Positions 1 to 29,523 of a stretch of DNA of 29,523 bases are shown in pieces. This stretch comes from a virus. The translations under genes were made by a program, and so were the position numbers. The stretch lies in UHGV virus genome UHGV-1542943, one strand, 5' to 3'. A model generated the notes under the pieces. The model saw only the letters and a program-made list of their open reading frames with translations. It had not been told where the DNA came from and did not search any database. How positions within the stretch are numbered: position 1 is the stretch's first letter; every line of letters starts with the position of its first letter.

Positions 1-2
1 GC

Positions 3-53
3 GTGGTGTATGACATCAGCGGCAAGCCGCCAGCTACCATTGAGTGGGAATGA
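3..53 (+). CDS. 3' end of an upstream (probably host) gene, partial at window edge
   Basis: Open frame from the window start ending in TGA at 51-53 (..VVYDISGKPPATIEWE*), followed by a terminator. Identity unknown. Confidence 0.25.
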   Translation: MVYDISGKPPATIEWE

Positions 54-100
54 TTAACAGCTAACTCATAGCAACTCATTCCTATTCAGATACTAATTTA

Positions 101-133
101 ACCCTCTGTTTTTACAGAGGGTTTTTGTTTTTA
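101..133 (+). terminator. Rho-independent terminator
   Basis: Hairpin CCCTCTG-tttttac-AGAGGG followed by TTTTTGTTTTT. Confidence 0.6.
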
Positions 134-188
134 TGTATTCATTTCTATTCACTCTACACCATATTTTTCGGCGGTACAGGTGACGGCA

Positions 189-203
189 TTACCTTAAAGG
201 TAT
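189..203. promoter_or_regulatory. Operator-like palindrome TTACCTTAAAGGTAT (one mismatch to TTACC-N5-GGTAA) upstream of the integrase gene
   Basis: Member of the repeated TTACC-N5-GGTAA family; 43 bp upstream of the int start. Confidence 0.45.
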
Positions 204-245
204 ACTCTCATACCGTCATGAAAATGGTTTCTATACGGGTGAATT

Positions 246-1496
246 GTGCTTACCGATACAAAATTAAAAAACCTCAAGCCGCAGGACAAACTGTACAAGG
301 TCTCCGATCGTGACGGGCTGTATGTAGCTGTGCTTACGTCAGGCACGGTCTCGTTTCGCTATGATTACCGTATCAACGGTCGCCGCGAAACACTGGTAAT
401 CGGGCAGTATGGGCGTGACGGTATCAGCCTGGCAGAAGCACGAGAAGAACTGATTGCTGCAAAGAAGCTGCTTAAAGCAGGCCAGTCACCGGCTGCAGCT
501 AAACGTGACGGTATCAAAAAGATTCGTGGTGCCGAGACGTTTGCGGTACATACCGACAGTTATATGAAACACGTCATCCTGGCTGACAGTACCCGCGCAA
601 TGAAGCAGGCGGTGATCGACCGTGACATACTTCCGGTTCTTGGCAACAAAATGATGGCTGAAATTACCACATCGATGGTTCGTGATTTATGTGACCGGAT
701 TGTCGAACGCGGTGGCCGTGCAACAGCAGTGCAGGCCAGGGAGATTATCAGCAGCGTATACCGTCACGCCAATGACCGCGGTCATGGTTTGTTTAATCCT
801 GCGGCTGATATTAAGCCTTCGTCTATCGCCATATTTAAACCACGAGAGCGAACGCTGACACCAGAAGAAATTGGTCTTTTCTTCCGCACGCTGGATGCCA
901 TTGGTGCTATGGGCACTATGAAAATGGCTTTAAAACTGGTGCTTATCACTATGGTTCGTAAAGGCGAATTCACCAATGCAACGTGGGACGAAATAGATTT
1001 TAAAAAATGGACATGGACAATTCCTTCAGACCGCATGAAGGGAAGCCGGGCGCACGTTATTTACCTGCCTAAACAGGCACAGGATATATTGGTTGGGTTG
1101 CAGATGTGCGCTGGTGGAAGTGAATATCTGGTTCCTGGTCGTTACAATTTCCGGAAGCCATTATCTAATGCAGCGCTGAACTCTCTGATCGACAGAACGG
1201 TGAAAATAATAAATGAAAATGGTGAGCATATTCAGGACTTCACCGTACACGATATGCGCCGTACAGCCAGTACGTTGTTGCATGAGGCTGGTTATCCTTC
1301 AGACTGGATTGAAAAGGCTCTGGCACATGAGCAGAAAGGTGTGCGCGCCGTATATAACAAAGCGGAATACGCCAGACAGCGCGCCTACATGTTGCAGCAG
1401 TGGGCCGATATGATTGATTCCTGGATTAACGGGGAGCATACGGATCTGATTCCGTTCTCCCCGTCGAAGTTTGAGAAGTGGATGGCGGGGGAATAA
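246..1496 (+). CDS. int: Tyrosine recombinase, P4/CP4-57-type phage integrase
   Basis: 416 aa; N-terminus TDTKLKNLKPQDKLYKVSDRDGLYVAV..SFRYDYRINGRRE typical of P4-family integrase arm-binding domain; C-terminal catalytic region HDMRRTASTLLHEAGY...VRAVYNKAEY with conserved His, Arg and Tyr. GTG start at 246. Confidence 0.9.
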   Translation: MLTDTKLKNLKPQDKLYKVSDRDGLYVAVLTSGTVSFRYDYRINGRRETLVIGQYGRDGISLAEAREELIAAKKLLKAGQSPAAAKRDGIKKIRGAETFAVHTDSYMKHVILADSTRAMKQAVIDRDILPVLGNKMMAEITTSMVRDLCDRIVERGGRATAVQAREIISSVYRHANDRGHGLFNPAADIKPSSIAIFKPRERTLTPEEIGLFFRTLDAIGAMGTMKMALKLVLITMVRKGEFTNATWDEIDFKKWTWTIPSDRMKGSRAHVIYLPKQAQDILVGLQMCAGGSEYLVPGRYNFRKPLSNAALNSLIDRTVKIINENGEHIQDFTVHDMRRTASTLLHEAGYPSDWIEKALAHEQKGVRAVYNKAEYARQRAYMLQQWADMIDSWINGEHTDLIPFSPSKFEKWMAGE

Positions 1497-1499
1497 CGT

Positions 1500-1694
1500 T
1501 TAATAGTTCTGCTGATTTTCTTCCATCTCGGCTTCTGCTGCCAGTGATTCAATTTTATCTGTGAATATTGCTGACAGTGTTGCAAATTCAGCATCAGTGA
1601 CAGCGGGAATTGGAACAAACCTGATCCCGCTGTGTGCAAGCATGTTTGCAGTTTCAAGGCATTTCCTTAAATCTGCTGGTGATGCCCTGTTCAT
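1500..1694 (-). CDS. Small acidic hypothetical protein (64 aa), translationally coupled to the methyltransferase
   Basis: ATG at 1694-1692 overlaps the methyltransferase TGA stop (ATGA). Product MNRASPADLRKCLETANMLAHSGIRF...EAEMEENQQNY. No family recognised. Confidence 0.4.
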   Translation of the reverse strand: MNRASPADLRKCLETANMLAHSGIRFVPIPAVTDAEFATLSAIFTDKIESLAAEAEMEENQQNY

Positions 1695-2341
1695 GCTGCA
1701 CGCTCCCGCCCCTGGTTGTCTGTTGGTGACAGCGGAGCATTGCTGAATGCATTTGTTAATCCGGCAATATCCAACGCGTATCCTGGGTGTAGTTGCACTG
1801 CCGGGTCTTCGCACTGATTACCCCAAACATCGAAGCCATGAGACGACTGGCGGGCGAACAGTTCAATGCGAGAAACATCGCCTAACAATTGCACAAGTTT
1901 TTCACGAACGACATCTGGTTTTCTTGAATGCTCAAGCCGCGGTGCGGTAAATGACTGAACGATACCTGCATTAATGCGCGGAGGTAGTTTTCCCTTTACC
2001 GCAAACAGGCAATCTTCACTGTTGGCGCGAGTCATGTGTCCCATCCCCATAACCAGTTTATCTGGTTGTCGACTACCACATTTTATCCACGTGAAGCCCT
2101 TCATGGTCATCAGACGGAATCCCCAGGCTTCAACAACTTTTAGTGCTTCGAGTGGTTGTGTTGGCACCCACCACATGGCCAACAGACAGTTTTCACCGGC
2201 CAAATCCCACACAGGAAGGCGGCAGATATCCAGCACACTCATAACCGGATATTTAAAACCGGCACCGCGATTACCATCTGTGGCTTTGTCCCGGTATGCC
2301 CAGGGTGGATCTGCATAGATTAGTGTGTATTTCTTAGTCAT
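1691..2341 (-). CDS. MT-A70 family N6-adenine DNA methyltransferase
   Basis: MTKKYTLIYADPPWAYRDK contains the DPPW catalytic motif; about 216 aa. ATG at 2341 preceded by GGGGTGG. Confidence 0.85.
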   Translation of the reverse strand: MTKKYTLIYADPPWAYRDKATDGNRGAGFKYPVMSVLDICRLPVWDLAGENCLLAMWWVPTQPLEALKVVEAWGFRLMTMKGFTWIKCGSRQPDKLVMGMGHMTRANSEDCLFAVKGKLPPRINAGIVQSFTAPRLEHSRKPDVVREKLVQLLGDVSRIELFARQSSHGFDVWGNQCEDPAVQLHPGYALDIAGLTNAFSNAPLSPTDNQGRERAA

Positions 2342-2633
2342 AAACCACCCCACAACATCCTATGCCGCTATAGTCGCCACGGCGAAGGCCGTTACCTTTT
2401 GTGATACATTGGTCCCTGCGAACCGCGATCCTTGCACGTTCAACATCACCAGAAGCAACATCCATACACTGAAGCCAAAGGTGGGCGGCAATGCGGAACT
2501 GCCCTTTTTTCTCTCTTTCAATCGCGCGTTTTTCGATCTCTATCGCCGCAGGAGTAACGGCAACAACCTTTGAAGGGCTGCGCATTGAAACCTTGTTCAT
2601 GTGATATTTTTCAAGTCGGCTTAACTTTCTCAC
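2334..2633 (-). CDS. Hypothetical protein upstream of and overlapping the methyltransferase start
   Basis: ORF ending TATGACTAA overlaps the methyltransferase ATG. GTG start at 2633 has a GAGAGGG RBS; alternative ATG at 2600. Function unknown. Confidence 0.4.
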   Translation of the reverse strand: MRKLSRLEKYHMNKVSMRSPSKVVAVTPAAIEIEKRAIEREKKGQFRIAAHLWLQCMDVASGDVERARIAVRRDQCITKGNGLRRGDYSGIGCCGVVYD

Positions 2634-2742
2634 TTAATCCAACCCTCTCTGAAAATTAATGCCAGCAGATAAAGCCATGCTGAAACAGAGGCCAGGAATA
2701 AGTACCATCCTGACCATTTGCTCCAGTGCCTTAGCAGCACAC

Positions 2743-2991
2743 TCATGCCGCGTTGCTCACAGGACGATATACACGTTGCTGAACAGGAGGTTTTTTACCC
2801 TGGAACTCTGCCGGGCTTGCTGCCTGACGTTCATCAAGCCAACGCTCAACTTCATCACGGTTCCATGCGCAGCGTTTATCGGTGATATACCAGCGTTTAG
2901 GAAATTCCCCTGCGCGCTCCATACGGTCGATAGTGCTCCATGACAGTGGCACCACCGCCAGGAGTTCCTTCTTACCTAATGCACCTTTCAT
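2743..2991 (-). CDS. alpA: AlpA-family phage transcriptional regulator / excisionase-like DNA-binding protein
   Basis: 82 aa; KKELLAVVPLSWSTIDRMERAGEFPKRWYITDKRCAWNRDEVERWLDERQ matches the AlpA/Xis winged-helix pattern. Confidence 0.8.
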   Translation of the reverse strand: MKGALGKKELLAVVPLSWSTIDRMERAGEFPKRWYITDKRCAWNRDEVERWLDERQAASPAEFQGKKPPVQQRVYRPVSNAA

Positions 2992-3014
2992 AAATACCTC
3001 TCTTGGTTGCAGTG

Positions 3015-3036
3015 CGGCGCGCGTGGCGCCGCGGTG
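3015..3036. repeat. GC-rich perfect inverted repeat between recT and alpA
   Basis: GCGGCGCGCGTGGCGCCGC forms a strong stem; no T-run follows on the minus strand. Confidence 0.4.
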
Positions 3037-3040
3037 GTGG

Positions 3041-3958
3041 TTACATAGATGTTTCGTTTAATTCTTCCCGACGAACGCTGTAAACGTCGGTGGCTTTTGC
3101 CAGCAGTTCGTCATCATCTGAAAGTTTTTGTGCAATGTATTTGTAAGCCTTATCCAGTTCGGAGACAGTGCTGTAATTCATCGCTGCGCTGGTAAAGGCC
3201 ATCAGCATTTCTTCTGGATCACGGCTATCCGCTTTACGCGTTTGCTCATCAGGCTTTTTCACTGTTTTAGCGTTGATCAGACTGTTCATGCTGGATGCTG
3301 TGCCGTGCTTTGCCTGACTTCTTGGAGTTACGTCACGTTCAATAATGTCAGGTGAGTCGATATATTTACCTTCCATTTCCTCAGCTGTGGCTTGTTGACC
3401 AATCTCCGGCCATGCTTTACGTAATGCCTGTGCCTCTGCGCATTTTGCCAACTGCGCATAAGGGCGCTTTTTCCACATGGCATTTGGTGCCGATGTGTCA
3501 CGCCCCCCAGTTGCATAGTTCTCAATCCAGTATTCTTTGGCGCTAAACTCTACGATTTCCCCGCTTGCCATTCGCTTGCTGACGGTGTACTTACACCACT
3601 GAGGGAAGGTAACCTCCACTCCTGAAAGCGTTTGTGTTACATCTGGACCGAACTCAGGTTCATTAGCGCCTGCGTAATCGCCGGAACGGTAGGCCTGAAT
3701 GCGATAAAGTCCAATGCCAGGCATGACCACGTCGCGCCATTCATTCTTTCCACTCTTCGAGTCTTTAACACTCATTGGTACCTGGTGTACCGGCTTAAGA
3801 AGAGGATCGAGTTGACGCGCCCGGCAGTAATCGACTGCCATCATTACCGATTCATCTTTTGCCCCAGGGTAAATACTGTTTTTCAGAGCGCTCCATGTAA
3901 CTTCATCGATTCCCCGAATAGCCAACACATCATTGGTGATTGCAATTTCGTTGCTCAT
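3041..3958 (-). CDS. recT: RecT/Bet-family single-strand annealing protein
   Basis: 305 aa from ATG at 3958, which overlaps the exonuclease stop (ATGA). Typical RecT features, an acidic C-terminus, and position beside an exonuclease gene. Confidence 0.8.
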   Translation of the reverse strand: MSNEIAITNDVLAIRGIDEVTWSALKNSIYPGAKDESVMMAVDYCRARQLDPLLKPVHQVPMSVKDSKSGKNEWRDVVMPGIGLYRIQAYRSGDYAGANEPEFGPDVTQTLSGVEVTFPQWCKYTVSKRMASGEIVEFSAKEYWIENYATGGRDTSAPNAMWKKRPYAQLAKCAEAQALRKAWPEIGQQATAEEMEGKYIDSPDIIERDVTPRSQAKHGTASSMNSLINAKTVKKPDEQTRKADSRDPEEMLMAFTSAAMNYSTVSELDKAYKYIAQKLSDDDELLAKATDVYSVRREELNETSM

Positions 3959-4776
3959 ACGTACATATCCTGTTTGCGTGCCCACTCAGGGCGTTTAATA
4001 ATTTCCACGCCGCCCCATTCATCGCTGATGCGGCATTCGTGATAGGTATTCAGATCCCGGCGGAACAGAGCGTGCCCGGCATCGACATCCGGCGCATCCA
4101 GCCCGAACACGCGTACCGGATACCGACCACAATCAATGCTTTCGCTCACGGCAAGAAAGAAAAAACCATGCGGCTGACCAGTAACCCTCATTGCGCCTTC
4201 GCGGTACATTGCGTCCTGCACGTGGTAGCGGAATTCCTCGATGTGACGTGCAAAACGGTCCATATCTGCAACCTTTTTCACGTCGACGATCACGTTGTGC
4301 TCGTTCAGCCATTTGTCTGGACGAATTCGGCACAACTCACCCGTCTCTTCATCGTTCCAGTACATTGATGCTTCGCAGTAACCAGGTGCTTCCAGCATCC
4401 AGCGTGCCGCCGGGTGAGCCATTGCGCTATCACGCATCAGCTCCAGTTTCCGCCACTGCTCGGCATCAAGTACCGTAATCCCCATATCCGCTACATCACG
4501 AAGAAATGCTTCTTCGTCAGCTTTACCTTGTTTCGTCCGACGATCGAACTTCGGTGAAACAATGAAGCGTTTGTCGAATTCTCCAGGCTCCAGAAGCAGA
4601 CAGTGCAATGCGGTTCCCATATCCAGTGCAGACTTTTTCTCTTCGTCTTCTGGTGCTGCCTGAACCCATTTAAGAAGCGCCGGATTCTTGGCAACCATGT
4701 CCAGTTGCGACTTACTCACGCCGTCACCGGCGTGGTAGTCTTCGTTGCTGATGTCGAAATAAATTCCCGGTTTCAT
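3955..4776 (-). CDS. PD-(D/E)XK exonuclease (RecE C-terminal / YqaJ-like recombination exonuclease)
   Basis: 273 aa; motif ..CRIRPDKWLNEHNVIVDVKKV (D..D-x-K) plus upstream His and Glu residues typical of PDDEXK recombination exonucleases; adjacent to RecT. Confidence 0.75.
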   Translation of the reverse strand: MKPGIYFDISNEDYHAGDGVSKSQLDMVAKNPALLKWVQAAPEDEEKKSALDMGTALHCLLLEPGEFDKRFIVSPKFDRRTKQGKADEEAFLRDVADMGITVLDAEQWRKLELMRDSAMAHPAARWMLEAPGYCEASMYWNDEETGELCRIRPDKWLNEHNVIVDVKKVADMDRFARHIEEFRYHVQDAMYREGAMRVTGQPHGFFFLAVSESIDCGRYPVRVFGLDAPDVDAGHALFRRDLNTYHECRISDEWGGVEIIKRPEWARKQDMYV

Positions 4777-5072
4777 GCCGCTTCCCTCTGCCCATCAATC
4801 CGATCCGCCAGATCCCAGCGGGCGATAATTGCCATTGCCTCGCGCCGGTAGGCATCCATAAGTTCTTCGAACTCAGGGCTGTCTTTAGCTGCCTCCAGCA
4901 CTTCCTGGCGAACTCCTTTGCCTGTTACAGCGTCAAAAGTTGAGGCCAGTTGATGAAGCCGGATGCTCTCGATCAGTTCAACTTGTCGGTCATATAGCTG
5001 TTCTGACAGGCGGTAGTCCTTGTCGAATGCCAGCATGATTTTTTGAAGATTTTTCTGCTGATTAACGTTCAT
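4773..5072 (-). CDS. Hypothetical early protein (99 aa) at the position occupied by anti-RecBCD/kil-type genes in lambdoid phages
   Basis: ATG at 5072 preceded by GGGAGGG. Product MNVNQQKNLQKIMLAFDKDYRLSEQLYDRQ.. has no recognised family; function inferred only from position. Confidence 0.45.
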   Translation of the reverse strand: MNVNQQKNLQKIMLAFDKDYRLSEQLYDRQVELIESIRLHQLASTFDAVTGKGVRQEVLEAAKDSPEFEELMDAYRREAMAIIARWDLADRIDGQREAA

Positions 5073-5087
5073 TATCAGCCCTCCCAT

Positions 5088-5228
5088 ATCTCGTTATCGT
5101 TGGCCACATCGCGAGCTTCTTTGCTGACGAAAGCCCACTTAATGCCTTCCTGTAAGGTGCGGAACTTCCAGCTCATGAATCCGCATGCAGTAACGCAGTA
5201 CCAACCGTTGATGATTTTCCACTGCATA
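5088..5228 (-). CDS. Small ORF (46 aa), first gene of the leftward early operon
   Basis: MQWKIINGWYCVTACGFMSWKF...; its stop sits beside the RBS of the next gene. Below the ORF-track size cutoff; translated by hand. Confidence 0.3.
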
Positions 5229-5246
5229 ACTTGTTACCTCGGTCTG

Positions 5247-5261
5247 TTACCGTTGAGGTAA
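5247..5261. promoter_or_regulatory. Operator TTACCGTTGAGGTAA (perfect palindrome), leftward early promoter region
   Basis: Perfect TTACC-N5-GGTAA; followed by GGTAATAAT, a -10-like element. Confidence 0.6.
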
Positions 5262-5308
5262 TAATTATGCGTATCTGGTTTGATGTCAATAGATATGAGT
5301 TAAAAAAA

Positions 5309-5323
5309 TTACCCATTAGGTAA
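5309..5323. promoter_or_regulatory. Operator TTACCCATTAGGTAA (perfect palindrome), leftward early promoter region
   Basis: Second perfect site 62 bp from the first, between the repressor terminator and the early-left genes. Confidence 0.6.
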
Positions 5324-5334
5324 TCGAATAGGCA

Positions 5335-5360
5335 ATAAAAAAGCCGCCAGAAGGCGGCTT
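5335..5360 (-). terminator. Rho-independent terminator downstream of the repressor gene
   Basis: Hairpin GCCGCC-agaa-GGCGGC with TTTTTTATT following on the minus strand. Confidence 0.65.
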
Positions 5361-5380
5361 ACTTACTGAAAAATATGATT

Positions 5381-5965
5381 TTATTGTTTGTTTTTTTCGT
5401 TCTGGTTGATGACAAATTCAATGTAACTTTCGATCTTTGCTTTCTCGGTTTCGGGTAACAATGCGTAGCGCGAGCGATCATAGTTGATGGTCGCAGGGTC
5501 GTGCGGGTGAATCAGTAATTCATAGCCGTGACGCCCGAATGCGGATGCAACATTCTCCAGGGTGGAAATGGAAACGCTGACCTCATTGTTTAACAGGCGG
5601 CTGATTGTCACCTGGGCGACGCCGGATGCGCGGTGTAGTTTTCCCTGCGTTGAAAGGTCGCGGCTTTCGCTCATCCAGCGTTCCAGGTTGTGAGCCGCCA
5701 GCTGACCTATATCGCTCGGGCCGACAGGCTGAAAACCTTCCTGAGAAAGCGAGCGATCGATATCAAGCCAGTTACGGGGTTTATTGGCGGCAGCTTCAAT
5801 TTTTCGTGCAACCTGGTCGCCGATAACCTTCTTGCCAAGAGCCCAGCGGTTTACCAGATTTGCCTGAGTTCCAAGTTTTTCTGCCATCCGCGTCTGAACA
5901 CCATTGAATTCACGGTCGATCAAGTCGTTGAGATTTTGCCTGCGGACGTCCTGGATACTTTTCAT
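5381..5965 (-). CDS. Prophage repressor-like protein with two helix-turn-helix domains and no LexA-type peptidase domain
   Basis: 194 aa. First HTH around VQTRMAEKLGTQANLVNRWALGKKVIGDQVARKI; second XRE-like HTH around LHRASGVAQVTISRLLNNEVSVSISTLENVASAFG. No S24 Ser/Lys autocleavage module seen. Divergent from the Cro-like gene. Confidence 0.65.
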   Translation of the reverse strand: MKSIQDVRRQNLNDLIDREFNGVQTRMAEKLGTQANLVNRWALGKKVIGDQVARKIEAAANKPRNWLDIDRSLSQEGFQPVGPSDIGQLAAHNLERWMSESRDLSTQGKLHRASGVAQVTISRLLNNEVSVSISTLENVASAFGRHGYELLIHPHDPATINYDRSRYALLPETEKAKIESYIEFVINQNEKNKQ

Positions 5966-6020
5966 TTTCTGGAAAATCGCCTCATATATGAATCAGTAGA
6001 TGATTCAATTTAAAGCAATA

Positions 6021-6035
6021 TTACCCAACAGGTAA
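6021..6035. promoter_or_regulatory. Operator TTACCCAACAGGTAA (perfect), rightward operator site 1
   Basis: Perfect palindrome in the divergent repressor/cro intergenic region. Confidence 0.6.
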
Positions 6036-6037
6036 AT

Positions 6038-6052
6038 GCACCTCATAGGTAA
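6038..6052. promoter_or_regulatory. Degenerate operator GCACCTCATAGGTAA, rightward operator site 2
   Basis: Right half-site perfect, left half degenerate; 17 bp centre-to-centre from site 1. Confidence 0.4.
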
Positions 6053-6068
6053 CTATCCTTGATTTTTG

Positions 6069-6083
6069 TTACCTTATGGGTGA
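6069..6083. promoter_or_regulatory. Near-perfect operator TTACCTTATGGGTGA, rightward operator site 3, overlapping a candidate rightward promoter
   Basis: Lies between a TTGATT -35-like hexamer and a GAATAT -10-like hexamer upstream of the Cro-like gene. Confidence 0.45.
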
Positions 6084-6119
6084 ATATTTATTATCTGAAA
6101 TAAATATCAGGCAATAGCT

Positions 6120-6350
6120 ATGAGCGATAACGGACATTTCGATTTCAAAAAGCACTGGCTTGCACTTACTCCGGATGAGCGTGAAGCCTTCGCACAGGAA
6201 GCCGGAACGACGAGTCACTATATCCAGACTCACTTAACAGGTAAGCGCAAAATGCCAGGTAAAGTATTGATGAATGGGCTTTTTAAAGCCTGTAAAACAA
6301 GACAATGGCTGCGCTCAAAAGCAGAACTGGCATACTTCTTCTACTCATGA
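6120..6350 (+). CDS. Cro/YdaS-like small HTH regulator
   Basis: 76 aa, divergent from the repressor; LTPDEREAFAQEAGTTSHYIQTHLTGKRKMP resembles Cro/YdaS-type HTH proteins. Confidence 0.6.
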   Translation: MSDNGHFDFKKHWLALTPDEREAFAQEAGTTSHYIQTHLTGKRKMPGKVLMNGLFKACKTRQWLRSKAELAYFFYS

Positions 6351-6372
6351 TATCCAGCTACAACCCTCTGTA

Positions 6373-6395
6373 GACCGCCACCCGGCGGTCTTTTC
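6373..6395 (+). terminator. Rho-independent terminator between the Cro-like gene and the replication genes
   Basis: GACCGCC-accc-GGCGGTC followed by TTTT. Confidence 0.6.
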
Positions 6396-6500
6396 ATATC
6401 TATTCGTACCTCAAAGGTAATAAATAACCAAATCTGGTTGATCTTTTTTTTGTGTCAGCACAAAATGACCGTAATCCCAATACTAATAACAGGGCTTACC

Positions 6501-6701
6501 ATGGAAATCATTACACGTATTGATGCCGCAAAGCGCGGACTTAAACGCTACTACACCGGAAAACCATGTAAGCACGGACATGACAGTGAACGCTGGGTTT
6601 ACAACGGACACTGTGTTGAGTGCACCATGGAATCAAACCGTCGCATCAGGGCAGAGATTAAGCAGATCATGATTAATTCCTCCCCACAACACTCAAGCTG
6701 A
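6501..6701 (+). CDS. Small putative zinc-binding protein (C-x-H-x-H...C-x2-C) at the cII position
   Basis: ATG at 6501 with an AGGG RBS; MEIITRIDAAKRGLKRYYTGKPCKHGHDSERWVYNGHCVECT. Any role as a regulator is inferred from position only. Confidence 0.4.
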   Translation: MEIITRIDAAKRGLKRYYTGKPCKHGHDSERWVYNGHCVECTMESNRRIRAEIKQIMINSSPQHSS

Positions 6702-6716
6702 TAGCGGAGATTAATC

Positions 6717-7532
6717 ATGAGCAGACATGCAACAGATTGGGCCTGGGAGACAGATCCAGGTAGCTCATCATTAAAGCTCATACTGCTCTCGATGGCTGAC
6801 AGAGCCGATGAATATAACCTCTGCTACCCCAGCATAGAACGCCTCGTTAAAGACACTTGCCTGAATAAAAAAACCGTGCAGGCCGGGCTTATATCGCTCA
6901 TGAAAATGGGGCTTATTTCAGATACCGGAGAGAGAAAGGGAGCGACAAAAAGAGTGCGGGTTTTCTCTCTTAATATAACCAAAAACGGGAACATTAAAGG
7001 CAACCGAGAGGGGGGCAATGAACCCGAAAACGGTAATGTTACCGAAAACGGGAATATACCCAAAAACGGGATGTTGAATGATCCCAAAAACGGGATGTTG
7101 AATGATCCCAAAAACGGGATCCAGAACCAGTCATATAACCAGTCATTTAACCAAGAGAGGGAGAGCAGGACAAAAAACGGGGATTCTGTGCATCATGACC
7201 CCGGCGCAAACAACGCCGTGATGAATAACTTTGTTCCTCCTGGTGGGCCAGGGCAATTAGGCAAATTTGTCATGCATGAACAATGGCAGCCATCAGATGA
7301 TTTTCTTCGGAAAAGCTCATTGCAGGGGATCTACCTGGACAGTCTGCCAACGGCACAGGAACTTGCAGAGTTCAGAATTTACTGGATGGCTGAGGGTAAG
7401 GCATACCATCAGGCACAGTGGGAGCAGAAGCTGGCAAGGCGGCTGCAGATTAGCAGACAGAAGCAATCAACATTACCTGATAACAACGTTCCGCACTGGA
7501 ACAGCCCTGAAGCATGGGAGGATTTCTTGTGA
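6717..7532 (+). CDS. Replication initiator (lambda O-like role; HTH N-domain, repeat-rich middle, DnaT-like C-region)
   Basis: 271 aa; N-terminal HTH-type replication domain (DWAWETDPGSSSLKLILLSMADRADEYNLCYPSIERL); tandem PKNGMLND repeats encoded by the iterons; followed immediately by a lambda P-like gene. Confidence 0.7.
   Translation: MSRHATDWAWETDPGSSSLKLILLSMADRADEYNLCYPSIERLVKDTCLNKKTVQAGLISLMKMGLISDTGERKGATKRVRVFSLNITKNGNIKGNREGGNEPENGNVTENGNIPKNGMLNDPKNGMLNDPKNGIQNQSYNQSFNQERESRTKNGDSVHHDPGANNAVMNNFVPPGGPGQLGKFVMHEQWQPSDDFLRKSSLQGIYLDSLPTAQELAEFRIYWMAEGKAYHQAQWEQKLARRLQISRQKQSTLPDNNVPHWNSPEAWEDFL
7017..7122. repeat. Iteron array (candidate replication origin) inside the O-like gene
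   Basis: Five copies of (A/T)CC(C/G)AAAAACGG(G/T)A, including a perfect 24-bp tandem duplication GATGTTGAATGATCCCAAAAACGG; an AT-rich stretch follows. Resembles lambda ori iterons within O. Confidence 0.6.
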
Positions 7533-14631: not shown

Positions 14632-15479
14632 ATGTGCATGGGTAGCTCACCATCAGTGCCTGCAACACCAGAAGTTCAGGCAGCACCACAGGAGCAGGAT
14701 GCCGCCGTTGTTGATGCCCGCGACGAAGAAACACGTCGCCGTCGCGCTGCTGCTGGTCGTAGTTCTACGCTGCTTACCGTGCGGAATATACAATCAGTGT
14801 TTCTGGTGGTGCGTACTTCACCAGTAGTGATGTCGGCGCGCAACTACAGTTCCCTTATACCGGAACTGATCCTGATACTGGCGATGAGGTGTCAAAAGAA
14901 TTACGTTGCGACATTATTTCTGTAACCAGCAATACCGCTGTAGTGGTTCGTGCTAACAGGAACGTCCCGCCATCCCTCAGGAATGTGGCCACCACGAACT
15001 GGCAGATGGCGCGCCGGACATTTGGAGGCCTGTCTCATCTTGAAGGCCAGACCGTAAACATTCTCTCTGATGCGAACGTGGAACCACAGAAAGTAGTTTC
15101 CGGAGGTGCCGTCACGCTGGAATCTCCGGGGGCTGTAGTGCACATCGGCCTGCCAATAACTGCTGAATTCGAAACACTGGATATCAACATTAGCGGACAG
15201 GAAACGCTGCTGGACAAAAAACAGGTGATCCCGTCCGTTACTCTGGTTGTGAATGCCAGTCGCGGCATCTGGGCGACTACGCCCGGCGGTAAATGGTACG
15301 AATATCCACAGCGTGAATTCGAGTTCTACGATGATCCTGTTGATGATGCTACCGGAAAAGTAGAAGTGAAACTGGACAGTAACTGGGGCAAAAACGGACG
15401 TGTAAAAATCCGTCAGCTTGACCCGTTGCCGCTGTCTGTTCTTGCCGTTATTCCTCGCCTTACTGTTGGGGGATTCTGA
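14632..15479 (+). pseudogene. Virion structural gene with an apparent single-base frameshift near 14770-14780
   Basis: Frame starting at ATG 14632 (GGAG RBS) gives MCMGSSPSVPATPEVQ..AAAGRSSTLLT; a different frame is open from 14763 to the stop at 15477-15479 (..SGGAYFTSSDVGAQLQFPYTGTD..), and that stop overlaps the next gene's start. Confidence 0.4.
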
Positions 15480-15943
15480 TGATTGATGTTCAAATTATTC
15501 CCGCTACCGAAGAGCATCTTCAGATGATTTTGCCGGATGTTCGTCAGACTGATATTGACGAACTGTATGCGGTATCGCTGATGACTACCGAAGATGCGCT
15601 GCGCGTTGGTCTGCGCACTGCGACTATGGCCTGGTCAGGGTTCGCGAACGGAGAACTGGTAACCATGTTTGGCGTATCTCCGGCGTCAATGATCGGTGGC
15701 AATGGTACGCCCTGGCTGGTCGGGACCAGCCGTATTGAAAAATATCAGAAGACATTTCTTCGCCACTGCCGACCTGTATTGCAGCAGATGCTGGCAGTTT
15801 ATCCGCGCCTGGAAAACTACGTCGACGAGCGAAACCATGTTGCCAAAGCATGGCTGCACTGGCTTGGATTTAGGCTTGAAGAAGTCGCGCCTTATGGTGC
15901 TCTTGGTCTTAATTTCCACAGATTTCACATGGAGAGAAAATAA
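15479..15943 (+). CDS. Small virion/assembly protein, first of the coupled internal-protein operon
   Basis: 154 aa; ATG overlaps the previous stop (TGATG) and its stop overlaps the next start (TAATG). Assignment by position. Confidence 0.45.
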   Translation: MIDVQIIPATEEHLQMILPDVRQTDIDELYAVSLMTTEDALRVGLRTATMAWSGFANGELVTMFGVSPASMIGGNGTPWLVGTSRIEKYQKTFLRHCRPVLQQMLAVYPRLENYVDERNHVAKAWLHWLGFRLEEVAPYGALGLNFHRFHMERK

Positions 15944-16518
15944 TGTGCGATCCGGTTATTGCTGGTGGCGCAATGCTCGCCATGAGTGGCATTCAGGCAT
16001 ACACCCAGTACCAACAGGGAAAGTATGCCTCGAAGGTTGCAGAAGCGAACGCAGATATAGCCACAGCTCAGGCAAATGATGCAATAAACAGAGGTAACGC
16101 TGAAGCTGAGCAACGGCGCAGAGAGACCCGACAGCGGCTTGGTACACAGGCGGCGACAATGGGGGCTACCGGCGCTGATTTATCTACAGGTAACGCGCTG
16201 GATATATTTGGTGACACTGCTCAGTTTGGTGCTCTTGATTCGCTAACGACGGTGAATAACGCGCAACGCGAGGCTTACGGTTATCAGGTTCAGGCTGCCA
16301 ACTATAAAGCAGAAGCCAGTTTAGCCCGTAAACAGGGGAATGTGGGAGCAGCAACAACATTGCTCACTGCGCCTCTGAAGGCATACGGTGCGTACCAGAT
16401 GTTTGGTGGGACGTGGAGTCCGTTCTCTAAAGGAAGTACATCTAGTGGTGGGACGCCAATGTTATCTAACTCAGGTTTTATGAATTCTGACTCCCGATTC
16501 AAAATAGGAGGTTACTGA
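15943..16518 (+). CDS. Internal virion protein (T7 gp14-like)
   Basis: 191 aa beginning MCDPVIAGGAMLAMSGIQAYTQ..., similar in length and N-terminal pattern to T7 gp14 (MCWAAAIPIAISGAQAISG.., recalled from memory); Ala/Gln-rich. Confidence 0.5.
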   Translation: MCDPVIAGGAMLAMSGIQAYTQYQQGKYASKVAEANADIATAQANDAINRGNAEAEQRRRETRQRLGTQAATMGATGADLSTGNALDIFGDTAQFGALDSLTTVNNAQREAYGYQVQAANYKAEASLARKQGNVGAATTLLTAPLKAYGAYQMFGGTWSPFSKGSTSSGGTPMLSNSGFMNSDSRFKIGGY

Positions 16519-19265
16519 TGCCTGTTGTTCCTACTACATCCGGACGCCAGGTGCAAAGTCGTGGTGTGCAAACCGGTGGTTTTCAGATCTTCGATGTTCC
16601 TCAAGCAGGTCAGGTGCTGGCGAATGTCGCAGATCAGTATGCGGTGGCATATGGTGAAGCCAGGCAGAAAGCGAATGTTGCTATAGCCCAGGAGGCGTTA
16701 CTGCAATTTAACCAATTTGCAGATGACCAGATTAACAACCCTGAAAGTGGGCTGATTTCTAAACAGGGTAAAAACGCTCTTGGTCAGAGTGACGCTGTTA
16801 TGAAAAATATGCAGGAAAGGGCTCAGGCATTATTAGGCTCAATTCCTGAAAGTGAGGAAAGGAATAAATTATCCTTTCAACTCCAGCAGTCTATGCAGTC
16901 TTATTACAATCAGGCACGTCGATATGAAGTTGGGCAGTTTCAGCAATTCCAAGATCAAACGTATTTGTCAGGAAATGCATTGGCTGTCACTCAGTCTGCG
17001 GGGCTATATAGCGATAACCAAGCATTTGTCGATTTAGCCAAGCAGCGATTTGAATCTATTGATCAATACGCTGATGCGCATGGGCTTCCTGATGAGTGGC
17101 GTGTTCAGCAGAAAACTCAGCTCAAGGAACAAATGGGGCAGCAAGCATGGATAGGAAATATCGCTCAAAAATACAACGAGTTTCTTCAGGTTAATGGAGA
17201 GCCAGGGGATCTTGATGGTGTGAGTCGTGCAATATCACATGGTAATTCATTGGATGCTCGTGGTTTACGTAATAATAACCCTGGTAATATTGAAGCGAGC
17301 AAATCTAACCCGTGGGAAGGTCAGATCGGTAGCGATGGACGTTTTGCAACGTTTGCTACCCCTGAGCATGGAATCCGCGCGTTGGGTAAAAATATGTTGT
17401 CTTACCAGCGTCAAGGCTATGACACCGTTAGCGAGATTGTTAATCGCTATGCTCCGGTTAGTGATGGTAATAATACTGATGCTTATATTAGGGCATTGTG
17501 TGGTGAGCTTGGTGTTGGGGAGAATGATCAGCTTGATATCTCTAACCCAAAGACACTAGCTGCTTTATGTGCTGGGATTATTAAACACGAAAATGGCAGT
17601 ATGCCTTATAGCACCGAACAGCTTGAAACTGGTATCTCGGCAGCCCTTGGTCTAACTAACCTTGATTCACCTAAGCGTTATACGGGCAATGCGGCATTTG
17701 ATGCTATGAGCCCTCAAATGCAAATACAGGCATTGAGGCAGGCTAATGAGCTGAGAAATCAGTACCGCCAGCAGTATGCGGACCAGCTTAGCACCGTAGT
17801 TAAAGATGCATATTCAGCCCTTGATGAAGGATTGAAACCTGAGCAGTTACCTTCTGAGGACGATTTTATCCGGGCCAATGGTCCGCGCATTGGCGCTATG
17901 AAGTGGAAGGATATGCAGGCGCAGATACAATATGGAGGTGTCATTGGTGCCGCTAAAGACCTCACTCCAGAAGGACGACAAGACATTCTTGAACGTTTAC
18001 GTCCACAGGATCCAAACGCTCCTGGATTTGCAGCTAACCAGCAACGCTGGGAGAAAATGCAGGCCAAATTTAAAGAGATGGATAGGGAGTGGGAGATTCA
18101 GCAGGGAAGAAACAGGTTCGTGTCTTCAATGCAAAATAACTTCCCGCTGGACTCGAACGACAAAAACAATCAGGCAGCGGTAGACCGTTATTTCGCGCAG
18201 GATATCGCGCCTTCGTTTTCCATATCTGATCCGCAGAGCATCAATACACTGGTCACCGTCACAACTAAAAGCGGCATGATACCAACTCAGGTTAAAACAA
18301 TGCTTAACAGTGGAGCAACATCAAGAGATCCTGCGCTGGTTGTCCCGATGGCAAAATTCTACGGTCAGTTATTCGATAATAATCCGGCGGCAGCGGCAAC
18401 ACTTGATAAAAGTACGATGGCATTTTACGGCAAGGTTTACGATTATTCCCGCGCTGGCGTGCCGGAGGATAAGGCTGTTGATATGGCTTACAGCCAGGTG
18501 TTCCAACAGGATGACCGAATGAAACAGATGCTTTCCACTGCCATGCGAGACAAAAAATATGTCGCGGCGAGGGCAACTGCTGCACAAAATAACGCCAGCA
18601 GTCTGACTTCCTTTGGTTCGTGGTCTCCGGATATTACCGATCCAGGAAAATCAAATGCGGCCTATCAGCGAGATTACCAGACAATTTACGATGCTAACTT
18701 TGTACAGACAGGTGGCGATGCAGAACAGGCTGAGAAAATGACCAATGCCATGATCAGAACCACTTGGGGAGTTTCTACGGTTAATGGCAAAGCAGAGGTT
18801 ATGAAGTATGCACCTGAGGCATTGTACGGAGTAAATAATGGTGCTGGTAACTGGATACAGGGGCAGTGGGAGCAGGAAAAACGCGAGCTTAAATCAAAAT
18901 CCTTTGGCGGTCCTCGCAGTGATACGGACTTAATACTTGTTTCTGATGGCCTTACGGCAAGGGATAGGAGTTATGCTGTTATGGTTTTACAGCCTGACGC
19001 AAACGGAGCGATAGAACCGAGAAATTATATTGGAGAAAATGGTCTCCCTGTTCGTTTCAAGCCGGATCAGCTGACATCTCCAATGTACAGGCAAACCATT
19101 CAGTTCCAGCAACAGCGTGTTGATGAGGCTAGAGTGCGGAGAGAAGGCAATCCGCTGCCGCAGTTCAGCAATAAAGATGGATATACTCCTCCAGATCTGA
19201 CCAAACCATTCGGTTATGGTTCAGCCAATTACCTTCCGAGCAATATATACGCAGGGGGCAAATAA
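16518..19265 (+). CDS. Large internal virion / ejection protein (915 aa)
   Basis: Translationally coupled large protein in the gp15/gp16 position of podovirus structural operons; no catalytic motif confirmed. Confidence 0.55.
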   Translation: MPVVPTTSGRQVQSRGVQTGGFQIFDVPQAGQVLANVADQYAVAYGEARQKANVAIAQEALLQFNQFADDQINNPESGLISKQGKNALGQSDAVMKNMQERAQALLGSIPESEERNKLSFQLQQSMQSYYNQARRYEVGQFQQFQDQTYLSGNALAVTQSAGLYSDNQAFVDLAKQRFESIDQYADAHGLPDEWRVQQKTQLKEQMGQQAWIGNIAQKYNEFLQVNGEPGDLDGVSRAISHGNSLDARGLRNNNPGNIEASKSNPWEGQIGSDGRFATFATPEHGIRALGKNMLSYQRQGYDTVSEIVNRYAPVSDGNNTDAYIRALCGELGVGENDQLDISNPKTLAALCAGIIKHENGSMPYSTEQLETGISAALGLTNLDSPKRYTGNAAFDAMSPQMQIQALRQANELRNQYRQQYADQLSTVVKDAYSALDEGLKPEQLPSEDDFIRANGPRIGAMKWKDMQAQIQYGGVIGAAKDLTPEGRQDILERLRPQDPNAPGFAANQQRWEKMQAKFKEMDREWEIQQGRNRFVSSMQNNFPLDSNDKNNQAAVDRYFAQDIAPSFSISDPQSINTLVTVTTKSGMIPTQVKTMLNSGATSRDPALVVPMAKFYGQLFDNNPAAAATLDKSTMAFYGKVYDYSRAGVPEDKAVDMAYSQVFQQDDRMKQMLSTAMRDKKYVAARATAAQNNASSLTSFGSWSPDITDPGKSNAAYQRDYQTIYDANFVQTGGDAEQAEKMTNAMIRTTWGVSTVNGKAEVMKYAPEALYGVNNGAGNWIQGQWEQEKRELKSKSFGGPRSDTDLILVSDGLTARDRSYAVMVLQPDANGAIEPRNYIGENGLPVRFKPDQLTSPMYRQTIQFQQQRVDEARVRREGNPLPQFSNKDGYTPPDLTKPFGYGSANYLPSNIYAGGK

Positions 19266-22200
19266 TGCCGATATATGAACAGGATCCTAAAGAGTTGCTT
19301 GGCGAGGATATTCAGCAAATAGCAGCACCTGATGACAGTAATTTCTATATGGAAACACCTTCTTTGCTTTCTGCTGTGAACCCATTTACCAGTGATCAAC
19401 GCGTTCAAAGGTCTAGACAAGCAGCATTTCGTATAGATAACACGCTGGGTAGCTTTATTGCCAGTGCTCCTTTCAGTCAGTTTGACAGGGTTGAAGGATA
19501 TAACCCATTTGATAACGATGCAGCAGATATTAAAGGCTATGAAGATTTTGCAGATTCGTTTATCAACTCCGGTTCGCCTGAAGAAACAATGGCAATTAAA
19601 CATCGAATCGATCAGCAGAGAGCTGACATGGAATACAATTCAGGCTTGGGATTTGCTGGTACAGTCTCTTCTGTAGCAATGAGATTAGCAGATCCATTCA
19701 ATGCGATTTCTATGTTTATTCCGTTCGGCGCTGTCGTTCGTGGCGGTCGTATTGCAGAAACAGCCGGGCGTTTTGCCCTGGCGAATGCTGCTGGCAGTGT
19801 TGCTTCAGAGGCCGCATTACAGGCCACTCAGGAAGCTCGCTCACCGATGGAGAGCGTATCGAACGTTGTTGTTGATGCTCTCGTTGGTGGGATCCTTGGT
19901 GCTGGTGCACAGCTACTTGCTGGACCTGGCGCGCGCGAGGCAGTGGTTAACTCAGTAGGTAATCATTTGCGAGGTATGGATTCTCCTCAAAGCATTGGTG
20001 CAGCTCAGGTTTTCAATACCACACTCGATCAGGAACAGCTCGCTGGACTTGGACTTGCTAACAAAACGTTGAGTGTCACTCCTGCTGGCCGCTTGGCGCA
20101 ATCACCATCTCTTGTCTCCCGTCAGATTAACCAGCAGCTTGCCGAAAATAACTATTTCTTCGCCAAAAATGATGAGGGGTTGGCTACGTTTACGGCAGTC
20201 GAGACTAAGATTAAGCAATACGACGCCATGCTTTATAAGCAGATGGAAGCCACTCGTGATGCTTACCAGCAGTACAGCAAATCTGTTAGCGCCCGCGGCG
20301 TGAAGAGGATGAACTTTATTGATTTCAATGAAGCTGTTGGCATGGCTATGCGCCGTGGTGATCAGAGTGATATTCCTGAGGTTTCACAAGCAGCCGCCAG
20401 AATCCGCCCCATTTTCGAGACCACAAAAGCCCGTATGCAGGAACTGGGGATCCTTCCTAAGGATATCGATGTCGTGACGGCGAAAAGTTATCTTCCCCGC
20501 ATTTATAAGTTCGATAAGATACTTTCCGACCGCACTGAATTCAGAGGGCGAATTGCCAACTGGATACAAGGGATTAGTGCCAAAGGTGCTGACAAAGCAG
20601 GTCAGCGAATTGAAAGGATAAATTCATTGCTAAAAACTGCAGAGGAATCGGCACCGCACGCTGATGCTCTCGCTAGTGAAATCGCTGAAGCGGAGAAATG
20701 GTCTGGTAAAAAAATTCTACTCATGGAAGAACTGGATAAACGAAATAAGCTTATATCTCAGGAGACTGACACACAGGCGCGTCTTACAAGAATAGAAAAA
20801 GAGTTGGCCGAGACTTCATCAGAAAAACTTCAGGCAAGAATGATGAAAGAAAGCTCTGACCTTAAAACACGCCTTGATGATATAGCGCAGGCAAAGAGTG
20901 AGCTTCCTGTCTATCAGCGCCATATGGAGTTGTTGGATAATCCACGGAAATATCGTTCTGAGCTTCGCCGACTGCAAAAACGGGCAAATTCAACCACAAG
21001 GCTGAATGCAAGCCGCGAACGAGCACTGAAGCAGATGGAGCCTCTATCCCGAGAGGAAGCAGAGGACGCTGCTGACGAGATCGTGAATAAAATAATAGGC
21101 GCACCTTCCGGGCTTGTACCAGCCGATATTATCCCAGAGAGACTCGTTGGTCGGGCTGGTTTCACTAAAAGCAGAACGCTGCTTATTCCTGATGAGCGTA
21201 TAGAAGATTTTCTTGAATCAGATGTTAACTACATCATGGAAAGTTATCTCCGGCAGGTGGCACCAGAAATTGAGCTGACTGCGCAGTTTGGCCGTAAAGA
21301 TATGGGGGAGCAAATCCGTCAGGTTAGTGAGGAATATACCCGGCTAATAAAAGAGGCTAAAACACCTAAACGACGTGCAGTTCTTGAGAAGCAACGGGAG
21401 GCTGATATTAGGGATATTACGGCTATGCGTGATCGACTGCTTGGTACTTACGGTGCACCTCAAGATCCACGCAGTTTCTTTGTTCGTGCCGGGCGAGTTG
21501 CTAGGAATATTAACTTCCTCCGTTTGCTTGGTGGAATGACCGTCTCCGCTGCAACTGATCTGATGCGACCGATGATGCAGCATGGCCTGAGAAAATCTCT
21601 CGGACCAATGGTAAGCATGCTTAAAAATATGGACTCAGTGAAGATTGCAACCAGGGATTTGCGAGAAATGGCCGTTGGGCTTGATTATGTCCTGTCTACG
21701 CGTACAAAGGCTATAGCGGATCTTACTGACCCATATAGCCGGAGAAGCGCCGCTGAGCGAGGCCTGAACTGGATGACGCAGAAATTCGGTAACTGGACGC
21801 TGATGAATCAGTGGAACAGCGCACTTAAATCATGGTCCGGGATGATAGTGCAGTCGAGGATACTTGACGCGGCTCGCCAAGTTTCTGCTGGTGGCACGCT
21901 CTCCAAAAGTGAAATGCGGAAGATGGCACAGGTCGGCATCAATGAAGATGTTCTGCGCCGAATCGGGGAGCAATTCGGGAAGCACGGAGAGGATATGGAC
22001 GGGCTGTTAACCGGGCATAGTCATCTGTGGGATGACCGTTTCGCTAGAGAGATTTTCCAGTCTGCAGTGCTGAAAGATGTAGACTCAGTGATTGTAACGC
22101 CTGGCGTAGGTGATACACCGCTGTTTTTTAGTAAAGAAGGCTGGAAGATGATCACGCAGTTCAAAACGTTTATCTTCGCACAGCATAACAGGGTGCTAGT

Positions 22201-22654
22201 ATCTGGTATCCAGCAGGGCGATGCTGCATTCTATCTTGGTGCGCTTGGCACGATTGCGCTTGGCTCAATGGTCTATATGATGAAACAGAAGTTAAGCGGT
22301 CGCGATATCGACTACAGCTGGAATAACCTTGTGAAAGAGGGGATCGACCGGGGCGGAATGCTTGGCTGGCTCTCTGAGCCGCTGAATACCGTTGAGAACA
22401 TAAGCGGCGGTAGGTTTGGTCTTGGCGCGATGTTTGGTGCGCCTCCGGTATCAAGGTTTCAGAGTCGTAATGCTATTGGTGCTTTACTTGGTCCTACCTT
22501 TGATCTTGGCGGTGATGCCGCGACGGTTGCGAATGGTGTACTTAACGGAGAATTTGACAGCCAGCAAACCCACGCGGTCCGTAAAATGCTACCTTTTCAG
22601 AACCTGTGGGCAATATCACCGTTACTAAATAAAGTTGAAGAGCAGATGAAATAG
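19265..22654 (+). CDS. Large internal virion / ejection protein (1129 aa)
   Basis: Second giant coupled ORF; coiled-coil-rich middle region (..KELAETSSEKLQARMMKESSDLKTRLDDIAQAKSEL..); hydrophobic Gly/Ala-rich C-terminal segments. Confidence 0.55.
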   Translation: MPIYEQDPKELLGEDIQQIAAPDDSNFYMETPSLLSAVNPFTSDQRVQRSRQAAFRIDNTLGSFIASAPFSQFDRVEGYNPFDNDAADIKGYEDFADSFINSGSPEETMAIKHRIDQQRADMEYNSGLGFAGTVSSVAMRLADPFNAISMFIPFGAVVRGGRIAETAGRFALANAAGSVASEAALQATQEARSPMESVSNVVVDALVGGILGAGAQLLAGPGAREAVVNSVGNHLRGMDSPQSIGAAQVFNTTLDQEQLAGLGLANKTLSVTPAGRLAQSPSLVSRQINQQLAENNYFFAKNDEGLATFTAVETKIKQYDAMLYKQMEATRDAYQQYSKSVSARGVKRMNFIDFNEAVGMAMRRGDQSDIPEVSQAAARIRPIFETTKARMQELGILPKDIDVVTAKSYLPRIYKFDKILSDRTEFRGRIANWIQGISAKGADKAGQRIERINSLLKTAEESAPHADALASEIAEAEKWSGKKILLMEELDKRNKLISQETDTQARLTRIEKELAETSSEKLQARMMKESSDLKTRLDDIAQAKSELPVYQRHMELLDNPRKYRSELRRLQKRANSTTRLNASRERALKQMEPLSREEAEDAADEIVNKIIGAPSGLVPADIIPERLVGRAGFTKSRTLLIPDERIEDFLESDVNYIMESYLRQVAPEIELTAQFGRKDMGEQIRQVSEEYTRLIKEAKTPKRRAVLEKQREADIRDITAMRDRLLGTYGAPQDPRSFFVRAGRVARNINFLRLLGGMTVSAATDLMRPMMQHGLRKSLGPMVSMLKNMDSVKIATRDLREMAVGLDYVLSTRTKAIADLTDPYSRRSAAERGLNWMTQKFGNWTLMNQWNSALKSWSGMIVQSRILDAARQVSAGGTLSKSEMRKMAQVGINEDVLRRIGEQFGKHGEDMDGLLTGHSHLWDDRFAREIFQSAVLKDVDSVIVTPGVGDTPLFFSKEGWKMITQFKTFIFAQHNRVLVSGIQQGDAAFYLGALGTIALGSMVYMMKQKLSGRDIDYSWNNLVKEGIDRGGMLGWLSEPLNTVENISGGRFGLGAMFGAPPVSRFQSRNAIGALLGPTFDLGGDAATVANGVLNGEFDSQQTHAVRKMLPFQNLWAISPLLNKVEEQMK

Positions 22655-22655
22655 G

Positions 22656-23507
22656 ATGAAAAAAATAAATTTGTTTTTTGGCATAGTGCTTTCAATAGTC
22701 TCTGTAAATCCTACAGCTGCCAGTTCATTGCAATGCAATAAGGATAACTTTGATGCATGCAAAACGTGTGAACAATTATCAAAGGCTATCGACTTAAAAG
22801 AACCTAATCGTGGCGATTACTATAGAGGGGCTTTATGGAATGGGCTTTACGCCTCTTATGTAATTAATTGCCCTGTGGTTGCTGAGAAGTTACTGAGCCA
22901 TGGTGCTATACCATCATATGGCGGATATATGGGGTCTATGGGGGCGGTTCTGACAGGAAAATGGCCTCATAACAATGAATCAATAAATCTTTCATGGGCA
23001 GATTTGCTTATAAAACATGGATTTGATGTTAATAGGCATACGGGGAATTATAAATCAGCTACTGAAGTATGGGCTATAGATAAAAAACAGATTGAATATA
23101 AGTCAGTTTTTGACAAGTTAATTCAATCCAGCGAAGTAAAACCACTCGATCCTTCAAGAAATTTAGAATGGTGTGCGTCTGAAGGGTATCGCTCAGTTGT
23201 CGTTTATTCCCTTAACTCATGTATAGAAAATGCTATAAAACGTTTGGATGATGGTGTTTCTTCAGCGTCTGATATTTCATCAGCAGCCGTAAATTCCTGT
23301 ACTAGCGATGTAGAAAATTTCAATAAGCATTTGGTATGCAAAGCAGCTGTTAAAGAAAACTCTGATAAAGAGAGAAGCAACGTTTACCAGTTATTAACCA
23401 GTGATAGTCAAATGAATAAAAATGTTATTGATATGCTGAAGGAAAGAAATATTGAAACGGTTCTTGAATTTAGAGCTGAAAATCGATCAGCGAAAACTGC
23501 ACAGTGA
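22656..23507 (+). CDS. AT-rich cargo gene encoding a secreted/periplasmic Cys-containing protein (283 aa)
   Basis: Sec-type signal peptide MKKINLFFGIVLSIVSVNPTAAS; ATG 2 nt after the stop of the 1129-aa gene; markedly AT-rich; followed by a terminator. Confidence 0.6.
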   Translation: MKKINLFFGIVLSIVSVNPTAASSLQCNKDNFDACKTCEQLSKAIDLKEPNRGDYYRGALWNGLYASYVINCPVVAEKLLSHGAIPSYGGYMGSMGAVLTGKWPHNNESINLSWADLLIKHGFDVNRHTGNYKSATEVWAIDKKQIEYKSVFDKLIQSSEVKPLDPSRNLEWCASEGYRSVVVYSLNSCIENAIKRLDDGVSSASDISSAAVNSCTSDVENFNKHLVCKAAVKENSDKERSNVYQLLTSDSQMNKNVIDMLKERNIETVLEFRAENRSAKTAQ

Positions 23508-23510
23508 TCA

Positions 23511-23538
23511 AACAGGCCGCTTTCGCGGCCTTGTTTTT
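23511..23538 (+). terminator. Rho-independent terminator ending the late operon
   Basis: GGCCGC-tttc-GCGGCC followed by TTGTTTTT. Confidence 0.7.
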
Positions 23539-23575
23539 AACGAATGCCACCGCCACCCGGGCGGGAATCCGCAGA

Positions 23576-23600
23576 CACAAAAAAGCCCGCAACGCGGGCT
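23576..23600 (-). terminator. Rho-independent terminator for the minus-strand toxin operon
   Basis: GCCCGC-gttg-GCGGGC followed by TTTTTT on the minus strand, immediately after the stop at 23600-23602. Confidence 0.65.
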
Positions 23601-24137
23601 TATTCCTTCCATTTATCAGAAAAAAGATCTTCTTCTAAAGGCATTGGTTCTGTTTTTGTTTTCTGAAAGAATTGATAACTGATAGTGATTGCTGCCTCTT
23701 TAAACTCTTCTTGCTCAGTTATGTTGTGGGCATCTGCGTCAACAAAAAACATAACCAGCGCATCACGATTGTGATTTACCGAATAAACTAAAAAGCAATC
23801 ACTTGTTGGTATGCATTTTACTTGCACAGACGCTATATGCATCCCAAGATGATTTTTTACCAGTGTGTTTTTTATCACTATCTTCTGGAATATAGTCTTG
23901 GTTATCGACATGAGTATGCCTGACATTTAGTTTAAGCATTTCTGTCGGACGAGCAAATGCAGCATCTTTACCAAGAGATGGATGGTATCCCGTTTTCCAA
24001 TACTGGGTAAAGGCATCAGATACTTTCTTCAGCTCAAGATCAGATGCACAAAGGGCCGAGAAATTTTGCGTATGCAATACTCGACCCTTATATCTGACAA
24101 TTTGATTTTTATCATTCTGCGACGCAGACGAACTCAT
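23600..24137 (-). pseudogene. YafO-like toxin gene split across two overlapping frames (23799-24137 and 23600-23926)
   Basis: Frame A (MSSSASQ...LGKDAAFARPTEMLKLNVRHTHV) and frame B (..SDCFLVYSVNHNRDALVMFFV..) each resemble consecutive parts of E. coli YafO as recalled from memory (..FGRDALY...VAHIHL..., ..AHLVYCQGAFDEQAWLL..). The 128-nt overlap contains two T6/A6 homopolymer tracts (23853-23858, 23868-23873). Confidence 0.4.
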
Positions 24138-24291
24138 AATTTTCCTTATTGTTACGAGAATCAAAGAAAGCGCGGGATACGCGACTTGCGTGATCTTTTG
24201 TCATAGTAACTTTTACGTACTCTACGCTTCCATTGAAAGAACGTCTTGCGGCAGCTTGCGCTCTACGCATCTGCAATTTTTCGTTTCGCAT
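24112..24291 (-). CDS. Small basic protein (59 aa) upstream of and overlapping the toxin-like gene; candidate antitoxin
   Basis: MRNEKLQMRRAQAAARRSFNGSVEYVKVTMTKDHASRVSRAFF...; its stop overlaps the toxin start by 26 nt, and the toxin ATG has an AAGGAAAA RBS. Not similar to YafN by eye. Confidence 0.4.
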   Translation of the reverse strand: MRNEKLQMRRAQAAARRSFNGSVEYVKVTMTKDHASRVSRAFFDSRNNKENYEFVCVAE

Positions 24292-24351
24292 GACATTACC
24301 TCATATCTCATAAGTTCATTACACGGATTAATAAAAATGAAACCAATCCGT

Positions 24352-24366
24352 TTACCCTTGAGGTAA
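24352..24366. promoter_or_regulatory. Operator TTACCCTTGAGGTAA (perfect)
   Basis: Between the antirepressor gene end and the toxin operon start. Confidence 0.6.
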
Positions 24367-24438
24367 TAGTACGCTATTCACCCACAGTCTGCAATCTGTA
24401 CAGAATTATTTAAAGGCACATCCCTGTGCCGCCGCCCG

Positions 24439-25149
24439 TCAGAAGAACCCAGCCTTGTCGTTGATGTACTCCGCGTGCGTCTGGATATCACGCAGGCATT
24501 TGCTCACACCGACGATGTAGCAGAACATGGTGGTCAGTTCCGCCGCCGCGCCCGATACGTCATGCCCGTCTTCCTGTAACTGGTTCAGCAAATTCATCAG
24601 CAGTGAGTTCTCCGTCAGGCCGAGAACACCAGACGGCGAGTGAATCAGGCTGCGGTAGCCGGGCTTCAGTGGGGCACTGTAGGTTTTGTTCTCTATCTTC
24701 ATCGCCTGCATCACTGCTGATGCTGTGGCGTTTGCAACCTGGTCGGCAACCATCTTTATGCGTTCTTCCTGCGGGAGCGAGTTTTTAATGTAACTTCCGG
24801 TGCGGCGGATCTGAGGAAGAACCTCACCTGTAACCCATTTACGAAAGCGGTAGGGGATAGTGCCTGGTGTCACTGCGTCGCGACAGCGGAGGATCAGTGT
24901 GTAGAGGCCTGACTCGGAGATGATGTTGATCTCTTTTACTCGGCTGTCAAAAATTGCACGATGTTCATGCCCTATGTTGAACATAGACCTTTCATCATCA
25001 TCCAGTTTTTCAAGTGCTTGGGTGACGTTTTGGATACGCAGCGCACTACAAACGTCTTGGGCTACAAACCATGGTTGGCCATCGATAATGATGGAACGGA
25101 TAGGGTTAACAGATTCAAATTTGAAGATGGCAGTTTGAGCATTAGCCAT
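24439..25149 (-). CDS. Bro-N domain antirepressor (Ant-like)
   Basis: N-terminal ..FKFESVNPIRSIIIDGQPWFVAQDVCSALRIQNVTQALEKLDDDE is a classic Bro-N signature; C-terminal antirepressor-type domain; ATG at 25149 with a GGAG RBS. Confidence 0.8.
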   Translation of the reverse strand: MANAQTAIFKFESVNPIRSIIIDGQPWFVAQDVCSALRIQNVTQALEKLDDDERSMFNIGHEHRAIFDSRVKEINIISESGLYTLILRCRDAVTPGTIPYRFRKWVTGEVLPQIRRTGSYIKNSLPQEERIKMVADQVANATASAVMQAMKIENKTYSAPLKPGYRSLIHSPSGVLGLTENSLLMNLLNQLQEDGHDVSGAAAELTTMFCYIVGVSKCLRDIQTHAEYINDKAGFF

Positions 25150-25418
25150 GGTGGTTATCTCCACTTAGTGATTTTAATCACCACCGCAACGCCAATTACT
25201 GGTGGTGAACTGGACAAGGTTGGCGTACCGGCCTAAGTGGTACCGGCGTCCTTTCGGACCCCTGCCCAGCCCACCATAATTCGGATATAGCTGTGCTTAA
25301 CGCATAAAAAAAACACGTCTGGCGTGGTATGCGCCACTTAGTAACTCGGGACGCCAATCCCGGCACTGGATTTTGCCAGTACCCGATTACTATGGCACAA
25401 GAGGAGTGCGATGTAAAT

Positions 25419-25433
25419 TTACCGCAAAGGTAA
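25419..25433. promoter_or_regulatory. Operator TTACCGCAAAGGTAA (perfect)
   Basis: In the 380-bp divergent intergenic region between the antirepressor and the 25547 gene. Confidence 0.6.
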
Positions 25434-25511
25434 TGATAAACGCGAAGAAATATTAAAATCAACCGTATTTGGTTGATTGCGTTTAACGCTTGATCACCTG
25501 AAAGCAAGATA

Positions 25512-25526
25512 TTACCTTTAAGGTAA
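25512..25526. promoter_or_regulatory. Operator TTACCTTTAAGGTAA (perfect)
   Basis: 20 bp upstream of the ATG at 25547. Confidence 0.6.
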
Positions 25527-25546
25527 TGTTATTGTGAGGAAAAGCA

Positions 25547-26275
25547 ATGGAAGTTTTCTGGATAGTTGTTGGTGTGGTTGCGGTGATTATTTACGTTATC
25601 AACCAGAACAAGACTAAGATCTCTGATCGTACGGTCGTTAATCATAACAAAACGATAAAGACCGAAGATGGGGAGATAACGATTAATCGTACACAGGTGA
25701 TAGAACACACCTCTACTCAGTTTCAAAAAACTGGAGGTAATGCGCCTAATATTTCCGCACCTCCTGCTTATGATAGTGCGGTAATCCAGACATATTATAA
25801 ACAGCAGGAGTTAGCAAAAGAGAGGCAACTGATTCAGCCAAAGCCGTTTACAGCTGAGCTTCCACCTGGAGTGTCAACGCGTCCGGCATATCATGGAAGA
25901 TTCCCTGGTGATGACATATCGTCTCAGTCATCTAAAAAAGCACCTCAGGCAGTATCAGAGCCAGCAAGAATACCTTCTGTATCGCCGCCAAAAGAAGAAT
26001 CAGCTAACAGAGTTTCAAGTGGTAGCAAGCAGTGCTTGCGATGCAGAATAAACCTACCATATGAAAAATTCAGGAAATCGTCAAAAAATCCAGATGGATT
26101 GACTAAGTGGTGTGCAAGGTGTCTCGATGGCCCAAAGAATACACGCCATATGAAGTGGTGCCCAATTTGTAATGTCCGCAGAAAACGAACCAGCTTTTAC
26201 CCTAATAATCAAAATGCGGACGGATTAATGGCATGGTGCAAAACGTGCTGGGATGAGCACAAAGCGAAACGATAG
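25547..26275 (+). CDS. Membrane-anchored protein with two C-terminal C4 zinc-ribbon-like units
   Basis: N-terminal TM helix MEVFWIVVGVVAVIIYVI, low-complexity linker, then CLRC..(PDGLTKW)CARC..(KW)CPIC..(DGLMAW)CKTC; GAGG RBS. Confidence 0.55.
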   Translation: MEVFWIVVGVVAVIIYVINQNKTKISDRTVVNHNKTIKTEDGEITINRTQVIEHTSTQFQKTGGNAPNISAPPAYDSAVIQTYYKQQELAKERQLIQPKPFTAELPPGVSTRPAYHGRFPGDDISSQSSKKAPQAVSEPARIPSVSPPKEESANRVSSGSKQCLRCRINLPYEKFRKSSKNPDGLTKWCARCLDGPKNTRHMKWCPICNVRRKRTSFYPNNQNADGLMAWCKTCWDEHKAKR

Positions 26276-26297
26276 GCCGCTCTTGCGGCCTTTAAAT
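26275..26297 (+). terminator. Hairpin terminator between convergent genes
   Basis: GGCCGC-tctt-GCGGCC followed by TTTAAATTT. Confidence 0.55.
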
Positions 26298-26570
26298 TTA
26301 CCGGGTTTGTTTTCGTAATTGTTCGGCACAATAGTCGAGATGTGTTTGCAGATCCTGCATAGACATCTGTGAGCTGGTGACGTAGTTAATCAGTGCAGTC
26401 AGTTCGGCAAGTGGGCCATCGACATTAAATCCATCCTTATCGAGATCCCGGAGTAATTTCATCAAGTGCGATCCCTCCACCAGTGACCTGACGCCTCCCG
26501 GCGTGTGAATCCTTTCGGTAAATCCGTCTTCCAGTGGATAGTGATACTGCTGCATCTTAATCTTCTCCAT
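26298..26570 (-). CDS. Stand-alone paralog of the antirepressor C-terminal domain (85-90 aa)
   Basis: ..RIHTPGGVRSLVEGSHLMKLLRDLDKDGFNVDGPLAELTALINYV..DLQTHLDY aligns with Ant ..LIHSPSGVLGLTENSLLMNLLNQLQEDGHDVSGAAAELTTMFCYI..DIQTHAEY at roughly 45% identity by eye. ATG at 26555 has a GGAGAAG RBS. Confidence 0.55.
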   Translation of the reverse strand: MEKIKMQQYHYPLEDGFTERIHTPGGVRSLVEGSHLMKLLRDLDKDGFNVDGPLAELTALINYVTSSQMSMQDLQTHLDYCAEQLRKQTR

Positions 26571-26632
26571 GCAATAACTGTATATTTATACAGTATCAAA
26601 TAATTTGTTTGCTATCCAGCACGTTTTGCAAA

Positions 26633-26647
26633 TTACCTGAAAGGTAA
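26633..26647. promoter_or_regulatory. Operator TTACCTGAAAGGTAA (perfect) upstream of the tailspike gene
   Basis: Perfect palindrome in the divergent region; a GGTAAT half-site lies at 26689. Confidence 0.6.
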
Positions 26648-26751
26648 TATCTATTCGTATTTACAGTCTTTCTATCCATATGTGGTTTTTTAGGTAATAG
26701 AATAACCAGATATGCGGCGCAACGGGTGCTGCGACTATCTGGAGATTTAAC

Positions 26752-29523
26752 ATGACGGTCTCAACCGAAGTTGACCACAACGAATACACCGGTAACGGAG
26801 TTACGACATCGTTTCCGTATACTTTTCGAATTTTCAGAAAATCAGACCTGGTTGTTCAGGTGTCTGACCTGAACGGGAACGTAACAGAATTGGTTCTGGA
26901 TACCAGTTATACGGTAACTGGGGCGGGCACTTATAGTGGCGGTTCTGTTGTTCTTCCGTCGCCGCTTGCTACTGGCTGGCGAATTACGATAGAGCGTGTG
27001 CTTGATGTGGTGCAGGAGACTGATCTTCGCAATCAGGGGAAATTTTTCCCCGAAGTTCATGAGGATGCATTTGACTACTTGACGATGCTGATCCAGCGAT
27101 GTTTTGGGTGGTTCAGACGTGCATTGATGAAACCATCTTTGCTTGCAAAATATTACGATGCAAAGCAAAACAGAATTTCTAACCTTGCAGATCCATCACT
27201 TGAGCAGGATGCTGTAAATAATCGCTCAATGCGTAAGTATGTGGATGCTGCAATTGCTGGTGTTGTCGGTGGTTTCGGATGGTTTATCCAGTATGGTTCA
27301 GGCGCGGTATATAGAACGTTCCAGGATAAGATGCGTGACACAGTTAGCCCTAAAGATTTTGGTGCTGTAGGTGATGGTCAGTATGGAGGGAGAGCGACGA
27401 ATGACGATGCTGCTTTTGAGAGCCTTGAAGAATCTCATACAGGGAAAGTAATTGATCTGCAGGGTAGAACTTTTCAAACAACGAAGGATTTCACTAAAAA
27501 TAAATATTTTAATGGTTACTTCCGTTATCCAGTGAAGCTGTTGCCTGATGATGAATTCCCAGAATCAAGGATGCAGACAAGAAAAAAAGGTGTTATTAGC
27601 GGTTTCAGACCATCAACGCCAAATCATGTTAAATCTGGTTTGAGGCTTGCAACTATTAAAAACACGACAATTCAGGGAGCCGTCCTTGATTATTACGACA
27701 ATATTCTTTATACGCTGCAAAATGTCAGCGGTTCTGCAGCTAGTAACGACGAAATTAATAAAATTGTTGCCTATAACTGGTTTGGTCAGGATACGCTGAT
27801 GCCGCTATGGGAGACACAGGGTAGTTTTGATATAGGGCACCAATCACTGGGATTGACCATTGGTCGTATCGGTTTCCGTAATACGCGGGGGCGATTGCAG
27901 ATATGGGGATTGGCAGGAGTATCGAAAGGCGATCAACGTGCGCAGTACCTTGCCCGATTCACACCAGTATCCGGTGCGGCAATTACTCCAGAGTTTTTCC
28001 GAATCTGGGATGACACATATTTAAACCATGTCAATGTACTTTGCACTGACCCGACCAGTACATGGTTAATAACCACAGCAAAACGATATGTCGGCCCTGG
28101 TGAGGAATCTGGTACACCAGATCAGTTGCGTTATTACGTGAAGGTCTTTCATACCAGTGTGTTCGTTAACCCAGATGAATACGGCTATGACTATCGTAAT
28201 GCGGCAACTTTTGAGTTTGAGATAGCTGATTTTATCCGTGATATGCAGGCTGTTGCATGTGACGGAACAACAATCTATTTCTGTCAGGCTGGCTCTGCGT
28301 ATTCCTCTACTCGCAAATATTTGCATATGTACACGCTGGACGGAGTTTATCTTGGTGTGCAACAAATTCAAGCTGGCGCTGGACGTGCGTATGATATTGC
28401 CGATCCAGAAAATACCGGAACTCCAGATCCGACAAAGCTGACATATGAGCCGGAAGCGATGTTTTTCCGCATGATTGTCGGTGGGTATGATCTTGTAATG
28501 GGAAATACCAACGGTATCCCGGACGGTGACACTGGTCGTGAAACGTCATTCTATACCCTGATGCCGCAACAGAGCATGCATATTAAGACTACGTCAAGTT
28601 CTCAGCCCGGCATTATTCTGGATTCAACTTACGATATCGTAACTAATAGCGGCTTATTGACTATCGGTAAAATAAACGACGATGGTTCGGTTACTAATCA
28701 CCTTGAATTGTCCAGTGGTCTGGCTAAGTTATCTAATGCCACTGCTACAGCGTCTCAGTTTGAAACTGCTAATCCACTGCGAGATGTTACGTATCATGTA
28801 TCTGCTGCCGGAGATGCGGGCATTTACGACTACACTAACTCACGCTGGCTATTCAAATCCCCTGTTTTGTCTACAGACCTTGCTTATATTGGTCAGCCGC
28901 TTGAAGTGCTCGGCGCTGTGCGCCCGTTCAAGACGAACACATACTCATGTGGAACCAGCACACGCTTGTGGACAACTGTATATGCAACGACAGGCAGCAT
29001 CAACACATCAGACGCGCGTTTCAAGAGCGACCCGTTAAGTATATCTCAACTTAGCGAATCGATGGGTTTCGAACCAGATGCGATACTTGACGCATGGGGG
29101 AAAGTGAACCTGATCGTTTACCAGTGGCTATCAGCTGTAGATGCTAAGGGCGCTGATAGAGCACGTTGGCATTATGGCATTATTGCGCAGCAGGTGCGGG
29201 ATGCATTTATTGCCGCCGGGATTGATGGTACTCGCTTCGGGCTTTTGTGCTACGACGAATGGGAAGACCAGTATGAGCCTGTAATGGCTTGGCGTGATGT
29301 TACCATTACTTATACGGATGCGGACGGTGTCGAGAATAGCTACATCAAGAAAGAAGAATATGATACTGGCGAGAAAACCTTGGTTACTCCGGCCGGAAAC
29401 CGTTGGGGTATACGTGTTGATGAATGCTTGTGGCTGGAAGCTGCTTATCAGCGCAGGCGTTGTGACAGGATTGAAGAACGTCTCAAATATCTTGAGGGGG
29501 AGAAGATGTTAAGCAAAGAGTAA
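26752..29523 (+). CDS. Tailspike / tail fiber with T7 gp17-like N-terminal domain and C-terminal intramolecular chaperone (peptidase S74-like) domain
   Basis: 923 aa; N-terminus ..YTGNGVTTSFPYTFRIF..DLVVQV..LVLDTSYTV..GWRITIERV..TDLRNQGKFFPEVHEDAFDYL follows the gp17-type attachment-domain pattern; C-terminal ..NTSDARFKSDPLS.. matches the S-D-x-R-x-K autocleavage motif; stop TAA at the window end. Confidence 0.75.
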   Translation: MTVSTEVDHNEYTGNGVTTSFPYTFRIFRKSDLVVQVSDLNGNVTELVLDTSYTVTGAGTYSGGSVVLPSPLATGWRITIERVLDVVQETDLRNQGKFFPEVHEDAFDYLTMLIQRCFGWFRRALMKPSLLAKYYDAKQNRISNLADPSLEQDAVNNRSMRKYVDAAIAGVVGGFGWFIQYGSGAVYRTFQDKMRDTVSPKDFGAVGDGQYGGRATNDDAAFESLEESHTGKVIDLQGRTFQTTKDFTKNKYFNGYFRYPVKLLPDDEFPESRMQTRKKGVISGFRPSTPNHVKSGLRLATIKNTTIQGAVLDYYDNILYTLQNVSGSAASNDEINKIVAYNWFGQDTLMPLWETQGSFDIGHQSLGLTIGRIGFRNTRGRLQIWGLAGVSKGDQRAQYLARFTPVSGAAITPEFFRIWDDTYLNHVNVLCTDPTSTWLITTAKRYVGPGEESGTPDQLRYYVKVFHTSVFVNPDEYGYDYRNAATFEFEIADFIRDMQAVACDGTTIYFCQAGSAYSSTRKYLHMYTLDGVYLGVQQIQAGAGRAYDIADPENTGTPDPTKLTYEPEAMFFRMIVGGYDLVMGNTNGIPDGDTGRETSFYTLMPQQSMHIKTTSSSQPGIILDSTYDIVTNSGLLTIGKINDDGSVTNHLELSSGLAKLSNATATASQFETANPLRDVTYHVSAAGDAGIYDYTNSRWLFKSPVLSTDLAYIGQPLEVLGAVRPFKTNTYSCGTSTRLWTTVYATTGSINTSDARFKSDPLSISQLSESMGFEPDAILDAWGKVNLIVYQWLSAVDAKGADRARWHYGIIAQQVRDAFIAAGIDGTRFGLLCYDEWEDQYEPVMAWRDVTITYTDADGVENSYIKKEEYDTGEKTLVTPAGNRWGIRVDECLWLEAAYQRRRCDRIEERLKYLEGEKMLSKE

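Follow-up and report, generated by a model that had tools for sequence, protein, structure and literature searches.

A dispersed palindrome in a Uetakevirus prophage as the probable operator of the lysogeny repressor Rep

Introduction

Which protein reads a 15-bp palindrome, TTACC-N5-GGTAA, that recurs at transcription-unit starts along an entire prophage? The question is raised by the virus genome UHGV-1542943, analysed here over its whole 29,523 nucleotides (the window), which is a Uetakevirus (ε15/phiV10-type) prophage of E. coli located at guaA. The gene map was drawn from the PGAP annotation of the closest relative and from homology, and on this map 7.7% of the window is non-coding. The prophage is missing 7 kb of head genes. 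The genome is made up of many short transcription units, most of them beginning just past a terminator, and nearly every start carries one to three copies of the motif. The units concerned are int, PL, the rep/cro switch, replication, the nin block, terS, the head operon, three accessory modules, the isrK-C4-antirepressor module and ant/tailspike.

Distribution of the palindrome

The eleven perfect copies listed in the initial annotation were all recovered, in number and position (5247, 5309, 6021, 8352, 8414, 10990, 14527, 24352, 25419, 25512 and 26633). Five copies carry one mismatch (189, 6069, 6406, 11008 and 13910) and another carries two (6038); every imperfect copy reported initially (189, 6038, 6069, 11008 and 13910) was found, but 6406 had been overlooked. 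Intergenic placement had also been claimed and holds for all 17 sites; the chance of eleven perfect sites out of eleven falling in non-coding DNA is ~6e-13. The remaining two-mismatch matches lie inside coding sequence (18/18), which is the pattern of a chance background. Of the 13 intergenic gaps that measure 60 bp or more, 11 contain one site or several, in agreement with the claim of one palindrome at nearly every transcription-unit start. Dinucleotide-preserving shuffles contained a mean of 0.01 perfect sites and never reached eleven. As a host control, a sample of 166 kb of E. coli and Klebsiella chromosome yielded a single perfect site (~6 per Mb), whereas the 29.5 kb of prophage hold 11 (~370 per Mb).

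Sites at individual transcription units

The int and early/immunity regions contain the following features.

39-55: attL core, upstream of site 189
189..203: one-mismatch site TTACCTTAAAGGTAT, between the attL core and the int start, 43 bp short of the latter
246: int start
5247..5261: PL site 1, perfect, abutting the -10 and covering the predicted +1 of the leftward early promoter
5289-5261, minus strand: predicted PL, TTGACA-17-AATTAT
5309..5323: PL site 2, perfect, just past the rep terminator and preceding the PL -35
5360-5341: rep terminator
5381..5965, minus strand: Rep, prophage repressor, with N-terminal HTH, middle dimerisation and C-terminal tetramerisation/Ant-binding domains
6021..6035: switch site 1, perfect, between rep and the cro-like gene, overlapping a weak leftward promoter-like match for rep
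6038..6052: switch site 2, degenerate (GCACC...GGTAA, two mismatches)
6059-6064: invariant -35 (TTGATT) of the rightward promoter PR
6069..6083: switch site 3, one mismatch (GGTGA), filling the spacer between the PR -35 and -10
6120..6350, plus strand: Cro-like small regulator, homologue of phiV10 p41 (phrog_35 'transcriptional repressor', E = 5.6e-13)
6406..6420: one-mismatch site GTACCTCAAAGGTAA, right after terminator 6372-6391, preceding the replication genes

The two PL sites lie 62 bp apart centre-to-centre, a spacing of 62-63 bp being kept in relatives. Switch site 2 has a perfect counterpart in epsilon15, SPC32H and the Klebsiella phage, and site 6406 is conserved in phiV10-type relatives and Tyrion.

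Further sites accompany the nin block, terS, the head operon and a leftward promoter at 13.9 kb.

8352..8366: nin-block site 1, perfect
8414..8428: nin-block site 2, perfect, 62 bp from site 1, its right half 3 nt before ATG 8432 and overlapping the ribosome-binding region
10562-10903: N15-gp46-like regulator (p55)
10990..11004: terS site, perfect, 20 bp past terminator 10953-10970; ATG 11025, where terS probably starts, lies 21 nt further on
11008..11022: one-mismatch match over the terS Shine-Dalgarno (AAGGTGG) and start codon
13087-13881, minus strand: accessory gene, phrog_4780
13910..13924: one-mismatch site extending over the spacer and -10 of a leftward promoter close to consensus
13935-13907: this predicted leftward promoter, ATGACC-17-TATAAT, driving gene 13087-13881
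14527..14541: head-operon site, perfect, upstream of a gp3-like gene

The terS and head-operon sites are the counterparts of the epsilon15 'protein_bind repressor' features 12-27 and 2931-2947, respectively. The match at 11008 is doubtful as an operator, since its invariant bases are those of the Shine-Dalgarno and start codon and their conservation may reflect translation signals more than protein binding.

The accessory islands and the ant/tailspike region complete the series.

24352..24366: perfect site separating the stop of the Bro-N gene from leftward small-ORF/DUF2335 genes
24439..25148, minus strand: Bro-N domain protein, antirepressor-type (Pfam Bro-N, E = 1e-19), likely start ATG 25148 with SD GGAGA
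25308-25382 and 25198-25281, minus strand: isrK-like RNA and C4 antisense RNA, upstream of the Bro-N gene
25419..25433: perfect site where the isrK-C4-Bro-N (antirepressor-type) unit, transcribed leftward, has its promoters
25512..25526: perfect site, 93 bp from site 25419; the rightward accessory gene starts 21 nt further on
25547-26275, plus strand: accessory gene
26298..26570, minus strand: Ant, small SPC32H-type antirepressor, divergent from the tailspike gene
26578..26593: perfect LexA (SOS) box CTGTATATTTATACAG, directly in front of ant
26633..26647: perfect site between the divergent ant and tailspike genes, the latter starting 105 bp further on, at 26752

Equivalents of site 24352 occur in strain PAR (L005 38854) and EC.W1-9 (26831), and site 26633 is the counterpart of the epsilon15 'protein_bind repressor' 19895-19911. 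Site 25419 abuts the -35 of TTTACA-17-CATAGT, whose predicted start (25382) is the 5' end of the isrK match, and also covers the +1 of TTGATT-18-TATCAT; the offset from site to isrK, 34-37 nt, is alike in phiV10, Tyrion and the Klebsiella phage. It is centred near -44 of the isrK promoter, a position that could activate as well as repress. Both RNAs exceed the Rfam gathering score (RF01394, 58.6 bits; RF01695, 66 bits), and overexpression of the ZX5 'ORF4 anti-repressor', likewise a Bro-N protein, promotes the lytic cycle (PMC9782041). The gene labels of the initial annotation were right in part: the SPC32H-type antirepressor is the gene at 26298-26570, which is 88% identical to SPC32H Ant (E = 4.4e-47 to PDB 5D50 chain E), and the Bro-N gene appears to be a second antirepressor-type module, under predicted C4-RNA control. 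No evidence for the 'toxin operon' of that annotation was found in the window.

Promoter-like matches overlap sites at PL, PR, 13.9 kb and 25.4 kb, and the earlier suggestion that sites lie inside promoters agrees with the predicted core elements overlapped at PL, PR and the 13.9-kb leftward promoter, although most promoter positions are uncertain and the A/T-rich flank GGTAAtaat mimics a -10, which inflates the apparent overlaps.

Conservation in related phages

Nine relatives, whose hosts belong to the five genera Escherichia, Salmonella, Klebsiella, Enterobacter and Serratia, have sites at the syntenic positions (the comparison comprised phiV10, EC.W1-9, SPC32H, epsilon15, E. coli PAR, Klebsiella ST512-KPC3phi13.3, Enterobacter Tyrion, a Serratia prophage and further E. 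coli prophages). When their intergenic regions are aligned, half-sites are kept and spacers drift: half-site columns hold 1.6-2.0 bits against 0-0.8 bits in spacer and flank columns, and at both nin sites all ten half-site bases are invariant and all five spacer bases variable (site 8352 across 8 genomes), so the spacer is indeed unconstrained, as first proposed. Certain mismatches are themselves conserved, namely GGTAT before int (identical and syntenic in 7/7 relatives compared), GTACC after cro and GGTGA in PR, without compensation on the opposite arm, and among 80 distinct copies there is no compensatory change. Such one-sided mismatches argue for reading by a protein and against a hairpin.

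The Rep repressor as reader

Rep (5381-5965), one of the two phage regulators named initially, is by far the most plausible candidate. It is 100% identical to phiV10 p40, as is ZX5 Rep, and along its entire length it matches SPC32H Rep (PDB 5D50; E = 4e-42). Conservation is highest in the N-terminal domain (54-56% against 33-43% for the middle domain), where residues N36-W41 of the putative recognition helix are invariant, and this matches the unchanged half-site. A Pfam domain search found no S24 or LexA-like cleavage domain in Rep. According to published summaries, the SPC32H Rep tetramer binds palindromic sites through paired N-terminal domains and is dismantled by Ant, its HTH_3 Pfam region being the middle dimerisation domain (PMC9638917; PMC9986798). 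The initial annotation had allowed for either a dimeric or a two-domain HTH reader of half-sites one helical turn apart. That spacing is confirmed, and the SPC32H homology makes a two-domain monomer unlikely.

Because the motif is over-represented, exclusively intergenic, syntenic, rare in the host and annotated in epsilon15, and because Rep has the homology described, we consider the palindromes very probably to be operators of Rep, the lysogeny repressor of the Uetakevirus (epsilon15/phiV10/SPC32H) family.

Alternative explanations

The dispersed sites could instead be read mainly by another phage regulator, Rep being confined to PL and PR; the Cro-like protein, a PerC-like activator and the N15-gp46-like protein are candidates, and the sites would then time the lytic phase, for instance, or be bound by an activator. 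Cro-type proteins classically share the operators of the repressor, and the isrK-promoter site is placed as for an activator. Moreover, all motif-bearing genomes carry the rest of the Uetakevirus backbone too, and throughout the genus these regulators equal Rep in conservation, so synteny cannot separate them from the motif. Nevertheless, we regard this explanation as unlikely: PL, PR and dispersed sites form one indistinguishable consensus, conservation of the Rep N-terminal domain parallels that of the motif, the epsilon15 annotation ascribes the sites to the repressor, and Rep overexpression by itself silences lysis-gene transcripts of ZX5, lowering those of holin and endolysin by 99.97-99.99% (PMC9782041). 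A more restricted role of the Cro-like protein, as second reader of the switch operators, is possible.

It is highly improbable that the repeats are structural or genomic signals, that is, RNA or DNA hairpins, methylation or restriction targets, or recombination joints of mosaic modules. The phage does encode an MT-A70 methyltransferase, the arms can pair as a 5-7 bp hairpin, and 11 of 98 BLAST block boundaries between window and relatives lie no more than 20 bp from a site, a zone that makes up 2.8% of the sequence. However, the hairpins are weak (-3 to -7 kcal/mol, z-scores -0.4 to -2.5) and lack compensatory changes, methylation or restriction targets would not be expected solely in the non-coding fraction, and boundary enrichment is expected of any intergenic feature, some boundaries being record ends. 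Recruitment of a host transcription factor, for which one might invoke the many regulators shared by the five host genera, is equally improbable given the rarity of the motif in host DNA and the phage-encoded HTH repressor family that accompanies every instance of it, and no E. coli regulator is known to us to recognise such a consensus.

A model for silencing and induction

Homology and the published SPC32H work suggest that a pair of Rep N-terminal HTH domains would read TTACC and GGTAA, which lie on the same helix face since half-site centres are 10 bp apart. With two such pairs, a Rep tetramer could hold two operators together, and the operators that bracket the PL and nin-block regions at 62 bp are probably bound cooperatively by a single tetramer. 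In the lysogen, Rep would occupy every operator and silence each unit directly, by sitting on the +1/-10 at PL, in the promoter spacer at PR and the 13.9-kb promoter, and on the leader/ribosome-binding region at the second nin operator. Induction would proceed without Rep cleavage: upon DNA damage LexA would leave the SOS box before ant, and Ant would then separate Rep tetramers, opening all units at once. The second, Bro-N antirepressor would be kept behind a Rep operator and the C4 antisense RNA. Simultaneous derepression of all units would not by itself account for a temporal order of early and late genes.

Comparison with known systems

The arrangement recalls lambda OL/OR, with three sites between the divergent rep and cro-like genes, two to three at PL and one inside PR. 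Unlike CI, Rep has no recognizable S24/LexA-like cleavage domain, forms a tetramer of other architecture and has operators beyond the immunity region. Mycobacteriophage L5 and Bxb1 stoperators likewise distribute repressor sites throughout a prophage and silence the whole genome. They are asymmetric 13-mers in one orientation to transcription, often within operons, and block elongating polymerase, whereas the window sites are symmetric, restricted to unit starts, and overlap or flank promoters.

To our knowledge, P1 C1 is a monomeric reader and has no detectable relation to Rep. Its operators are asymmetric 17-mers (ATTGCTCTAATAAATTT), in contrast to symmetric sites probably read by the paired HTH domains of a tetramer. 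C1 has 22 dispersed operators, including Op51 before the c4-icd-ant (immI) operon (PMC8546580). As proposed for Rep, it silences many scattered operons of an enterobacterial prophage and is inactivated by antirepressor proteins, not by cleavage, and the isrK-C4-Bro-N unit resembles immI in placing an operator before a C4-antisense-RNA/antirepressor module.

The Rep-Ant-LexA lysogeny switch of SPC32H (PDB 5D4Z, 5D50) is said to be the subject of Kim & Ryu 2013 and Kim et al. 2016. This phage shares with the window a Rep homologous from end to end, an 88% identical Ant, the SOS box before ant and, in its genome, the same palindromes; second-hand summaries of the published work treat the switch and the protein complex rather than the genome-wide operator distribution.

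The closest parallel, epsilon15, belongs to the same genus and has a homologous repressor, only 42% identical overall. Its predicted repressor operators reportedly stem from Kropinski et al. 2007. The records (AY150271.2 / NC_004775.2) annotate ATTACC-N5-GGTAAT as 'protein_bind: repressor; lysogeny' at seven dispersed sites, these features being predictions: one each precedes terS and the head operon, another lies at ant/tail fibre, three are at PL and one is at the nin block, the same positions as in the window. They mark just 7 of the 11 perfect matches in epsilon15 (15 with one mismatch), omitting the rep/cro switch, the second nin site and a lysis-operon site, and the window phage has additional sites at 13910, 24352, 25419 and 25512, in accessory modules absent from epsilon15. 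The novelty for enterobacterial prophages put forward initially is thus not upheld, the identical motif having been annotated in epsilon15 and P1 C1 being an older precedent (PMC8546580). The reading of the palindromes as one regulon is itself supported, with a motif already known as the predicted epsilon15 repressor operator.

Distribution of the palindrome

The 15-bp palindrome TTACC-N5-GGTAA forms a real, strongly non-random and biologically meaningful pattern in this prophage. A search for TTACCNNNNNGGTAA returned exactly the 11 perfect copies claimed in the initial annotation, against a mean of 0.01 copies and a maximum of 1 in dinucleotide-preserving shuffled controls. The imperfect copies claimed were recovered as well, with one mismatch at 189, 6069, 11008 and 13910 and two at 6038, and a mismatch-tolerant search added an overlooked one-mismatch site at 6406-6420. 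On a gene map that drew on homology, on RNA genes and on PGAP calls for the E. coli PAR prophage, which is the closest complete relative, non-coding DNA makes up 7.7% of the window and contains 17/17 sites; the probability that 11/11 perfect sites would be non-coding by chance is about 6e-13. The motif is not spread through coding DNA, and the other two-mismatch matches (18/18) lie in coding sequence, as expected of random background. Intergenic gaps of 60 bp or more number 13; 11 hold a site, and the site-free ones are 2634-2742 and the convergent terminator gap 23508-23599. The sampled host chromosome yielded 1 perfect site in 166 kb (about 6 per Mb) versus about 370 per Mb in the window.

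The prophage and its decay

The window represents a Uetakevirus prophage (epsilon15/phiV10 type), 97-98% identical in shared parts to phiV10, EC.W1-9, TL-2011b and ZX5. Its insertion site is the 3' end of guaA, and the published att core lies at 39-55. Its gene order is int, leftward recombination genes, rep, cro-like, replication, nin-like block, terS and terL, virion, accessory, ant and tailspike. At the junction 14774-14779, about 7 kb present in all relatives is missing (equivalent to 9982 -> 16990 in EC.W1-9 and 21880 -> 29205 in the PAR prophage). The loss comprises most of the gp3-like gene, the genes for portal, protease, major capsid, cement and staple proteins and tail tube A, and the sequence encoding the N-terminal portion of the large tail protein. 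Because this stretch is missing and the junction occurs in 0/5,426 complete E. coli genomes, either the prophage is defective or its junction is an artefact of assembly. The overlapping ORFs 23600-23926(-) and 23799-24164(-) match consecutive parts of phrog_1651, annotated as DUF2335 in PAR where the gene is intact; in the window this gene is probably frameshifted, a second sign of decay.

A tRNA-Arg (anticodon TCT) lies at 14128-14204(-), between an accessory gene and the head operon; its phiV10 counterpart (2856-2929) is unannotated and overlaps the annotated CDS p04. The PGAP and RefSeq start of terS, TTG 10944, makes two operator matches and a terminator-like hairpin (10953-10970) part of the CDS. 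Since the SD AAGGTGG and the epsilon15 and EC.W1-9 annotations favour ATG 11025, terS is probably over-extended in the phiV10 RefSeq and PGAP records. Enterobacter phage Tyrion carries an Rfam int-alpA RNA match at 2605-2669(-) (44 bits, gathering score 35.8), with no counterpart above the Rfam threshold in the window.

Conservation of the half-sites

The motif is syntenic in phiV10, EC.W1-9, SPC32H, epsilon15 and the PAR prophage, in Klebsiella phage ST512-KPC3phi13.3 and Tyrion, in a Serratia prophage whose repressor Rep is 54% identical to that of the window and in two further E. coli prophages (Rep 65% identical). All the Uetakevirus syntenic places are matched: int, the leftward early promoter PL, the rep/cro switch, the nin block, terS, the head operon and ant/tail fibre. 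Every enterobacterial relative found through TerL or Rep searches shares one Rep family and one motif; the motif is absent from Pseudomonas phage PseuP_224, a different phage encoding a distant homologue of the Rep N-terminal domain.

In an alignment of 13 syntenic site groups comprising 80 distinct sequences, the half-site columns carry 1.6-2.0 bits and the spacer and flank columns 0-0.8 bits. At both nin-block sites, compared across eight genomes, 10/10 half-site bases are invariant and 5/5 spacer bases variable. Where a site deviates in a conserved way (GGTAT at int, GTACC after cro and GGTGA at the rightward promoter PR), only one arm is changed and the other never compensates. A role as an RNA or DNA hairpin is rejected, and a protein reading the half-sites indicated, because these deviations lack compensatory change, the half-sites are conserved and folding energies are weak.

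The ends of homology blocks between the window and relatives often lie at or beside operators (window 13911, 13941, 25423, 25440, 14521-14527 and 8435). Block ends no more than 20 bp from a site number 11/98, versus 2.8% of the sequence, a fourfold enrichment for which intergenic location and record ends are confounders. Module exchange may use the invariant 15-mers as joints, or the enrichment may only mirror their intergenic location.

Rep, the predicted reader

The predicted lysogeny repressor Rep is encoded by ORF 5381-5965(-), next to the densest site cluster. Its sequence matches phiV10 p40 and the ZX5 repressor at 100% identity, which makes the predicted reader the Rep of well-studied phiV10-type phages. 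It shows the domain layout of the Rep family (N-terminal HTH, middle, C-terminal) and gives a full-length alignment to SPC32H Rep (PDB 5D50; E = 4e-42). Two secondary sources describe SPC32H Rep as having N-terminal DNA-binding, middle dimerisation and C-terminal tetramerisation domains; its tetramer binds palindromic sites, each DNA-binding pair being formed by N-terminal domains of different dimers, and its two middle-domain pairs lie about 100 Å apart (PMC9986798, PMC9638917). A dimeric or two-domain HTH reader had been proposed. The dimeric option agrees with this architecture; a two-domain monomer does not, since the Pfam HTH_3 match of window Rep (residues 106-147) corresponds to the middle-domain region when aligned to SPC32H Rep, in which pairs of N-terminal domains bind.

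Across the family, identity is highest in the N-terminal domain (54-56%, versus 33-43% in the middle domain), and the stretch N36-L-V-N-R-W41 is invariant. This conserved N-terminal domain fits the unchanged half-site in phages whose Rep proteins are as little as 42-45% identical overall. Pfam gives HTH families only for window Rep, and a peptidase S24 domain is absent; in its homologue SPC32H Rep, a tetramerisation domain is described where CI has S24 (PMC9986798). Window Rep differs in this from lambda CI-type (LexA-like) repressors, which have a C-terminal S24 autocleavage domain. One of the units said to be controlled, a 'toxin operon', finds no support for a toxin in any family search: the sole such name is a weak YdaS_toxin Pfam match inside the Rep HTH domain itself. 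Judged by all the defining features that sequence can test, the window sites are assigned to the Uetakevirus (epsilon15/SPC32H-type) Rep operator set.

Induction circuit

The small antirepressor Ant, encoded at 26298-26570(-), shares 88% identity with SPC32H Ant and also matches chain E of 5D50. A perfect SOS box, CTGTATATTTATACAG, lies at 26578-26593, directly upstream of ant. Given an ant homologue, an SOS box and a Rep without cleavage domain, the published SPC32H logic appears to be present: LexA would hold ant, released Ant would dismantle Rep, and induction would proceed without repressor cleavage. Between the window and SPC32H, Ant is 88% identical and Rep just 42%; by domain, Rep identity is 54% (N-terminal), 51% (C-terminal, Ant-binding/tetramerisation) and 33% (middle). 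In ZX5, Rep overexpression abolished free phage and lowered holin and endolysin transcripts by 99.97-99.99% (PMC9782041), which is consistent with direct Rep control of late units. A second CTGT-N8-ACAG match, CTGTACTGGTTTACAG, occurs at 13997-14012 near the 13.9-kb accessory promoter region and may be fortuitous, about 0.4 being expected by chance in the window.

Site anatomy and proposed silencing mechanism

The sites stand where units begin; the gaps that hold them measure 117-246 bp and show promoter-like or terminator-like signals. Most clusters come after a terminator-like hairpin (100-123, 5360-5341, 6372-6391, 10953-10970, 13964-13949). The genome can therefore be read as a series of units insulated from one another, each beginning anew at a region that bears operators. 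Only PL, PR, the 13.9-kb promoter and the isrK promoter were retained as credible.

Operator arrangements at promoters and at the nin block
5289-5261, minus: PL, near-consensus TTGACA-17-AATTAT, flanked by two operators 62 bp apart, one covering the -10 edge and +1
PR: one-mismatch site filling the promoter spacer, with an invariant -35 (TTGATT) on one side and the -10 on the other
13.9-kb promoter: ATGACC-17-TATAAT, driving an accessory gene, with a site across spacer and -10
nin block: two operators 62 bp apart, the downstream one abutting the start codon

Many consensus-mapped coincidences of site centre and transcription start were dismissed; the A/T flank of the site (GGTAAtaat) itself resembles a -10, which makes promoter assignment elsewhere unsafe. 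The operator spacing of 62-63 bp, close to six helical turns, is kept in all relatives at PL and nin, and such pairs would be bound cooperatively, probably by one Rep tetramer.

A broader reading, which we regard as rather unlikely when taken as a whole, would add Rep to P1 C1 and L5 gp71 as a third kind of repressor that silences a whole prophage. The two DNA-binding pairs of Rep, about 100 Å apart, would clamp the 62-bp operator pairs around PL and nin; Rep might also loop and condense the prophage by bridging single operators that lie far apart; each new accessory module would bring, or soon gain, its own operator; and the invariant 15-mers might double as module-exchange joints. If so, the accessory 'morons' would differ from classical ones in staying silent in the lysogen and firing on induction.

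An isrK-C4-antirepressor module

Two RNA genes lie directly upstream of, and on the same strand as, a Bro-N antirepressor-type gene at 24439-25148(-).

RNA matches upstream of the Bro-N gene
25308-25382, minus: isrK-like RNA (Rfam, 58.6 bits, above gathering score)
25198-25281, minus: C4 antisense RNA (Rfam, 66 bits, above gathering score)

As read from the sequence, the leader is complementary, over the Bro-N ribosome-binding site, to the C4 loop CCACUUAGG and 3' arm UCACCACC. A predicted promoter, TTTACA-17-CATAGT, has its start at 25382, the exact 5' end of the isrK match, and the operator 25419-25433 adjoins its -35. The order operator-isrK-C4-antirepressor, with an offset of 34-37 nt, is also found in phiV10, Tyrion and the Klebsiella phage; the module is absent from epsilon15 and SPC32H. 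The unit has the arrangement that defines a P1 immI-like second antirepressor module and is predicted to be one.

Prior annotation and apparently undescribed features

The initial annotation had presented the regulon as undescribed for enterobacterial prophages, and this novelty does not hold. The epsilon15 records (RefSeq NC_004775.2, GenBank AY150271.2) contain seven features 'protein_bind, bound moiety repressor, lysogeny', the sequence of each being (A)TTACC-N5-GGTAAT.

Repressor-binding features annotated in the epsilon15 record
12-27; 2931-2947; 19895-19911; 32479-32494; 32554-32570; 32616-32632; 35906-35922

These features lie ahead of terS, ahead of the head operon and between gene 19 (the ant homologue) and the tail fibre, with three more at PL and one ahead of the nin-like block, and their locations match those of the window sites reported initially. 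The annotation is incomplete: the epsilon15 genome has 11 perfect and 4 one-mismatch matches, the rep/cro switch sites being among those unmarked. Because the record marks this sequence as repressor sites at dispersed places, the notion that scattered operon starts in an enterobacterial podovirus share one repressor palindrome is already public, on the basis of GenBank features; motif, repressor assignment and dispersed placement all stand in the record of the genus type species. That member has had these sites in public annotation since the 2000s, and the repressor-antirepressor pair of the genus has crystal structures. The phiV10-type E. coli phages serve as O157 reporter phages, and their records leave the operators unannotated.

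A full-text literature search for the motif string returned nothing relevant, and no published demonstration of Rep occupancy at late-gene and accessory-gene sites was found in the accessible literature. Within the literature checked, the predicted operators of accessory modules, the conserved bracketing by pairs 62 bp apart and the apparent coupling of a Rep operator to isrK-C4-antirepressor are undescribed.

Comparison with mycobacteriophage stoperators and P1 C1

The regulon had been likened to mycobacteriophage stoperators, and a loose resemblance to those of L5 stands; the defining features of stoperators, namely asymmetric, oriented and intragenic sites, are lacking. Stoperators are asymmetric and have a single orientation with respect to transcription, whereas the window site is a perfect palindrome. 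In placement, stoperators lie inside operons or in short gaps between genes and affect elongation rather than promoters, whereas the window sites stand at unit starts.

A second precedent, overlooked initially, is the P1 repressor C1, which has 22 dispersed operators with the asymmetric 17-bp consensus ATTGCTCTAATAAATTT (PMC8546580). By analogy, the window operator system would work like that of C1; the window motif is different and symmetric. In P1, a C1 operator controls c4-icd-ant, and the Rep operator at isrK-C4-Bro-N would be its parallel in the window.

Follow-up and report, generated by a model that had tools for sequence, protein, structure and literature searches.

Antirepressors acting on a non-cleavable, three-domain repressor are the probable basis of the immunity switch in a phiV10-like Escherichia coli prophage

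Introduction

How does a prophage leave lysogeny when its repressor carries no recognisable self-cleavage domain? The question is raised by positions 5381-6350 of UHGV-1542943, a virus genome of 29,523 nt (the window, by which we mean the whole stretch of DNA analysed), where the repressor gene rep and a gene in the cro position diverge from an operator region (Table 1). The region very probably holds the central switch for immunity in an E. coli prophage of the phiV10/epsilon15-like (Uetakevirus) group, integrated at guaA and operated by the Rep/Ant mechanism set out below. The core of this switch is largely known, as the repressor is identical to those of published phages and the mechanism has been solved for the homologue from SPC32H; the window adds a few undescribed extras.

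Table 1. Positions of the switch and associated elements in the window (nt; aa for protein domains).
Feature	Position	Strand	Remarks
Rep-type operator upstream of int	189-203		
Leftward early promoter module	5247-5323	-	operators 5247-5261 and 5309-5323, 62 bp apart
Candidate leftward early promoter hexamers	-35 TTGACA 5289-5284; -10 AATTAT 5266-5261	-	between the operator pair
Intrinsic terminator downstream of rep	5341-5360	-	terminator scan; same place annotated in phiV10
rep, 194-aa repressor	5381-5965	-	ORF check; called non-cleavable
Rep C-terminal tetramerisation/Ant-binding helix	aa ~156-194; nt 5384-5500		role from SPC32H structure, per passages of PMC9986798, PMC9638917
Rep middle HTH_3-like dimerisation domain	aa ~89-155; nt 5501-5701		role from the same passages
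Rep N-terminal HTH DNA-binding domain	aa 1-72; nt 5750-5965		role from the same passages
Operator O1	6021-6035		perfect TTACC-N5-GGTAA, TTACCCAACAGGTAA; motif scan, lineage comparison
Operator O2	6038-6052		GCACC-N5-GGTAA, GCACCTCATAGGTAA; 2 mismatches; position conserved
Candidate -35 TTGATT, rightward promoter	6059-6064	+	conserved in window, Tyrion, SPC32H, BUCT711
Alternative rightward promoter from scanner	-35 TTGTTA at 6066; -10 TATTAT ending 6094		
Operator O3	6069-6083		TTACC-N5-GGTGA, TTACCTTATGGGTGA; 1 mismatch; overlaps rightward promoter core
76-aa HTH protein, cro position	6120-6350	+	PHROG 35 'transcriptional repressor'
Terminator 3' of 76-aa HTH gene	6372-6391		
Further intergenic Rep-type operators	6406-6420, 10990-11004, 11008-11022, 13910-13924		
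Second 62-bp operator pair	8352-8428 (8352-8366, 8414-8428)	+	brackets TTGATT-17-TTTAAT; next gene starts 8432
Further intergenic Rep-type operators, right part	14527-14541, 24352-24366, 25512-25526		
Bro-N::Ant-like fusion, 236 aa	24439-25149	-	
Ant-like domain of fusion	aa 153-234; nt 24448-24693		5d50_E, E=1e-13; PHROG 450, E=4e-36
Bro-N domain of fusion	aa 17-112		Pfam PF02498, E=1e-19
C4-type antisense RNA	25198-25281	-	Rfam RF01695, 66 bits (gathering score 45)
isrK-like leader RNA with own terminator	25308-25382	-	RF01394, 58.6 bits (gathering score 50)
Terminator hairpin and U-run of isrK-like leader	25336-25312		
Rep-type operator at isrK-C4-bro unit	25419-25433		abuts candidate -10 TATCAT 25438-25433
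Candidate -35 TTGATT of isrK-C4-bro unit	25462-25457		
ant, 85-aa antirepressor	26298-26555	-	88% identical to SPC32H Ant; PHROG 450
LexA box	26576-26595		AACTGTATATTTATACAGTA; 18/20 consensus positions; 21 nt upstream of ant ATG
Rep-type operator between ant and tailspike gene	26633-26647		conserved in SPC32H

Results

The Rep repressor

Pfam detected HTH_3 in two stretches of the 194-aa Rep protein, the best at aa 106-147, together with weak matches to HTH domains of the YdaS/DUF739 type at aa 20-61, and an AlphaFold (AF2) model of the protein was all-helical, consisting of two HTH domains followed by a C-terminal helix. Peptidase_S24 was not found in Rep by Pfam even at E<=1, although the same search does pick up S24 in the cI of Pseudomonas phage PseuP_224, which shares the Rep-type N-terminal domain. 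The only significant Foldseek matches of the Rep model were 5d50/5d4z, an S24 fold was absent among the matches, and no Ala-Gly or Cys-Gly cleavage site can be read in the sequence. The preliminary description of this DNA, which had a 194-aa repressor with two HTH units, no S24 module and little prospect of RecA-stimulated autocleavage, is borne out on each of these points. Despite the PseuP_224 protein, in which an S24 peptidase is joined to a distant relative of the Rep N-terminal domain, the absence of S24 by Pfam and Foldseek, the all-helical model and the missing cleavage dipeptides leave a negligible probability that Rep is inactivated by RecA-stimulated self-cleavage in the style of lambda cI or LexA, and RecA-dependent cleavage was rejected. 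The SPC32H repressor is likewise said, in work of Kim and Ryu from 2013, to stay uncleaved in the SOS response.

A phmmer search against the PDB aligned Rep over its full length (aa 1-190) with 5d50_A (E=4e-42); identity to SPC32H Rep is 42% overall, 33% in the middle domain and 46% in the C-terminal domain. According to PMC9986798 and PMC9638917, both of which summarise Kim et al. 2016, SPC32H Rep is a tetramer in which the N-terminal HTH binds DNA and the second HTH-like domain dimerises, and good DNA binding requires the tetramer. Its aromatic tetramer-interface residues F187 and F190 (PMC9986798) align with Y181 and F184 of the window's Rep by sequence alignment only, and F184 is invariant in 37 homologues. 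NCBIfam searches were uninformative for four proteins, namely Rep, Ant, the Bro-N protein and the cro-position protein. On these comparisons Rep is a three-domain, putatively non-cleavable repressor of the SPC32H type.

The three-site operator and rightward promoter

The gap between rep and the cro-position gene contains one perfect and two degenerate copies of a palindrome, as had been proposed. Their centre-to-centre distances are 17 and 31 bp, compared with about 24 and 23 bp in lambda, and the suggested lambda OR-like spacing is therefore abandoned. The three-site layout is also kept in Tyrion, in a Klebsiella phage and in SPC32H, where the spacing is 17/30; the O2 copy, degenerate in the window, has no mismatch in either SPC32H or the Klebsiella phage. 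The operator arms are invariant across four lineages while the N5 centre and flanks drift, the centre being C-rich at position 6 in the window and A/T-rich in SPC32H. The recognition-helix residues N36, R40 and W41 of Rep are invariant in the homologue alignment, matching the invariant TTACC arms in the four lineages.

Scans with the sigma-70 consensus gave no more matches than in shuffled sequence; promoter assignments are weak on this account and lean on hexamers conserved between lineages rather than on the scanner. The claim that O3 lies within the rightward promoter holds as far as the overlap is concerned, with TTGATT present in four lineages, but not in its lambda-like spacing. The 76-aa protein had no Pfam, NCBIfam or PDB match, and we infer its Cro-like role from position only.

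A small antirepressor gene behind a LexA box

The antirepressor encoded by ant matches crystallised Ant (PDB 5d50_E) at E=4e-47. A near-consensus LexA box occurs once in the window, against 0 expected, and stands upstream of ant in SPC32H, phiV10 and ZX5 also, making four phages with the window. A LexA box was looked for near the Bro-N gene and none was found; one further perfect CTGT-N8-ACAG, at 13997-14012, is poor in its centre. An Ant-like domain is encoded in 35 of 50,697 phage records, and each of the 35 has a full-length Rep too, itself present in 36 records; this strict co-occurrence lends indirect support to an action of Ant on Rep. The public records label the small Ant 'hypothetical protein', and the LexA box and the isrK/C4 RNAs (see below) are unannotated in those inspected. 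Kim and Ryu are reported to have identified the LexA-controlled antirepressor of SPC32H, in 2013, as its small Ant. The antirepressor-driven induction foreseen in the preliminary description is thus supported, but its main actor, the LexA-controlled Ant, had been missed.

Also suggested at first was that a Rep monomer reads both operator half-sites with its two HTH units, the Bro-N protein being the (only) inducer. Two HTH-type domains are truly present in Rep (Pfam, AlphaFold), and the Bro-N protein is supported as an antirepressor candidate by its homology to Ant, by Pfam and by overexpression data from ZX5 (PMC9782041). TTACC/GGTAA is, however, an exact inverted repeat that needs two identical reading heads, and no similarity between the two Rep HTH domains was detectable by sequence comparison; in SPC32H Rep, moreover, the second domain serves dimerisation and DNA is bound well only by the tetramer. 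Induction by the Bro-N protein only is at odds with the highly conserved small Ant behind its LexA box and with SPC32H, which has no Bro-N gene and is cited, in PMC7380047 with reference to Kim & Ryu 2013, as induced through a LexA-controlled antirepressor. This combined reading is very improbable, and a multimeric Rep countered by the small Ant is preferred.

Operator copies across the prophage

The motif TTACC-N5-GGTAA, allowing at most one mismatch, has 16 matches in the window compared with 0.49 expected, a number reached in 0/100 shuffles. All copies are intergenic; the preliminary description had correctly placed operators in the divergent region but overlooked this scatter over the whole prophage. 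The leftward 62-bp pair is also present in phiV10, SPC32H and Tyrion, with a 63-bp pair in BUCT711, and the operator layout of the prophage is conserved in SPC32H and phiV10. Several of the scattered sites directly adjoin a -10 hexamer, in a promoter module that recurs. Operators of the P1 C1 repressor are similarly scattered around the P1 genome. The epsilon15 genome paper reportedly already gives scattered ATTACC...GGTAAT sites; a literature text search for strings of this type found nothing.

Some of the sites fall at the boundaries of late genes and accessory genes, places at which classical repressors are not active, and one marks a mosaic junction and has its central 5 nt inverted between phiV10 and the window. 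These two features favour the alternative that the copies outside the rep/cro gap are read by a different regulator of the phage, be it the cro-position protein or some late-gene factor, or act as recombination or module-boundary signals. Against it, the identical motif builds the three-site switch array, its arms stay invariant as centre and flanks drift, sites abut promoter hexamers, and pairs spaced by 62 bp would fit a protein that has two DNA-binding units, for instance a tetramer. We regard the alternative as improbable, and take the scattered copies to be probable Rep operators.

The isrK/C4 leader and the Bro-N::Ant-like protein

The Bro-N antirepressor of the preliminary description is a real ORF with an Ant-like domain; it lies on the minus strand, is not the sole antirepressor candidate, and is preceded by an isrK/C4 RNA leader that had escaped notice. 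A c4-a1b1 target match at 25343-25395, below threshold (RF03163, 43.4 against a gathering score of 46.7), overlaps the isrK-like leader. The C4 loop CCACUUAG and a single-stranded ACGCCAA are complementary to upstream targets at 25334-25341 and 25351-25357, and the same words also fit downstream targets at 25161-25168 and 25189-25195; this second set overlaps the Shine-Dalgarno sequence of bro, GGAG (25159-25162). Where the window has this loop, phiV10 and ZX5 have CCUUUUAG, and both targets change to match it, from CUAAGUGG in the window to CUAAAAGG in phiV10/ZX5; the covariation of loop and targets between the alleles amounts to compensatory changes. In ZX5 the C4 RNA coincides in part with a coding sequence labelled 'ash family protein'. 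Upstream of bro there is only a 20-codon TTG ORF (25155-25217), and an icd gene is absent. The isrK/C4 leader is a predicted gate on the Bro-N gene, of the P1 immI / Gifsy-1 type.

The Ant-like domain of the fusion is 42% identical to the window's own Ant, and the C-terminal 155 aa of the protein are identical to the ZX5 ORF4 antirepressor. Overexpression of ORF4 in ZX5 led to less lysogeny, a fall in prophage titre from 1e9 to 1e6 and fewer rep transcripts, and overexpression of ZX5 Rep lowered endolysin and holin transcripts by ~99.9% (PMC9782041). These results bear on the window because Rep and the C-terminal domain of the Bro-N protein are identical in the two.

The Bro-N protein is a plausible antirepressor candidate. 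It might instead be directed at the repressors of other prophages or at some other host or phage factor: the shared domain has only 42% identity to Ant, Bro-N proteins are functionally diverse, antirepressor cross-talk between Salmonella prophages is known (PMC7380047), and the gene is frameshifted in phiV10 and hence dispensable there. Such a target other than the window's Rep is unlikely, given that the Ant-like domain is found in phage records only alongside Rep-type repressors, that ORF4 moves ZX5 off lysogeny and lowers rep transcripts (PMC9782041), and that a Rep-type operator stands at the Bro-N gene promoter.

Discussion

In the mechanism that we propose, the N-terminal HTH of Rep would read TTACC half-sites, the middle domain, of HTH_3 fold, would serve dimerisation, and the C-terminal helix would both make tetramers and dock the antirepressor. 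A tetramer would comprise two DNA-reading dimers and could hold two palindromic operators at once: adjacent O1 and O2 in the rep/cro gap, with O3 over the rightward promoter, and elsewhere the 62-bp-spaced pairs that bracket promoters. With some 16 sites in nearly every intergenic region, Rep probably silences most transcription units directly. Upon DNA damage, by analogy with the homologue, active RecA would lead LexA to cleave itself and leave its box, and the Ant then made would bind the Rep C-terminal domain and take Rep off DNA without proteolysis. Conservation of the Rep-Ant interface is assumed here, as identity to the SPC32H proteins is 88% for Ant but only 42% for Rep. The Bro-N::Ant-like protein would bring a second, homologous Rep-binding domain; its gene would be held down by the Rep operator at its promoter, the isrK-type terminator and C4 RNA pairing with the ribosome-binding site, and the protein most likely comes into play once repression is lifted, or on infection, reinforcing or biasing the lytic choice. 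The prophage lacks head genes, and the switch may for this reason no longer yield phage.

Of the systems compared, SPC32H (PDB 5D50, 5D4Z; Kim & Ryu 2013, Kim et al. 2016) has in common with the window the three-domain Rep architecture, the position of the LexA box before ant, the operator motif, the three-site layout, the 62-bp operator pairs and genome synteny, but it has neither a Bro-N::Ant-like gene nor isrK/C4 RNAs. The switch DNA is 98-99% identical, and Rep 100% identical, to those of phiV10 and ZX5. Annotations of 'two helix-turn-helix motifs' and of a Bro-N 'anti-immunity protein' are already present in the phiV10 record, and the effects of overexpressing repressor and Bro-N antirepressor were assayed in the ZX5 paper (PMC9782041); in both sources the RNAs and the small Ant with its LexA box go unrecognised. 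The window differs from these two phages in being an integrated prophage that has lost ~7.3 kb by deletion in the head genes, in its C4 loop/target allele, in the N-terminal part of the Bro-N protein and in a 242-aa gene inserted between bro and ant.

The likeness to P1/P7 immI (c4 antisense RNA - icd - ant) lies in the above-threshold match to the C4 covariance model and in two loop-target sets before the antirepressor gene, one upstream and one over the ribosome-binding site, and the matching of loop and targets within each allele recalls what underlies P1/P7 heteroimmunity (PMC12197685). P1 and P7, however, have icd where the window has its short TTG ORF, the window's main repressor shows no relation to P1 C1, and the effector domain of its antirepressor belongs to the SPC32H Ant type. 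The isrK-orf45-anrP locus of Gifsy-1 (PMC4825925) also combines an isrK-type leader with a terminator, a C4/CI-like RNA and an antirepressor gene, and by analogy the short isrK-type RNA may switch on the translation of read-through mRNA. A LexA-controlled antirepressor is encoded separately in Gifsy-1 as well (PMC7380047), but Gifsy-1 belongs to another phage type with another repressor, and the upstream ORF is much shorter in the window.

Like lambda, the window has divergent repressor and cro-position genes and three graded palindromic operators that overlap promoters. The lambda right operator consists of 17-bp sites ~23-24 bp apart that are read by cooperating dimers. Rep, unlike lambda cI, has no S24 domain and is predicted to stay uncleaved, would by analogy with SPC32H form a tetramer with trans-paired DNA-binding domains, and has operators at about ten other intergenic regions.

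The switch is present in 540 of 5,426 complete E. coli genomes. It is conceivable, at just short of an even chance, that about one in ten such genomes carries a three-layer immunity composed of a tetrameric Rep, two differently wired antirepressors with one homologous Rep-binding domain and genome-wide 62-bp clamps, the small Ant answering LexA and the SOS response and the Bro-N fusion the isrK/C4 gate with its phage-specific alleles. We know of no earlier description of this combination for phiV10/epsilon15-like phages. The practical value of these findings is in annotation, of the small Ant, the LexA box and the isrK/C4 RNAs. If true, the two-antirepressor wiring would be a compact, testable case of one repressor that integrates SOS and RNA-based signals, and cross-induction between related prophages, or its absence, would be predictable from their C4 loop alleles.

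The repressor has two HTH domains and no peptidase

The ORFs for the 194-aa repressor (Rep) and the 76-aa protein in the cro position lie exactly where the preliminary description placed them. That description credited Rep with two helix-turn-helix (HTH) units and no S24 peptidase module, and domain and structure predictions agree on both points. Pfam locates HTH_3 in two stretches of Rep, most strongly at aa 106-147, gives weak Cro/YdaS-type matches at aa 20-61, and does not detect Peptidase_S24 in the protein even at E≤1; as a positive control, Pfam does detect S24 in a Pseudomonas phage cI with a Rep-like N-terminal domain. An AlphaFold model with 37 homologues as input (mean pLDDT 79) is all-helical: two HTH domains occupy aa 1-60 and 83-151, the linker at aa 74-83 is disordered, and a long helix spans aa 172-193 in the C-terminal part. 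A Foldseek search against the PDB found no peptidase fold for this model. In the cI of Pseudomonas phage PseuP_224 (L006 1495-2232), an N-terminal domain with 39% identity to that of Rep is fused to an S24 peptidase, and thus the same DNA-binding head occurs in cleavable and non-cleavable architectures.

The repressors of phiV10, ZX5, PAS61, and further E. coli uetakeviruses have the same sequence as Rep (100% identity), and the phiV10 record already states 'two helix-turn-helix motifs' for its copy. Identity to the Rep proteins of Salmonella phage SPC32H and epsilon15 is 42% (for SPC32H, 53% in the N-terminal, 33% in the middle, and 46% in the C-terminal domain). Rep matches PDB 5d50_A ('Repressor') over its full length (E=4e-42), and its C-terminal two-thirds also match 5d4z; the two entries represent the SPC32H Rep-Ant complex and Rep(92-198) tetramer, respectively. 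PMC9986798 and PMC9638917 describe SPC32H Rep as having an N-terminal DNA-binding domain, a middle dimerization domain, and a C-terminal tetramerization domain that also binds Ant. According to the same papers, palindromic DNA is bound by the tetramer and weakly by the dimer, one palindrome is read by DNA-binding domains from different dimers, and two Rep dimers are bound per Ant tetramer. The SPC32H Rep interface aromatics F187 and F190 align to Y181 and F184 of the Rep studied here, and F184 is invariant across the 37 homologues.

The proposal that a single chain reads both half-sites of an operator with its two HTH units was rejected, because the operator arms form an exact inverted repeat, the two domains are not detectably similar, and the second corresponds to the dimerization domain of the homologue. 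The TTACC/GGTAA arms call for two identical heads, and a domain comparison detected no similarity between the two HTH-type domains of Rep. Pfam HTH_3 likewise falls on the dimerization domain of the solved SPC32H protein. The TTACC arms are invariant in four lineages, in step with N36, R40, and W41 in the recognition helix of the first HTH domain, which are invariant in the homologue alignment.

Operators between rep and the cro-position gene

Three operators, one perfect and two degenerate (0, 2, and 1 mismatches), occupy the gap as first described, but the lambda-like spacing ascribed to them does not hold. Measured between centers, the spacing is 17 bp for O1-O2 and 31 bp for O2-O3, compared with 17 and 30 bp for the same array in SPC32H. 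Lambda operators are spaced at about 24 and 23 bp, and the array is therefore analogous to the three-site lambda array without having its spacing. A TTGATT hexamer at 6059-6064, kept in four lineages, stands four bases ahead of O3, so that O3 overlaps the core of the candidate rightward promoter, as had been proposed. The exact -10 of this promoter and the leftward promoter are uncertain and are placed tentatively. The 76-aa protein falls in PHROG 35 ('transcriptional repressor'), aside from which no characterized relative was found in Pfam, NCBIfam, or the PDB; its Cro-like label derives from its position.

Features of the immunity and antirepressor regions
Feature	Coordinates	Strand	Remarks
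Rep, 194-aa ORF	5381-5965	-	ORF prediction
76-aa ORF, cro position	6120-6350	+	ORF prediction
O1 TTACCCAACAGGTAA	6021-6035		perfect motif
O2 GCACCTCATAGGTAA	6038-6052		two mismatches
O3 TTACCTTATGGGTGA	6069-6083		one mismatch
LexA box AACTGTATATTTATACAGTA	26576-26595		18/20 consensus positions
Ant, 85-aa ORF	26298-26555	-	starts 21 bases downstream of LexA box
isrK RNA	25308-25382	-	Rfam 58.6 bits, gathering score 50
C4 antisense RNA	25198-25281	-	Rfam 66 bits, gathering score 45
C4 a1/b1 targets	25343-25395	-	Rfam, just below threshold
First C4 target set	25334-25341, 25351-25357		within isrK leader
Second C4 target set	25161-25168, 25189-25195		directly ahead of Bro-N gene
62-bp operator pair	5247/5309		TTGACA-17-AATTAT between
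62-bp operator pair	8352/8414		TTGATT-17-TTTAAT between
Motif copy			ahead of int
Motif copies			leftward early promoter
Motif copy			past terminator of cro-position gene
Motif copies			past replication genes
Motif copies			ahead of terS
Motif copies			ahead of first head-region genes
Motif copies			around accessory genes
Motif copy			between ant and tailspike gene

A small antirepressor behind a LexA box

The expectation that the repressor is non-cleavable and that an antirepressor brings about induction was right; by analogy, the predicted SOS-linked antirepressor is the small Ant, which the preliminary description overlooked. Ant is ∼88% identical to the crystallized protein 5d50_E (E=4e-47), and the LexA box ahead of it is the one near-consensus box in the window, where 0 are expected by chance. 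Both the box and a nearby Rep-type operator (26633-26647) have been retained in SPC32H, phiV10, and ZX5. For SPC32H, Kim and Ryu reportedly found in 2013 that Rep is left uncleaved and that a LexA-box point mutation renders the phage virulent. Of 50,697 phage records, 36 encode full-length Rep and 35 an Ant-like domain, and Rep is present in all 35 of the latter. The review PMC7380047 (citing Kim & Ryu 2013) has the SOS response leading through LexA cleavage to synthesis of Ant, which inactivates the repressor by binding, not cleavage. A second perfect CTGT-N8-ACAG, CTGTACTGGTTTACAG at 13997-14012, contains G+C in its center, unlike the LexA consensus, and is probably due to chance.

The Bro-N protein as a candidate second antirepressor

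The Bro-N ORF is real at 24439-25149, where the preliminary description had it, and was found on the minus strand. A Pfam Bro-N domain covers aa 17-112 of its product, and aa 153-234 are homologous to Ant (5d50_E, E=1e-13), being 42% identical to the Ant encoded in the window; this Ant-like part matches PHROG 450 at E=4e-36. The last 155 residues are identical to ZX5 ORF4, overexpression of which reduced the prophage titer from 1e9 to 1e6 and lowered rep transcripts by 75%; when the identical Rep was overexpressed in ZX5, endolysin and holin transcripts fell by ∼99.9% (PMC9782041). Given the Ant homology and the ORF4 overexpression effects, the earlier suggestion that the Bro-N protein is an antirepressor is reasonable, with the protein as a second antirepressor and putative Rep binder. 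The Bro-N::Ant-like gene is absent from the SPC32H genome. In phiV10 (L002 19551-20230), a frameshift inside the Ant-like domain divides the gene into p23 and p22, reflecting either pseudogenization or an error in the sequence. Compared with phiV10, the window has a gene insertion at 25547-26275 (+), separating the Bro-N unit from ant; the inserted gene encodes a 242-aa protein of PHROG 6762 with C-terminal CxxC repeats, and a Rep-type operator lies 20 nt ahead of its start codon.

In an Rfam scan, three models matched the minus strand a short way ahead of the Bro-N start codon: isrK, C4, and the C4 a1/b1 targets. Two target sets show complementarity to the C4 hairpin loop CCACUUAG and to a single-stranded ACGCCAA, and the second set overlaps the Shine-Dalgarno GGAG (25159-25162). 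Both RNAs are also present in phiV10 and ZX5, where the loop is CCUUUUAG and both targets are CUAAAAGG, so that loop and two targets carry compensatory changes at all three places; neither RNA was found in the SPC32H genome. The same design is seen in P1/P7 immI, whose c4 RNA acts at the ribosome-binding site to prevent antirepressor synthesis and sets heteroimmunity (PMC12197685), and in Gifsy-1 isrK-orf45-anrP, where short IsrK RNA activates antirepressor translation from a read-through transcript (PMC4825925). A Rep-type operator (25419-25433) abuts the candidate -10 of the isrK-C4-Bro-N unit, and expression of the Bro-N gene therefore seems to be held back at three levels.

The isrK and C4 RNAs are unannotated in the phiV10, ZX5, and RefSeq records. 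In ZX5 (L003), an 'ash family protein' CDS (1779-1892) overlaps the C4 RNA (1821-1906) and may be a spurious call or a counterpart of Gifsy-1 orf45; at that place the window has only a 20-codon TTG ORF (25155-25217). The core of operator 25419-25433 is TTTGC in the window and ZX5 and is inverted to GCAAA in phiV10 (L002 20497-20511), and upstream of it the window/ZX5 and phiV10 sequences diverge. Mosaic recombination joints may fall at operators.

State of the prophage

The att core attgagtgggaatgatt, reported for ZX5 at the 3' end of guaA (PMC9782041), is located at 38-54, so that the window opens in host DNA at the left end of the prophage. At 14774-14779, phiV10 position 3504 is joined to 10829, a loss of roughly 7.3 kb relative to phiV10 that takes out the portal, protease, and capsid genes. 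None of the phage records or complete E. coli genomes searched contains this junction. The prophage copy is probably defective, with its switch genes intact, unless the junction is an assembly error. Of 5,426 complete E. coli genomes, 540 carry the switch DNA and 536 the ant/bro region. Two overlapping ORFs at 23600-24164 (-), each matching half of PHROG 1651, are probably a frameshifted pseudogene; another E. coli genome has the gene intact, with the annotation YafO-family toxin. A tRNA-Arg (anticodon TCT) at 14128-14204 (-), also in SPC32H, phiV10, and ZX5, overlaps the ORF annotated p04 in phiV10.

Operators across the prophage

TTACC-N5-GGTAA with ≤1 mismatch occurs 16 times in the window (0.49 expected). 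All copies are intergenic, between 189 and 26647, and are found at nearly every intergenic region; those at 10990 and 11008 are inside the longest terS ORF, yet upstream of the ATG at 11025; a start there gives the 594-nt gene that the ZX5 and SPC32H records annotate as terS. SPC32H has 18 copies (0.66 expected) and phiV10 has 14 (0.64 expected) in syntenic places. At two loci, operators exactly 62 bp apart surround a promoter-like module, the downstream operator starting at the last T of the -10. The same pairs are present in phiV10, SPC32H, and Tyrion, and a Klebsiella phage has a 63-bp pair.

The system is already known as SPC32H-type antirepression, with a prophage repressor identical to published ones. 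Not found described for these phages were the Ant-homologous C-terminal domain of the Bro-N protein, the isrK/C4 gate on its gene with allele-specific covariation, and the 62-bp operator pairs bracketing promoters. The scattered putative operators, as recognized by motif, may be occupied by Rep, the cro-position protein, or both. A Rep tetramer, with two DNA-reading dimers, could hold both sites of a 62-bp pair and enclose the promoter between them.

Follow-up and report, generated by a model that had tools for sequence, protein, structure and literature searches.

Iterons of a probable lambda-type replication origin within the initiator gene of a phiV10-like Escherichia coli phage

The origins of phages lambda and P22 lie inside the genes for their initiators, gene O and gene 18, respectively. 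In lambda, four iterons (ATCCCTCAAAACGAGGGA) with sites of 18 bp, spaced at 20/24/23, form direct repeats with dyad symmetry in the linker-coding middle of gene O and are accompanied by a flank whose coding strand is rich in A; the next gene encodes a P-type loader, in the order repressor, cro-like, initiator, P. P22 also has four iterons (ACCNNATCGGTAAAAC) at 20/24/23, then two tandem copies of a 14-mer (ACAAAAGACAATAT), and a gene for a DnaB-type helicase follows. Both initiators match Pfam Phage_rep_O (PF04492; E 5.7e-36 for lambda O, 6.9e-38 for P22 gp18). The origins of the Stx phages 933W and P27 have six iterons, the extra iterons lengthen the O protein, and their number differs between related phages (PMC7466680).

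Outside this group, in the DopC/DopE pair of Cellvibrionales and some Oceanospirillales, a protein with HTH_36 and a DnaT C-terminal domain is paired with a protein of the lambda-P family encoded next to it (Brezellec et al. 2017, PMC5509034). That study detected no iteron-like sequences in dopC, which is not an origin (PMC5509034). DnaT itself, part of the E. coli replication-restart primosome, joins a C-terminal ssDNA-binding three-helix domain to an N-terminal domain that oligomerises and interacts with PriB. Iteron plasmids such as RK2, F and pPS10 encode Rep initiators with two winged-helix domains and carry direct iterons outside the rep ORF, next to an unwinding element (DUE) with short 13-mers, which the Reps can read as single strands (PMC4081077).

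The window analysed here is a 29,523-nt stretch of viral DNA (UHGV-1542943) and is that of a phiV10-like (Uetakevirus) E. coli phage or prophage. Its initiator gene (6717..7532, plus strand, 271 aa), 97.9-99.4% identical to the phiV10 and phiv142-3 genes, encodes a protein that matches PHROG 1032, 'replication initiation protein' (E 1.4e-108), and consists of a winged-helix N-domain, a disordered linker and a DnaT-like C-domain. The N-domain (aa 1-88; 6717..6980, plus strand), delimited from AF2, Foldseek and PHROG results and presumed to be the iteron-binding module, contains a Pfam HTH_36 match at aa 18-67 (E 1.8e-10) and is predicted by AF2 (pLDDT 94-98) as a single winged helix of four helices and a beta-hairpin wing (E67-74/E80-85), for which Foldseek finds MarR/BlaI/TFE-type winged helices. 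AF2 folds only aa 1-88 and 181-255, and the repeats encode aa 88-155, inside the low-confidence linker of about 90 residues (roughly aa 90-180; 6984..7256, plus strand; pLDDT 44-50), whose assignment also draws on the codon test described below. The ssDNA-binding C-domain (aa 184-252; 7266..7472, plus strand) matches Pfam DnaT (PF17948, E 1.1e-15), gives PDB profile matches to 6aep, 4ou6 and 2ru8 at E about 1e-5, and superposes in Foldseek on 4ou6 with a TM of 0.90 at 51-54% identity. Matches to full-length DnaT structures (9zbt, 9zbu) cover DnaT residues 86-152 only.

The next gene (7529..8314, plus strand) is of the lambda-P helicase-loader type (Pfam Phage_lambda_P PF06992, E 4.5e-57; PHROG 109, 'P-like helicase loader', E 3.8e-93), and it starts at a GTG that overlaps the stop codon of the initiator gene (GTGA), the same 4-nt overlap being present in the phiV10 annotation. 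The gene order is thus that of lambda: repressor on the minus strand, then cro-like, initiator and P on the plus strand. A pR-like promoter match from a consensus scan lies 5' of the cro-like gene (6066..6094, plus strand) and is not above chance alone; rightward transcription from it would cross the origin, a possible role that we note as context. Directly upstream of the initiator, ORF 6501-6701 encodes a 66-aa Cys/His protein (PHROG 1081). The phiV10 RefSeq record annotates no origin in the replication-gene region.

The relation of this initiator to lambda O is distant. The sequence-only reading had called the gene O-like, which holds as remote homology or analogy and fails as family membership: the initiator gives no Pfam match to Phage_rep_O at E <= 0.01, and hhalign assigns the initiator family versus lambda O a non-significant probability of 2.3%, so direct profile-profile homology was rejected and no sequence-level membership follows. 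Its aa 1-148 nevertheless match the O-like profiles phrog_678 (E 3.5e-12) and phrog_345 (E 1.7e-8), for which lambda O scores E 1.7e-35 and 5.2e-17 and P22 gp18 E 2.5e-38 and 6.7e-88. Phg_2220_C, the lambda-O-type P-binding C-domain, is present in 1 of 70 family members, and the window protein has the DnaT domain in its place. It took the PHROG profiles to reveal this distant relationship. By these profile comparisons the initiator is a remote O-like homologue only, outside Pfam Phage_rep_O, and the database label 'primosomal protein' is only half right for a predicted origin-binding protein that is O-like and ends in a DnaT-type C-domain.

Within the gene, the core CCNAAAACGG accounts for six copies in the 29.5-kb window, all on the plus strand between 6979 and 7117, where 0.24 would be expected from shuffles and 0 of 100 shuffles attained six. 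Seven iterons, all on the plus strand, can be recognised over 6978-7181: an outlying first copy (6978..6989, ACCAAAAACGGG), a second (7023..7034, CCCGAAAACGGT) and third (7041..7052, ACCGAAAACGGG), a fourth (7059..7070, CCCAAAAACGGG) that opens a perfect 24-bp tandem, a fifth (7083..7094) and sixth (7107..7118) with the same 12-mer, and a degenerate, outlying seventh (7170..7181, ACAAAAAACGGG). The dyad arms are TCCC/GGGA; with flanks included, iteron 5 reads GATCCCAAAAACGGGATG and iteron 6 GATCCCAAAAACGGGATC, the latter with 6-bp inverted arms. Successive iterons are 45, 18, 18, 24, 24 and 63 bp apart, the 18- and 24-bp steps being without helical phasing. TRF reports a 24-nt unit, CCCAAAAACGGGATGTTGAATGAT, at 7059-7120 on the plus strand (2.6 copies, 100% matches), and a second unit of 18 nt at 7022-7071. 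The sequence-only reading had described five dyad units of about 13 bp at 7017-7122, with a perfect 24-bp tandem translated as PKNGMLND-PKNGMLND-PKNG. The tandem and the peptide (translation PKNGMLNDPKNGMLNDPKNG) were recovered as described, and the position and dyad symmetry of the units stand, with five 12-mers starting inside that interval (7023, 7041, 7059, 7083 and 7107); the count does not, as the copies at 6978 and 7170 had gone unlisted. A minus-strand ORF (6824-7111) and terminator-like hairpins on the minus strand of the array, the latter not above chance, were dismissed as by-products of the repeats.

The likeness to lambda thus extends from the position of the repeats in the central, linker-coding part of the initiator gene to the A-rich coding-strand flank, the P-type loader gene and the gene order, and includes the iterons themselves, which are very similar (ATCCC-TC-AAAAC-GA-GGGA in lambda, ATCCC-AAAAAC-GGGAT in the window) and recur at 18-24 bp. 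The window differs in having seven iterons instead of four, sites of 12-14 bp with shorter arms instead of 18 bp, a remotely homologous N-domain without a PF04492 match and a DnaT-like C-domain instead of Phg_2220_C. P22 shares the sequence of elements, iterons and then a short tandem, here of 12-mers, although gp18 is a Phage_rep_O member followed by a helicase rather than a P-type loader gene, and its iteron is unrelated to that of the window. Stx phages show the same phenomenon as the 24-bp, 8-aa polymorphism described below, a peptide insert dictated by DNA, but with a true lambda O and lambda-type iterons, and with variation that is fixed per phage type rather than polymorphic between three and eight copies.

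The stretch after the array had been described in the sequence-only reading as AT-rich, which it is not: the 51 nt past the last iteron have a GC of 0.45, against a window mean of 0.473, whereas the corresponding stretches have 0.22 in lambda and 0.27 in P22, where the tandem itself is AT-rich. What these 51 nt share with the known systems is only an excess of A over T on the strand (20 against 8), and their 40-bp duplex stability falls in the 12th-15th percentile. Upstream, at 6946-7005, lie the least stable 40-mers of the neighbourhood (2.7th percentile), and the AT-rich intergenic region at 6400-6479 has a GC of 0.33. Directly 3' of the last iteron of the array, TRF finds a 12-nt tandem, AACCAGTCATAT, in 2.4 copies (7125-7153), part of a plus-strand run of 12-mers at 7125..7160 (AACCAGTCATAT, AACCAGTCATTT and AACCAAGAGAGG) that fit GAAYCNNYCA. 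A scan of the family finds 144 matches to this consensus in the zone (5.36 per kb) and 31 outside it (0.053 per kb); 77 of the 84 loci have the element, at a spacing of 12 or 13 nt and in two reading frames. The 12-mer tandem is a candidate site of unwinding or helicase loading. Neither a DnaA-box nor an IHF consensus occurs at 6300-7700, and a cumulative GC-skew minimum near 6-7 kb was discounted as an origin sign, being confounded by the switch between divergent transcription units.

Conservation was followed in 84 non-identical homologous initiator genes from several bacterial groups, with hosts including Escherichia, Edwardsiella, Vibrio, Acinetobacter, Marinobacterium, Pseudoalteromonas and Desulfovibrio among others. 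On the sense strand, CCCAAAAACGGG with up to two mismatches has 238 matches inside these genes (3.29 per kb) and 33 elsewhere (0.06 per kb), a 54-fold enrichment, and 90% of the in-gene matches lie between gene nt +270 and +480. Variants of the iteron in the family include CCCAAAAACGGG, CCAACNNNGG and TCGGAAAAATCCGA. All three reading frames are used (154/59/25), and in GF-2 and PPompW the identical DNA motif yields PKNG/PKIG-type peptides in one reading and TQKR[DE] in another; the CCC/GGG inverted arms are kept while the central bases and the residues differ (PKNG, PKIG, PIYG, PKFG). A codon test on P[KE]NG peptides, designed to be non-circular, gives CCC for proline in 92 of 92 cases against 14% elsewhere in the family genes (p = 4e-64, the phylogenetic relatedness of the sequences meaning that p-values overstate independence), AAA for lysine in 68 of 68 (67% elsewhere), AAC for asparagine in 83 of 92 (49% elsewhere) and GGG or GGT for glycine in 85 of 92 (51% elsewhere). 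A motif in three frames with fixed synonymous sites indicates selection on the DNA and not on the peptide. These two observations, together with the predicted disorder of the segment, uphold the proposal that the repeats in the peptide are a side effect of those in the DNA. On the evidence of codons and frames, it is the iterons and 12-mers that set the linker sequence, and the family pattern offers a clean case of a protein segment dictated by a cis-acting DNA element.

The N-domain and the repeats are also linked in their distribution. HTH_36 is found in 70 of 70 diverse homologues and the DnaT domain in 15 of 70, and the count of window-type iterons increases with N-domain identity (rho 0.38, p 3e-4). 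The 'O' protein of Edwardsiella phage GF-2 has a window-type N-domain and iterons joined to a lambda-O C-domain, with a P gene next, while SPN1S has the same DnaT-like C-domain with a different N-domain and without window-type repeats; a search for a repeat array of its own in SPN1S gave only weak two-copy matches. In these comparisons N-domain and repeats travel together and C-domains swap.

The array is very probably the iteron set of a phage origin of the ori-lambda type, situated midway in the initiator gene, where the linker is encoded, and the central proposal of the sequence-only reading, origin iterons inside an initiator gene, is thereby strengthened by motif conservation in 84 genes and by co-travel with the N-domain. 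Dimers of the N-domain (aa 1-88) would bind the dyad sites (A/T)CCC-AAAAAC-GGG(A/T), five to seven of them 18-24 bp apart, and the bound initiators would assemble into an O-some-like nucleoprotein complex. The adjoining 12-mer tandem, with its A-rich top strand, would be destabilised, allowing the DnaT-like C-domains on flexible tethers of about 90 residues to engage the exposed single strand, the P-like loader or both, and the P-like protein would bring host DnaB. The iterons are translated as [P/T][K/E]NG repeats because the sites sit in the ORF, and the linker would tolerate both this translation and changes in array length by 18- or 24-bp units. Searches on the iteron sequence, the phiV10 origin and iterons of DnaT-type initiators returned nothing relevant, in a literature coverage that left out the epsilon15 and phiV10 genome papers, where a brief earlier mention is possible; binding or origin-firing experiments for the window phage or any family member were likewise not found in the searchable literature. 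The locus is almost certainly a fresh example of a known design, a lambda-style origin within an initiator gene, and otherwise ordinary, and it provides a concrete candidate origin for the phiV10/epsilon15-like phages, which have uses in reporter assays and biocontrol.

The repeats might instead be initiator sites that serve mainly for control, through autoregulation of the O/P-like operon, titration or handcuffing, or a transcription roadblock, with opening elsewhere, for example at 6946-7005 or 6400-6480. Plasmid iterons serve initiation and control alike, and the stretch past the array lacks AT-richness while the least stable nearby 40-mers and the GC-poor segment at 6400-6479 lie upstream, all of which would suit such a role. 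However, the position, the spacing and the ensuing short tandem mirror lambda and P22, where this layout is the origin, the 12/13-mer conserved alongside the iterons in 77 of 84 loci points to another cis function at that place, and 6946-7005, which surrounds iteron 1, itself belongs to this ori region, so that opening there would differ only in detail; a mainly regulatory array is therefore unlikely. It is less likely again that the repeats are bound by another protein, a host factor or a phage protein such as the upstream 66-aa Cys/His protein, which is a possible candidate, without known function. The repeats co-occur with the HTH_36 N-domain across genera, whatever the neighbours or C-domains, they are missing when another N-domain takes its place, SPN1S being an example, and the region is without the DnaA-box and IHF consensus sequences.

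The least probable account, already strongly disfavoured, is that the repeat is a mere slippage-prone, low-complexity linker rich in N, G and P, with any selection acting on the protein and the DNA having no cis function. Predicted disorder, copy number that is polymorphic in whole-unit steps and point substitutions in the older copies among close relatives are what such a linker might show, but one DNA 12-mer is used in three frames, at times in a single gene, for unlike peptides such as PKNG and TQKR, synonymous positions are fixed, as in the invariant CCC and AAA codons, and the CCC/GGG arms persist as centre and residues vary.

Accepting origin iterons in the initiator gene, the locus can be placed beside the non-phage systems. 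The window pair has the gene-pair architecture of DopC/DopE, which is chromosomal, domesticated and vertically inherited, whereas the pair described here belongs to a phage or prophage and has seven iterons; it appears to be the phage-type equivalent of that domesticated pair, and an iteron-bearing counterpart could help to probe the role of the DnaT-like domain at an origin. Iteron loci in Marinomonas were rejected as cases of domesticated dopC, which would have conflicted with PMC5509034, since locus L112 is prophage-like and its next gene is of the PAPS-reductase type, not a P homologue. With DnaT the window protein shares the C-terminal domain and not the N-terminal one, in place of which it has the HTH_36 winged helix, and its localisation would be by sequence-specific iteron binding rather than by PriA/PriB. 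Iteron plasmids resemble the window in their winged-helix initiator, direct iterons and neighbouring short 13-mers, and differ in that the window protein has one winged helix and its sites lie inside the gene.

A wider and more tentative reading, which we consider possible though rather doubtful, is that HTH_36, CCCAAAAACGGG-type iterons in three frames and the GAAYCNNYCA tandem make up a large, undescribed origin module, common to phages of many Gammaproteobacteria and of some Desulfovibrio, and shuffled onto different C-terminal effector domains. The 12/13-mers would then be a sequence-specific unwinding and helicase-loading element, rather than one defined by AT-richness alone, read as ssDNA by the initiator, and the variant with the DnaT C-terminal domain a one-polypeptide analogue of DnaA or of the preprimosome. 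If so, the initiator would bring together a localiser for double-stranded DNA, a flexible tether, and a domain that forms filaments on single strands and marks the site of P:DnaB loading.

Among closer relatives the array is variable. The region is found in 422 of 5426 complete E. coli genomes (~8%), and PKNG units are polymorphic in E. coli prophages, numbering three in the window phage and four, five or eight elsewhere. Relatives gain or lose iterons in 24- or 18-bp steps, and the comparison of repeat number in related prophages that had been suggested from the sequence does reveal differences in 24-bp steps. Older repeat copies carry point substitutions among close relatives, and iteron 7 (7170) has no match within two mismatches in 44 of 82 close loci (81 relatives and the window). 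Initiator proteins of 271, 279, 287 and 311 aa occur among the relatives, DNA length variants are also present, and copy-number variation accounts for the many length variants of 'primosomal protein' in the databases.

Six copies of the core CCNAAAACGG are found in the 29.5-kb window, every one on the + strand and within 6979-7117, against 0.24 expected from shuffled sequence and with none of 100 shuffles reaching six. When up to two mismatches are allowed, CCCAAAAACGGG has seven copies, starting at 6978, 7023, 7041, 7059, 7083, 7107 and 7170, with spacings of 45, 18, 18, 24, 24 and 63 nt. The sequence-only reading had described five dyad-symmetric copies, including a perfect 24-bp tandem duplication, mirrored as a peptide repeat. 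The repeats are present at 6970-7190, though in seven copies rather than five. Each iteron carries inverted arms TCCC...GGGA (the last copy being GATCCCAAAAACGGGATC), Tandem Repeats Finder recovers the 24-nt unit at 7059-7120 (2.6 copies, 100% matches) alongside units of 18 nt at 7022-7071 and of 12 nt, AACCAGTCATAT, at 7125-7153, and the array is translated in the initiator ORF 6717-7532 (+) as ...TKNG...PENGNVTENGNIPKNGMLNDPKNGMLNDPKNG.... The only GATC (Dam) sites in 6900-7300, at 7080, 7104 and 7118, each overlap an iteron arm, and initiator binding might be modulated by Dam methylation or SeqA. An antisense ORF at 6824-7111 (-) of 95 aa with GSFNIPFLG repeats, built from the arms of adjacent iterons, and two terminator-like hairpins at 7067-7110 (-), made of neighbouring arms and not above chance, look like by-products of the repeats.

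The claim that the peptide repeat is dictated by the DNA holds across the 84 non-identical related genes analysed; 80 loci for this comparison were fetched from one-genome-per-species contigs. Inside these genes the iteron 12-mer is matched 238 times on the sense strand (3.29 per kb); everywhere else, with both strands counted, it is matched 33 times (0.06 per kb). The in-gene matches, 90% of them at gene nt +270 to +480, split 154/59/25 over the three reading frames. A codon test that avoids circularity by taking the peptide P[KE]NG as its starting point finds CCC for Pro in 92 of 92 cases (14% in the rest of these genes), AAA for Lys in 68 of 68 (67%), AAC for Asn in 83 of 92 (49%) and GGG or GGT for Gly in 85 of 92 (51%). 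The p-values are inflated because the sequences are related; even so, selection on the peptide cannot account for fixed synonymous sites combined with three-frame usage. Distant phages whose N-domains are 35-58% identical carry related dyad repeats at the matching place, such as ATCCCAAAATTGGGAT (three copies) in Edwardsiella GF-2, CCCGAAAACGGTAC (five copies) in Vibrio H20, and ACCCAAAAACGGAAT, ACCCATATACGGGTC and ACCCAAATTTGGGTC in Acinetobacter AP22. Among them the arms are constant while the centre and the encoded residues vary (PKNG, PKIG, PIYG, PKFG). GF-2 and PPompW each have one copy of this DNA in a different reading frame, where it encodes TQKRD or TQKRE. A Pseudomonadota MAG (L110) has eleven iterons at gene nt 308-546, several at 17-nt spacing, so that consecutive copies pass through all three frames of one ORF.

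The protein containing the array has two recognisable domains, assigned by Pfam to HTH_36 (aa 18-67) and the DnaT DNA-binding domain (aa 184-252), with no Pfam match to Phage_rep_O. AlphaFold2, supplied with 70 aligned sequences, predicts with confidence a winged helix at aa 1-88 and a C-domain at aa 181-255; the roughly 90 residues between them have pLDDT <50 and are exactly the repeat-encoded part. In Foldseek the C-domain superposes on the E. coli DnaT(84-153)-ssDNA complex (TM 0.90, 51-54% identity) and the N-domain groups with MarR/BlaI/TFE-type winged helices. Two O-like PHROG profiles, 678 and 345, match the N-domain across the region that they match in lambda O and P22 gp18, whereas neither hhalign nor Pfam links it to Phage_rep_O; the earlier label 'O-like' thus holds in the sense of remote homology and analogous function but does not imply membership of the family.

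The repeats co-travel with the N-domain. HTH_36 is found in all of 70 diverse homologues, the DnaT domain in 15 and a lambda-O C-domain in one, and for most of 150 representative homologues the alignment with the query is confined to residues 1 to about 150, the N-domain plus the repeat linker. The GF-2 'O' protein joins this N-domain and window-type iterons to a C-domain with clear homology to lambda O (PDAAIQ...NTDWIYGV), with a P gene next. Salmonella phage SPN1S, of the same genus (L086, 1030-1845), has the same DnaT-like C-domain with another N-domain and without window-type repeats; no obvious iteron array and no downstream P-type gene were found there, and its origin presumably has another layout. 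Window-type iterons become more numerous as N-domain identity increases (rho 0.38, p 3e-4), and more divergent members have other dyads (CCAACNNNGG in an Acinetobacter subgroup, TCGGAAAAATCCGA in Sphingobium). At gene nt about 250-420, a Sphingobium MAG (L149) has five copies of AACCAGTCGGAAAAATCCGAC and a Desulfovibrionaceae MAG (L167) has CCGCCGGAAACGG-type repeats, different dyads at the same position, consistent with iterons co-evolving with the N-domain. The N-domain of lambda O recognises the lambda iterons, and the simplest reading, by analogy, is that the winged helix here would recognise the dyad. In Arsenophonus nasoniae (L105) four further iteron-like 12-mers cluster about 750-1030 nt upstream of the initiator gene, and this second group may be a duplicated or remnant origin. 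In a Symbiopectobacterium MAG (L165) the homologous gene is cut to 90 aa and followed, after locus position 1773, by an unrelated AGATAGGTAACTGCTGTTTAATTA-type tandem repeat.

Directly after the last iteron, at 7125-7160, lies a AACCAGTCAT-type 12-mer tandem, and similar tandems occur in comparison loci L083 (1972-1997) and L168 (1927-1954). Its consensus GAAYCNNYCA, present in 77 of the 84 loci, is matched 144 times in the zone right after the array (5.36 per kb) and 31 times elsewhere (0.053 per kb), and its spacing of 12 or 13 nt means that it is read in two frames. Since these elements accompany the N-domain and not the C-domain, their reader is unlikely to be specific to the DnaT-type domain. 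The AT-rich stretch proposed to follow the array is not borne out, the next 51 nt having a GC of 0.45 (window mean 0.473); the corresponding segments are at 0.22 in lambda and 0.27 in P22, and an A>T strand asymmetry is the only trait shared with them. A family-wide GC dip of 0.17, some 30-45 nt beyond the GAAYCNNYCA zone, is absent from the window. The least stable duplex of the putative origin region is at 6946-7005 (GC 0.30-0.35, 2.7th percentile), upstream of the main array around the outlying iteron 1 rather than downstream. The cumulative GC-skew minimum, at about 6000-7000, lies where gene direction changes from leftward to rightward and so lends the origin no independent support.

Lambda and P22 are textbook cases of an origin that lies within the initiator gene and is translated as a linker. 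Lambda has four annotated ATCCCTCAAAACGAGGGA-type iterons spaced 20, 24 and 23 bp, and the window site ATCCC-AAAAAC-GGGAT is of the same design but with shorter arms. In P22 the annotated origin lies in gene 18, where four iterons with 20/24/23 spacing are followed immediately by a 14-mer tandem, an arrangement that the window resembles with its 12-mer. Winged-helix dimers would fill five to seven dyads to form an O-some-like complex, the adjacent 12-mer region would open, and DnaT-like C-domains on long flexible tethers could bind the exposed strand, the P-like loader, or both, the loader then delivering host DnaB. The DnaT C-domain filaments on ssDNA and marks the helicase-loading site in the restart preprimosome (PMC13377028), which makes it plausible, by analogy, that the DnaT-like C-domain plays the same role on ssDNA here. 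Lambda O also binds A/T-rich ssDNA (PMC7466680), and a precedent comes from plasmids, whose winged-helix Rep proteins read the 13-mers of the DUE in single-stranded form (PMC4081077). No paper on these iterons or the 12/13-mer element was found in a literature search. The domesticated DopC/DopE pair, in which no iterons were found, has been traced to the HTH_36 plus DnaT_C / P gene pair (PMC5509034). What is worth following is the family-wide module and its possible sequence-specific unwinding element.

The window represents a phage or prophage of E. coli of the phiV10/epsilon15-like type (Uetakevirus), its initiator gene being 97.9-99.4% identical to those of phiv142-3, EC.W1-9 and phiV10; in the RefSeq record of phiV10 the replication-gene region carries no annotated origin. 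The suggested comparison of repeat number among related prophages reveals variation by whole units: E. coli homologues of 271, 279, 287, 291/292 and 311 aa carry three PKNG units (window) or 4, 5 or 8. Of 5426 complete E. coli genomes, 422 contain the region, with DNA length variants of -24, -18 and +18 bp, and the 45/18/18/24/24 pattern dominates among 82 close loci (81 relatives and the window). Extra iterons that lengthen O are already known from Stx phages (PMC7466680). The local order is repressor (-), cro-like (+), small ORF, initiator and P-like, the last a lambda-P-family loader (E 4.5e-57) whose GTG start overlaps the initiator stop codon. The small ORF, 6501-6701 (+), encodes 66 aa with a Cys/His pattern (CKHGH...CVEC) at the lambda cII position and matches PHROG 1081 (no known function), without a Pfam match. 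The protein at the repressor position, 5381-5965 (-), has two HTH regions, YdaS-like (aa 21-61) and HTH_3 (aa 106-147), a layout that agrees with the annotation of phiV10p40.

What the first reader, a model, noticed from the sequence alone, without database searches (positions are those of the whole stretch)
22656..23507. Secreted AT-rich moron fused onto the end of the ejection-protein operon
A 283-aa protein with a Sec signal peptide and scattered cysteines starts 2 nt after the 1129-aa gene and precedes a strong terminator. Its AT-richness marks it as acquired. A periplasmic product from a late or lysogenic transcript could act in superinfection exclusion, receptor modification or host interaction; no family was recognised.
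Basis: partly seen in the sequence, partly recalled or inferred. Interest (0 to 1): 0.55.

Follow-up and report, generated by a model that had tools for sequence, protein, structure and literature searches.

The report
Secreted phage protein, likely blocks superinfection
A prophage gene at the end of the DNA-ejection operon encodes a secreted, ankyrin-like protein that probably neutralises the cell-wall-cutting enzyme injected by related phages, which would be a second, unrelated example of the trick known from phage T4 Spackle.

Summary
ORF 22656-23507 (+) encodes 283 aa. It starts one base after the stop of the 1129-aa ejection-protein gene and ends at a terminator. It has 36.6% GC against 48% next door. 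It carries a signal peptide and eight invariant cysteines, and dN/dS is about 0.17.

It occupies a cargo slot. Relatives hold unrelated AT-rich cassettes there, or none. Yet homologues in five or more enterobacterial genera always sit in this exact position and diverge along with their neighbours. No promoter of its own was found.

Stand-alone N-domain genes sit beside genes for an Enc34-type muralytic domain in four independent arrangements. The window's 915-aa ejection protein carries that same domain.

Best reading (about 0.45): a periplasmic inhibitor of the ejected muralytic domain. That would give Spackle-like superinfection exclusion. No binding, export or expression experiment exists. 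Receptor modification is disfavoured, because tailspikes vary among carriers.

The parts
22656..23507 (+). CDS of the 283-aa secreted two-domain protein (PHROG 6118; no Pfam family)
22656..22724 (+). Predicted Sec signal peptide (residues 1-23); not a lipoprotein signal
   Evidence: It is the only hydrophobic segment. It is conserved in all homologues, with small residues before the first invariant Cys. pLDDT is below 50. No lipobox is present.
22725..23150 (+). N-domain (residues 24-165): ankyrin-repeat-like, with 4 invariant Cys (C27, C35, C38, C72). It also occurs as stand-alone secreted proteins of 155-200 aa.
23151..23504 (+). C-domain (residues 166-283): helical bundle with 4 invariant Cys and the motif LDDGxSxASDI. 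It also occurs as stand-alone secreted proteins of 110-155 aa.
   Evidence: pLDDT is about 90-96. Stand-alone relatives. One stand-alone copy lies in a prophage next to a lipoprotein gene.
23514..23541 (+). Intrinsic terminator that ends the rightward late/ejection operon. It forms the right boundary of the cargo slot.
23583..23601 (-). Convergent terminator-like hairpin that ends the leftward accessory region
19265..22654 (+). 1129-aa internal virion (ejection) protein. Its stop codon is the left boundary of the slot. A homologue of it lies directly upstream in all 34 loci checked.
16518..19265 (+). 915-aa internal virion (ejection) protein
17256..17717 (+). Enc34-type (PHA02564) muralytic domain of the 915-aa protein (residues about 247-400; RNNNPGNI ... 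HENG). This is the proposed target of the N-domain.
   Evidence: PDB matches are 9vvp_L at E=2e-36 and 7q47_A 'Endolysin' at E=4e-16. Muralytic activity of the family was shown for Enc34 (PMC8943055).

Best explanation
The gene encodes a soluble periplasmic protein. It is made together with the late/ejection operon, by read-through and translational coupling. Its ankyrin-like N-domain binds and neutralises the Enc34-type (PHA02564) muralytic domain that phages of this kind carry on their 915-aa ejection protein.

The ejection protein of the resident phage is packaged in the cytoplasm, while the 283-aa protein is exported. The two can therefore meet only when another virion ejects its proteins into the periplasm of a cell that already holds the inhibitor. 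The expected result is a block to cell-wall penetration and DNA delivery by superinfecting relatives, and protection from lysis from without. This is what T4 Spackle does to the gp5 tail lysozyme, achieved here with an unrelated fold.

Shown: the gene, its position, its composition, its conservation, the two-domain make-up, the ankyrin-like fold of the model, and the repeated neighbourhood link between the N-domain and the muralytic domain.

Inferred: export, binding, inhibition, timing of expression, and the exclusion phenotype. The role of the C-domain is unknown.
For: 1. Likely location. It has a signal peptide and no other hydrophobic segment. Eight invariant cysteines fall as 4 per domain. 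Stand-alone relatives of both domains all carry signal peptides.

3. Link to the muralytic domain.
- The 915-aa ejection protein has an Enc34-type domain with the catalytic Glu motif HENG (PMC8943055).
- In L084, a muralytic+DUF3892 gene overlaps a stand-alone N-domain gene by 4 nt.
- In L083 and L085 the two genes are adjacent and convergent.
- In L139 the N-domain gene is followed at once by a muralytic gene.
- In L082, a prophage of a different tail type, the tape-measure protein ends in the muralytic domain and an N-domain gene closes the tail cluster.
- Supporting calls: 93-97, 103, 104, 107, 109, 122.
- That makes four independent arrangements, plus the enterobacterial phage lineage itself.

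4. Immunity logic. The N-domain proteins have signal peptides. The small muralytic partner read in full (L084) shows no signal peptide; L085's starts the same way, and L139's start is uncertain.

5. Across six diverged phage lineages, N-domain identity follows muralytic-domain identity. In L115 the values are 74% and 69%, while the other ejection-protein segments are 35-46%. Pearson r is 0.95, but n=6 and the points are not independent.

6. The gene is tied to the ejection genes, not to the receptor-binding or immunity modules. It directly follows the 1129-aa homologue in 34 of 34 loci, while tailspike C-domains and Bro-N genes vary.

7. Precedents from the literature.
- T4 Spackle is a periplasmic helical protein with a disulfide that inhibits the gp5 lysozyme (PMC7677548).
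- P22 sieA lies between the last ejection gene and the tailspike gene and targets the ejection proteins (PMC10883804).
- Bd3460 is a periplasmic ankyrin protein that inhibits peptidoglycan endopeptidases (PMC4686830).
- An Enc34-like domain in the T6SS effector Tae5 comes with immunity proteins that carry signal peptides (PMC13340143).
Against: No binding, inhibition, export or exclusion data exist.

The neighbourhood link is partial. About 7 of 11 stand-alone N-domain lineages with usable flanks have no muralytic gene nearby. These include Burkholderiaceae MAGs, a clade next to cytochrome c genes, L137, L140 and L147. In the reverse direction, only 2 of the 80 best muralytic-bearing viral loci carry the N- or C-domain.

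No promoter was found upstream. Expression from a repressed prophage is therefore doubtful. Exclusion set up only late in infection has a less obvious benefit than early (Spackle) or lysogenic (SieA) expression.

The C-domain remains unexplained.

The window's prophage is itself defective, so the gene here may be a passenger.
Confidence: 0.45

Rival explanations
1. The biochemistry is the same, inhibition of Enc34-type muralytic domains in the periplasm, but the biological target is bacterial weapons and not phages. On this view it is an orphan immunity gene carried by the prophage. It would protect the host from T6SS-delivered or predator-delivered muralytic effectors.
For: The Enc34-like domain occurs in the T6SS effector Tae5, which has periplasmic immunity proteins (PMC13340143). 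The closest stand-alone N-domains are in predatory Bacteriovoracia, Pseudobdellovibrionaceae and Oligoflexia MAGs, next to small muralytic proteins that look like effector-immunity pairs. Many N-domain genes are orphans. The gene stays intact in a defective prophage.
Against: The gene is fixed directly behind the ejection genes in 34 of 34 loci, and its N-domain tracks the phage's own muralytic domain. No promoter for lysogenic expression was found. Only about 2% of complete E. coli genomes carry it.
Confidence: 0.15
2. It is a periplasmic accessory protein whose function has nothing to do with the muralytic domain. It could be a lysis-timing regulator (antiholin-like or spanin-modulating), a binder of a host periplasmic or outer-membrane component used as a secondary receptor, or a host-interaction or virulence factor.
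For: It appears to be co-transcribed late. Ankyrin-like scaffolds bind many kinds of partner. Most N-domain relatives lack a muralytic neighbour. The C-domain has its own independent family, seen next to a lipoprotein gene in another prophage. Carriers include ExPEC/APEC strains such as IHE3034 and APEC O18.
Against: It is not in the lysis cassette, which lies beyond the tailspike gene. Tailspike receptor-binding domains vary among carriers, which argues against a receptor-specific role. This view gives no positive explanation for the repeated adjacency to the muralytic domain.
Confidence: 0.25
3. It is itself part of the virion or ejection machinery, or a dedicated assembly or activation factor for the muralytic ejection protein. 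An example of the second case is E. cloacae Tli, which both activates and neutralises its lipase.
For: It is the last gene of the ejection operon and is translationally coupled to the 1129-aa gene. Synteny is conserved and it diverges with its neighbours. Tli shows that an ankyrin partner can also activate its enzyme (PMC11470151).
Against: It has a cleavable-type signal peptide and 8 invariant cysteines, which fits oxidative folding outside the cytoplasm where virions assemble. Close relatives replace the gene with unrelated cassettes: two Klebsiella phage records whose 1129-aa protein is 91.5% identical, and viral contigs L149/L150 whose muralytic domain is 99% identical. So it is dispensable.
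Confidence: 0.05

Closest known systems
T4 Spackle (gp61.3), periplasmic inhibitor of the gp5 tail lysozyme
   Same: It is phage-encoded, exported with a cleaved signal, all-helical and disulfide-bonded. Its target is a muralytic enzyme carried by the virion, and the outcome is superinfection exclusion and resistance to lysis from without (PMC7677548). This is the proposed mode of action here.
   Different: There is no sequence relationship. No Spackle chain was found with the family profile against PDB sequences at E<=10. Spackle is a 75-aa helical bundle, whereas this is a 260-aa ankyrin-like domain plus a helical domain. The target enzymes are unrelated too: T4-type lysozyme there, Enc34/PHA02564 domain here. 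Spackle is an early gene, while this one appears to be transcribed late.
P22 SieA
   Same: The genomic position is the same: between the last ejection-protein gene and the tailspike gene of a short-tailed temperate phage. It is present in only some relatives, and it acts on the ejection proteins (PMC10883804).
   Different: [quoted passage not shown] The protein here has no membrane segment beyond its signal peptide and no detectable promoter. There is no homology; it falls in a different PHROG.
Bd3460 of Bdellovibrio bacteriovorus (ankyrin self-protection protein)
   Same: It is a small periplasmic ankyrin-repeat protein with a signal peptide. It is encoded next to a peptidoglycan hydrolase and blocks that enzyme by forming a complex with it (PMC4686830). 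The stand-alone N-domain genes in predatory-bacterium MAGs have this same layout.
   Different: Bd3460 has six canonical repeats and inhibits DD-endopeptidases. The N-domain has about 2-3 degenerate repeats stapled by disulfides, gives no Pfam Ank hit and no PDB sequence hit. Its partner is a glycosidase-type domain.
Periplasmic ankyrin immunity proteins of T6SS effectors (e.g. E. cloacae Tli for Tle6 lipases)
   Same: These are exported ankyrin solenoids that cup and neutralise an incoming enzyme (PMC11470151).
   Different: Tli is a lipoprotein-type immunity protein for a phospholipase. No sequence relationship was detected, and the setting here is a phage, not a T6SS locus.
Phage morons (extra genes between conserved genes, with deviant composition)
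   Same: It is an extra gene in a slot that varies among relatives. It is AT-rich and followed by a terminator.
   Different: It has no promoter of its own. It has also resided in the same slot for a long time across genera.

Membership tests
Ankyrin repeat proteins (Pfam Ank clan) | Significant match to the Ank profile HMMs | tested here: not met
   No Pfam hit at E<=0.1. Only E>=1.2 matches to DARPin chains with the family profile.
Ankyrin repeat proteins (Pfam Ank clan) | Stacked helix-turn-helix repeats with TPLH-like and LLxxGAxxN motifs | tested here: inconclusive
T4 Spackle family | Sequence homology to gp61.3 | tested here: not met
   No Spackle chain among the PDB sequence hits at E<=10. 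The protein falls in PHROG 6118, function unknown.
T4 Spackle family | Binds and inhibits a virion muralytic enzyme in the periplasm | not testable with these tools
   Supported only by gene-neighbourhood links.
P22 SieA-type exclusion proteins | Inner-membrane protein with transmembrane segments | tested here: not met
   The only hydrophobic stretch is residues 1-20.
P22 SieA-type exclusion proteins | Gene lies between the last ejection-protein gene and the tailspike gene | tested here: met
   PMC10883804
P22 SieA-type exclusion proteins | Expressed from the prophage | tested here: inconclusive
   No sigma-70-like site was found in 22000-24600 or upstream in L004 and L045. This was a consensus scan only.
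Moron | Present in some relatives and absent or replaced in others, at a fixed junction | tested here: met
Moron | Base composition deviates from the flanks | tested here: met
   GC is 0.366 against 0.483. The same pattern holds in Morganella (0.354 vs 0.521) and Serratia (0.404 vs 0.535).
Moron | Own promoter and own terminator | tested here: not met
   The terminator is present but no promoter-like site was found.
Periplasmic immunity proteins of peptidoglycan-hydrolase effectors | Signal peptide on the immunity protein, and the gene adjacent to its cognate enzyme gene | tested here: met
   This holds for stand-alone N-domain relatives in L083, L084, L085 and L139. In the window, the enzyme domain lies in the same operon 3.4 kb upstream.
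Lipoprotein exclusion factors (Cor, Llp type) | Lipobox before the first Cys | tested here: not met
   The residues before the Cys are S-L-Q-C, L-A-K-C or A-G-Q-C in the homologues.
Virion ejection proteins | Present in all close relatives | tested here: not met
   The gene is absent from the Klebsiella phages whose 1129-aa protein is 91.5% identical. About 14 of 120 E. coli genomes that share this 1129-aa allele also lack it.

The most novel reading that the evidence does not exclude
The N-domain defines a new, widespread family of disulfide-stapled, ankyrin-like periplasmic immunity proteins specific for Enc34-type (PHA02564) muralytic domains. Temperate phages of at least two tail types would use it to exclude relatives by disarming their ejected wall-cutting enzyme. 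Predatory bacteria would use it as self-protection against their own muralytic effectors. That would make it only the second known phage strategy of this kind after T4 Spackle, and an independent invention.
Probability: 0.4. Interest if true: 0.72.

Novelty: new variant of a known kind. Interest (0 to 1): 0.6.

Why it matters
Superinfection exclusion that targets the ejected cell-wall hydrolase has been worked out for only one system, T4 Spackle. A second, structurally unrelated inhibitor would show that this step of infection is a recurrent target. This one is found in temperate podophages of E. coli, Klebsiella, Serratia, Morganella and Providencia-like hosts.

It would also give a protein inhibitor for the Enc34/PHA02564 class of muralytic enzymes, which are being considered as enzybiotics.

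It would affect phage therapy and typing. About 2% of complete E. coli genomes carry the gene, including ExPEC/APEC strains, and they might resist related therapeutic podophages such as EC.W1-9.

Finally, it would assign a function to two secreted domain families that currently have no Pfam family. It would also point to likely effector-immunity pairs in predatory bacteria.

Tried and rejected
- Pfam, NCBIfam and PADLOC scans of the protein gave nothing. Pfam scans of 20 stand-alone relatives of the two domains found no family matching either domain.
- PDB sequence search with the family profile gave only insignificant hits.
- BFVD Foldseek gave only weak ankyrin hits from eukaryotic viruses, E>=0.03.
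- The afdb50 library was not available.
- An Ivy-like 'KPH' inhibitory loop was considered for KWPHN. It was rejected because WPH aligns with the structural TPLH motif of ankyrin repeats.
- A lipoprotein reading was rejected because there is no lipobox.
- Receptor modification was rejected because tailspikes vary among carriers.
- The Burkholderiaceae and cytochrome-c-linked contexts of distant N-domain relatives gave no lead.
- Contexts for stand-alone C-domains were mostly short contigs. The one usable case is a prophage with an adjacent lipoprotein gene.
- The pattern scan with the broad N-domain alignment failed.
- Reverse test: muralytic-bearing viral loci rarely carry the N-domain, 2 of 80. 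The pairing is therefore optional.
- Looking for Stenotrophomonas Tai5a among family members failed. All clusters examined are environmental and unnamed.
- P0121 could not be looked up.
- The paper on phage EC.W1-9 contains no virion proteomics.
- A linker-fused complex prediction was not attempted, because the tool returns no interface measure.

Full report
**Observation.** The ORF is at 22656-23507 on the + strand and encodes 283 aa. The 1129-aa gene ends with TAG at 22654, one base follows, and then the ATG. A hairpin at 23514-23531 with a T-run follows the stop. The stretch 23512-23575 is shared with phiV10, where it is annotated as a terminator, and with other phages. The gene has 36.6% GC (GC3 0.28), against 48.3% (GC3 0.44) for the 1129-aa gene. 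The N-terminus has the layout of a Sec signal peptide and is the only hydrophobic segment. There is no lipobox. All eight cysteines are invariant in 15 homologues. Pairwise dN/dS is 0.17, against 0.05-0.06 for the 1129-aa gene, so this is a real gene under purifying selection.

**Setting.** The window is a prophage of the TL-2011b / phiV10 (Uetakevirus-like) type. It has an integrase, early genes, terminase, internal virion proteins of 154, 191, 915 and 1129 aa, then this gene. A leftward accessory region with a Bro-N antirepressor follows, and then a tailspike gene. Phage EC.W1-9, a sewage podophage, carries the same gene at 99% identity. The gene is in 106 of 5426 complete E. coli genomes, including IHE3034 and APEC O18. 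The matching 3' end of the 1129-aa gene is in 120 genomes.

**A cargo slot.** Close relatives differ exactly here.
- The Klebsiella phages ST512-KPC3phi13.3 and Kp4865-1 have a 1129-aa protein 91.5% identical, followed by an unrelated 204-aa protein with no signal peptide (phrog_3383).
- E. coli 13081 has a two-gene cassette: a 146-aa secreted protein on the other strand and a 149-aa protein.
- phiV10 has a 46-aa membrane protein. TL-2011b has only reverse-strand genes.
- Homology breaks at the stop codon of the 1129-aa gene and resumes at the terminator.
- All three alternative cassettes measured have 37-38% GC against 48-52% flanks.

**Yet an old resident.** Full-length homologues occur in Klebsiella (84-89%), Serratia (60%), and Morganella and Providencia (39-42%). 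In all 34 loci checked, the gene directly follows the 1129-aa homologue, and L076 shows the same layout. Its divergence parallels that of its neighbours. It is AT-rich in each lineage: 35.4% against 52.1% in Morganella, and 40.4% against 53.5% in Serratia. Synonymous divergence is out of step with the flanks in both directions, which suggests the cassette is exchanged within the slot. No sigma-70-like site lies upstream in the window, in L004 or in L045. Transcription is therefore most likely read-through from the late operon.

**Not tied to the receptor.** Carriers with a protein at least 99% identical have unrelated tailspike receptor-binding domains, including a K1 endosialidase in IHE3034. 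The Bro-N gene downstream also varies, from 72 to 100% identity.

**The protein.** There is no Pfam, NCBIfam or PADLOC match. PHROG 6118 matches full-length but has no known function. An exhaustive profile search found 68 representatives and showed that the protein is a fusion of two domains.
- Residues about 5-155 also occur as stand-alone secreted proteins of 155-200 aa with four conserved cysteines.
- Residues about 160-272 also occur as stand-alone secreted proteins of 110-155 aa with the motif LDDGxSPASDIA.
- The AF2 model (mean pLDDT 77, pTM 0.63) is all-helical. The C-domain is very confident and the N-domain is moderate.
- The conserved WPH and LL..GA..N motifs match the ankyrin TPLH and LL..GA..N motifs (read from the sequence).

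**The key lead.** The 915-aa ejection protein carries an Enc34-type (PHA02564) muralytic domain at residues about 247-400. It matches PDB 9vvp_L at E=2e-36 and 7q47_A at E=4e-16, and the HENG glutamate motif is conserved. Muralytic activity of this family was shown for the Enc34 endolysin (PMC8943055).

The closest stand-alone N-domain genes (41-52% identity) lie next to genes for this same domain:
- In a Bacteriovoracia MAG (L084), a 219-aa muralytic+DUF3892 gene overlaps the N-domain gene by 4 nt.
- In L083 and L085 the two genes are adjacent and convergent.
- In L139 the N-domain gene is followed directly by a muralytic gene.
- In L082, a prophage with a tape measure and a baseplate hub, the tape-measure protein ends in the muralytic domain and an N-domain gene closes the tail cluster.
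- Supporting calls: 93-98, 103, 104, 107, 109, 111, 122.

The N-domain proteins have signal peptides. The muralytic partner in L084 shows none, and L085's begins the same way. This is the layout of an effector and its immunity protein.

Across six diverged phage lineages, N-domain identity follows muralytic-domain identity. In L115 they are 74% and 69%, while the other ejection-protein segments are 35-46%. With n=6 and non-independent points, this is weak support only.

**Limits of the lead.** About 7 of 11 stand-alone lineages with usable flanks have no muralytic gene nearby. Only 2 of the 80 best muralytic-bearing viral loci carry the N- or C-domain. The pairing is recurrent but optional.

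A rough estimate of chance supports the link. If a genome has about one such gene among thousands, immediate adjacency in three independent arrangements by chance is very unlikely. This is an order-of-magnitude argument and not a computed test.

**Mechanism proposed.** The protein is exported to the periplasm. The resident phage's own ejection protein stays in the cytoplasm until it is packaged. The two therefore meet only when another virion ejects into a cell that already holds the inhibitor. The N-domain would then bind the muralytic domain and block wall penetration.

This works like T4 Spackle (PMC7677548). It sits where P22 sieA sits (PMC10883804). It uses the kind of scaffold seen in Bd3460 (PMC4686830) and Tli (PMC11470151). 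An Enc34-like domain with immunity proteins that carry signal peptides is also reported for the T6SS effector Tae5 (PMC13340143). Whether Tai5a belongs to the N-domain family could not be tested.

Every step from export onward is inference. The apparent late timing of expression and the unexplained C-domain are the main weaknesses.

**Verdict.** The most likely function is a Spackle-like periplasmic inhibitor of the ejected muralytic domain, with confidence of about 0.45. It is a new variant of a known kind of system, built from two previously undescribed secreted domains.

Noticed in passing
window 13090-14890 (junction near 14779/14780): The prophage in this window is defective. Compared with intact relatives (E. 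coli F719, EC.W1-9, IHE3034), about 7 kb is missing. The missing stretch carried the portal, protease, major capsid, cement and staple proteins, and the N-terminal three quarters of the 823-aa tail protein. Only the C-terminal 196 aa of that protein remain (14889-15479). The ejection genes and the 283-aa gene are intact.
   Followed up: yes
window 13087-14204 (-): A second low-GC island (38-42% GC) lies between the terminase and the place where the portal gene should be. It holds a reverse-strand 296-aa coiled-coil-like ORF (phrog_4780, function unknown) and a tRNA-Arg(TCT) at 14128-14204. Many E. coli prophages share this island.
   Followed up: partly
window 23600-24164 (-): Two overlapping ORFs (108 and 121 aa) match the C- and N-terminal halves of the same family (phrog_1651). 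This is the YafO-family toxin gene of TL-2011b, so the gene appears to be frameshifted here.
   Followed up: partly
window 22000-24600: No sigma-70-like promoter match was found on either strand, where 5.9 +/- 2.7 are expected from shuffles, even though the region is AT-rich.
   Followed up: no
L080 2156-3058 (E. coli 13081); L046 4329-4943 (Klebsiella phage ST512-KPC3phi13.3): Other cargo occupies the same slot. One is a 146-aa secreted cysteine-containing protein on the opposite strand together with a 149-aa protein. The other is a 204-aa cytoplasmic protein (phrog_3383). All are AT-rich and of unknown function.
   Followed up: partly
L084 5267-6402; L083 5842-7183; L085 4283-5498; L139 9932-11025: Small Enc34-type muralytic proteins sit next to a secreted ankyrin-like protein in predatory-bacterium MAGs and a soil contig. 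Those in L083-L085 carry a C-terminal DUF3892 and show no signal peptide at the N-termini read. They look like undescribed effector-immunity or self-protection pairs.
   Followed up: partly
L049 4600-5360: A stand-alone C-domain gene (119 aa) in an unrelated prophage is translationally coupled to a 133-aa lipoprotein gene. The pair lies beside a 699-aa gene (no family match) and the lysis genes.
   Followed up: no
L090 3076-4053; L091 248-1113: A distant clade of the N-domain family lacks the WPH motif. In two different contexts it lies directly after a cytochrome c gene.
   Followed up: no
window 22656-23507 compared with L038 and L034: Synonymous divergence of the cassette disagrees with its flanks in both directions. 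Against L038, dS is 0.40 for the cassette and 1.0-1.5 for the flanks. Against L034, it is 0.115 for the cassette and 0.01-0.04 for the flanks. This suggests the cassette recombines separately from the ejection genes.
   Followed up: partly
window 25547-26275 (+): A 242-aa protein (phrog_6762) sits just upstream of the tailspike gene. Its C-terminal matches resemble endonuclease VII, HNH and Lar-like restriction-alleviation families.
   Followed up: no

Follow-up and report, generated by a model that had tools for sequence, protein, structure and literature searches.

An 8-bp deletion probably breaks the toxin gene of a YafO-like, toxin-antitoxin-like prophage cassette and leaves its putative antitoxin gene intact

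The virus genome UHGV-1542943, 29,523 nucleotides long (the window), carries a YafO-like gene in two pieces that lie in different reading frames, and the question that this locus raises is what parted the frames and whether a working protein could still be made. The preliminary description recognized a toxin-antitoxin-like operon whose YafO-family toxin was split at homopolymer tracts, and it offered three possible outcomes: a toxin that is inactivated with its antitoxin orphaned, a toxin that is phase-variable, or one that is expressed by slippage. Our analysis favors the first of these. With a probability of roughly three in four, what the prophage carries here is a type II toxin-antitoxin-like cassette whose toxin has been broken by a private 8-bp deletion and whose putative antitoxin has been retained. 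The cassette as such is already known, with annotations in public genome and phage entries; what is new is the broken allele and the uncharacterized small partner.

An ORF scan of the window places every ORF of the operon on the minus strand. The upstream gene (24291-24112), undamaged in the window, encodes a basic protein of 59 aa that belongs to phrog_6685 and is a putative antitoxin or regulator. A count of its residues gives 12 K/R against 7 D/E, for a net charge of about +5, the N-terminal half being strongly basic, and a GAGG Shine-Dalgarno sequence lies at 24302-24299. The 3' end of this ORF shares 26 nt with the start of the toxin gene. The ORF that follows spans 24164-23799 (121 aa), with a probable true start at ATG 24137, which is preceded by an AAGGA Shine-Dalgarno sequence and would give a product of 112 aa. 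A third ORF of 108 aa spans 23926-23600 in the +1 frame relative to the preceding toxin ORF, and the 112-aa and 108-aa ORFs have a stretch of 128 nt (23799-23926) in common. Within this overlap are two A6 tracts (T6 on the plus strand) at 23868-23873 and 23853-23858. The small basic ORF, the two overlapping frames and both tracts are thus as originally described. The same is true of the placement between virion genes and the antirepressor: on one side the cassette is flanked by genes for internal virion proteins and an ORF of 283 aa with no assigned function, and on the other by a Bro-N/Ant antirepressor gene on the minus strand, followed by the tailspike gene.

Taken separately, the two halves fall below threshold against the Pfam family PF13957 (YafO_toxin), with 15.9 and 13.0 bits (E 0.014 and 0.12), and their matches lie collinearly on the profile, at positions 3-40 and 48-88. 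Restoring 8 nt yields a single ORF of 181 aa that scores 26.0 bits, a borderline result given the gathering cutoff of 25, and natural intact alleles score between 23.4 and 26.3 bits. Among near-full-length representatives of the family, 32 of 59 match PF13957 (best E 5e-29). A profile built from the 59 members (alignment A6) aligns with E. coli K-12 YafO over 122 columns with an hhalign probability of 97.7 % (E 2.1e-12); pairwise BLASTP between the toxin and K-12 YafO gave nothing significant. Searched as a profile against 1.84 billion cluster representatives, the family alignment returned only 70 proteins at E <= 1e-3, and six His/Arg positions are invariant within the family (H52, R63, H74, H76, R127 and H140). 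The structural model of the toxin is of moderate confidence, with residues 78-117, the site of the deletion, at pLDDT below 50. Its fold matches are mostly RelE, HigB, YoeB and YafQ toxins, and it has the RelE-like microbial RNase fold. Other searches were uninformative: NCBIfam gave no meaningful match for the three ORFs, a PDB sequence search with the toxin profile returned chance-level matches only, and Foldseek against BFVD returned 0 matches at E <= 0.001. Judged by these profile comparisons, the intact protein is a long-form member of the YafO/RelE superfamily, which upholds the original assignment to a YafO-type toxin-antitoxin-like operon, as does the conservation of the gene pair. YafO acts as a RelE-like mRNA interferase that depends on translation, an activity shown for the K-12 protein only (PMC2814082), and by homology the intact protein here presumably acts as a ribosome-dependent mRNA endonuclease.

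The break itself does not lie where it was first placed. In a three-way alignment with intact relatives (A1), the window shows an 8-bp gap, GGAAAAAT, in the toxin gene; relatives read GATGCAT-GGAAAAAT-ATAGCG (some have GGAAAAAA) and the window reads GATGCAT-ATAGCG. The junction maps to 23836-23839 on the minus strand, where a 2-bp AT/AT microhomology leaves the placement ambiguous, and the missing bases can equally be written as ATGGAAAA or TGGAAAAA. It falls in codons 100-103, within A-rich, low-complexity surroundings and about 14 nt downstream (in the direction of the gene) of the second A6 tract. Both tracts are unchanged between the window and its intact relatives, so the split was wrongly attributed to them. 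The 5' part of the gene (23799-24137) now consists of 100 native codons, 12 out-of-frame codons and a stop, which together specify the 112-aa product. The 3' part (23600-23836) holds native residues 104-181 and the stop, now in the +1 frame, and the first 30 codons of the 108-aa ORF (23926-23837) are toxin codons read out of frame.

Relatives of the cassette are plentiful and whole. At an identity of at least 98 % it is present in 61 of 5426 complete E. coli genomes (megablast, query 23500-24450), and the E. coli records listed carry a single 546-nt gene annotated as 'type II toxin-antitoxin system YafO family toxin'. One uninterrupted toxin ORF of about 180 aa is present in each of the 43 IMG/VR loci; no related locus was found among the GTDB species representatives. 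The two frames are therefore one gene in every relative examined, and nowhere among them a pair of separate genes. A 120-nt query centered on the junction and spanning both tracts matched 63 E. coli complete-genome records, all of which contain the 8 bases absent from the window; each match covers 128 nt at 93.0-93.8 % identity, which corresponds to the 8-base gap and at most one mismatch, and the tract lengths are equal throughout.

The frameshift costs the toxin model two core strands (E119-124 and E129-134) and its helices 139-163, together with P113, Y121, N124, R127, D128, H140 and E144, which are invariant in the family alignment, and a working toxin is not expected from the window allele. 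The sequence of events that we propose is as follows. A sigma-70-type promoter, its -10/+1 region overlapped by a palindrome, would drive a bicistronic mRNA encoding the 59-aa putative antitoxin and autorepressor and the 181-aa YafO/RelE-superfamily protein, with a terminator closing the operon. A deletion between AT microhomologies would then have shifted the frame, giving a 112-aa stub that lacks the second half of the RelE-like fold and a C-terminal coding part with neither a start nor a ribosome-binding site of its own, so that the toxin would be dead. Promoter, palindrome and small gene would be left untouched, amounting to an orphaned putative antitoxin, and the first of the three outcomes originally envisaged is the one that fits an 8-bp frameshift beside an intact small gene.

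Two other accounts of the split gene need to be weighed against this one. It is highly improbable that the toxin is phase-variable or recoded, whether through DNA or RNA-polymerase slippage at the A6 tracts or through +1 ribosomal frameshifting in the overlap. Such a scheme draws on the second ORF being in the +1 frame and on the effect of losing one A in either tract (a -1 slip), which rejoins the frames into a 178-aa protein scoring 25.8 bits on PF13957; it draws also on an independent broken allele, P0022, which is recorded in two Logan assemblies and has 1-nt losses in two A tracts. However, the frames were parted by an 8-bp deletion outside the tracts, the homologs are all single ORFs, and tract length differs in none of the 63 complete-genome records, nor in the 30 E. 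coli-type loci tabulated, all of which are A6/A6. Homologs at 70-80 % protein identity spell the same lysine codons GACAAAGAT, GGAAAGAAA and GGTAAGAAG, interrupting the tracts synonymously, and the A6 tracts are therefore not selected features. The rejoined product would, moreover, have 6-11 residues replaced, among them W98 and W101, neither of which varies in the family alignment. For transcriptional slippage to be efficient in E. coli, runs of about nine or more are needed, longer than A6, and the 128-nt overlap shows no evident prfB-like +1 signal. We thus reject phase variation and programmed slippage alike, and with them the two remaining outcomes of the preliminary description. P0022 and a further damaged copy, P0040, show repeated decay of the toxin gene, or mis-sequencing, and not programmed switching. 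The chief alternative is that the gap may be an assembly or sequencing artefact of the metagenome scaffold, the phage in the sample having an intact 181-aa gene. The junction and the truncated product are known solely from one scaffold: the exact 112-aa product is on record from a single contig (ENA ERZ28577339, COST17-1_SAMEA4545440_METAG-scaffold_634), which is the window's own source, its fetched sequence being an exact substring of the window with identical coordinates. The junction is absent from the 5426 E. coli genomes and gave 0 exact matches in GTDB species representatives, JGI metagenome contigs and IMG/VR. The nearest intact relatives differ by only 3 substitutions and the 8-bp gap across 881 nt, and the deletion is therefore very recent or else an artefact; the A-rich, low-complexity setting of the gap would also suit an error. 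Against this, short-read and consensus errors are mostly substitutions or 1-nt homopolymer errors, of which an 8-bp loss is atypical, and the AT/AT microhomology at the flanks is what a deletion by genuine replication slippage would leave. Toxin-antitoxin loci often acquire mutations that inactivate the toxin, and the broken alleles P0022 and P0040 exist. On balance we regard an artefact as unlikely and a genuine deletion as the better explanation.

A different objection concerns not the deletion but the nature of the cassette. The 181-aa protein might be a non-toxic RelE-fold accessory of the phage, such as a moron product that binds RNA or the ribosome, and the small basic protein its transcriptional regulator or an unrelated co-translated peptide. 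The borderline PF13957 score is in keeping with this, as are two segments that K-12 YafO lacks, one of about 18 residues at the N-terminus and an inserted one of about 20-30. The partner shows no similarity to known antitoxins, PADLOC has no model matching the toxin, the small ORF or their neighbors, and in the literature on YafO and prophages, YafO-like proteins and TL-2011b we found no paper testing a long-form member experimentally. Yet the comparison of profiles links the protein strongly to YafO, toxins of the RelE, HigB, YoeB and YafQ kinds make up most of the fold matches, and six His/Arg positions do not vary within the family. An overlapping small upstream gene and a promoter palindrome form the canonical type II layout, which is kept in two unrelated phage contexts, and the large gene has been broken independently in other alleles. 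We consider a non-toxic accessory improbable, and keep to the reading of a toxin-antitoxin-like cassette, in which family membership and architecture suggest toxicity, neutralization by the small protein and operator binding.

The small upstream gene deserves attention of its own. The exact sequence of the 59-aa protein occurs on at least 1000 contigs, and orthologs of 55-60 aa overlap the toxin start by 17-26 nt in 43 of 43 IMG/VR loci. Across nine diverged sequences pN/pS lies between 0.2 and 0.68, and the differences fall mainly at third codon positions (715, with 368 at first and 401 at second positions). To judge from these comparisons, it is a real protein-coding gene under purifying selection. 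The gene lacks annotation by the NCBI pipeline in both E. coli chromosomes inspected, and in TL-2011b it is listed as hypothetical gp45. Positional equivalents accompany distant toxin homologs as well, as upstream ORFs of 55, 63, 69 or 84 aa, most of which overlap the toxin start by 8-23 nt. Overall, an ORF of 55-84 aa overlapping the toxin start by 8-26 nt is found in 47 of 49 loci checked, in addition to the window; at one exception, L007, a 63-aa ORF lies adjacent to the toxin gene without overlap. By its position and company the 59-aa protein is a putative antitoxin and autorepressor.

Its ancestry is less readily placed. A relationship to YafN was considered and rejected, with BLASTP giving no alignment and hhalign a probability of 0.09 %; an apparent C-terminal alignment of the 59-aa family with YafN in MAFFT was discarded, as hhalign detects no homology. 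Neither a Phd/YefM domain nor any other Pfam domain is significant in the protein, a PDB search with the small-protein profile gave chance-level matches only and no relative of solved structure, and hhalign detected no homology between the 59-aa family and the 63-aa partners of the siphovirus homologs. The AF2 model, an N-terminal helix with a mostly disordered chain at pLDDT 54, is uninformative.

Regulatory signals were sought in the upstream regions of nine diverged loci (alignment A9), where mean column identity is 51 % and the Shine-Dalgarno/start region and a palindrome stand out as conserved. The palindrome, ATTACC-N5-GGTAAA at 24351-24367, is strandless and is a candidate operator over the -10/+1 region. 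Its ATTACC and GGTAA are invariant in 9 of 9 loci, the most distant at about 65 % DNA identity, with neighboring columns about 50 % identical. A -10-like hexamer, TACTAT, is placed on the minus strand at 24366-24371 by its conserved position, the sequence being TAATAT in most diverged relatives. A spacer of 17 nt separates it from a -35-like hexamer, TTGCAG (24389-24394, minus strand), proposed on conservation only: TTGnnn stands 17 nt upstream of the -10 hexamer in 8 of the 9 aligned loci, and ATGCCT in the ninth, L005. A generic promoter scan scored no promoter at the cassette, the -35-like hexamer being below its threshold. The palindrome occupies the position expected of an autoregulatory operator and may serve as one. 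A second inverted repeat, TACACGGATT / AATCCGTTTA (24320-24354, strandless), lies in the 5' leader, and the close E. coli relatives in alignment A1 have it unaltered. A role as core operator is unlikely for it, since it falls in an indel region, occurs only in the E. coli lineage and has not been kept in the diverged loci. At the other end, an intrinsic terminator, AAGCCCGC-GTT-GCGGGCTT followed by TTTTTG, occupies 23601-23578 on the minus strand and begins inside the toxin stop codon; Rfam shows no RNA family within the operon. The claim that the operon has its own operator and terminator is thus borne out for the terminator, and for the operator reduces to inverted repeats upstream, of which the palindrome is the candidate.

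The gene pair is found in two phage types, an epsilon15/phiV10/TL-2011b-like podovirus and a siphovirus, and in the latter two distant pairs sit between a tail chaperone-like gene and the tape-measure gene. Because it is kept in such differing contexts, the pair appears to move as a unit between phage types in a moron-like manner, and it may have a role in prophage maintenance or phage exclusion. A broader idea, which we offer tentatively and hold to be possible rather than probable, is that phrog_6685 and its positional equivalents of 55-84 aa form an undescribed family of antitoxins and autorepressors serving a phage-restricted, long-form YafO clade (phrog_1651). The two genes would then be a moron that travels between the immunity regions of podoviruses and the tail modules of siphoviruses and acts in prophage addiction or phage exclusion, and the window allele would be a natural toxin-null, antitoxin-only derivative. 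If this is true, such an allele could shield its host from related cassettes. For the window itself the finding adds a further decayed toxin gene, or perhaps just an error of assembly, and removes the phase-variation and recoding reading. Wider value lies only in the intact cassette, with its uncharacterized 59-aa partner and conserved promoter palindrome, as a possible new antitoxin family and a possible prophage defence or addiction module.

Comparison with known systems places the cassette at some distance from its structural relatives and very near to annotated phage genes. Sequence identity between the toxin and HigB2 (5mje), HigB1 (7nbu), RelE (2khe), YoeB (2a6q) and YafQ (4q2u) is 3-14 %, and its extra segments are without counterpart in RelE/HigB-type toxins; the gene order of higBA also differs from the antitoxin-first order seen here (PMC2814082). 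A further comparison is with YafN-YafO of E. coli K-12 (dinB-yafNOP), a type II toxin-antitoxin system whose YafO belongs to PF13957. The toxins are homologous at the profile level and share the motifs F..Y...G..P..FG(K/R)D, H-x-H and T(S/N)D..L(V/I)Y and a late His, and in both systems an antitoxin-like gene lies upstream and the toxin gene downstream. The toxin here is 181 aa long, whereas K-12 YafO has 132; some 18 of the additional residues are N-terminal, and the insertion of 20-30 residues (at about residues 78-117) is where the deletion falls. The partner here is a basic 59-aa protein that is not YafN-like and is without a Phd/YefM domain, the cassette resides on prophages whereas yafNO of K-12 belongs to the SOS-regulated dinB operon, and the window toxin is frameshifted, unlike K-12 YafO. 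Much closer are gp45/gp44 of phage TL-2011b (YP_007001996.1 / YP_007001995.1), an annotated orthologous pair at 98 % DNA identity, and the equivalent intact pairs in about 60 complete E. coli genomes (e.g., WP_001555612.1 and WP_032214330.1). Some relatives have an extra 162-nt gene for a 'transmembrane anchored protein' downstream of the toxin, which is absent from the window. The TL-2011b and E. coli copies likewise sit in an epsilon15/phiV10-like prophage, with virion genes on one side and the Bro-N antirepressor gene on the other, and their toxin genes are intact at 546 nt, the window's differing from them by its missing 8 bp.

Many relatives carry an additional 162-nt gene immediately 3' of the YafO-like toxin gene, annotated as a 53-aa 'putative transmembrane anchored protein' and found, for example, at 1538-1699 of locus L001 and at 4139-4300 of locus L056, both from other genomes. 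A segment of about 200 bp that includes this gene is missing from the window and from some relatives (e.g., locus L002). More distant homologs of the toxin were seen in two further loci, at 3817-4537 of L006 and 3751-4471 of L007, both in the 45-51% identity range and each with a 63-aa ORF upstream. These homologs lie in a siphovirus tail module with a DUF6246 gene on one side and the tape-measure gene on the other, an uncommon insertion site for a moron resembling a toxin-antitoxin (TA) pair.

Damage to this cassette, in which the toxin gene follows a small basic ORF, was also seen in two independent alleles known from protein records. The first (P0022, 114 aa, from two Logan assemblies) derives from a toxin gene with 1-nt losses in two A runs, and in the second (P0040, 86 aa, from NCBI) a frameshift has fused the small ORF to the toxin start. 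These alleles reflect either recurrent decay or else homopolymer sequencing errors. In two duck E. coli strains (NZ_CP079771.1 / NZ_CP079768.1; matches H52 and H54) the cassette occurs in the chromosome and again in a 41,027-bp record deposited as a plasmid, which is probably this same prophage in excised or circular form.

In the window, a 283-aa ORF (phrog_6118; 22656-23507, plus strand) with a hydrophobic, signal-like N-terminus and numerous cysteines separates the last of the internal virion protein genes from the TA cassette and looks like a further moron-type cargo gene. Flanked by the antirepressor and the tailspike are a 242-aa ORF (phrog_6762; 25547-26275, plus strand), whose C-terminal matches are to Lar-like and endonuclease VII-like zinc-finger families, and a 90-aa ORF (phrog_450; 26298-26570, minus strand) similar to the C-terminal domain of Ant. 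Separately, a tRNA gene (14131-14204, minus strand; Rfam RF00005, 73 bits) is located within the phage structural region.

Immediately 5' of the Bro-N/Ant antirepressor gene (24439-25164, minus strand), and on the same strand, are gathering-level Rfam matches to C4 antisense RNA (25198-25281; RF01695, 66 bits) and to isrK (25308-25382; RF01394, 58.6 bits). This arrangement suggests that the antirepressor of this epsilon15-like prophage is under C4 RNA control in the style of P1/P7.

Follow-up and report, generated by a model that had tools for sequence, protein, structure and literature searches.

We addressed the question of why a prophage should carry, next to a gene for a Bro-N antirepressor, a short gene whose product resembles the C-terminal end of that same antirepressor. 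The stretch of DNA analysed (29,523 nucleotides, hereafter the window) is a defective Escherichia coli prophage of the epsilon15/phiV10 group, genus Uetakevirus. Its head genes are deleted, and a YafO-like toxin gene close to the locus is frameshifted. In the reading that we favour, to which we assign a probability of about 0.7, the prophage would combine an SPC32H-type repressor (Rep) with two antirepressors which contain the same Rep-binding domain (Ant), each of them wired to a different input. This reading is built on homologies, on regulatory elements, on complementarity and co-variation in an RNA leader, on the co-occurrence of Ant with Rep and on the shuffling of N-terminal domains.

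The initial annotation had stated that the short ORF is similar to the C-terminus of the antirepressor and lacks Bro-N, and a formal pairwise alignment bears this out. When the 241-aa ORF (24439-25164) and the 90-aa ORF (26298-26570) are compared by BLASTP, residues 156-233 of the former align without gaps with residues 3-80 of the latter, with 33 identities out of 78 positions (42%) and an E value of 8e-21, that is, over a homologous domain of about 80 residues. Both products match PHROG 450 (E 3e-48 for the short one). Bro-N (PF02498) was found by Pfam at residues 22-117 of the long protein (E 1e-19; 71.4 bits, the cut-off being 25.6) and was not found by Pfam in the 90-aa product. No Pfam family exists for the Ant domain; Pfam matches to DUF724 and Stc1 were below threshold and were disregarded. 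Residues 160-236 of the Bro-N protein match the PDB chain 5D50_E (E 1.3e-13), and 21 positions are invariant across the clade of small Ant proteins and the clade of Bro-type Ant domains.

The short gene (ant, minus strand) most likely starts at the ATG at 26555 and extends over 26298-26555, which results in a protein of 85 aa (MQQYHYP...); homologs have 85-86 aa. The upstream ATG at 26570, from which the 90-aa ORF was read, is in frame because of an extra A in the window. The protein matches 5D50_E, the "Anti-repressor protein" chain, with an E value of 4e-47 over residues 7-89, and is about 88% identical to the product of SPC32H ant (tblastn). By homology, its orthologs are the small antirepressor Ant of Salmonella phage SPC32H, which has been crystallised (PDB 5D50), epsilon15 gp19 and phiV10 p24; it is not a truncated copy. 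The term "truncated paralog" used in the initial annotation has to be inverted: the canonical form is the stand-alone protein, encoded in every one of the 34 phage records in which the domain occurs, and it is the Bro-N protein that is a fusion bearing the module. The suggestion that the short protein could titrate the repressor describes essentially the role expected for it. The SPC32H protein assembles into a tetramer, which takes up two dimers of Rep and dismantles the Rep tetramer, the form that binds DNA (PMC9638917, PMC9986798). As in SPC32H, the gene adjoins the tailspike gene and is divergent from it.

A putative LexA (SOS) box, CTGTATATTTATACAG (26578-26593), precedes the ant ATG by 23 nt; it is one of two exact matches to CTGT-N8-ACAG in the window. 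A LexA box occupies the equivalent place in six relatives (SPC32H, phiV10, TL-2011b, ZX5, L005 and Tyrion), and, with one mismatch, in a Klebsiella phage. In the promoter scan the small ant gene lacked a strong sigma-70 match, and its promoter is placed solely by where the LexA box lies. A spurious or unexpressed short ORF was ruled out by the 88% identity of its product to a crystallised and functionally studied protein, together with the conserved LexA box.

The presumed common target of both proteins is Rep, encoded at 5381-5965 (minus strand), with two predicted HTH regions and a predicted C-terminal domain for Ant binding and tetramerisation. Rep matches the "Repressor" chain 5D50_A (E 4e-42) and 5D4Z_A (E 4e-20). 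Only HTH families were detected by Pfam in Rep; the autocleavage domain Peptidase_S24 was not found. Between the window and SPC32H, the small Ant proteins share 88% identity, whereas the Rep C-terminal domains share only about 40%; how well an Ant fits a Rep can therefore not simply be read from sequence identity.

The palindrome TTACC-N5-GGTAA, with at most one mismatch, occurs 16 times in the window (0.49 expected). Not one of 100 shuffled sequences reached 16 copies, which excludes chance. Pairs of palindromes flank rep (5247/5309 and 6021/6069), another copy, TTACCTGAAAGGTAA (26633-26647), is located between ant and the tailspike gene, and TTACCTTTAAGGTAA (25512-25526) lies between the leader of the Bro-N ant gene and a divergent gene (25547-26275). 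The copy at 26633 has a counterpart at the equivalent position in SPC32H (20013) and in Klebsiella phi13.3 (32954). The palindromes are probably Rep operators, an assignment made because they are positioned around rep in three phages. The idea that they are mere promoter elements was considered and set aside. It had been proposed that each of the two antirepressor genes has its own operator. A palindrome is indeed found near both; the same palindrome is, nevertheless, present prophage-wide, and what is specific to each gene is the LexA box for one and a leader encoding isrK and C4 RNAs for the other, elements that were absent from the initial annotation.

For the long gene (minus strand), the likeliest start is the ATG at 25149, preceded nine nt upstream by GGAG. 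The gene then spans 24439-25149 and encodes 236 aa, with Bro-N at about residues 17-112 and the Ant-type domain at about residues 151-231. Full-length homologs of 228-236 aa, at 70-100% identity, are found in Escherichia, Salmonella, Citrobacter, Enterobacter, Leclercia and Atlantibacter. We read the protein as a second antirepressor, with Ant as its C-terminal module, and infer that this domain binds the Rep of the prophage. The 42% identity to the small Ant leaves room for a difference in specificity. In an AlphaFold model computed from a 15-sequence alignment, the Bro-N half is confident and the C-terminal half is helical and poor (pLDDT 50-70); with a model of that quality in the C-terminal half, Foldseek returned nothing from the PDB at E <= 0.001, and 5D50 was not in the best 50. 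The Bro-N half of the model has a weak likeness to SKI/Dachshund DNA-binding domains (probability up to 0.97, E 0.3).

Functional data are available for a homolog. ORF4 of phage ZX5 is 81% identical to the Bro-N::Ant protein overall and 100% identical in the C-terminal Ant domain. When ORF4 was overexpressed from a plasmid, the lysogen count decreased from 1e9 to 1e6 and rep transcription dropped by 75% (PMC9782041). In that study ORF4 was taken as the sole antirepressor, only its Bro-N domain was noted, and the adjacent small Ant was listed as a "hypothetical protein" (PMC9782041).

The distribution of Ant is that of a portable module. The 34 phage records in which Ant occurs all belong to the 38 that encode a homologous Rep C-terminal domain, and in the SPC32H/epsilon15 lineage only the stand-alone form occurs. 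Elsewhere the module is fused behind Bro-N, AntA, pRha or ORF6N N-terminal domains. These fused forms were recovered only by an exhaustive profile search; a word-index protein search with the short ORF gave close stand-alone homologs only. The Bro-N::Ant proteins of the window and of TL-2011b are 65% identical in the Bro-N half and 100% identical in the Ant half, and another Uetakevirus-like prophage has an AntA version in the same slot, with a C-terminal stretch that is 96-100% identical. TL-2011b encodes, in addition, a third copy of the Ant domain, gp42 (93% identical), within an Arc/sar module. Both parts are common: of 5426 complete E. coli genomes, 529 contain the small ant region and 470 contain DNA for the Bro-type Ant domain.

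Upstream of the Bro-N ant gene, and on the same minus strand, two RNAs are predicted by Rfam. A C4-type antisense RNA (RF01695; 66.0 bits, gathering score 45, E 6e-11) maps at 25198-25281, and an isrK-type RNA (RF01394; 58.6 bits, gathering score 50), which has its own terminator and ends in a U-run, at 25308-25382. In the minimum free energy fold of C4, the segments a' (ACGCCAA, 25226-25220, single-stranded) and b' (CCACUUAG, 25240-25233, in a loop) are unpaired. Segment a' is complementary to site a2 (UUGGCGU, 25189-25195), and b' to site b2 (CUAAGUGG, 25168-25161, within a feature spanning 25159-25168), which overlaps the Shine-Dalgarno sequence GGAG (25162-25159) of the Bro-N ant gene. Both target sequences are repeated within isrK as candidate decoys, a1 (UUGGCGU, 25357-25351) and b1 (CUAAGUGG, 25341-25334). 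The promoter scan predicts an isrK promoter at 25389-25433, with a -35 element TTTACA (25417-25412) and a -10 element CATAGT (25394-25389); the palindrome TTACCGCAAAGGTAA (25419-25433) abuts the -35 element. The block GGTAAATTTACA...CATAGT is kept in relatives whose upstream flanks differ, the phiV10 version being GGTAAATATA.

Both C4 and isrK exceed their gathering scores in Rfam, not only in the window but also in six related loci, in all six of which C4 is upstream of the second ant gene. The C4 segments, the downstream targets and the isrK decoys co-vary three ways, a1 with a' and b1 with b'; the five lineages between them show two types of a and three of b. A single ORF crosses C4, of 14 codons in the window, while in TL-2011b the corresponding orf45-like frame has 35; an in-frame UAG, brought in by the b' variant, shortens the window frame, and translational coupling to the antirepressor gene is therefore unlikely. 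An icd-like upstream ORF that would be the direct target of C4 and be coupled to ant was not found in the window, where b2 overlaps ant's own Shine-Dalgarno sequence.

That compensatory changes are kept in the RNA leader bears on whether the Bro-N::Ant gene matters at all. It might be a decaying, functionless passenger of recombination in the accessory region; the gene is frameshifted in phiV10 (within the Ant domain) and in the O157 typing phages 9 and 10, and the window prophage is itself defective. As phiV10 is viable with the frameshifted gene, the second antirepressor is dispensable. A functionless passenger is, however, hard to reconcile with these compensatory changes, with full-length homologs in six genera, with the presence of its Ant domain in 470 E. 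coli genomes and with the overexpression phenotype in ZX5, and we consider it very improbable.

The Bro-N::Ant protein might also spare its own Rep and strike instead, in superinfection only, at the repressor of other resident prophages that are heteroimmune, thus serving as an anti-immunity weapon, the two Ant domains having diverged in target. This would be in line with the modest identity between both domains, with the label "putative anti-immunity protein" given by the phiV10 annotators, and with the location of the gene in a mosaic accessory region and its dispensability in phiV10; C4 types that differ among phages whose Rep C-terminal domains are 98-100% identical would also fit competition between phages. 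On the other hand, in the phage collection the Bro-type Ant domain is found only in genomes which encode an SPC32H-type Rep, it diverges roughly in step with the Rep C-terminal domain (100/100, 77/73 and 53/44%), and ZX5 ORF4 altered the lysogeny of ZX5 itself. We regard a different target as unlikely, and a common Rep target as the better account.

With Rep as the common target, the two genes would work as follows. The small Ant would be the canonical SOS sensor: LexA would occupy the box at 26578-26593, DNA damage would remove it, and the small Ant then made would, if it acts like the SPC32H ortholog to which it is 88% identical, bind the C-terminal domain of Rep and split the tetramer that binds DNA into Rep dimers. 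The Bro-N::Ant protein would bring its paralogous Ant domain to the same kind of Rep. Its mRNA would start at the promoter abutted by the probable Rep operator and run through isrK and C4. Pairing of a' and b' with a2 and b2 would keep translation of the Bro-N ant gene blocked, since b2 covers its Shine-Dalgarno sequence, following the logic of P1/P7 immI; the isrK decoys a1 and b1 could relieve the C4 block, as in the case of Gifsy-1 IsrK and AnrP. The second antirepressor would probably serve to bias the lysis-lysogeny decision upon infection, to reinforce induction once Rep is lifted, and to overcome related resident prophages of differing C4 specificity. With one antirepressor under SOS control and the other under control of an antisense RNA, the prophage may therefore switch off one repressor on two signals.

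Two proteins with the same domain might instead assemble into mixed oligomers in which one modulates the other; the initial annotation had proposed that the short protein is a dominant-negative partner that sets the induction threshold, or an anti-antirepressor. SPC32H Ant acts as a tetramer (PMC9638917), two paralogous copies of the domain per cell could in principle co-assemble, and the 21 invariant positions could include oligomer contacts. The ortholog of the short protein is, however, a demonstrated antirepressor which acts alone, in a phage that has no Bro-N gene, and the sequences hold no pointer to antagonism; the dominant-negative and anti-antirepressor proposals are at odds with this behaviour and found no positive evidence. 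Co-expression of both antirepressors is moreover not assured, because the genes answer different signals (LexA or C4/IsrK). Such modulation is in our opinion improbable, even more so than a different target, and the reading of two antirepressors acting on Rep through separate inputs is retained.

A broader view, which we put forward tentatively and hold slightly below even odds, is that Ant may be a portable anti-Rep "warhead" which epsilon15-like phages mount on varied N-terminal domains (Bro-N, AntA, pRha, ORF6N) and place behind three classic circuits, LexA, P1-type c4/IsrK and P22-type Arc/sar. Rep would then integrate two or three independent signals, and the diversifying C4 specificities would form an RNA-based layer of immunity between phages with the same Rep. 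More speculatively, the small and fused Ant forms might co-assemble as mixed tetramers that tune the induction threshold.

The individual parts of the system are already known; a description of the shared domain and of its multi-input wiring appears to be missing from the searchable literature. The domain connects two apparently unlinked literatures, that of the structurally solved small Ant of SPC32H and that of the "Bro-N anti-repressor" of E. coli Uetakeviruses (ZX5), and about 10% of complete E. coli genomes encode a protein, still annotated as "hypothetical", which can now be named and assigned a function. The locus offers a compact natural case of one repressor and several antirepressors with a common binding module and separate inputs, DNA damage and an RNA-based immunity circuit, and it makes testable why some temperate phages have more than one antirepressor. 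A further suggestion is that a defective prophage of this sort can still induce related ones in trans.

With respect to known systems, the closest is the Rep-Ant antirepression of SPC32H, reportedly described by Kim and Ryu (2013, J Virol) and Kim et al. (2016, PNAS; PDB 5D4Z and 5D50). The window shares with it the small Ant (88% identical) in the same tailspike-adjacent place, the LexA box directly upstream, a homologous Rep without autocleavage domain and the same arrangement of TTACC-N5-GGTAA around rep. Unlike SPC32H, which has the small Ant only, the window and most of its E. coli relatives add a second Ant-domain gene, and the Rep C-terminal domains share only some 40% identity. Phage P22 immI (arc - sar - ant) finds its parallel in the close relative TL-2011b, where gp42 lies behind an Arc-like repressor and a sar RNA, a module absent from the window.

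The leader resembles immI of phages P1 and P7 (c4 antisense RNA - icd - ant): a C4-family RNA comes from the ant leader, its a' and b' segments are complementary to a2/b2 downstream and to a1/b1 upstream, and the specificity variants co-vary, as P1 versus P7. In contrast to P1/P7, where the target is the ribosome-binding site of the upstream icd gene, the predicted target in the window is that of ant itself; the antirepressor is Bro-N::Ant, unrelated to P1 Ant1/2, and the repressor is an SPC32H-type Rep, not P1 C1. The isrK - orf45 - anrP locus of Gifsy-1 (Hershko-Shalev et al., 2016; PMC4825925) is also similar, as an isrK RNA with its own terminator is followed by read-through into a leader with a processed RNA and then by an antirepressor-like gene that is transcribed yet translationally silent; it differs in that the orf45-like frame of the window is cut short and antQ is absent nearby. 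Finally, in ZX5 both partners recur, since ORF4 is the direct homolog of the Bro-N::Ant protein and the C-terminal domain of ZX5 Rep is identical to that of the window.

The initial annotation had noted that the short ORF (26298-26570, minus strand, 90 aa) resembles the C-terminal part of the long ORF (24439-25164, minus strand, 241 aa) and lacks its Bro-N domain, and both points were borne out. When a formal pairwise BLASTP alignment of the two proteins was run, residues 156-233 of the long ORF and 3-80 of the short ORF shared 33/78 identities (42%) without gaps (E = 8e-21), and Pfam places a Bro-N domain in the long protein only. In PHROGs, a single family, phrog_450 ("unknown function"), covers both the short protein and the C-terminal part of the long protein. 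Ribosome-binding sites and homolog lengths point to ATG 25149 (236 aa) as the likely true start of the long gene and to ATG 26555 (85 aa) as that of the short gene.

The short ORF had also been taken for a truncated paralog, a reading that does not hold. Against PDB 5D50 chain E ("Anti-repressor protein") its product scores E = 4e-47, and it shares 88% identity with Ant of Salmonella phage SPC32H; epsilon15 gp19 and phiV10 p24 are its counterparts. The gene is divergent from the tailspike gene, and in SPC32H ant is located in the equivalent position, with the tailspike gene on one side and the gene of a small membrane protein on the other. The ant ATG is preceded at a distance of 23 nt by a perfectly matching LexA box, CTGTATATTTATACAG (26578-26593). 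The box is likewise placed in SPC32H, phiV10, TL-2011b, ZX5, Tyrion and the prophage locus L005, and the Klebsiella relative phi13.3 carries a version with one mismatch. Kim and Ryu reportedly found in 2013 that Rep is left uncleaved in the SOS response and that ant is under LexA repression. The window also encodes Rep (5381-5965, minus strand), which matches 5D50 chain A ("Repressor", E = 4e-42) and in which Pfam detects HTH domains only and no S24 peptidase domain. Homology to and shared position with SPC32H Ant, the LexA box and the presence of Rep in the window identify the short ORF, on sequence grounds, as a known, canonical SOS-controlled antirepressor, not a truncated copy. [quoted passage not shown] In the phage collection, 38 records encode a homolog of the Rep C-terminal domain, and they include all 34 records that have an Ant domain; 22 of these 34 hold at least two Ant-domain genes.

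The Ant domain is not confined to the small protein: residues 160-236 of the long protein match 5D50 chain E (E = 1.3e-13). When 1.84 billion representative proteins were searched exhaustively with a profile, only 60 Ant-domain proteins were retrieved at E <= 0.001, most of them stand-alone (80-96 aa). In the longer matches the domain is C-terminal and follows one of four N-terminal domains: Bro-N (P0124, P0147, P0174), AntA (P0122), Phage_pRha (P0131, P0133, P0173) or ORF6N (P0175). The AntA protein P0122 shares all of its C-terminal 80 residues with the Bro-N protein of the window, and its gene occupies the equivalent slot of another Uetakevirus-like prophage, beside an identical small Ant. 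The Bro-N proteins of the window and TL-2011b are 65% identical in the Bro-N half and 100% in the Ant half. TL-2011b carries a third Ant-domain copy, gp42, with a C-terminus 93% identical to the window's Bro-type domain. These varied N-terminal fusions, with identical C-termini where N-termini differ, argue that the Ant domain is a mobile C-terminal module with exchangeable N-terminal domains. In the TL-2011b sequence (1511-2695 and 1682-1749), gp42 comes after a sar antisense RNA (Rfam RF00262) and a repressor resembling Arc, and the whole is a P22 immI-type module; HEMP4 has three Ant-domain places as well. In ZX5, the Ant domain of the Bro-N protein ORF4 is 100% identical to the window's, as is the Rep C-terminal domain. 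Overexpression of ORF4 lowered the lysogen count from 1e9 to 1e6 and rep transcription by 75%; that study noted only the Bro-N domain of ORF4 and left the small Ant as a hypothetical protein (PMC9782041).

The initial annotation had further assigned each ant gene its own operator. TTACC-N5-GGTAA palindromes do lie near these genes, at 25419 and 25512 in the Bro-N ant leader and at 26633 between small ant and the tailspike gene, but the same palindrome occurs 16 times in the window with at most one mismatch, where 0.49 would be expected, a count that none of the shuffles attained. The remaining copies are at 189, 5247, 5309, 6021, 6069, 6406, 8352, 8414, 10990, 11008, 13910, 14527 and 24352. 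Pairs flank rep on both sides (5247/5309 and 6021/6069), others stand singly or paired ahead of transcription units, terminase genes included, and none of the 16 was clearly seen inside a well-supported gene. Enrichment and placement are the same in SPC32H (18 copies) and the Klebsiella relative (11 copies). The copy at 25419 abuts the -35 element of the predicted isrK promoter and is conserved even where its flanks differ. Judged by position, the palindromes are probably Rep operators, and one repressor may act directly on most prophage promoters. A second exact CTGT-N8-ACAG match (CTGTACTGGTTTACAG, 13997-14012) lies with the palindrome at 13910 upstream of an accessory gene (13087-13977, minus strand, phrog_4780), itself flanked by the gene for the large terminase and one for a tRNA (14131-14204, tRNA-Arg in the annotation of matching genomes); this may be a further SOS- or Rep-controlled unit.

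Rfam detected two RNAs ahead of the Bro-N ant gene, both on the strand of that gene: isrK (25308-25382, minus strand, 58.6 bits, gathering score 50) and C4 antisense RNA (25198-25281, minus strand, 66.0 bits, gathering score 45). Both also lie ahead of the second ant gene in TL-2011b, phiV10, ZX5, the AntA variant, Tyrion and the Klebsiella phage. Two C4 segments are unpaired in the minimum-free-energy fold. The complement of loop b' (CCACUUAG) is CUAAGUGG, a sequence overlapping the GGAG in the ribosome-binding site of ant, and that of segment a' (ACGCCAA) is UUGGCGU directly downstream of C4; isrK repeats both targets, as a1 and b1. Antisense segments, a1/b1 and the downstream targets a2/b2 co-vary between lineages. 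The a-type is ACGCCAA with UUGGCGU in the window and TL-2011b, and AGACCAA with UUGGUCU in L005, Tyrion and Klebsiella. For the b-type, the window and L005 share CCACUUAG with CUAAGUGG, TL-2011b, phiV10 and ZX5 have CCUUUUAG with CUAAAAGG, and Tyrion and Klebsiella CCUUUGUAG with CUACAAAGG, pairing at Tyrion b1 being kept by a single G-U pair. The ORF spanning C4, counterpart of Gifsy-1 orf45, has 35 codons in TL-2011b (4588-4695, minus strand) and only 14 in the window (25236-25277, minus strand), because the b' variant creates an in-frame UAG; with so short an ORF, C4 most likely acts by directly blocking the ribosome-binding site of ant. This ORF is annotated "Ash family" in ZX5. The b-types differ between phages whose Rep C-terminal domains are 98-100% identical, consistent with an RNA-based layer of immunity among related phages.

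As a prophage, the window belongs to the epsilon15/phiV10 group (genus Uetakevirus), with TL-2011b as nearest phage relative (96% identity across 90% of the region). Compared with Tyrion and SPC32H, it lacks about 7.3 kb at about 14778-14805: the genes for portal, protease and major head protein and three quarters of the gene for the gp13-like tail protein. Of this tail protein, ORF 14889-15479 retains just the C-terminal 196 aa. The junction is not spanned by any complete E. coli genome. Both ant genes are intact even though the prophage is defective. Several accessory genes were also observed. Between the ant genes, 25547-26275 (plus strand) encodes a 242-aa protein that has a membrane helix in its N-terminal part and two zinc-ribbon-like repeats in its C-terminal part (phrog_6762; weak matches to endonuclease VII and Lar-like); it is missing in phiV10 and ZX5 and only a misc_feature in TL-2011b. 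Compared with TL-2011b gp44, a YafO-like toxin gene (23600-24291, minus strand) has lost 8 bp, a deletion that splits it into two overlapping ORFs; the 59-aa ORF directly upstream (24112-24291, phrog_6685) could encode its antitoxin. Inserted after the last virion protein gene, 22656-23507 (plus strand) encodes 283 aa with a signal-peptide-like N-terminus (phrog_6118) and no Pfam match; SPC32H has only a 46-aa membrane protein there.

In the model that we propose, release of LexA would allow small Ant to be made and to take Rep off DNA. The Bro-N::Ant protein, a putative Rep binder, would bring the paralogous domain under separate control, through a promoter adjoining a probable Rep site and through C4 and IsrK, which would gate its translation. 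The protein might act on infection, before C4 accumulates, reinforce induction once Rep is lifted, or work against resident relatives of a different C4 type. Among the weak points of the model, the Bro-N ant gene is broken in phiV10 and hence dispensable, and small Ant is far more conserved between the window and SPC32H (88%) than the Rep domain that it is said to bind (40%): either the two proteins make contact through a small conserved patch, or the target range of Ant is broad.

The small ant region is present in 529/5426 complete E. coli genomes, annotated as "hypothetical protein" among the records listed, and Bro-type Ant-domain DNA in 470/5426. In the searchable literature we found no description of the shared domain, of its shuffling or of the two- or three-input wiring; each component is of a known kind. 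Apart from the shortened ORF across C4, the architecture of the isrK/C4/Bro-N ant leader is that of the P1/P7 immI region, reportedly described by Citron and Schuster in 1990. The leader also resembles the Gifsy-1 isrK-orf45-anrP locus, where antirepressor mRNA is made and stays untranslated until short IsrK acts in trans (PMC4825925).
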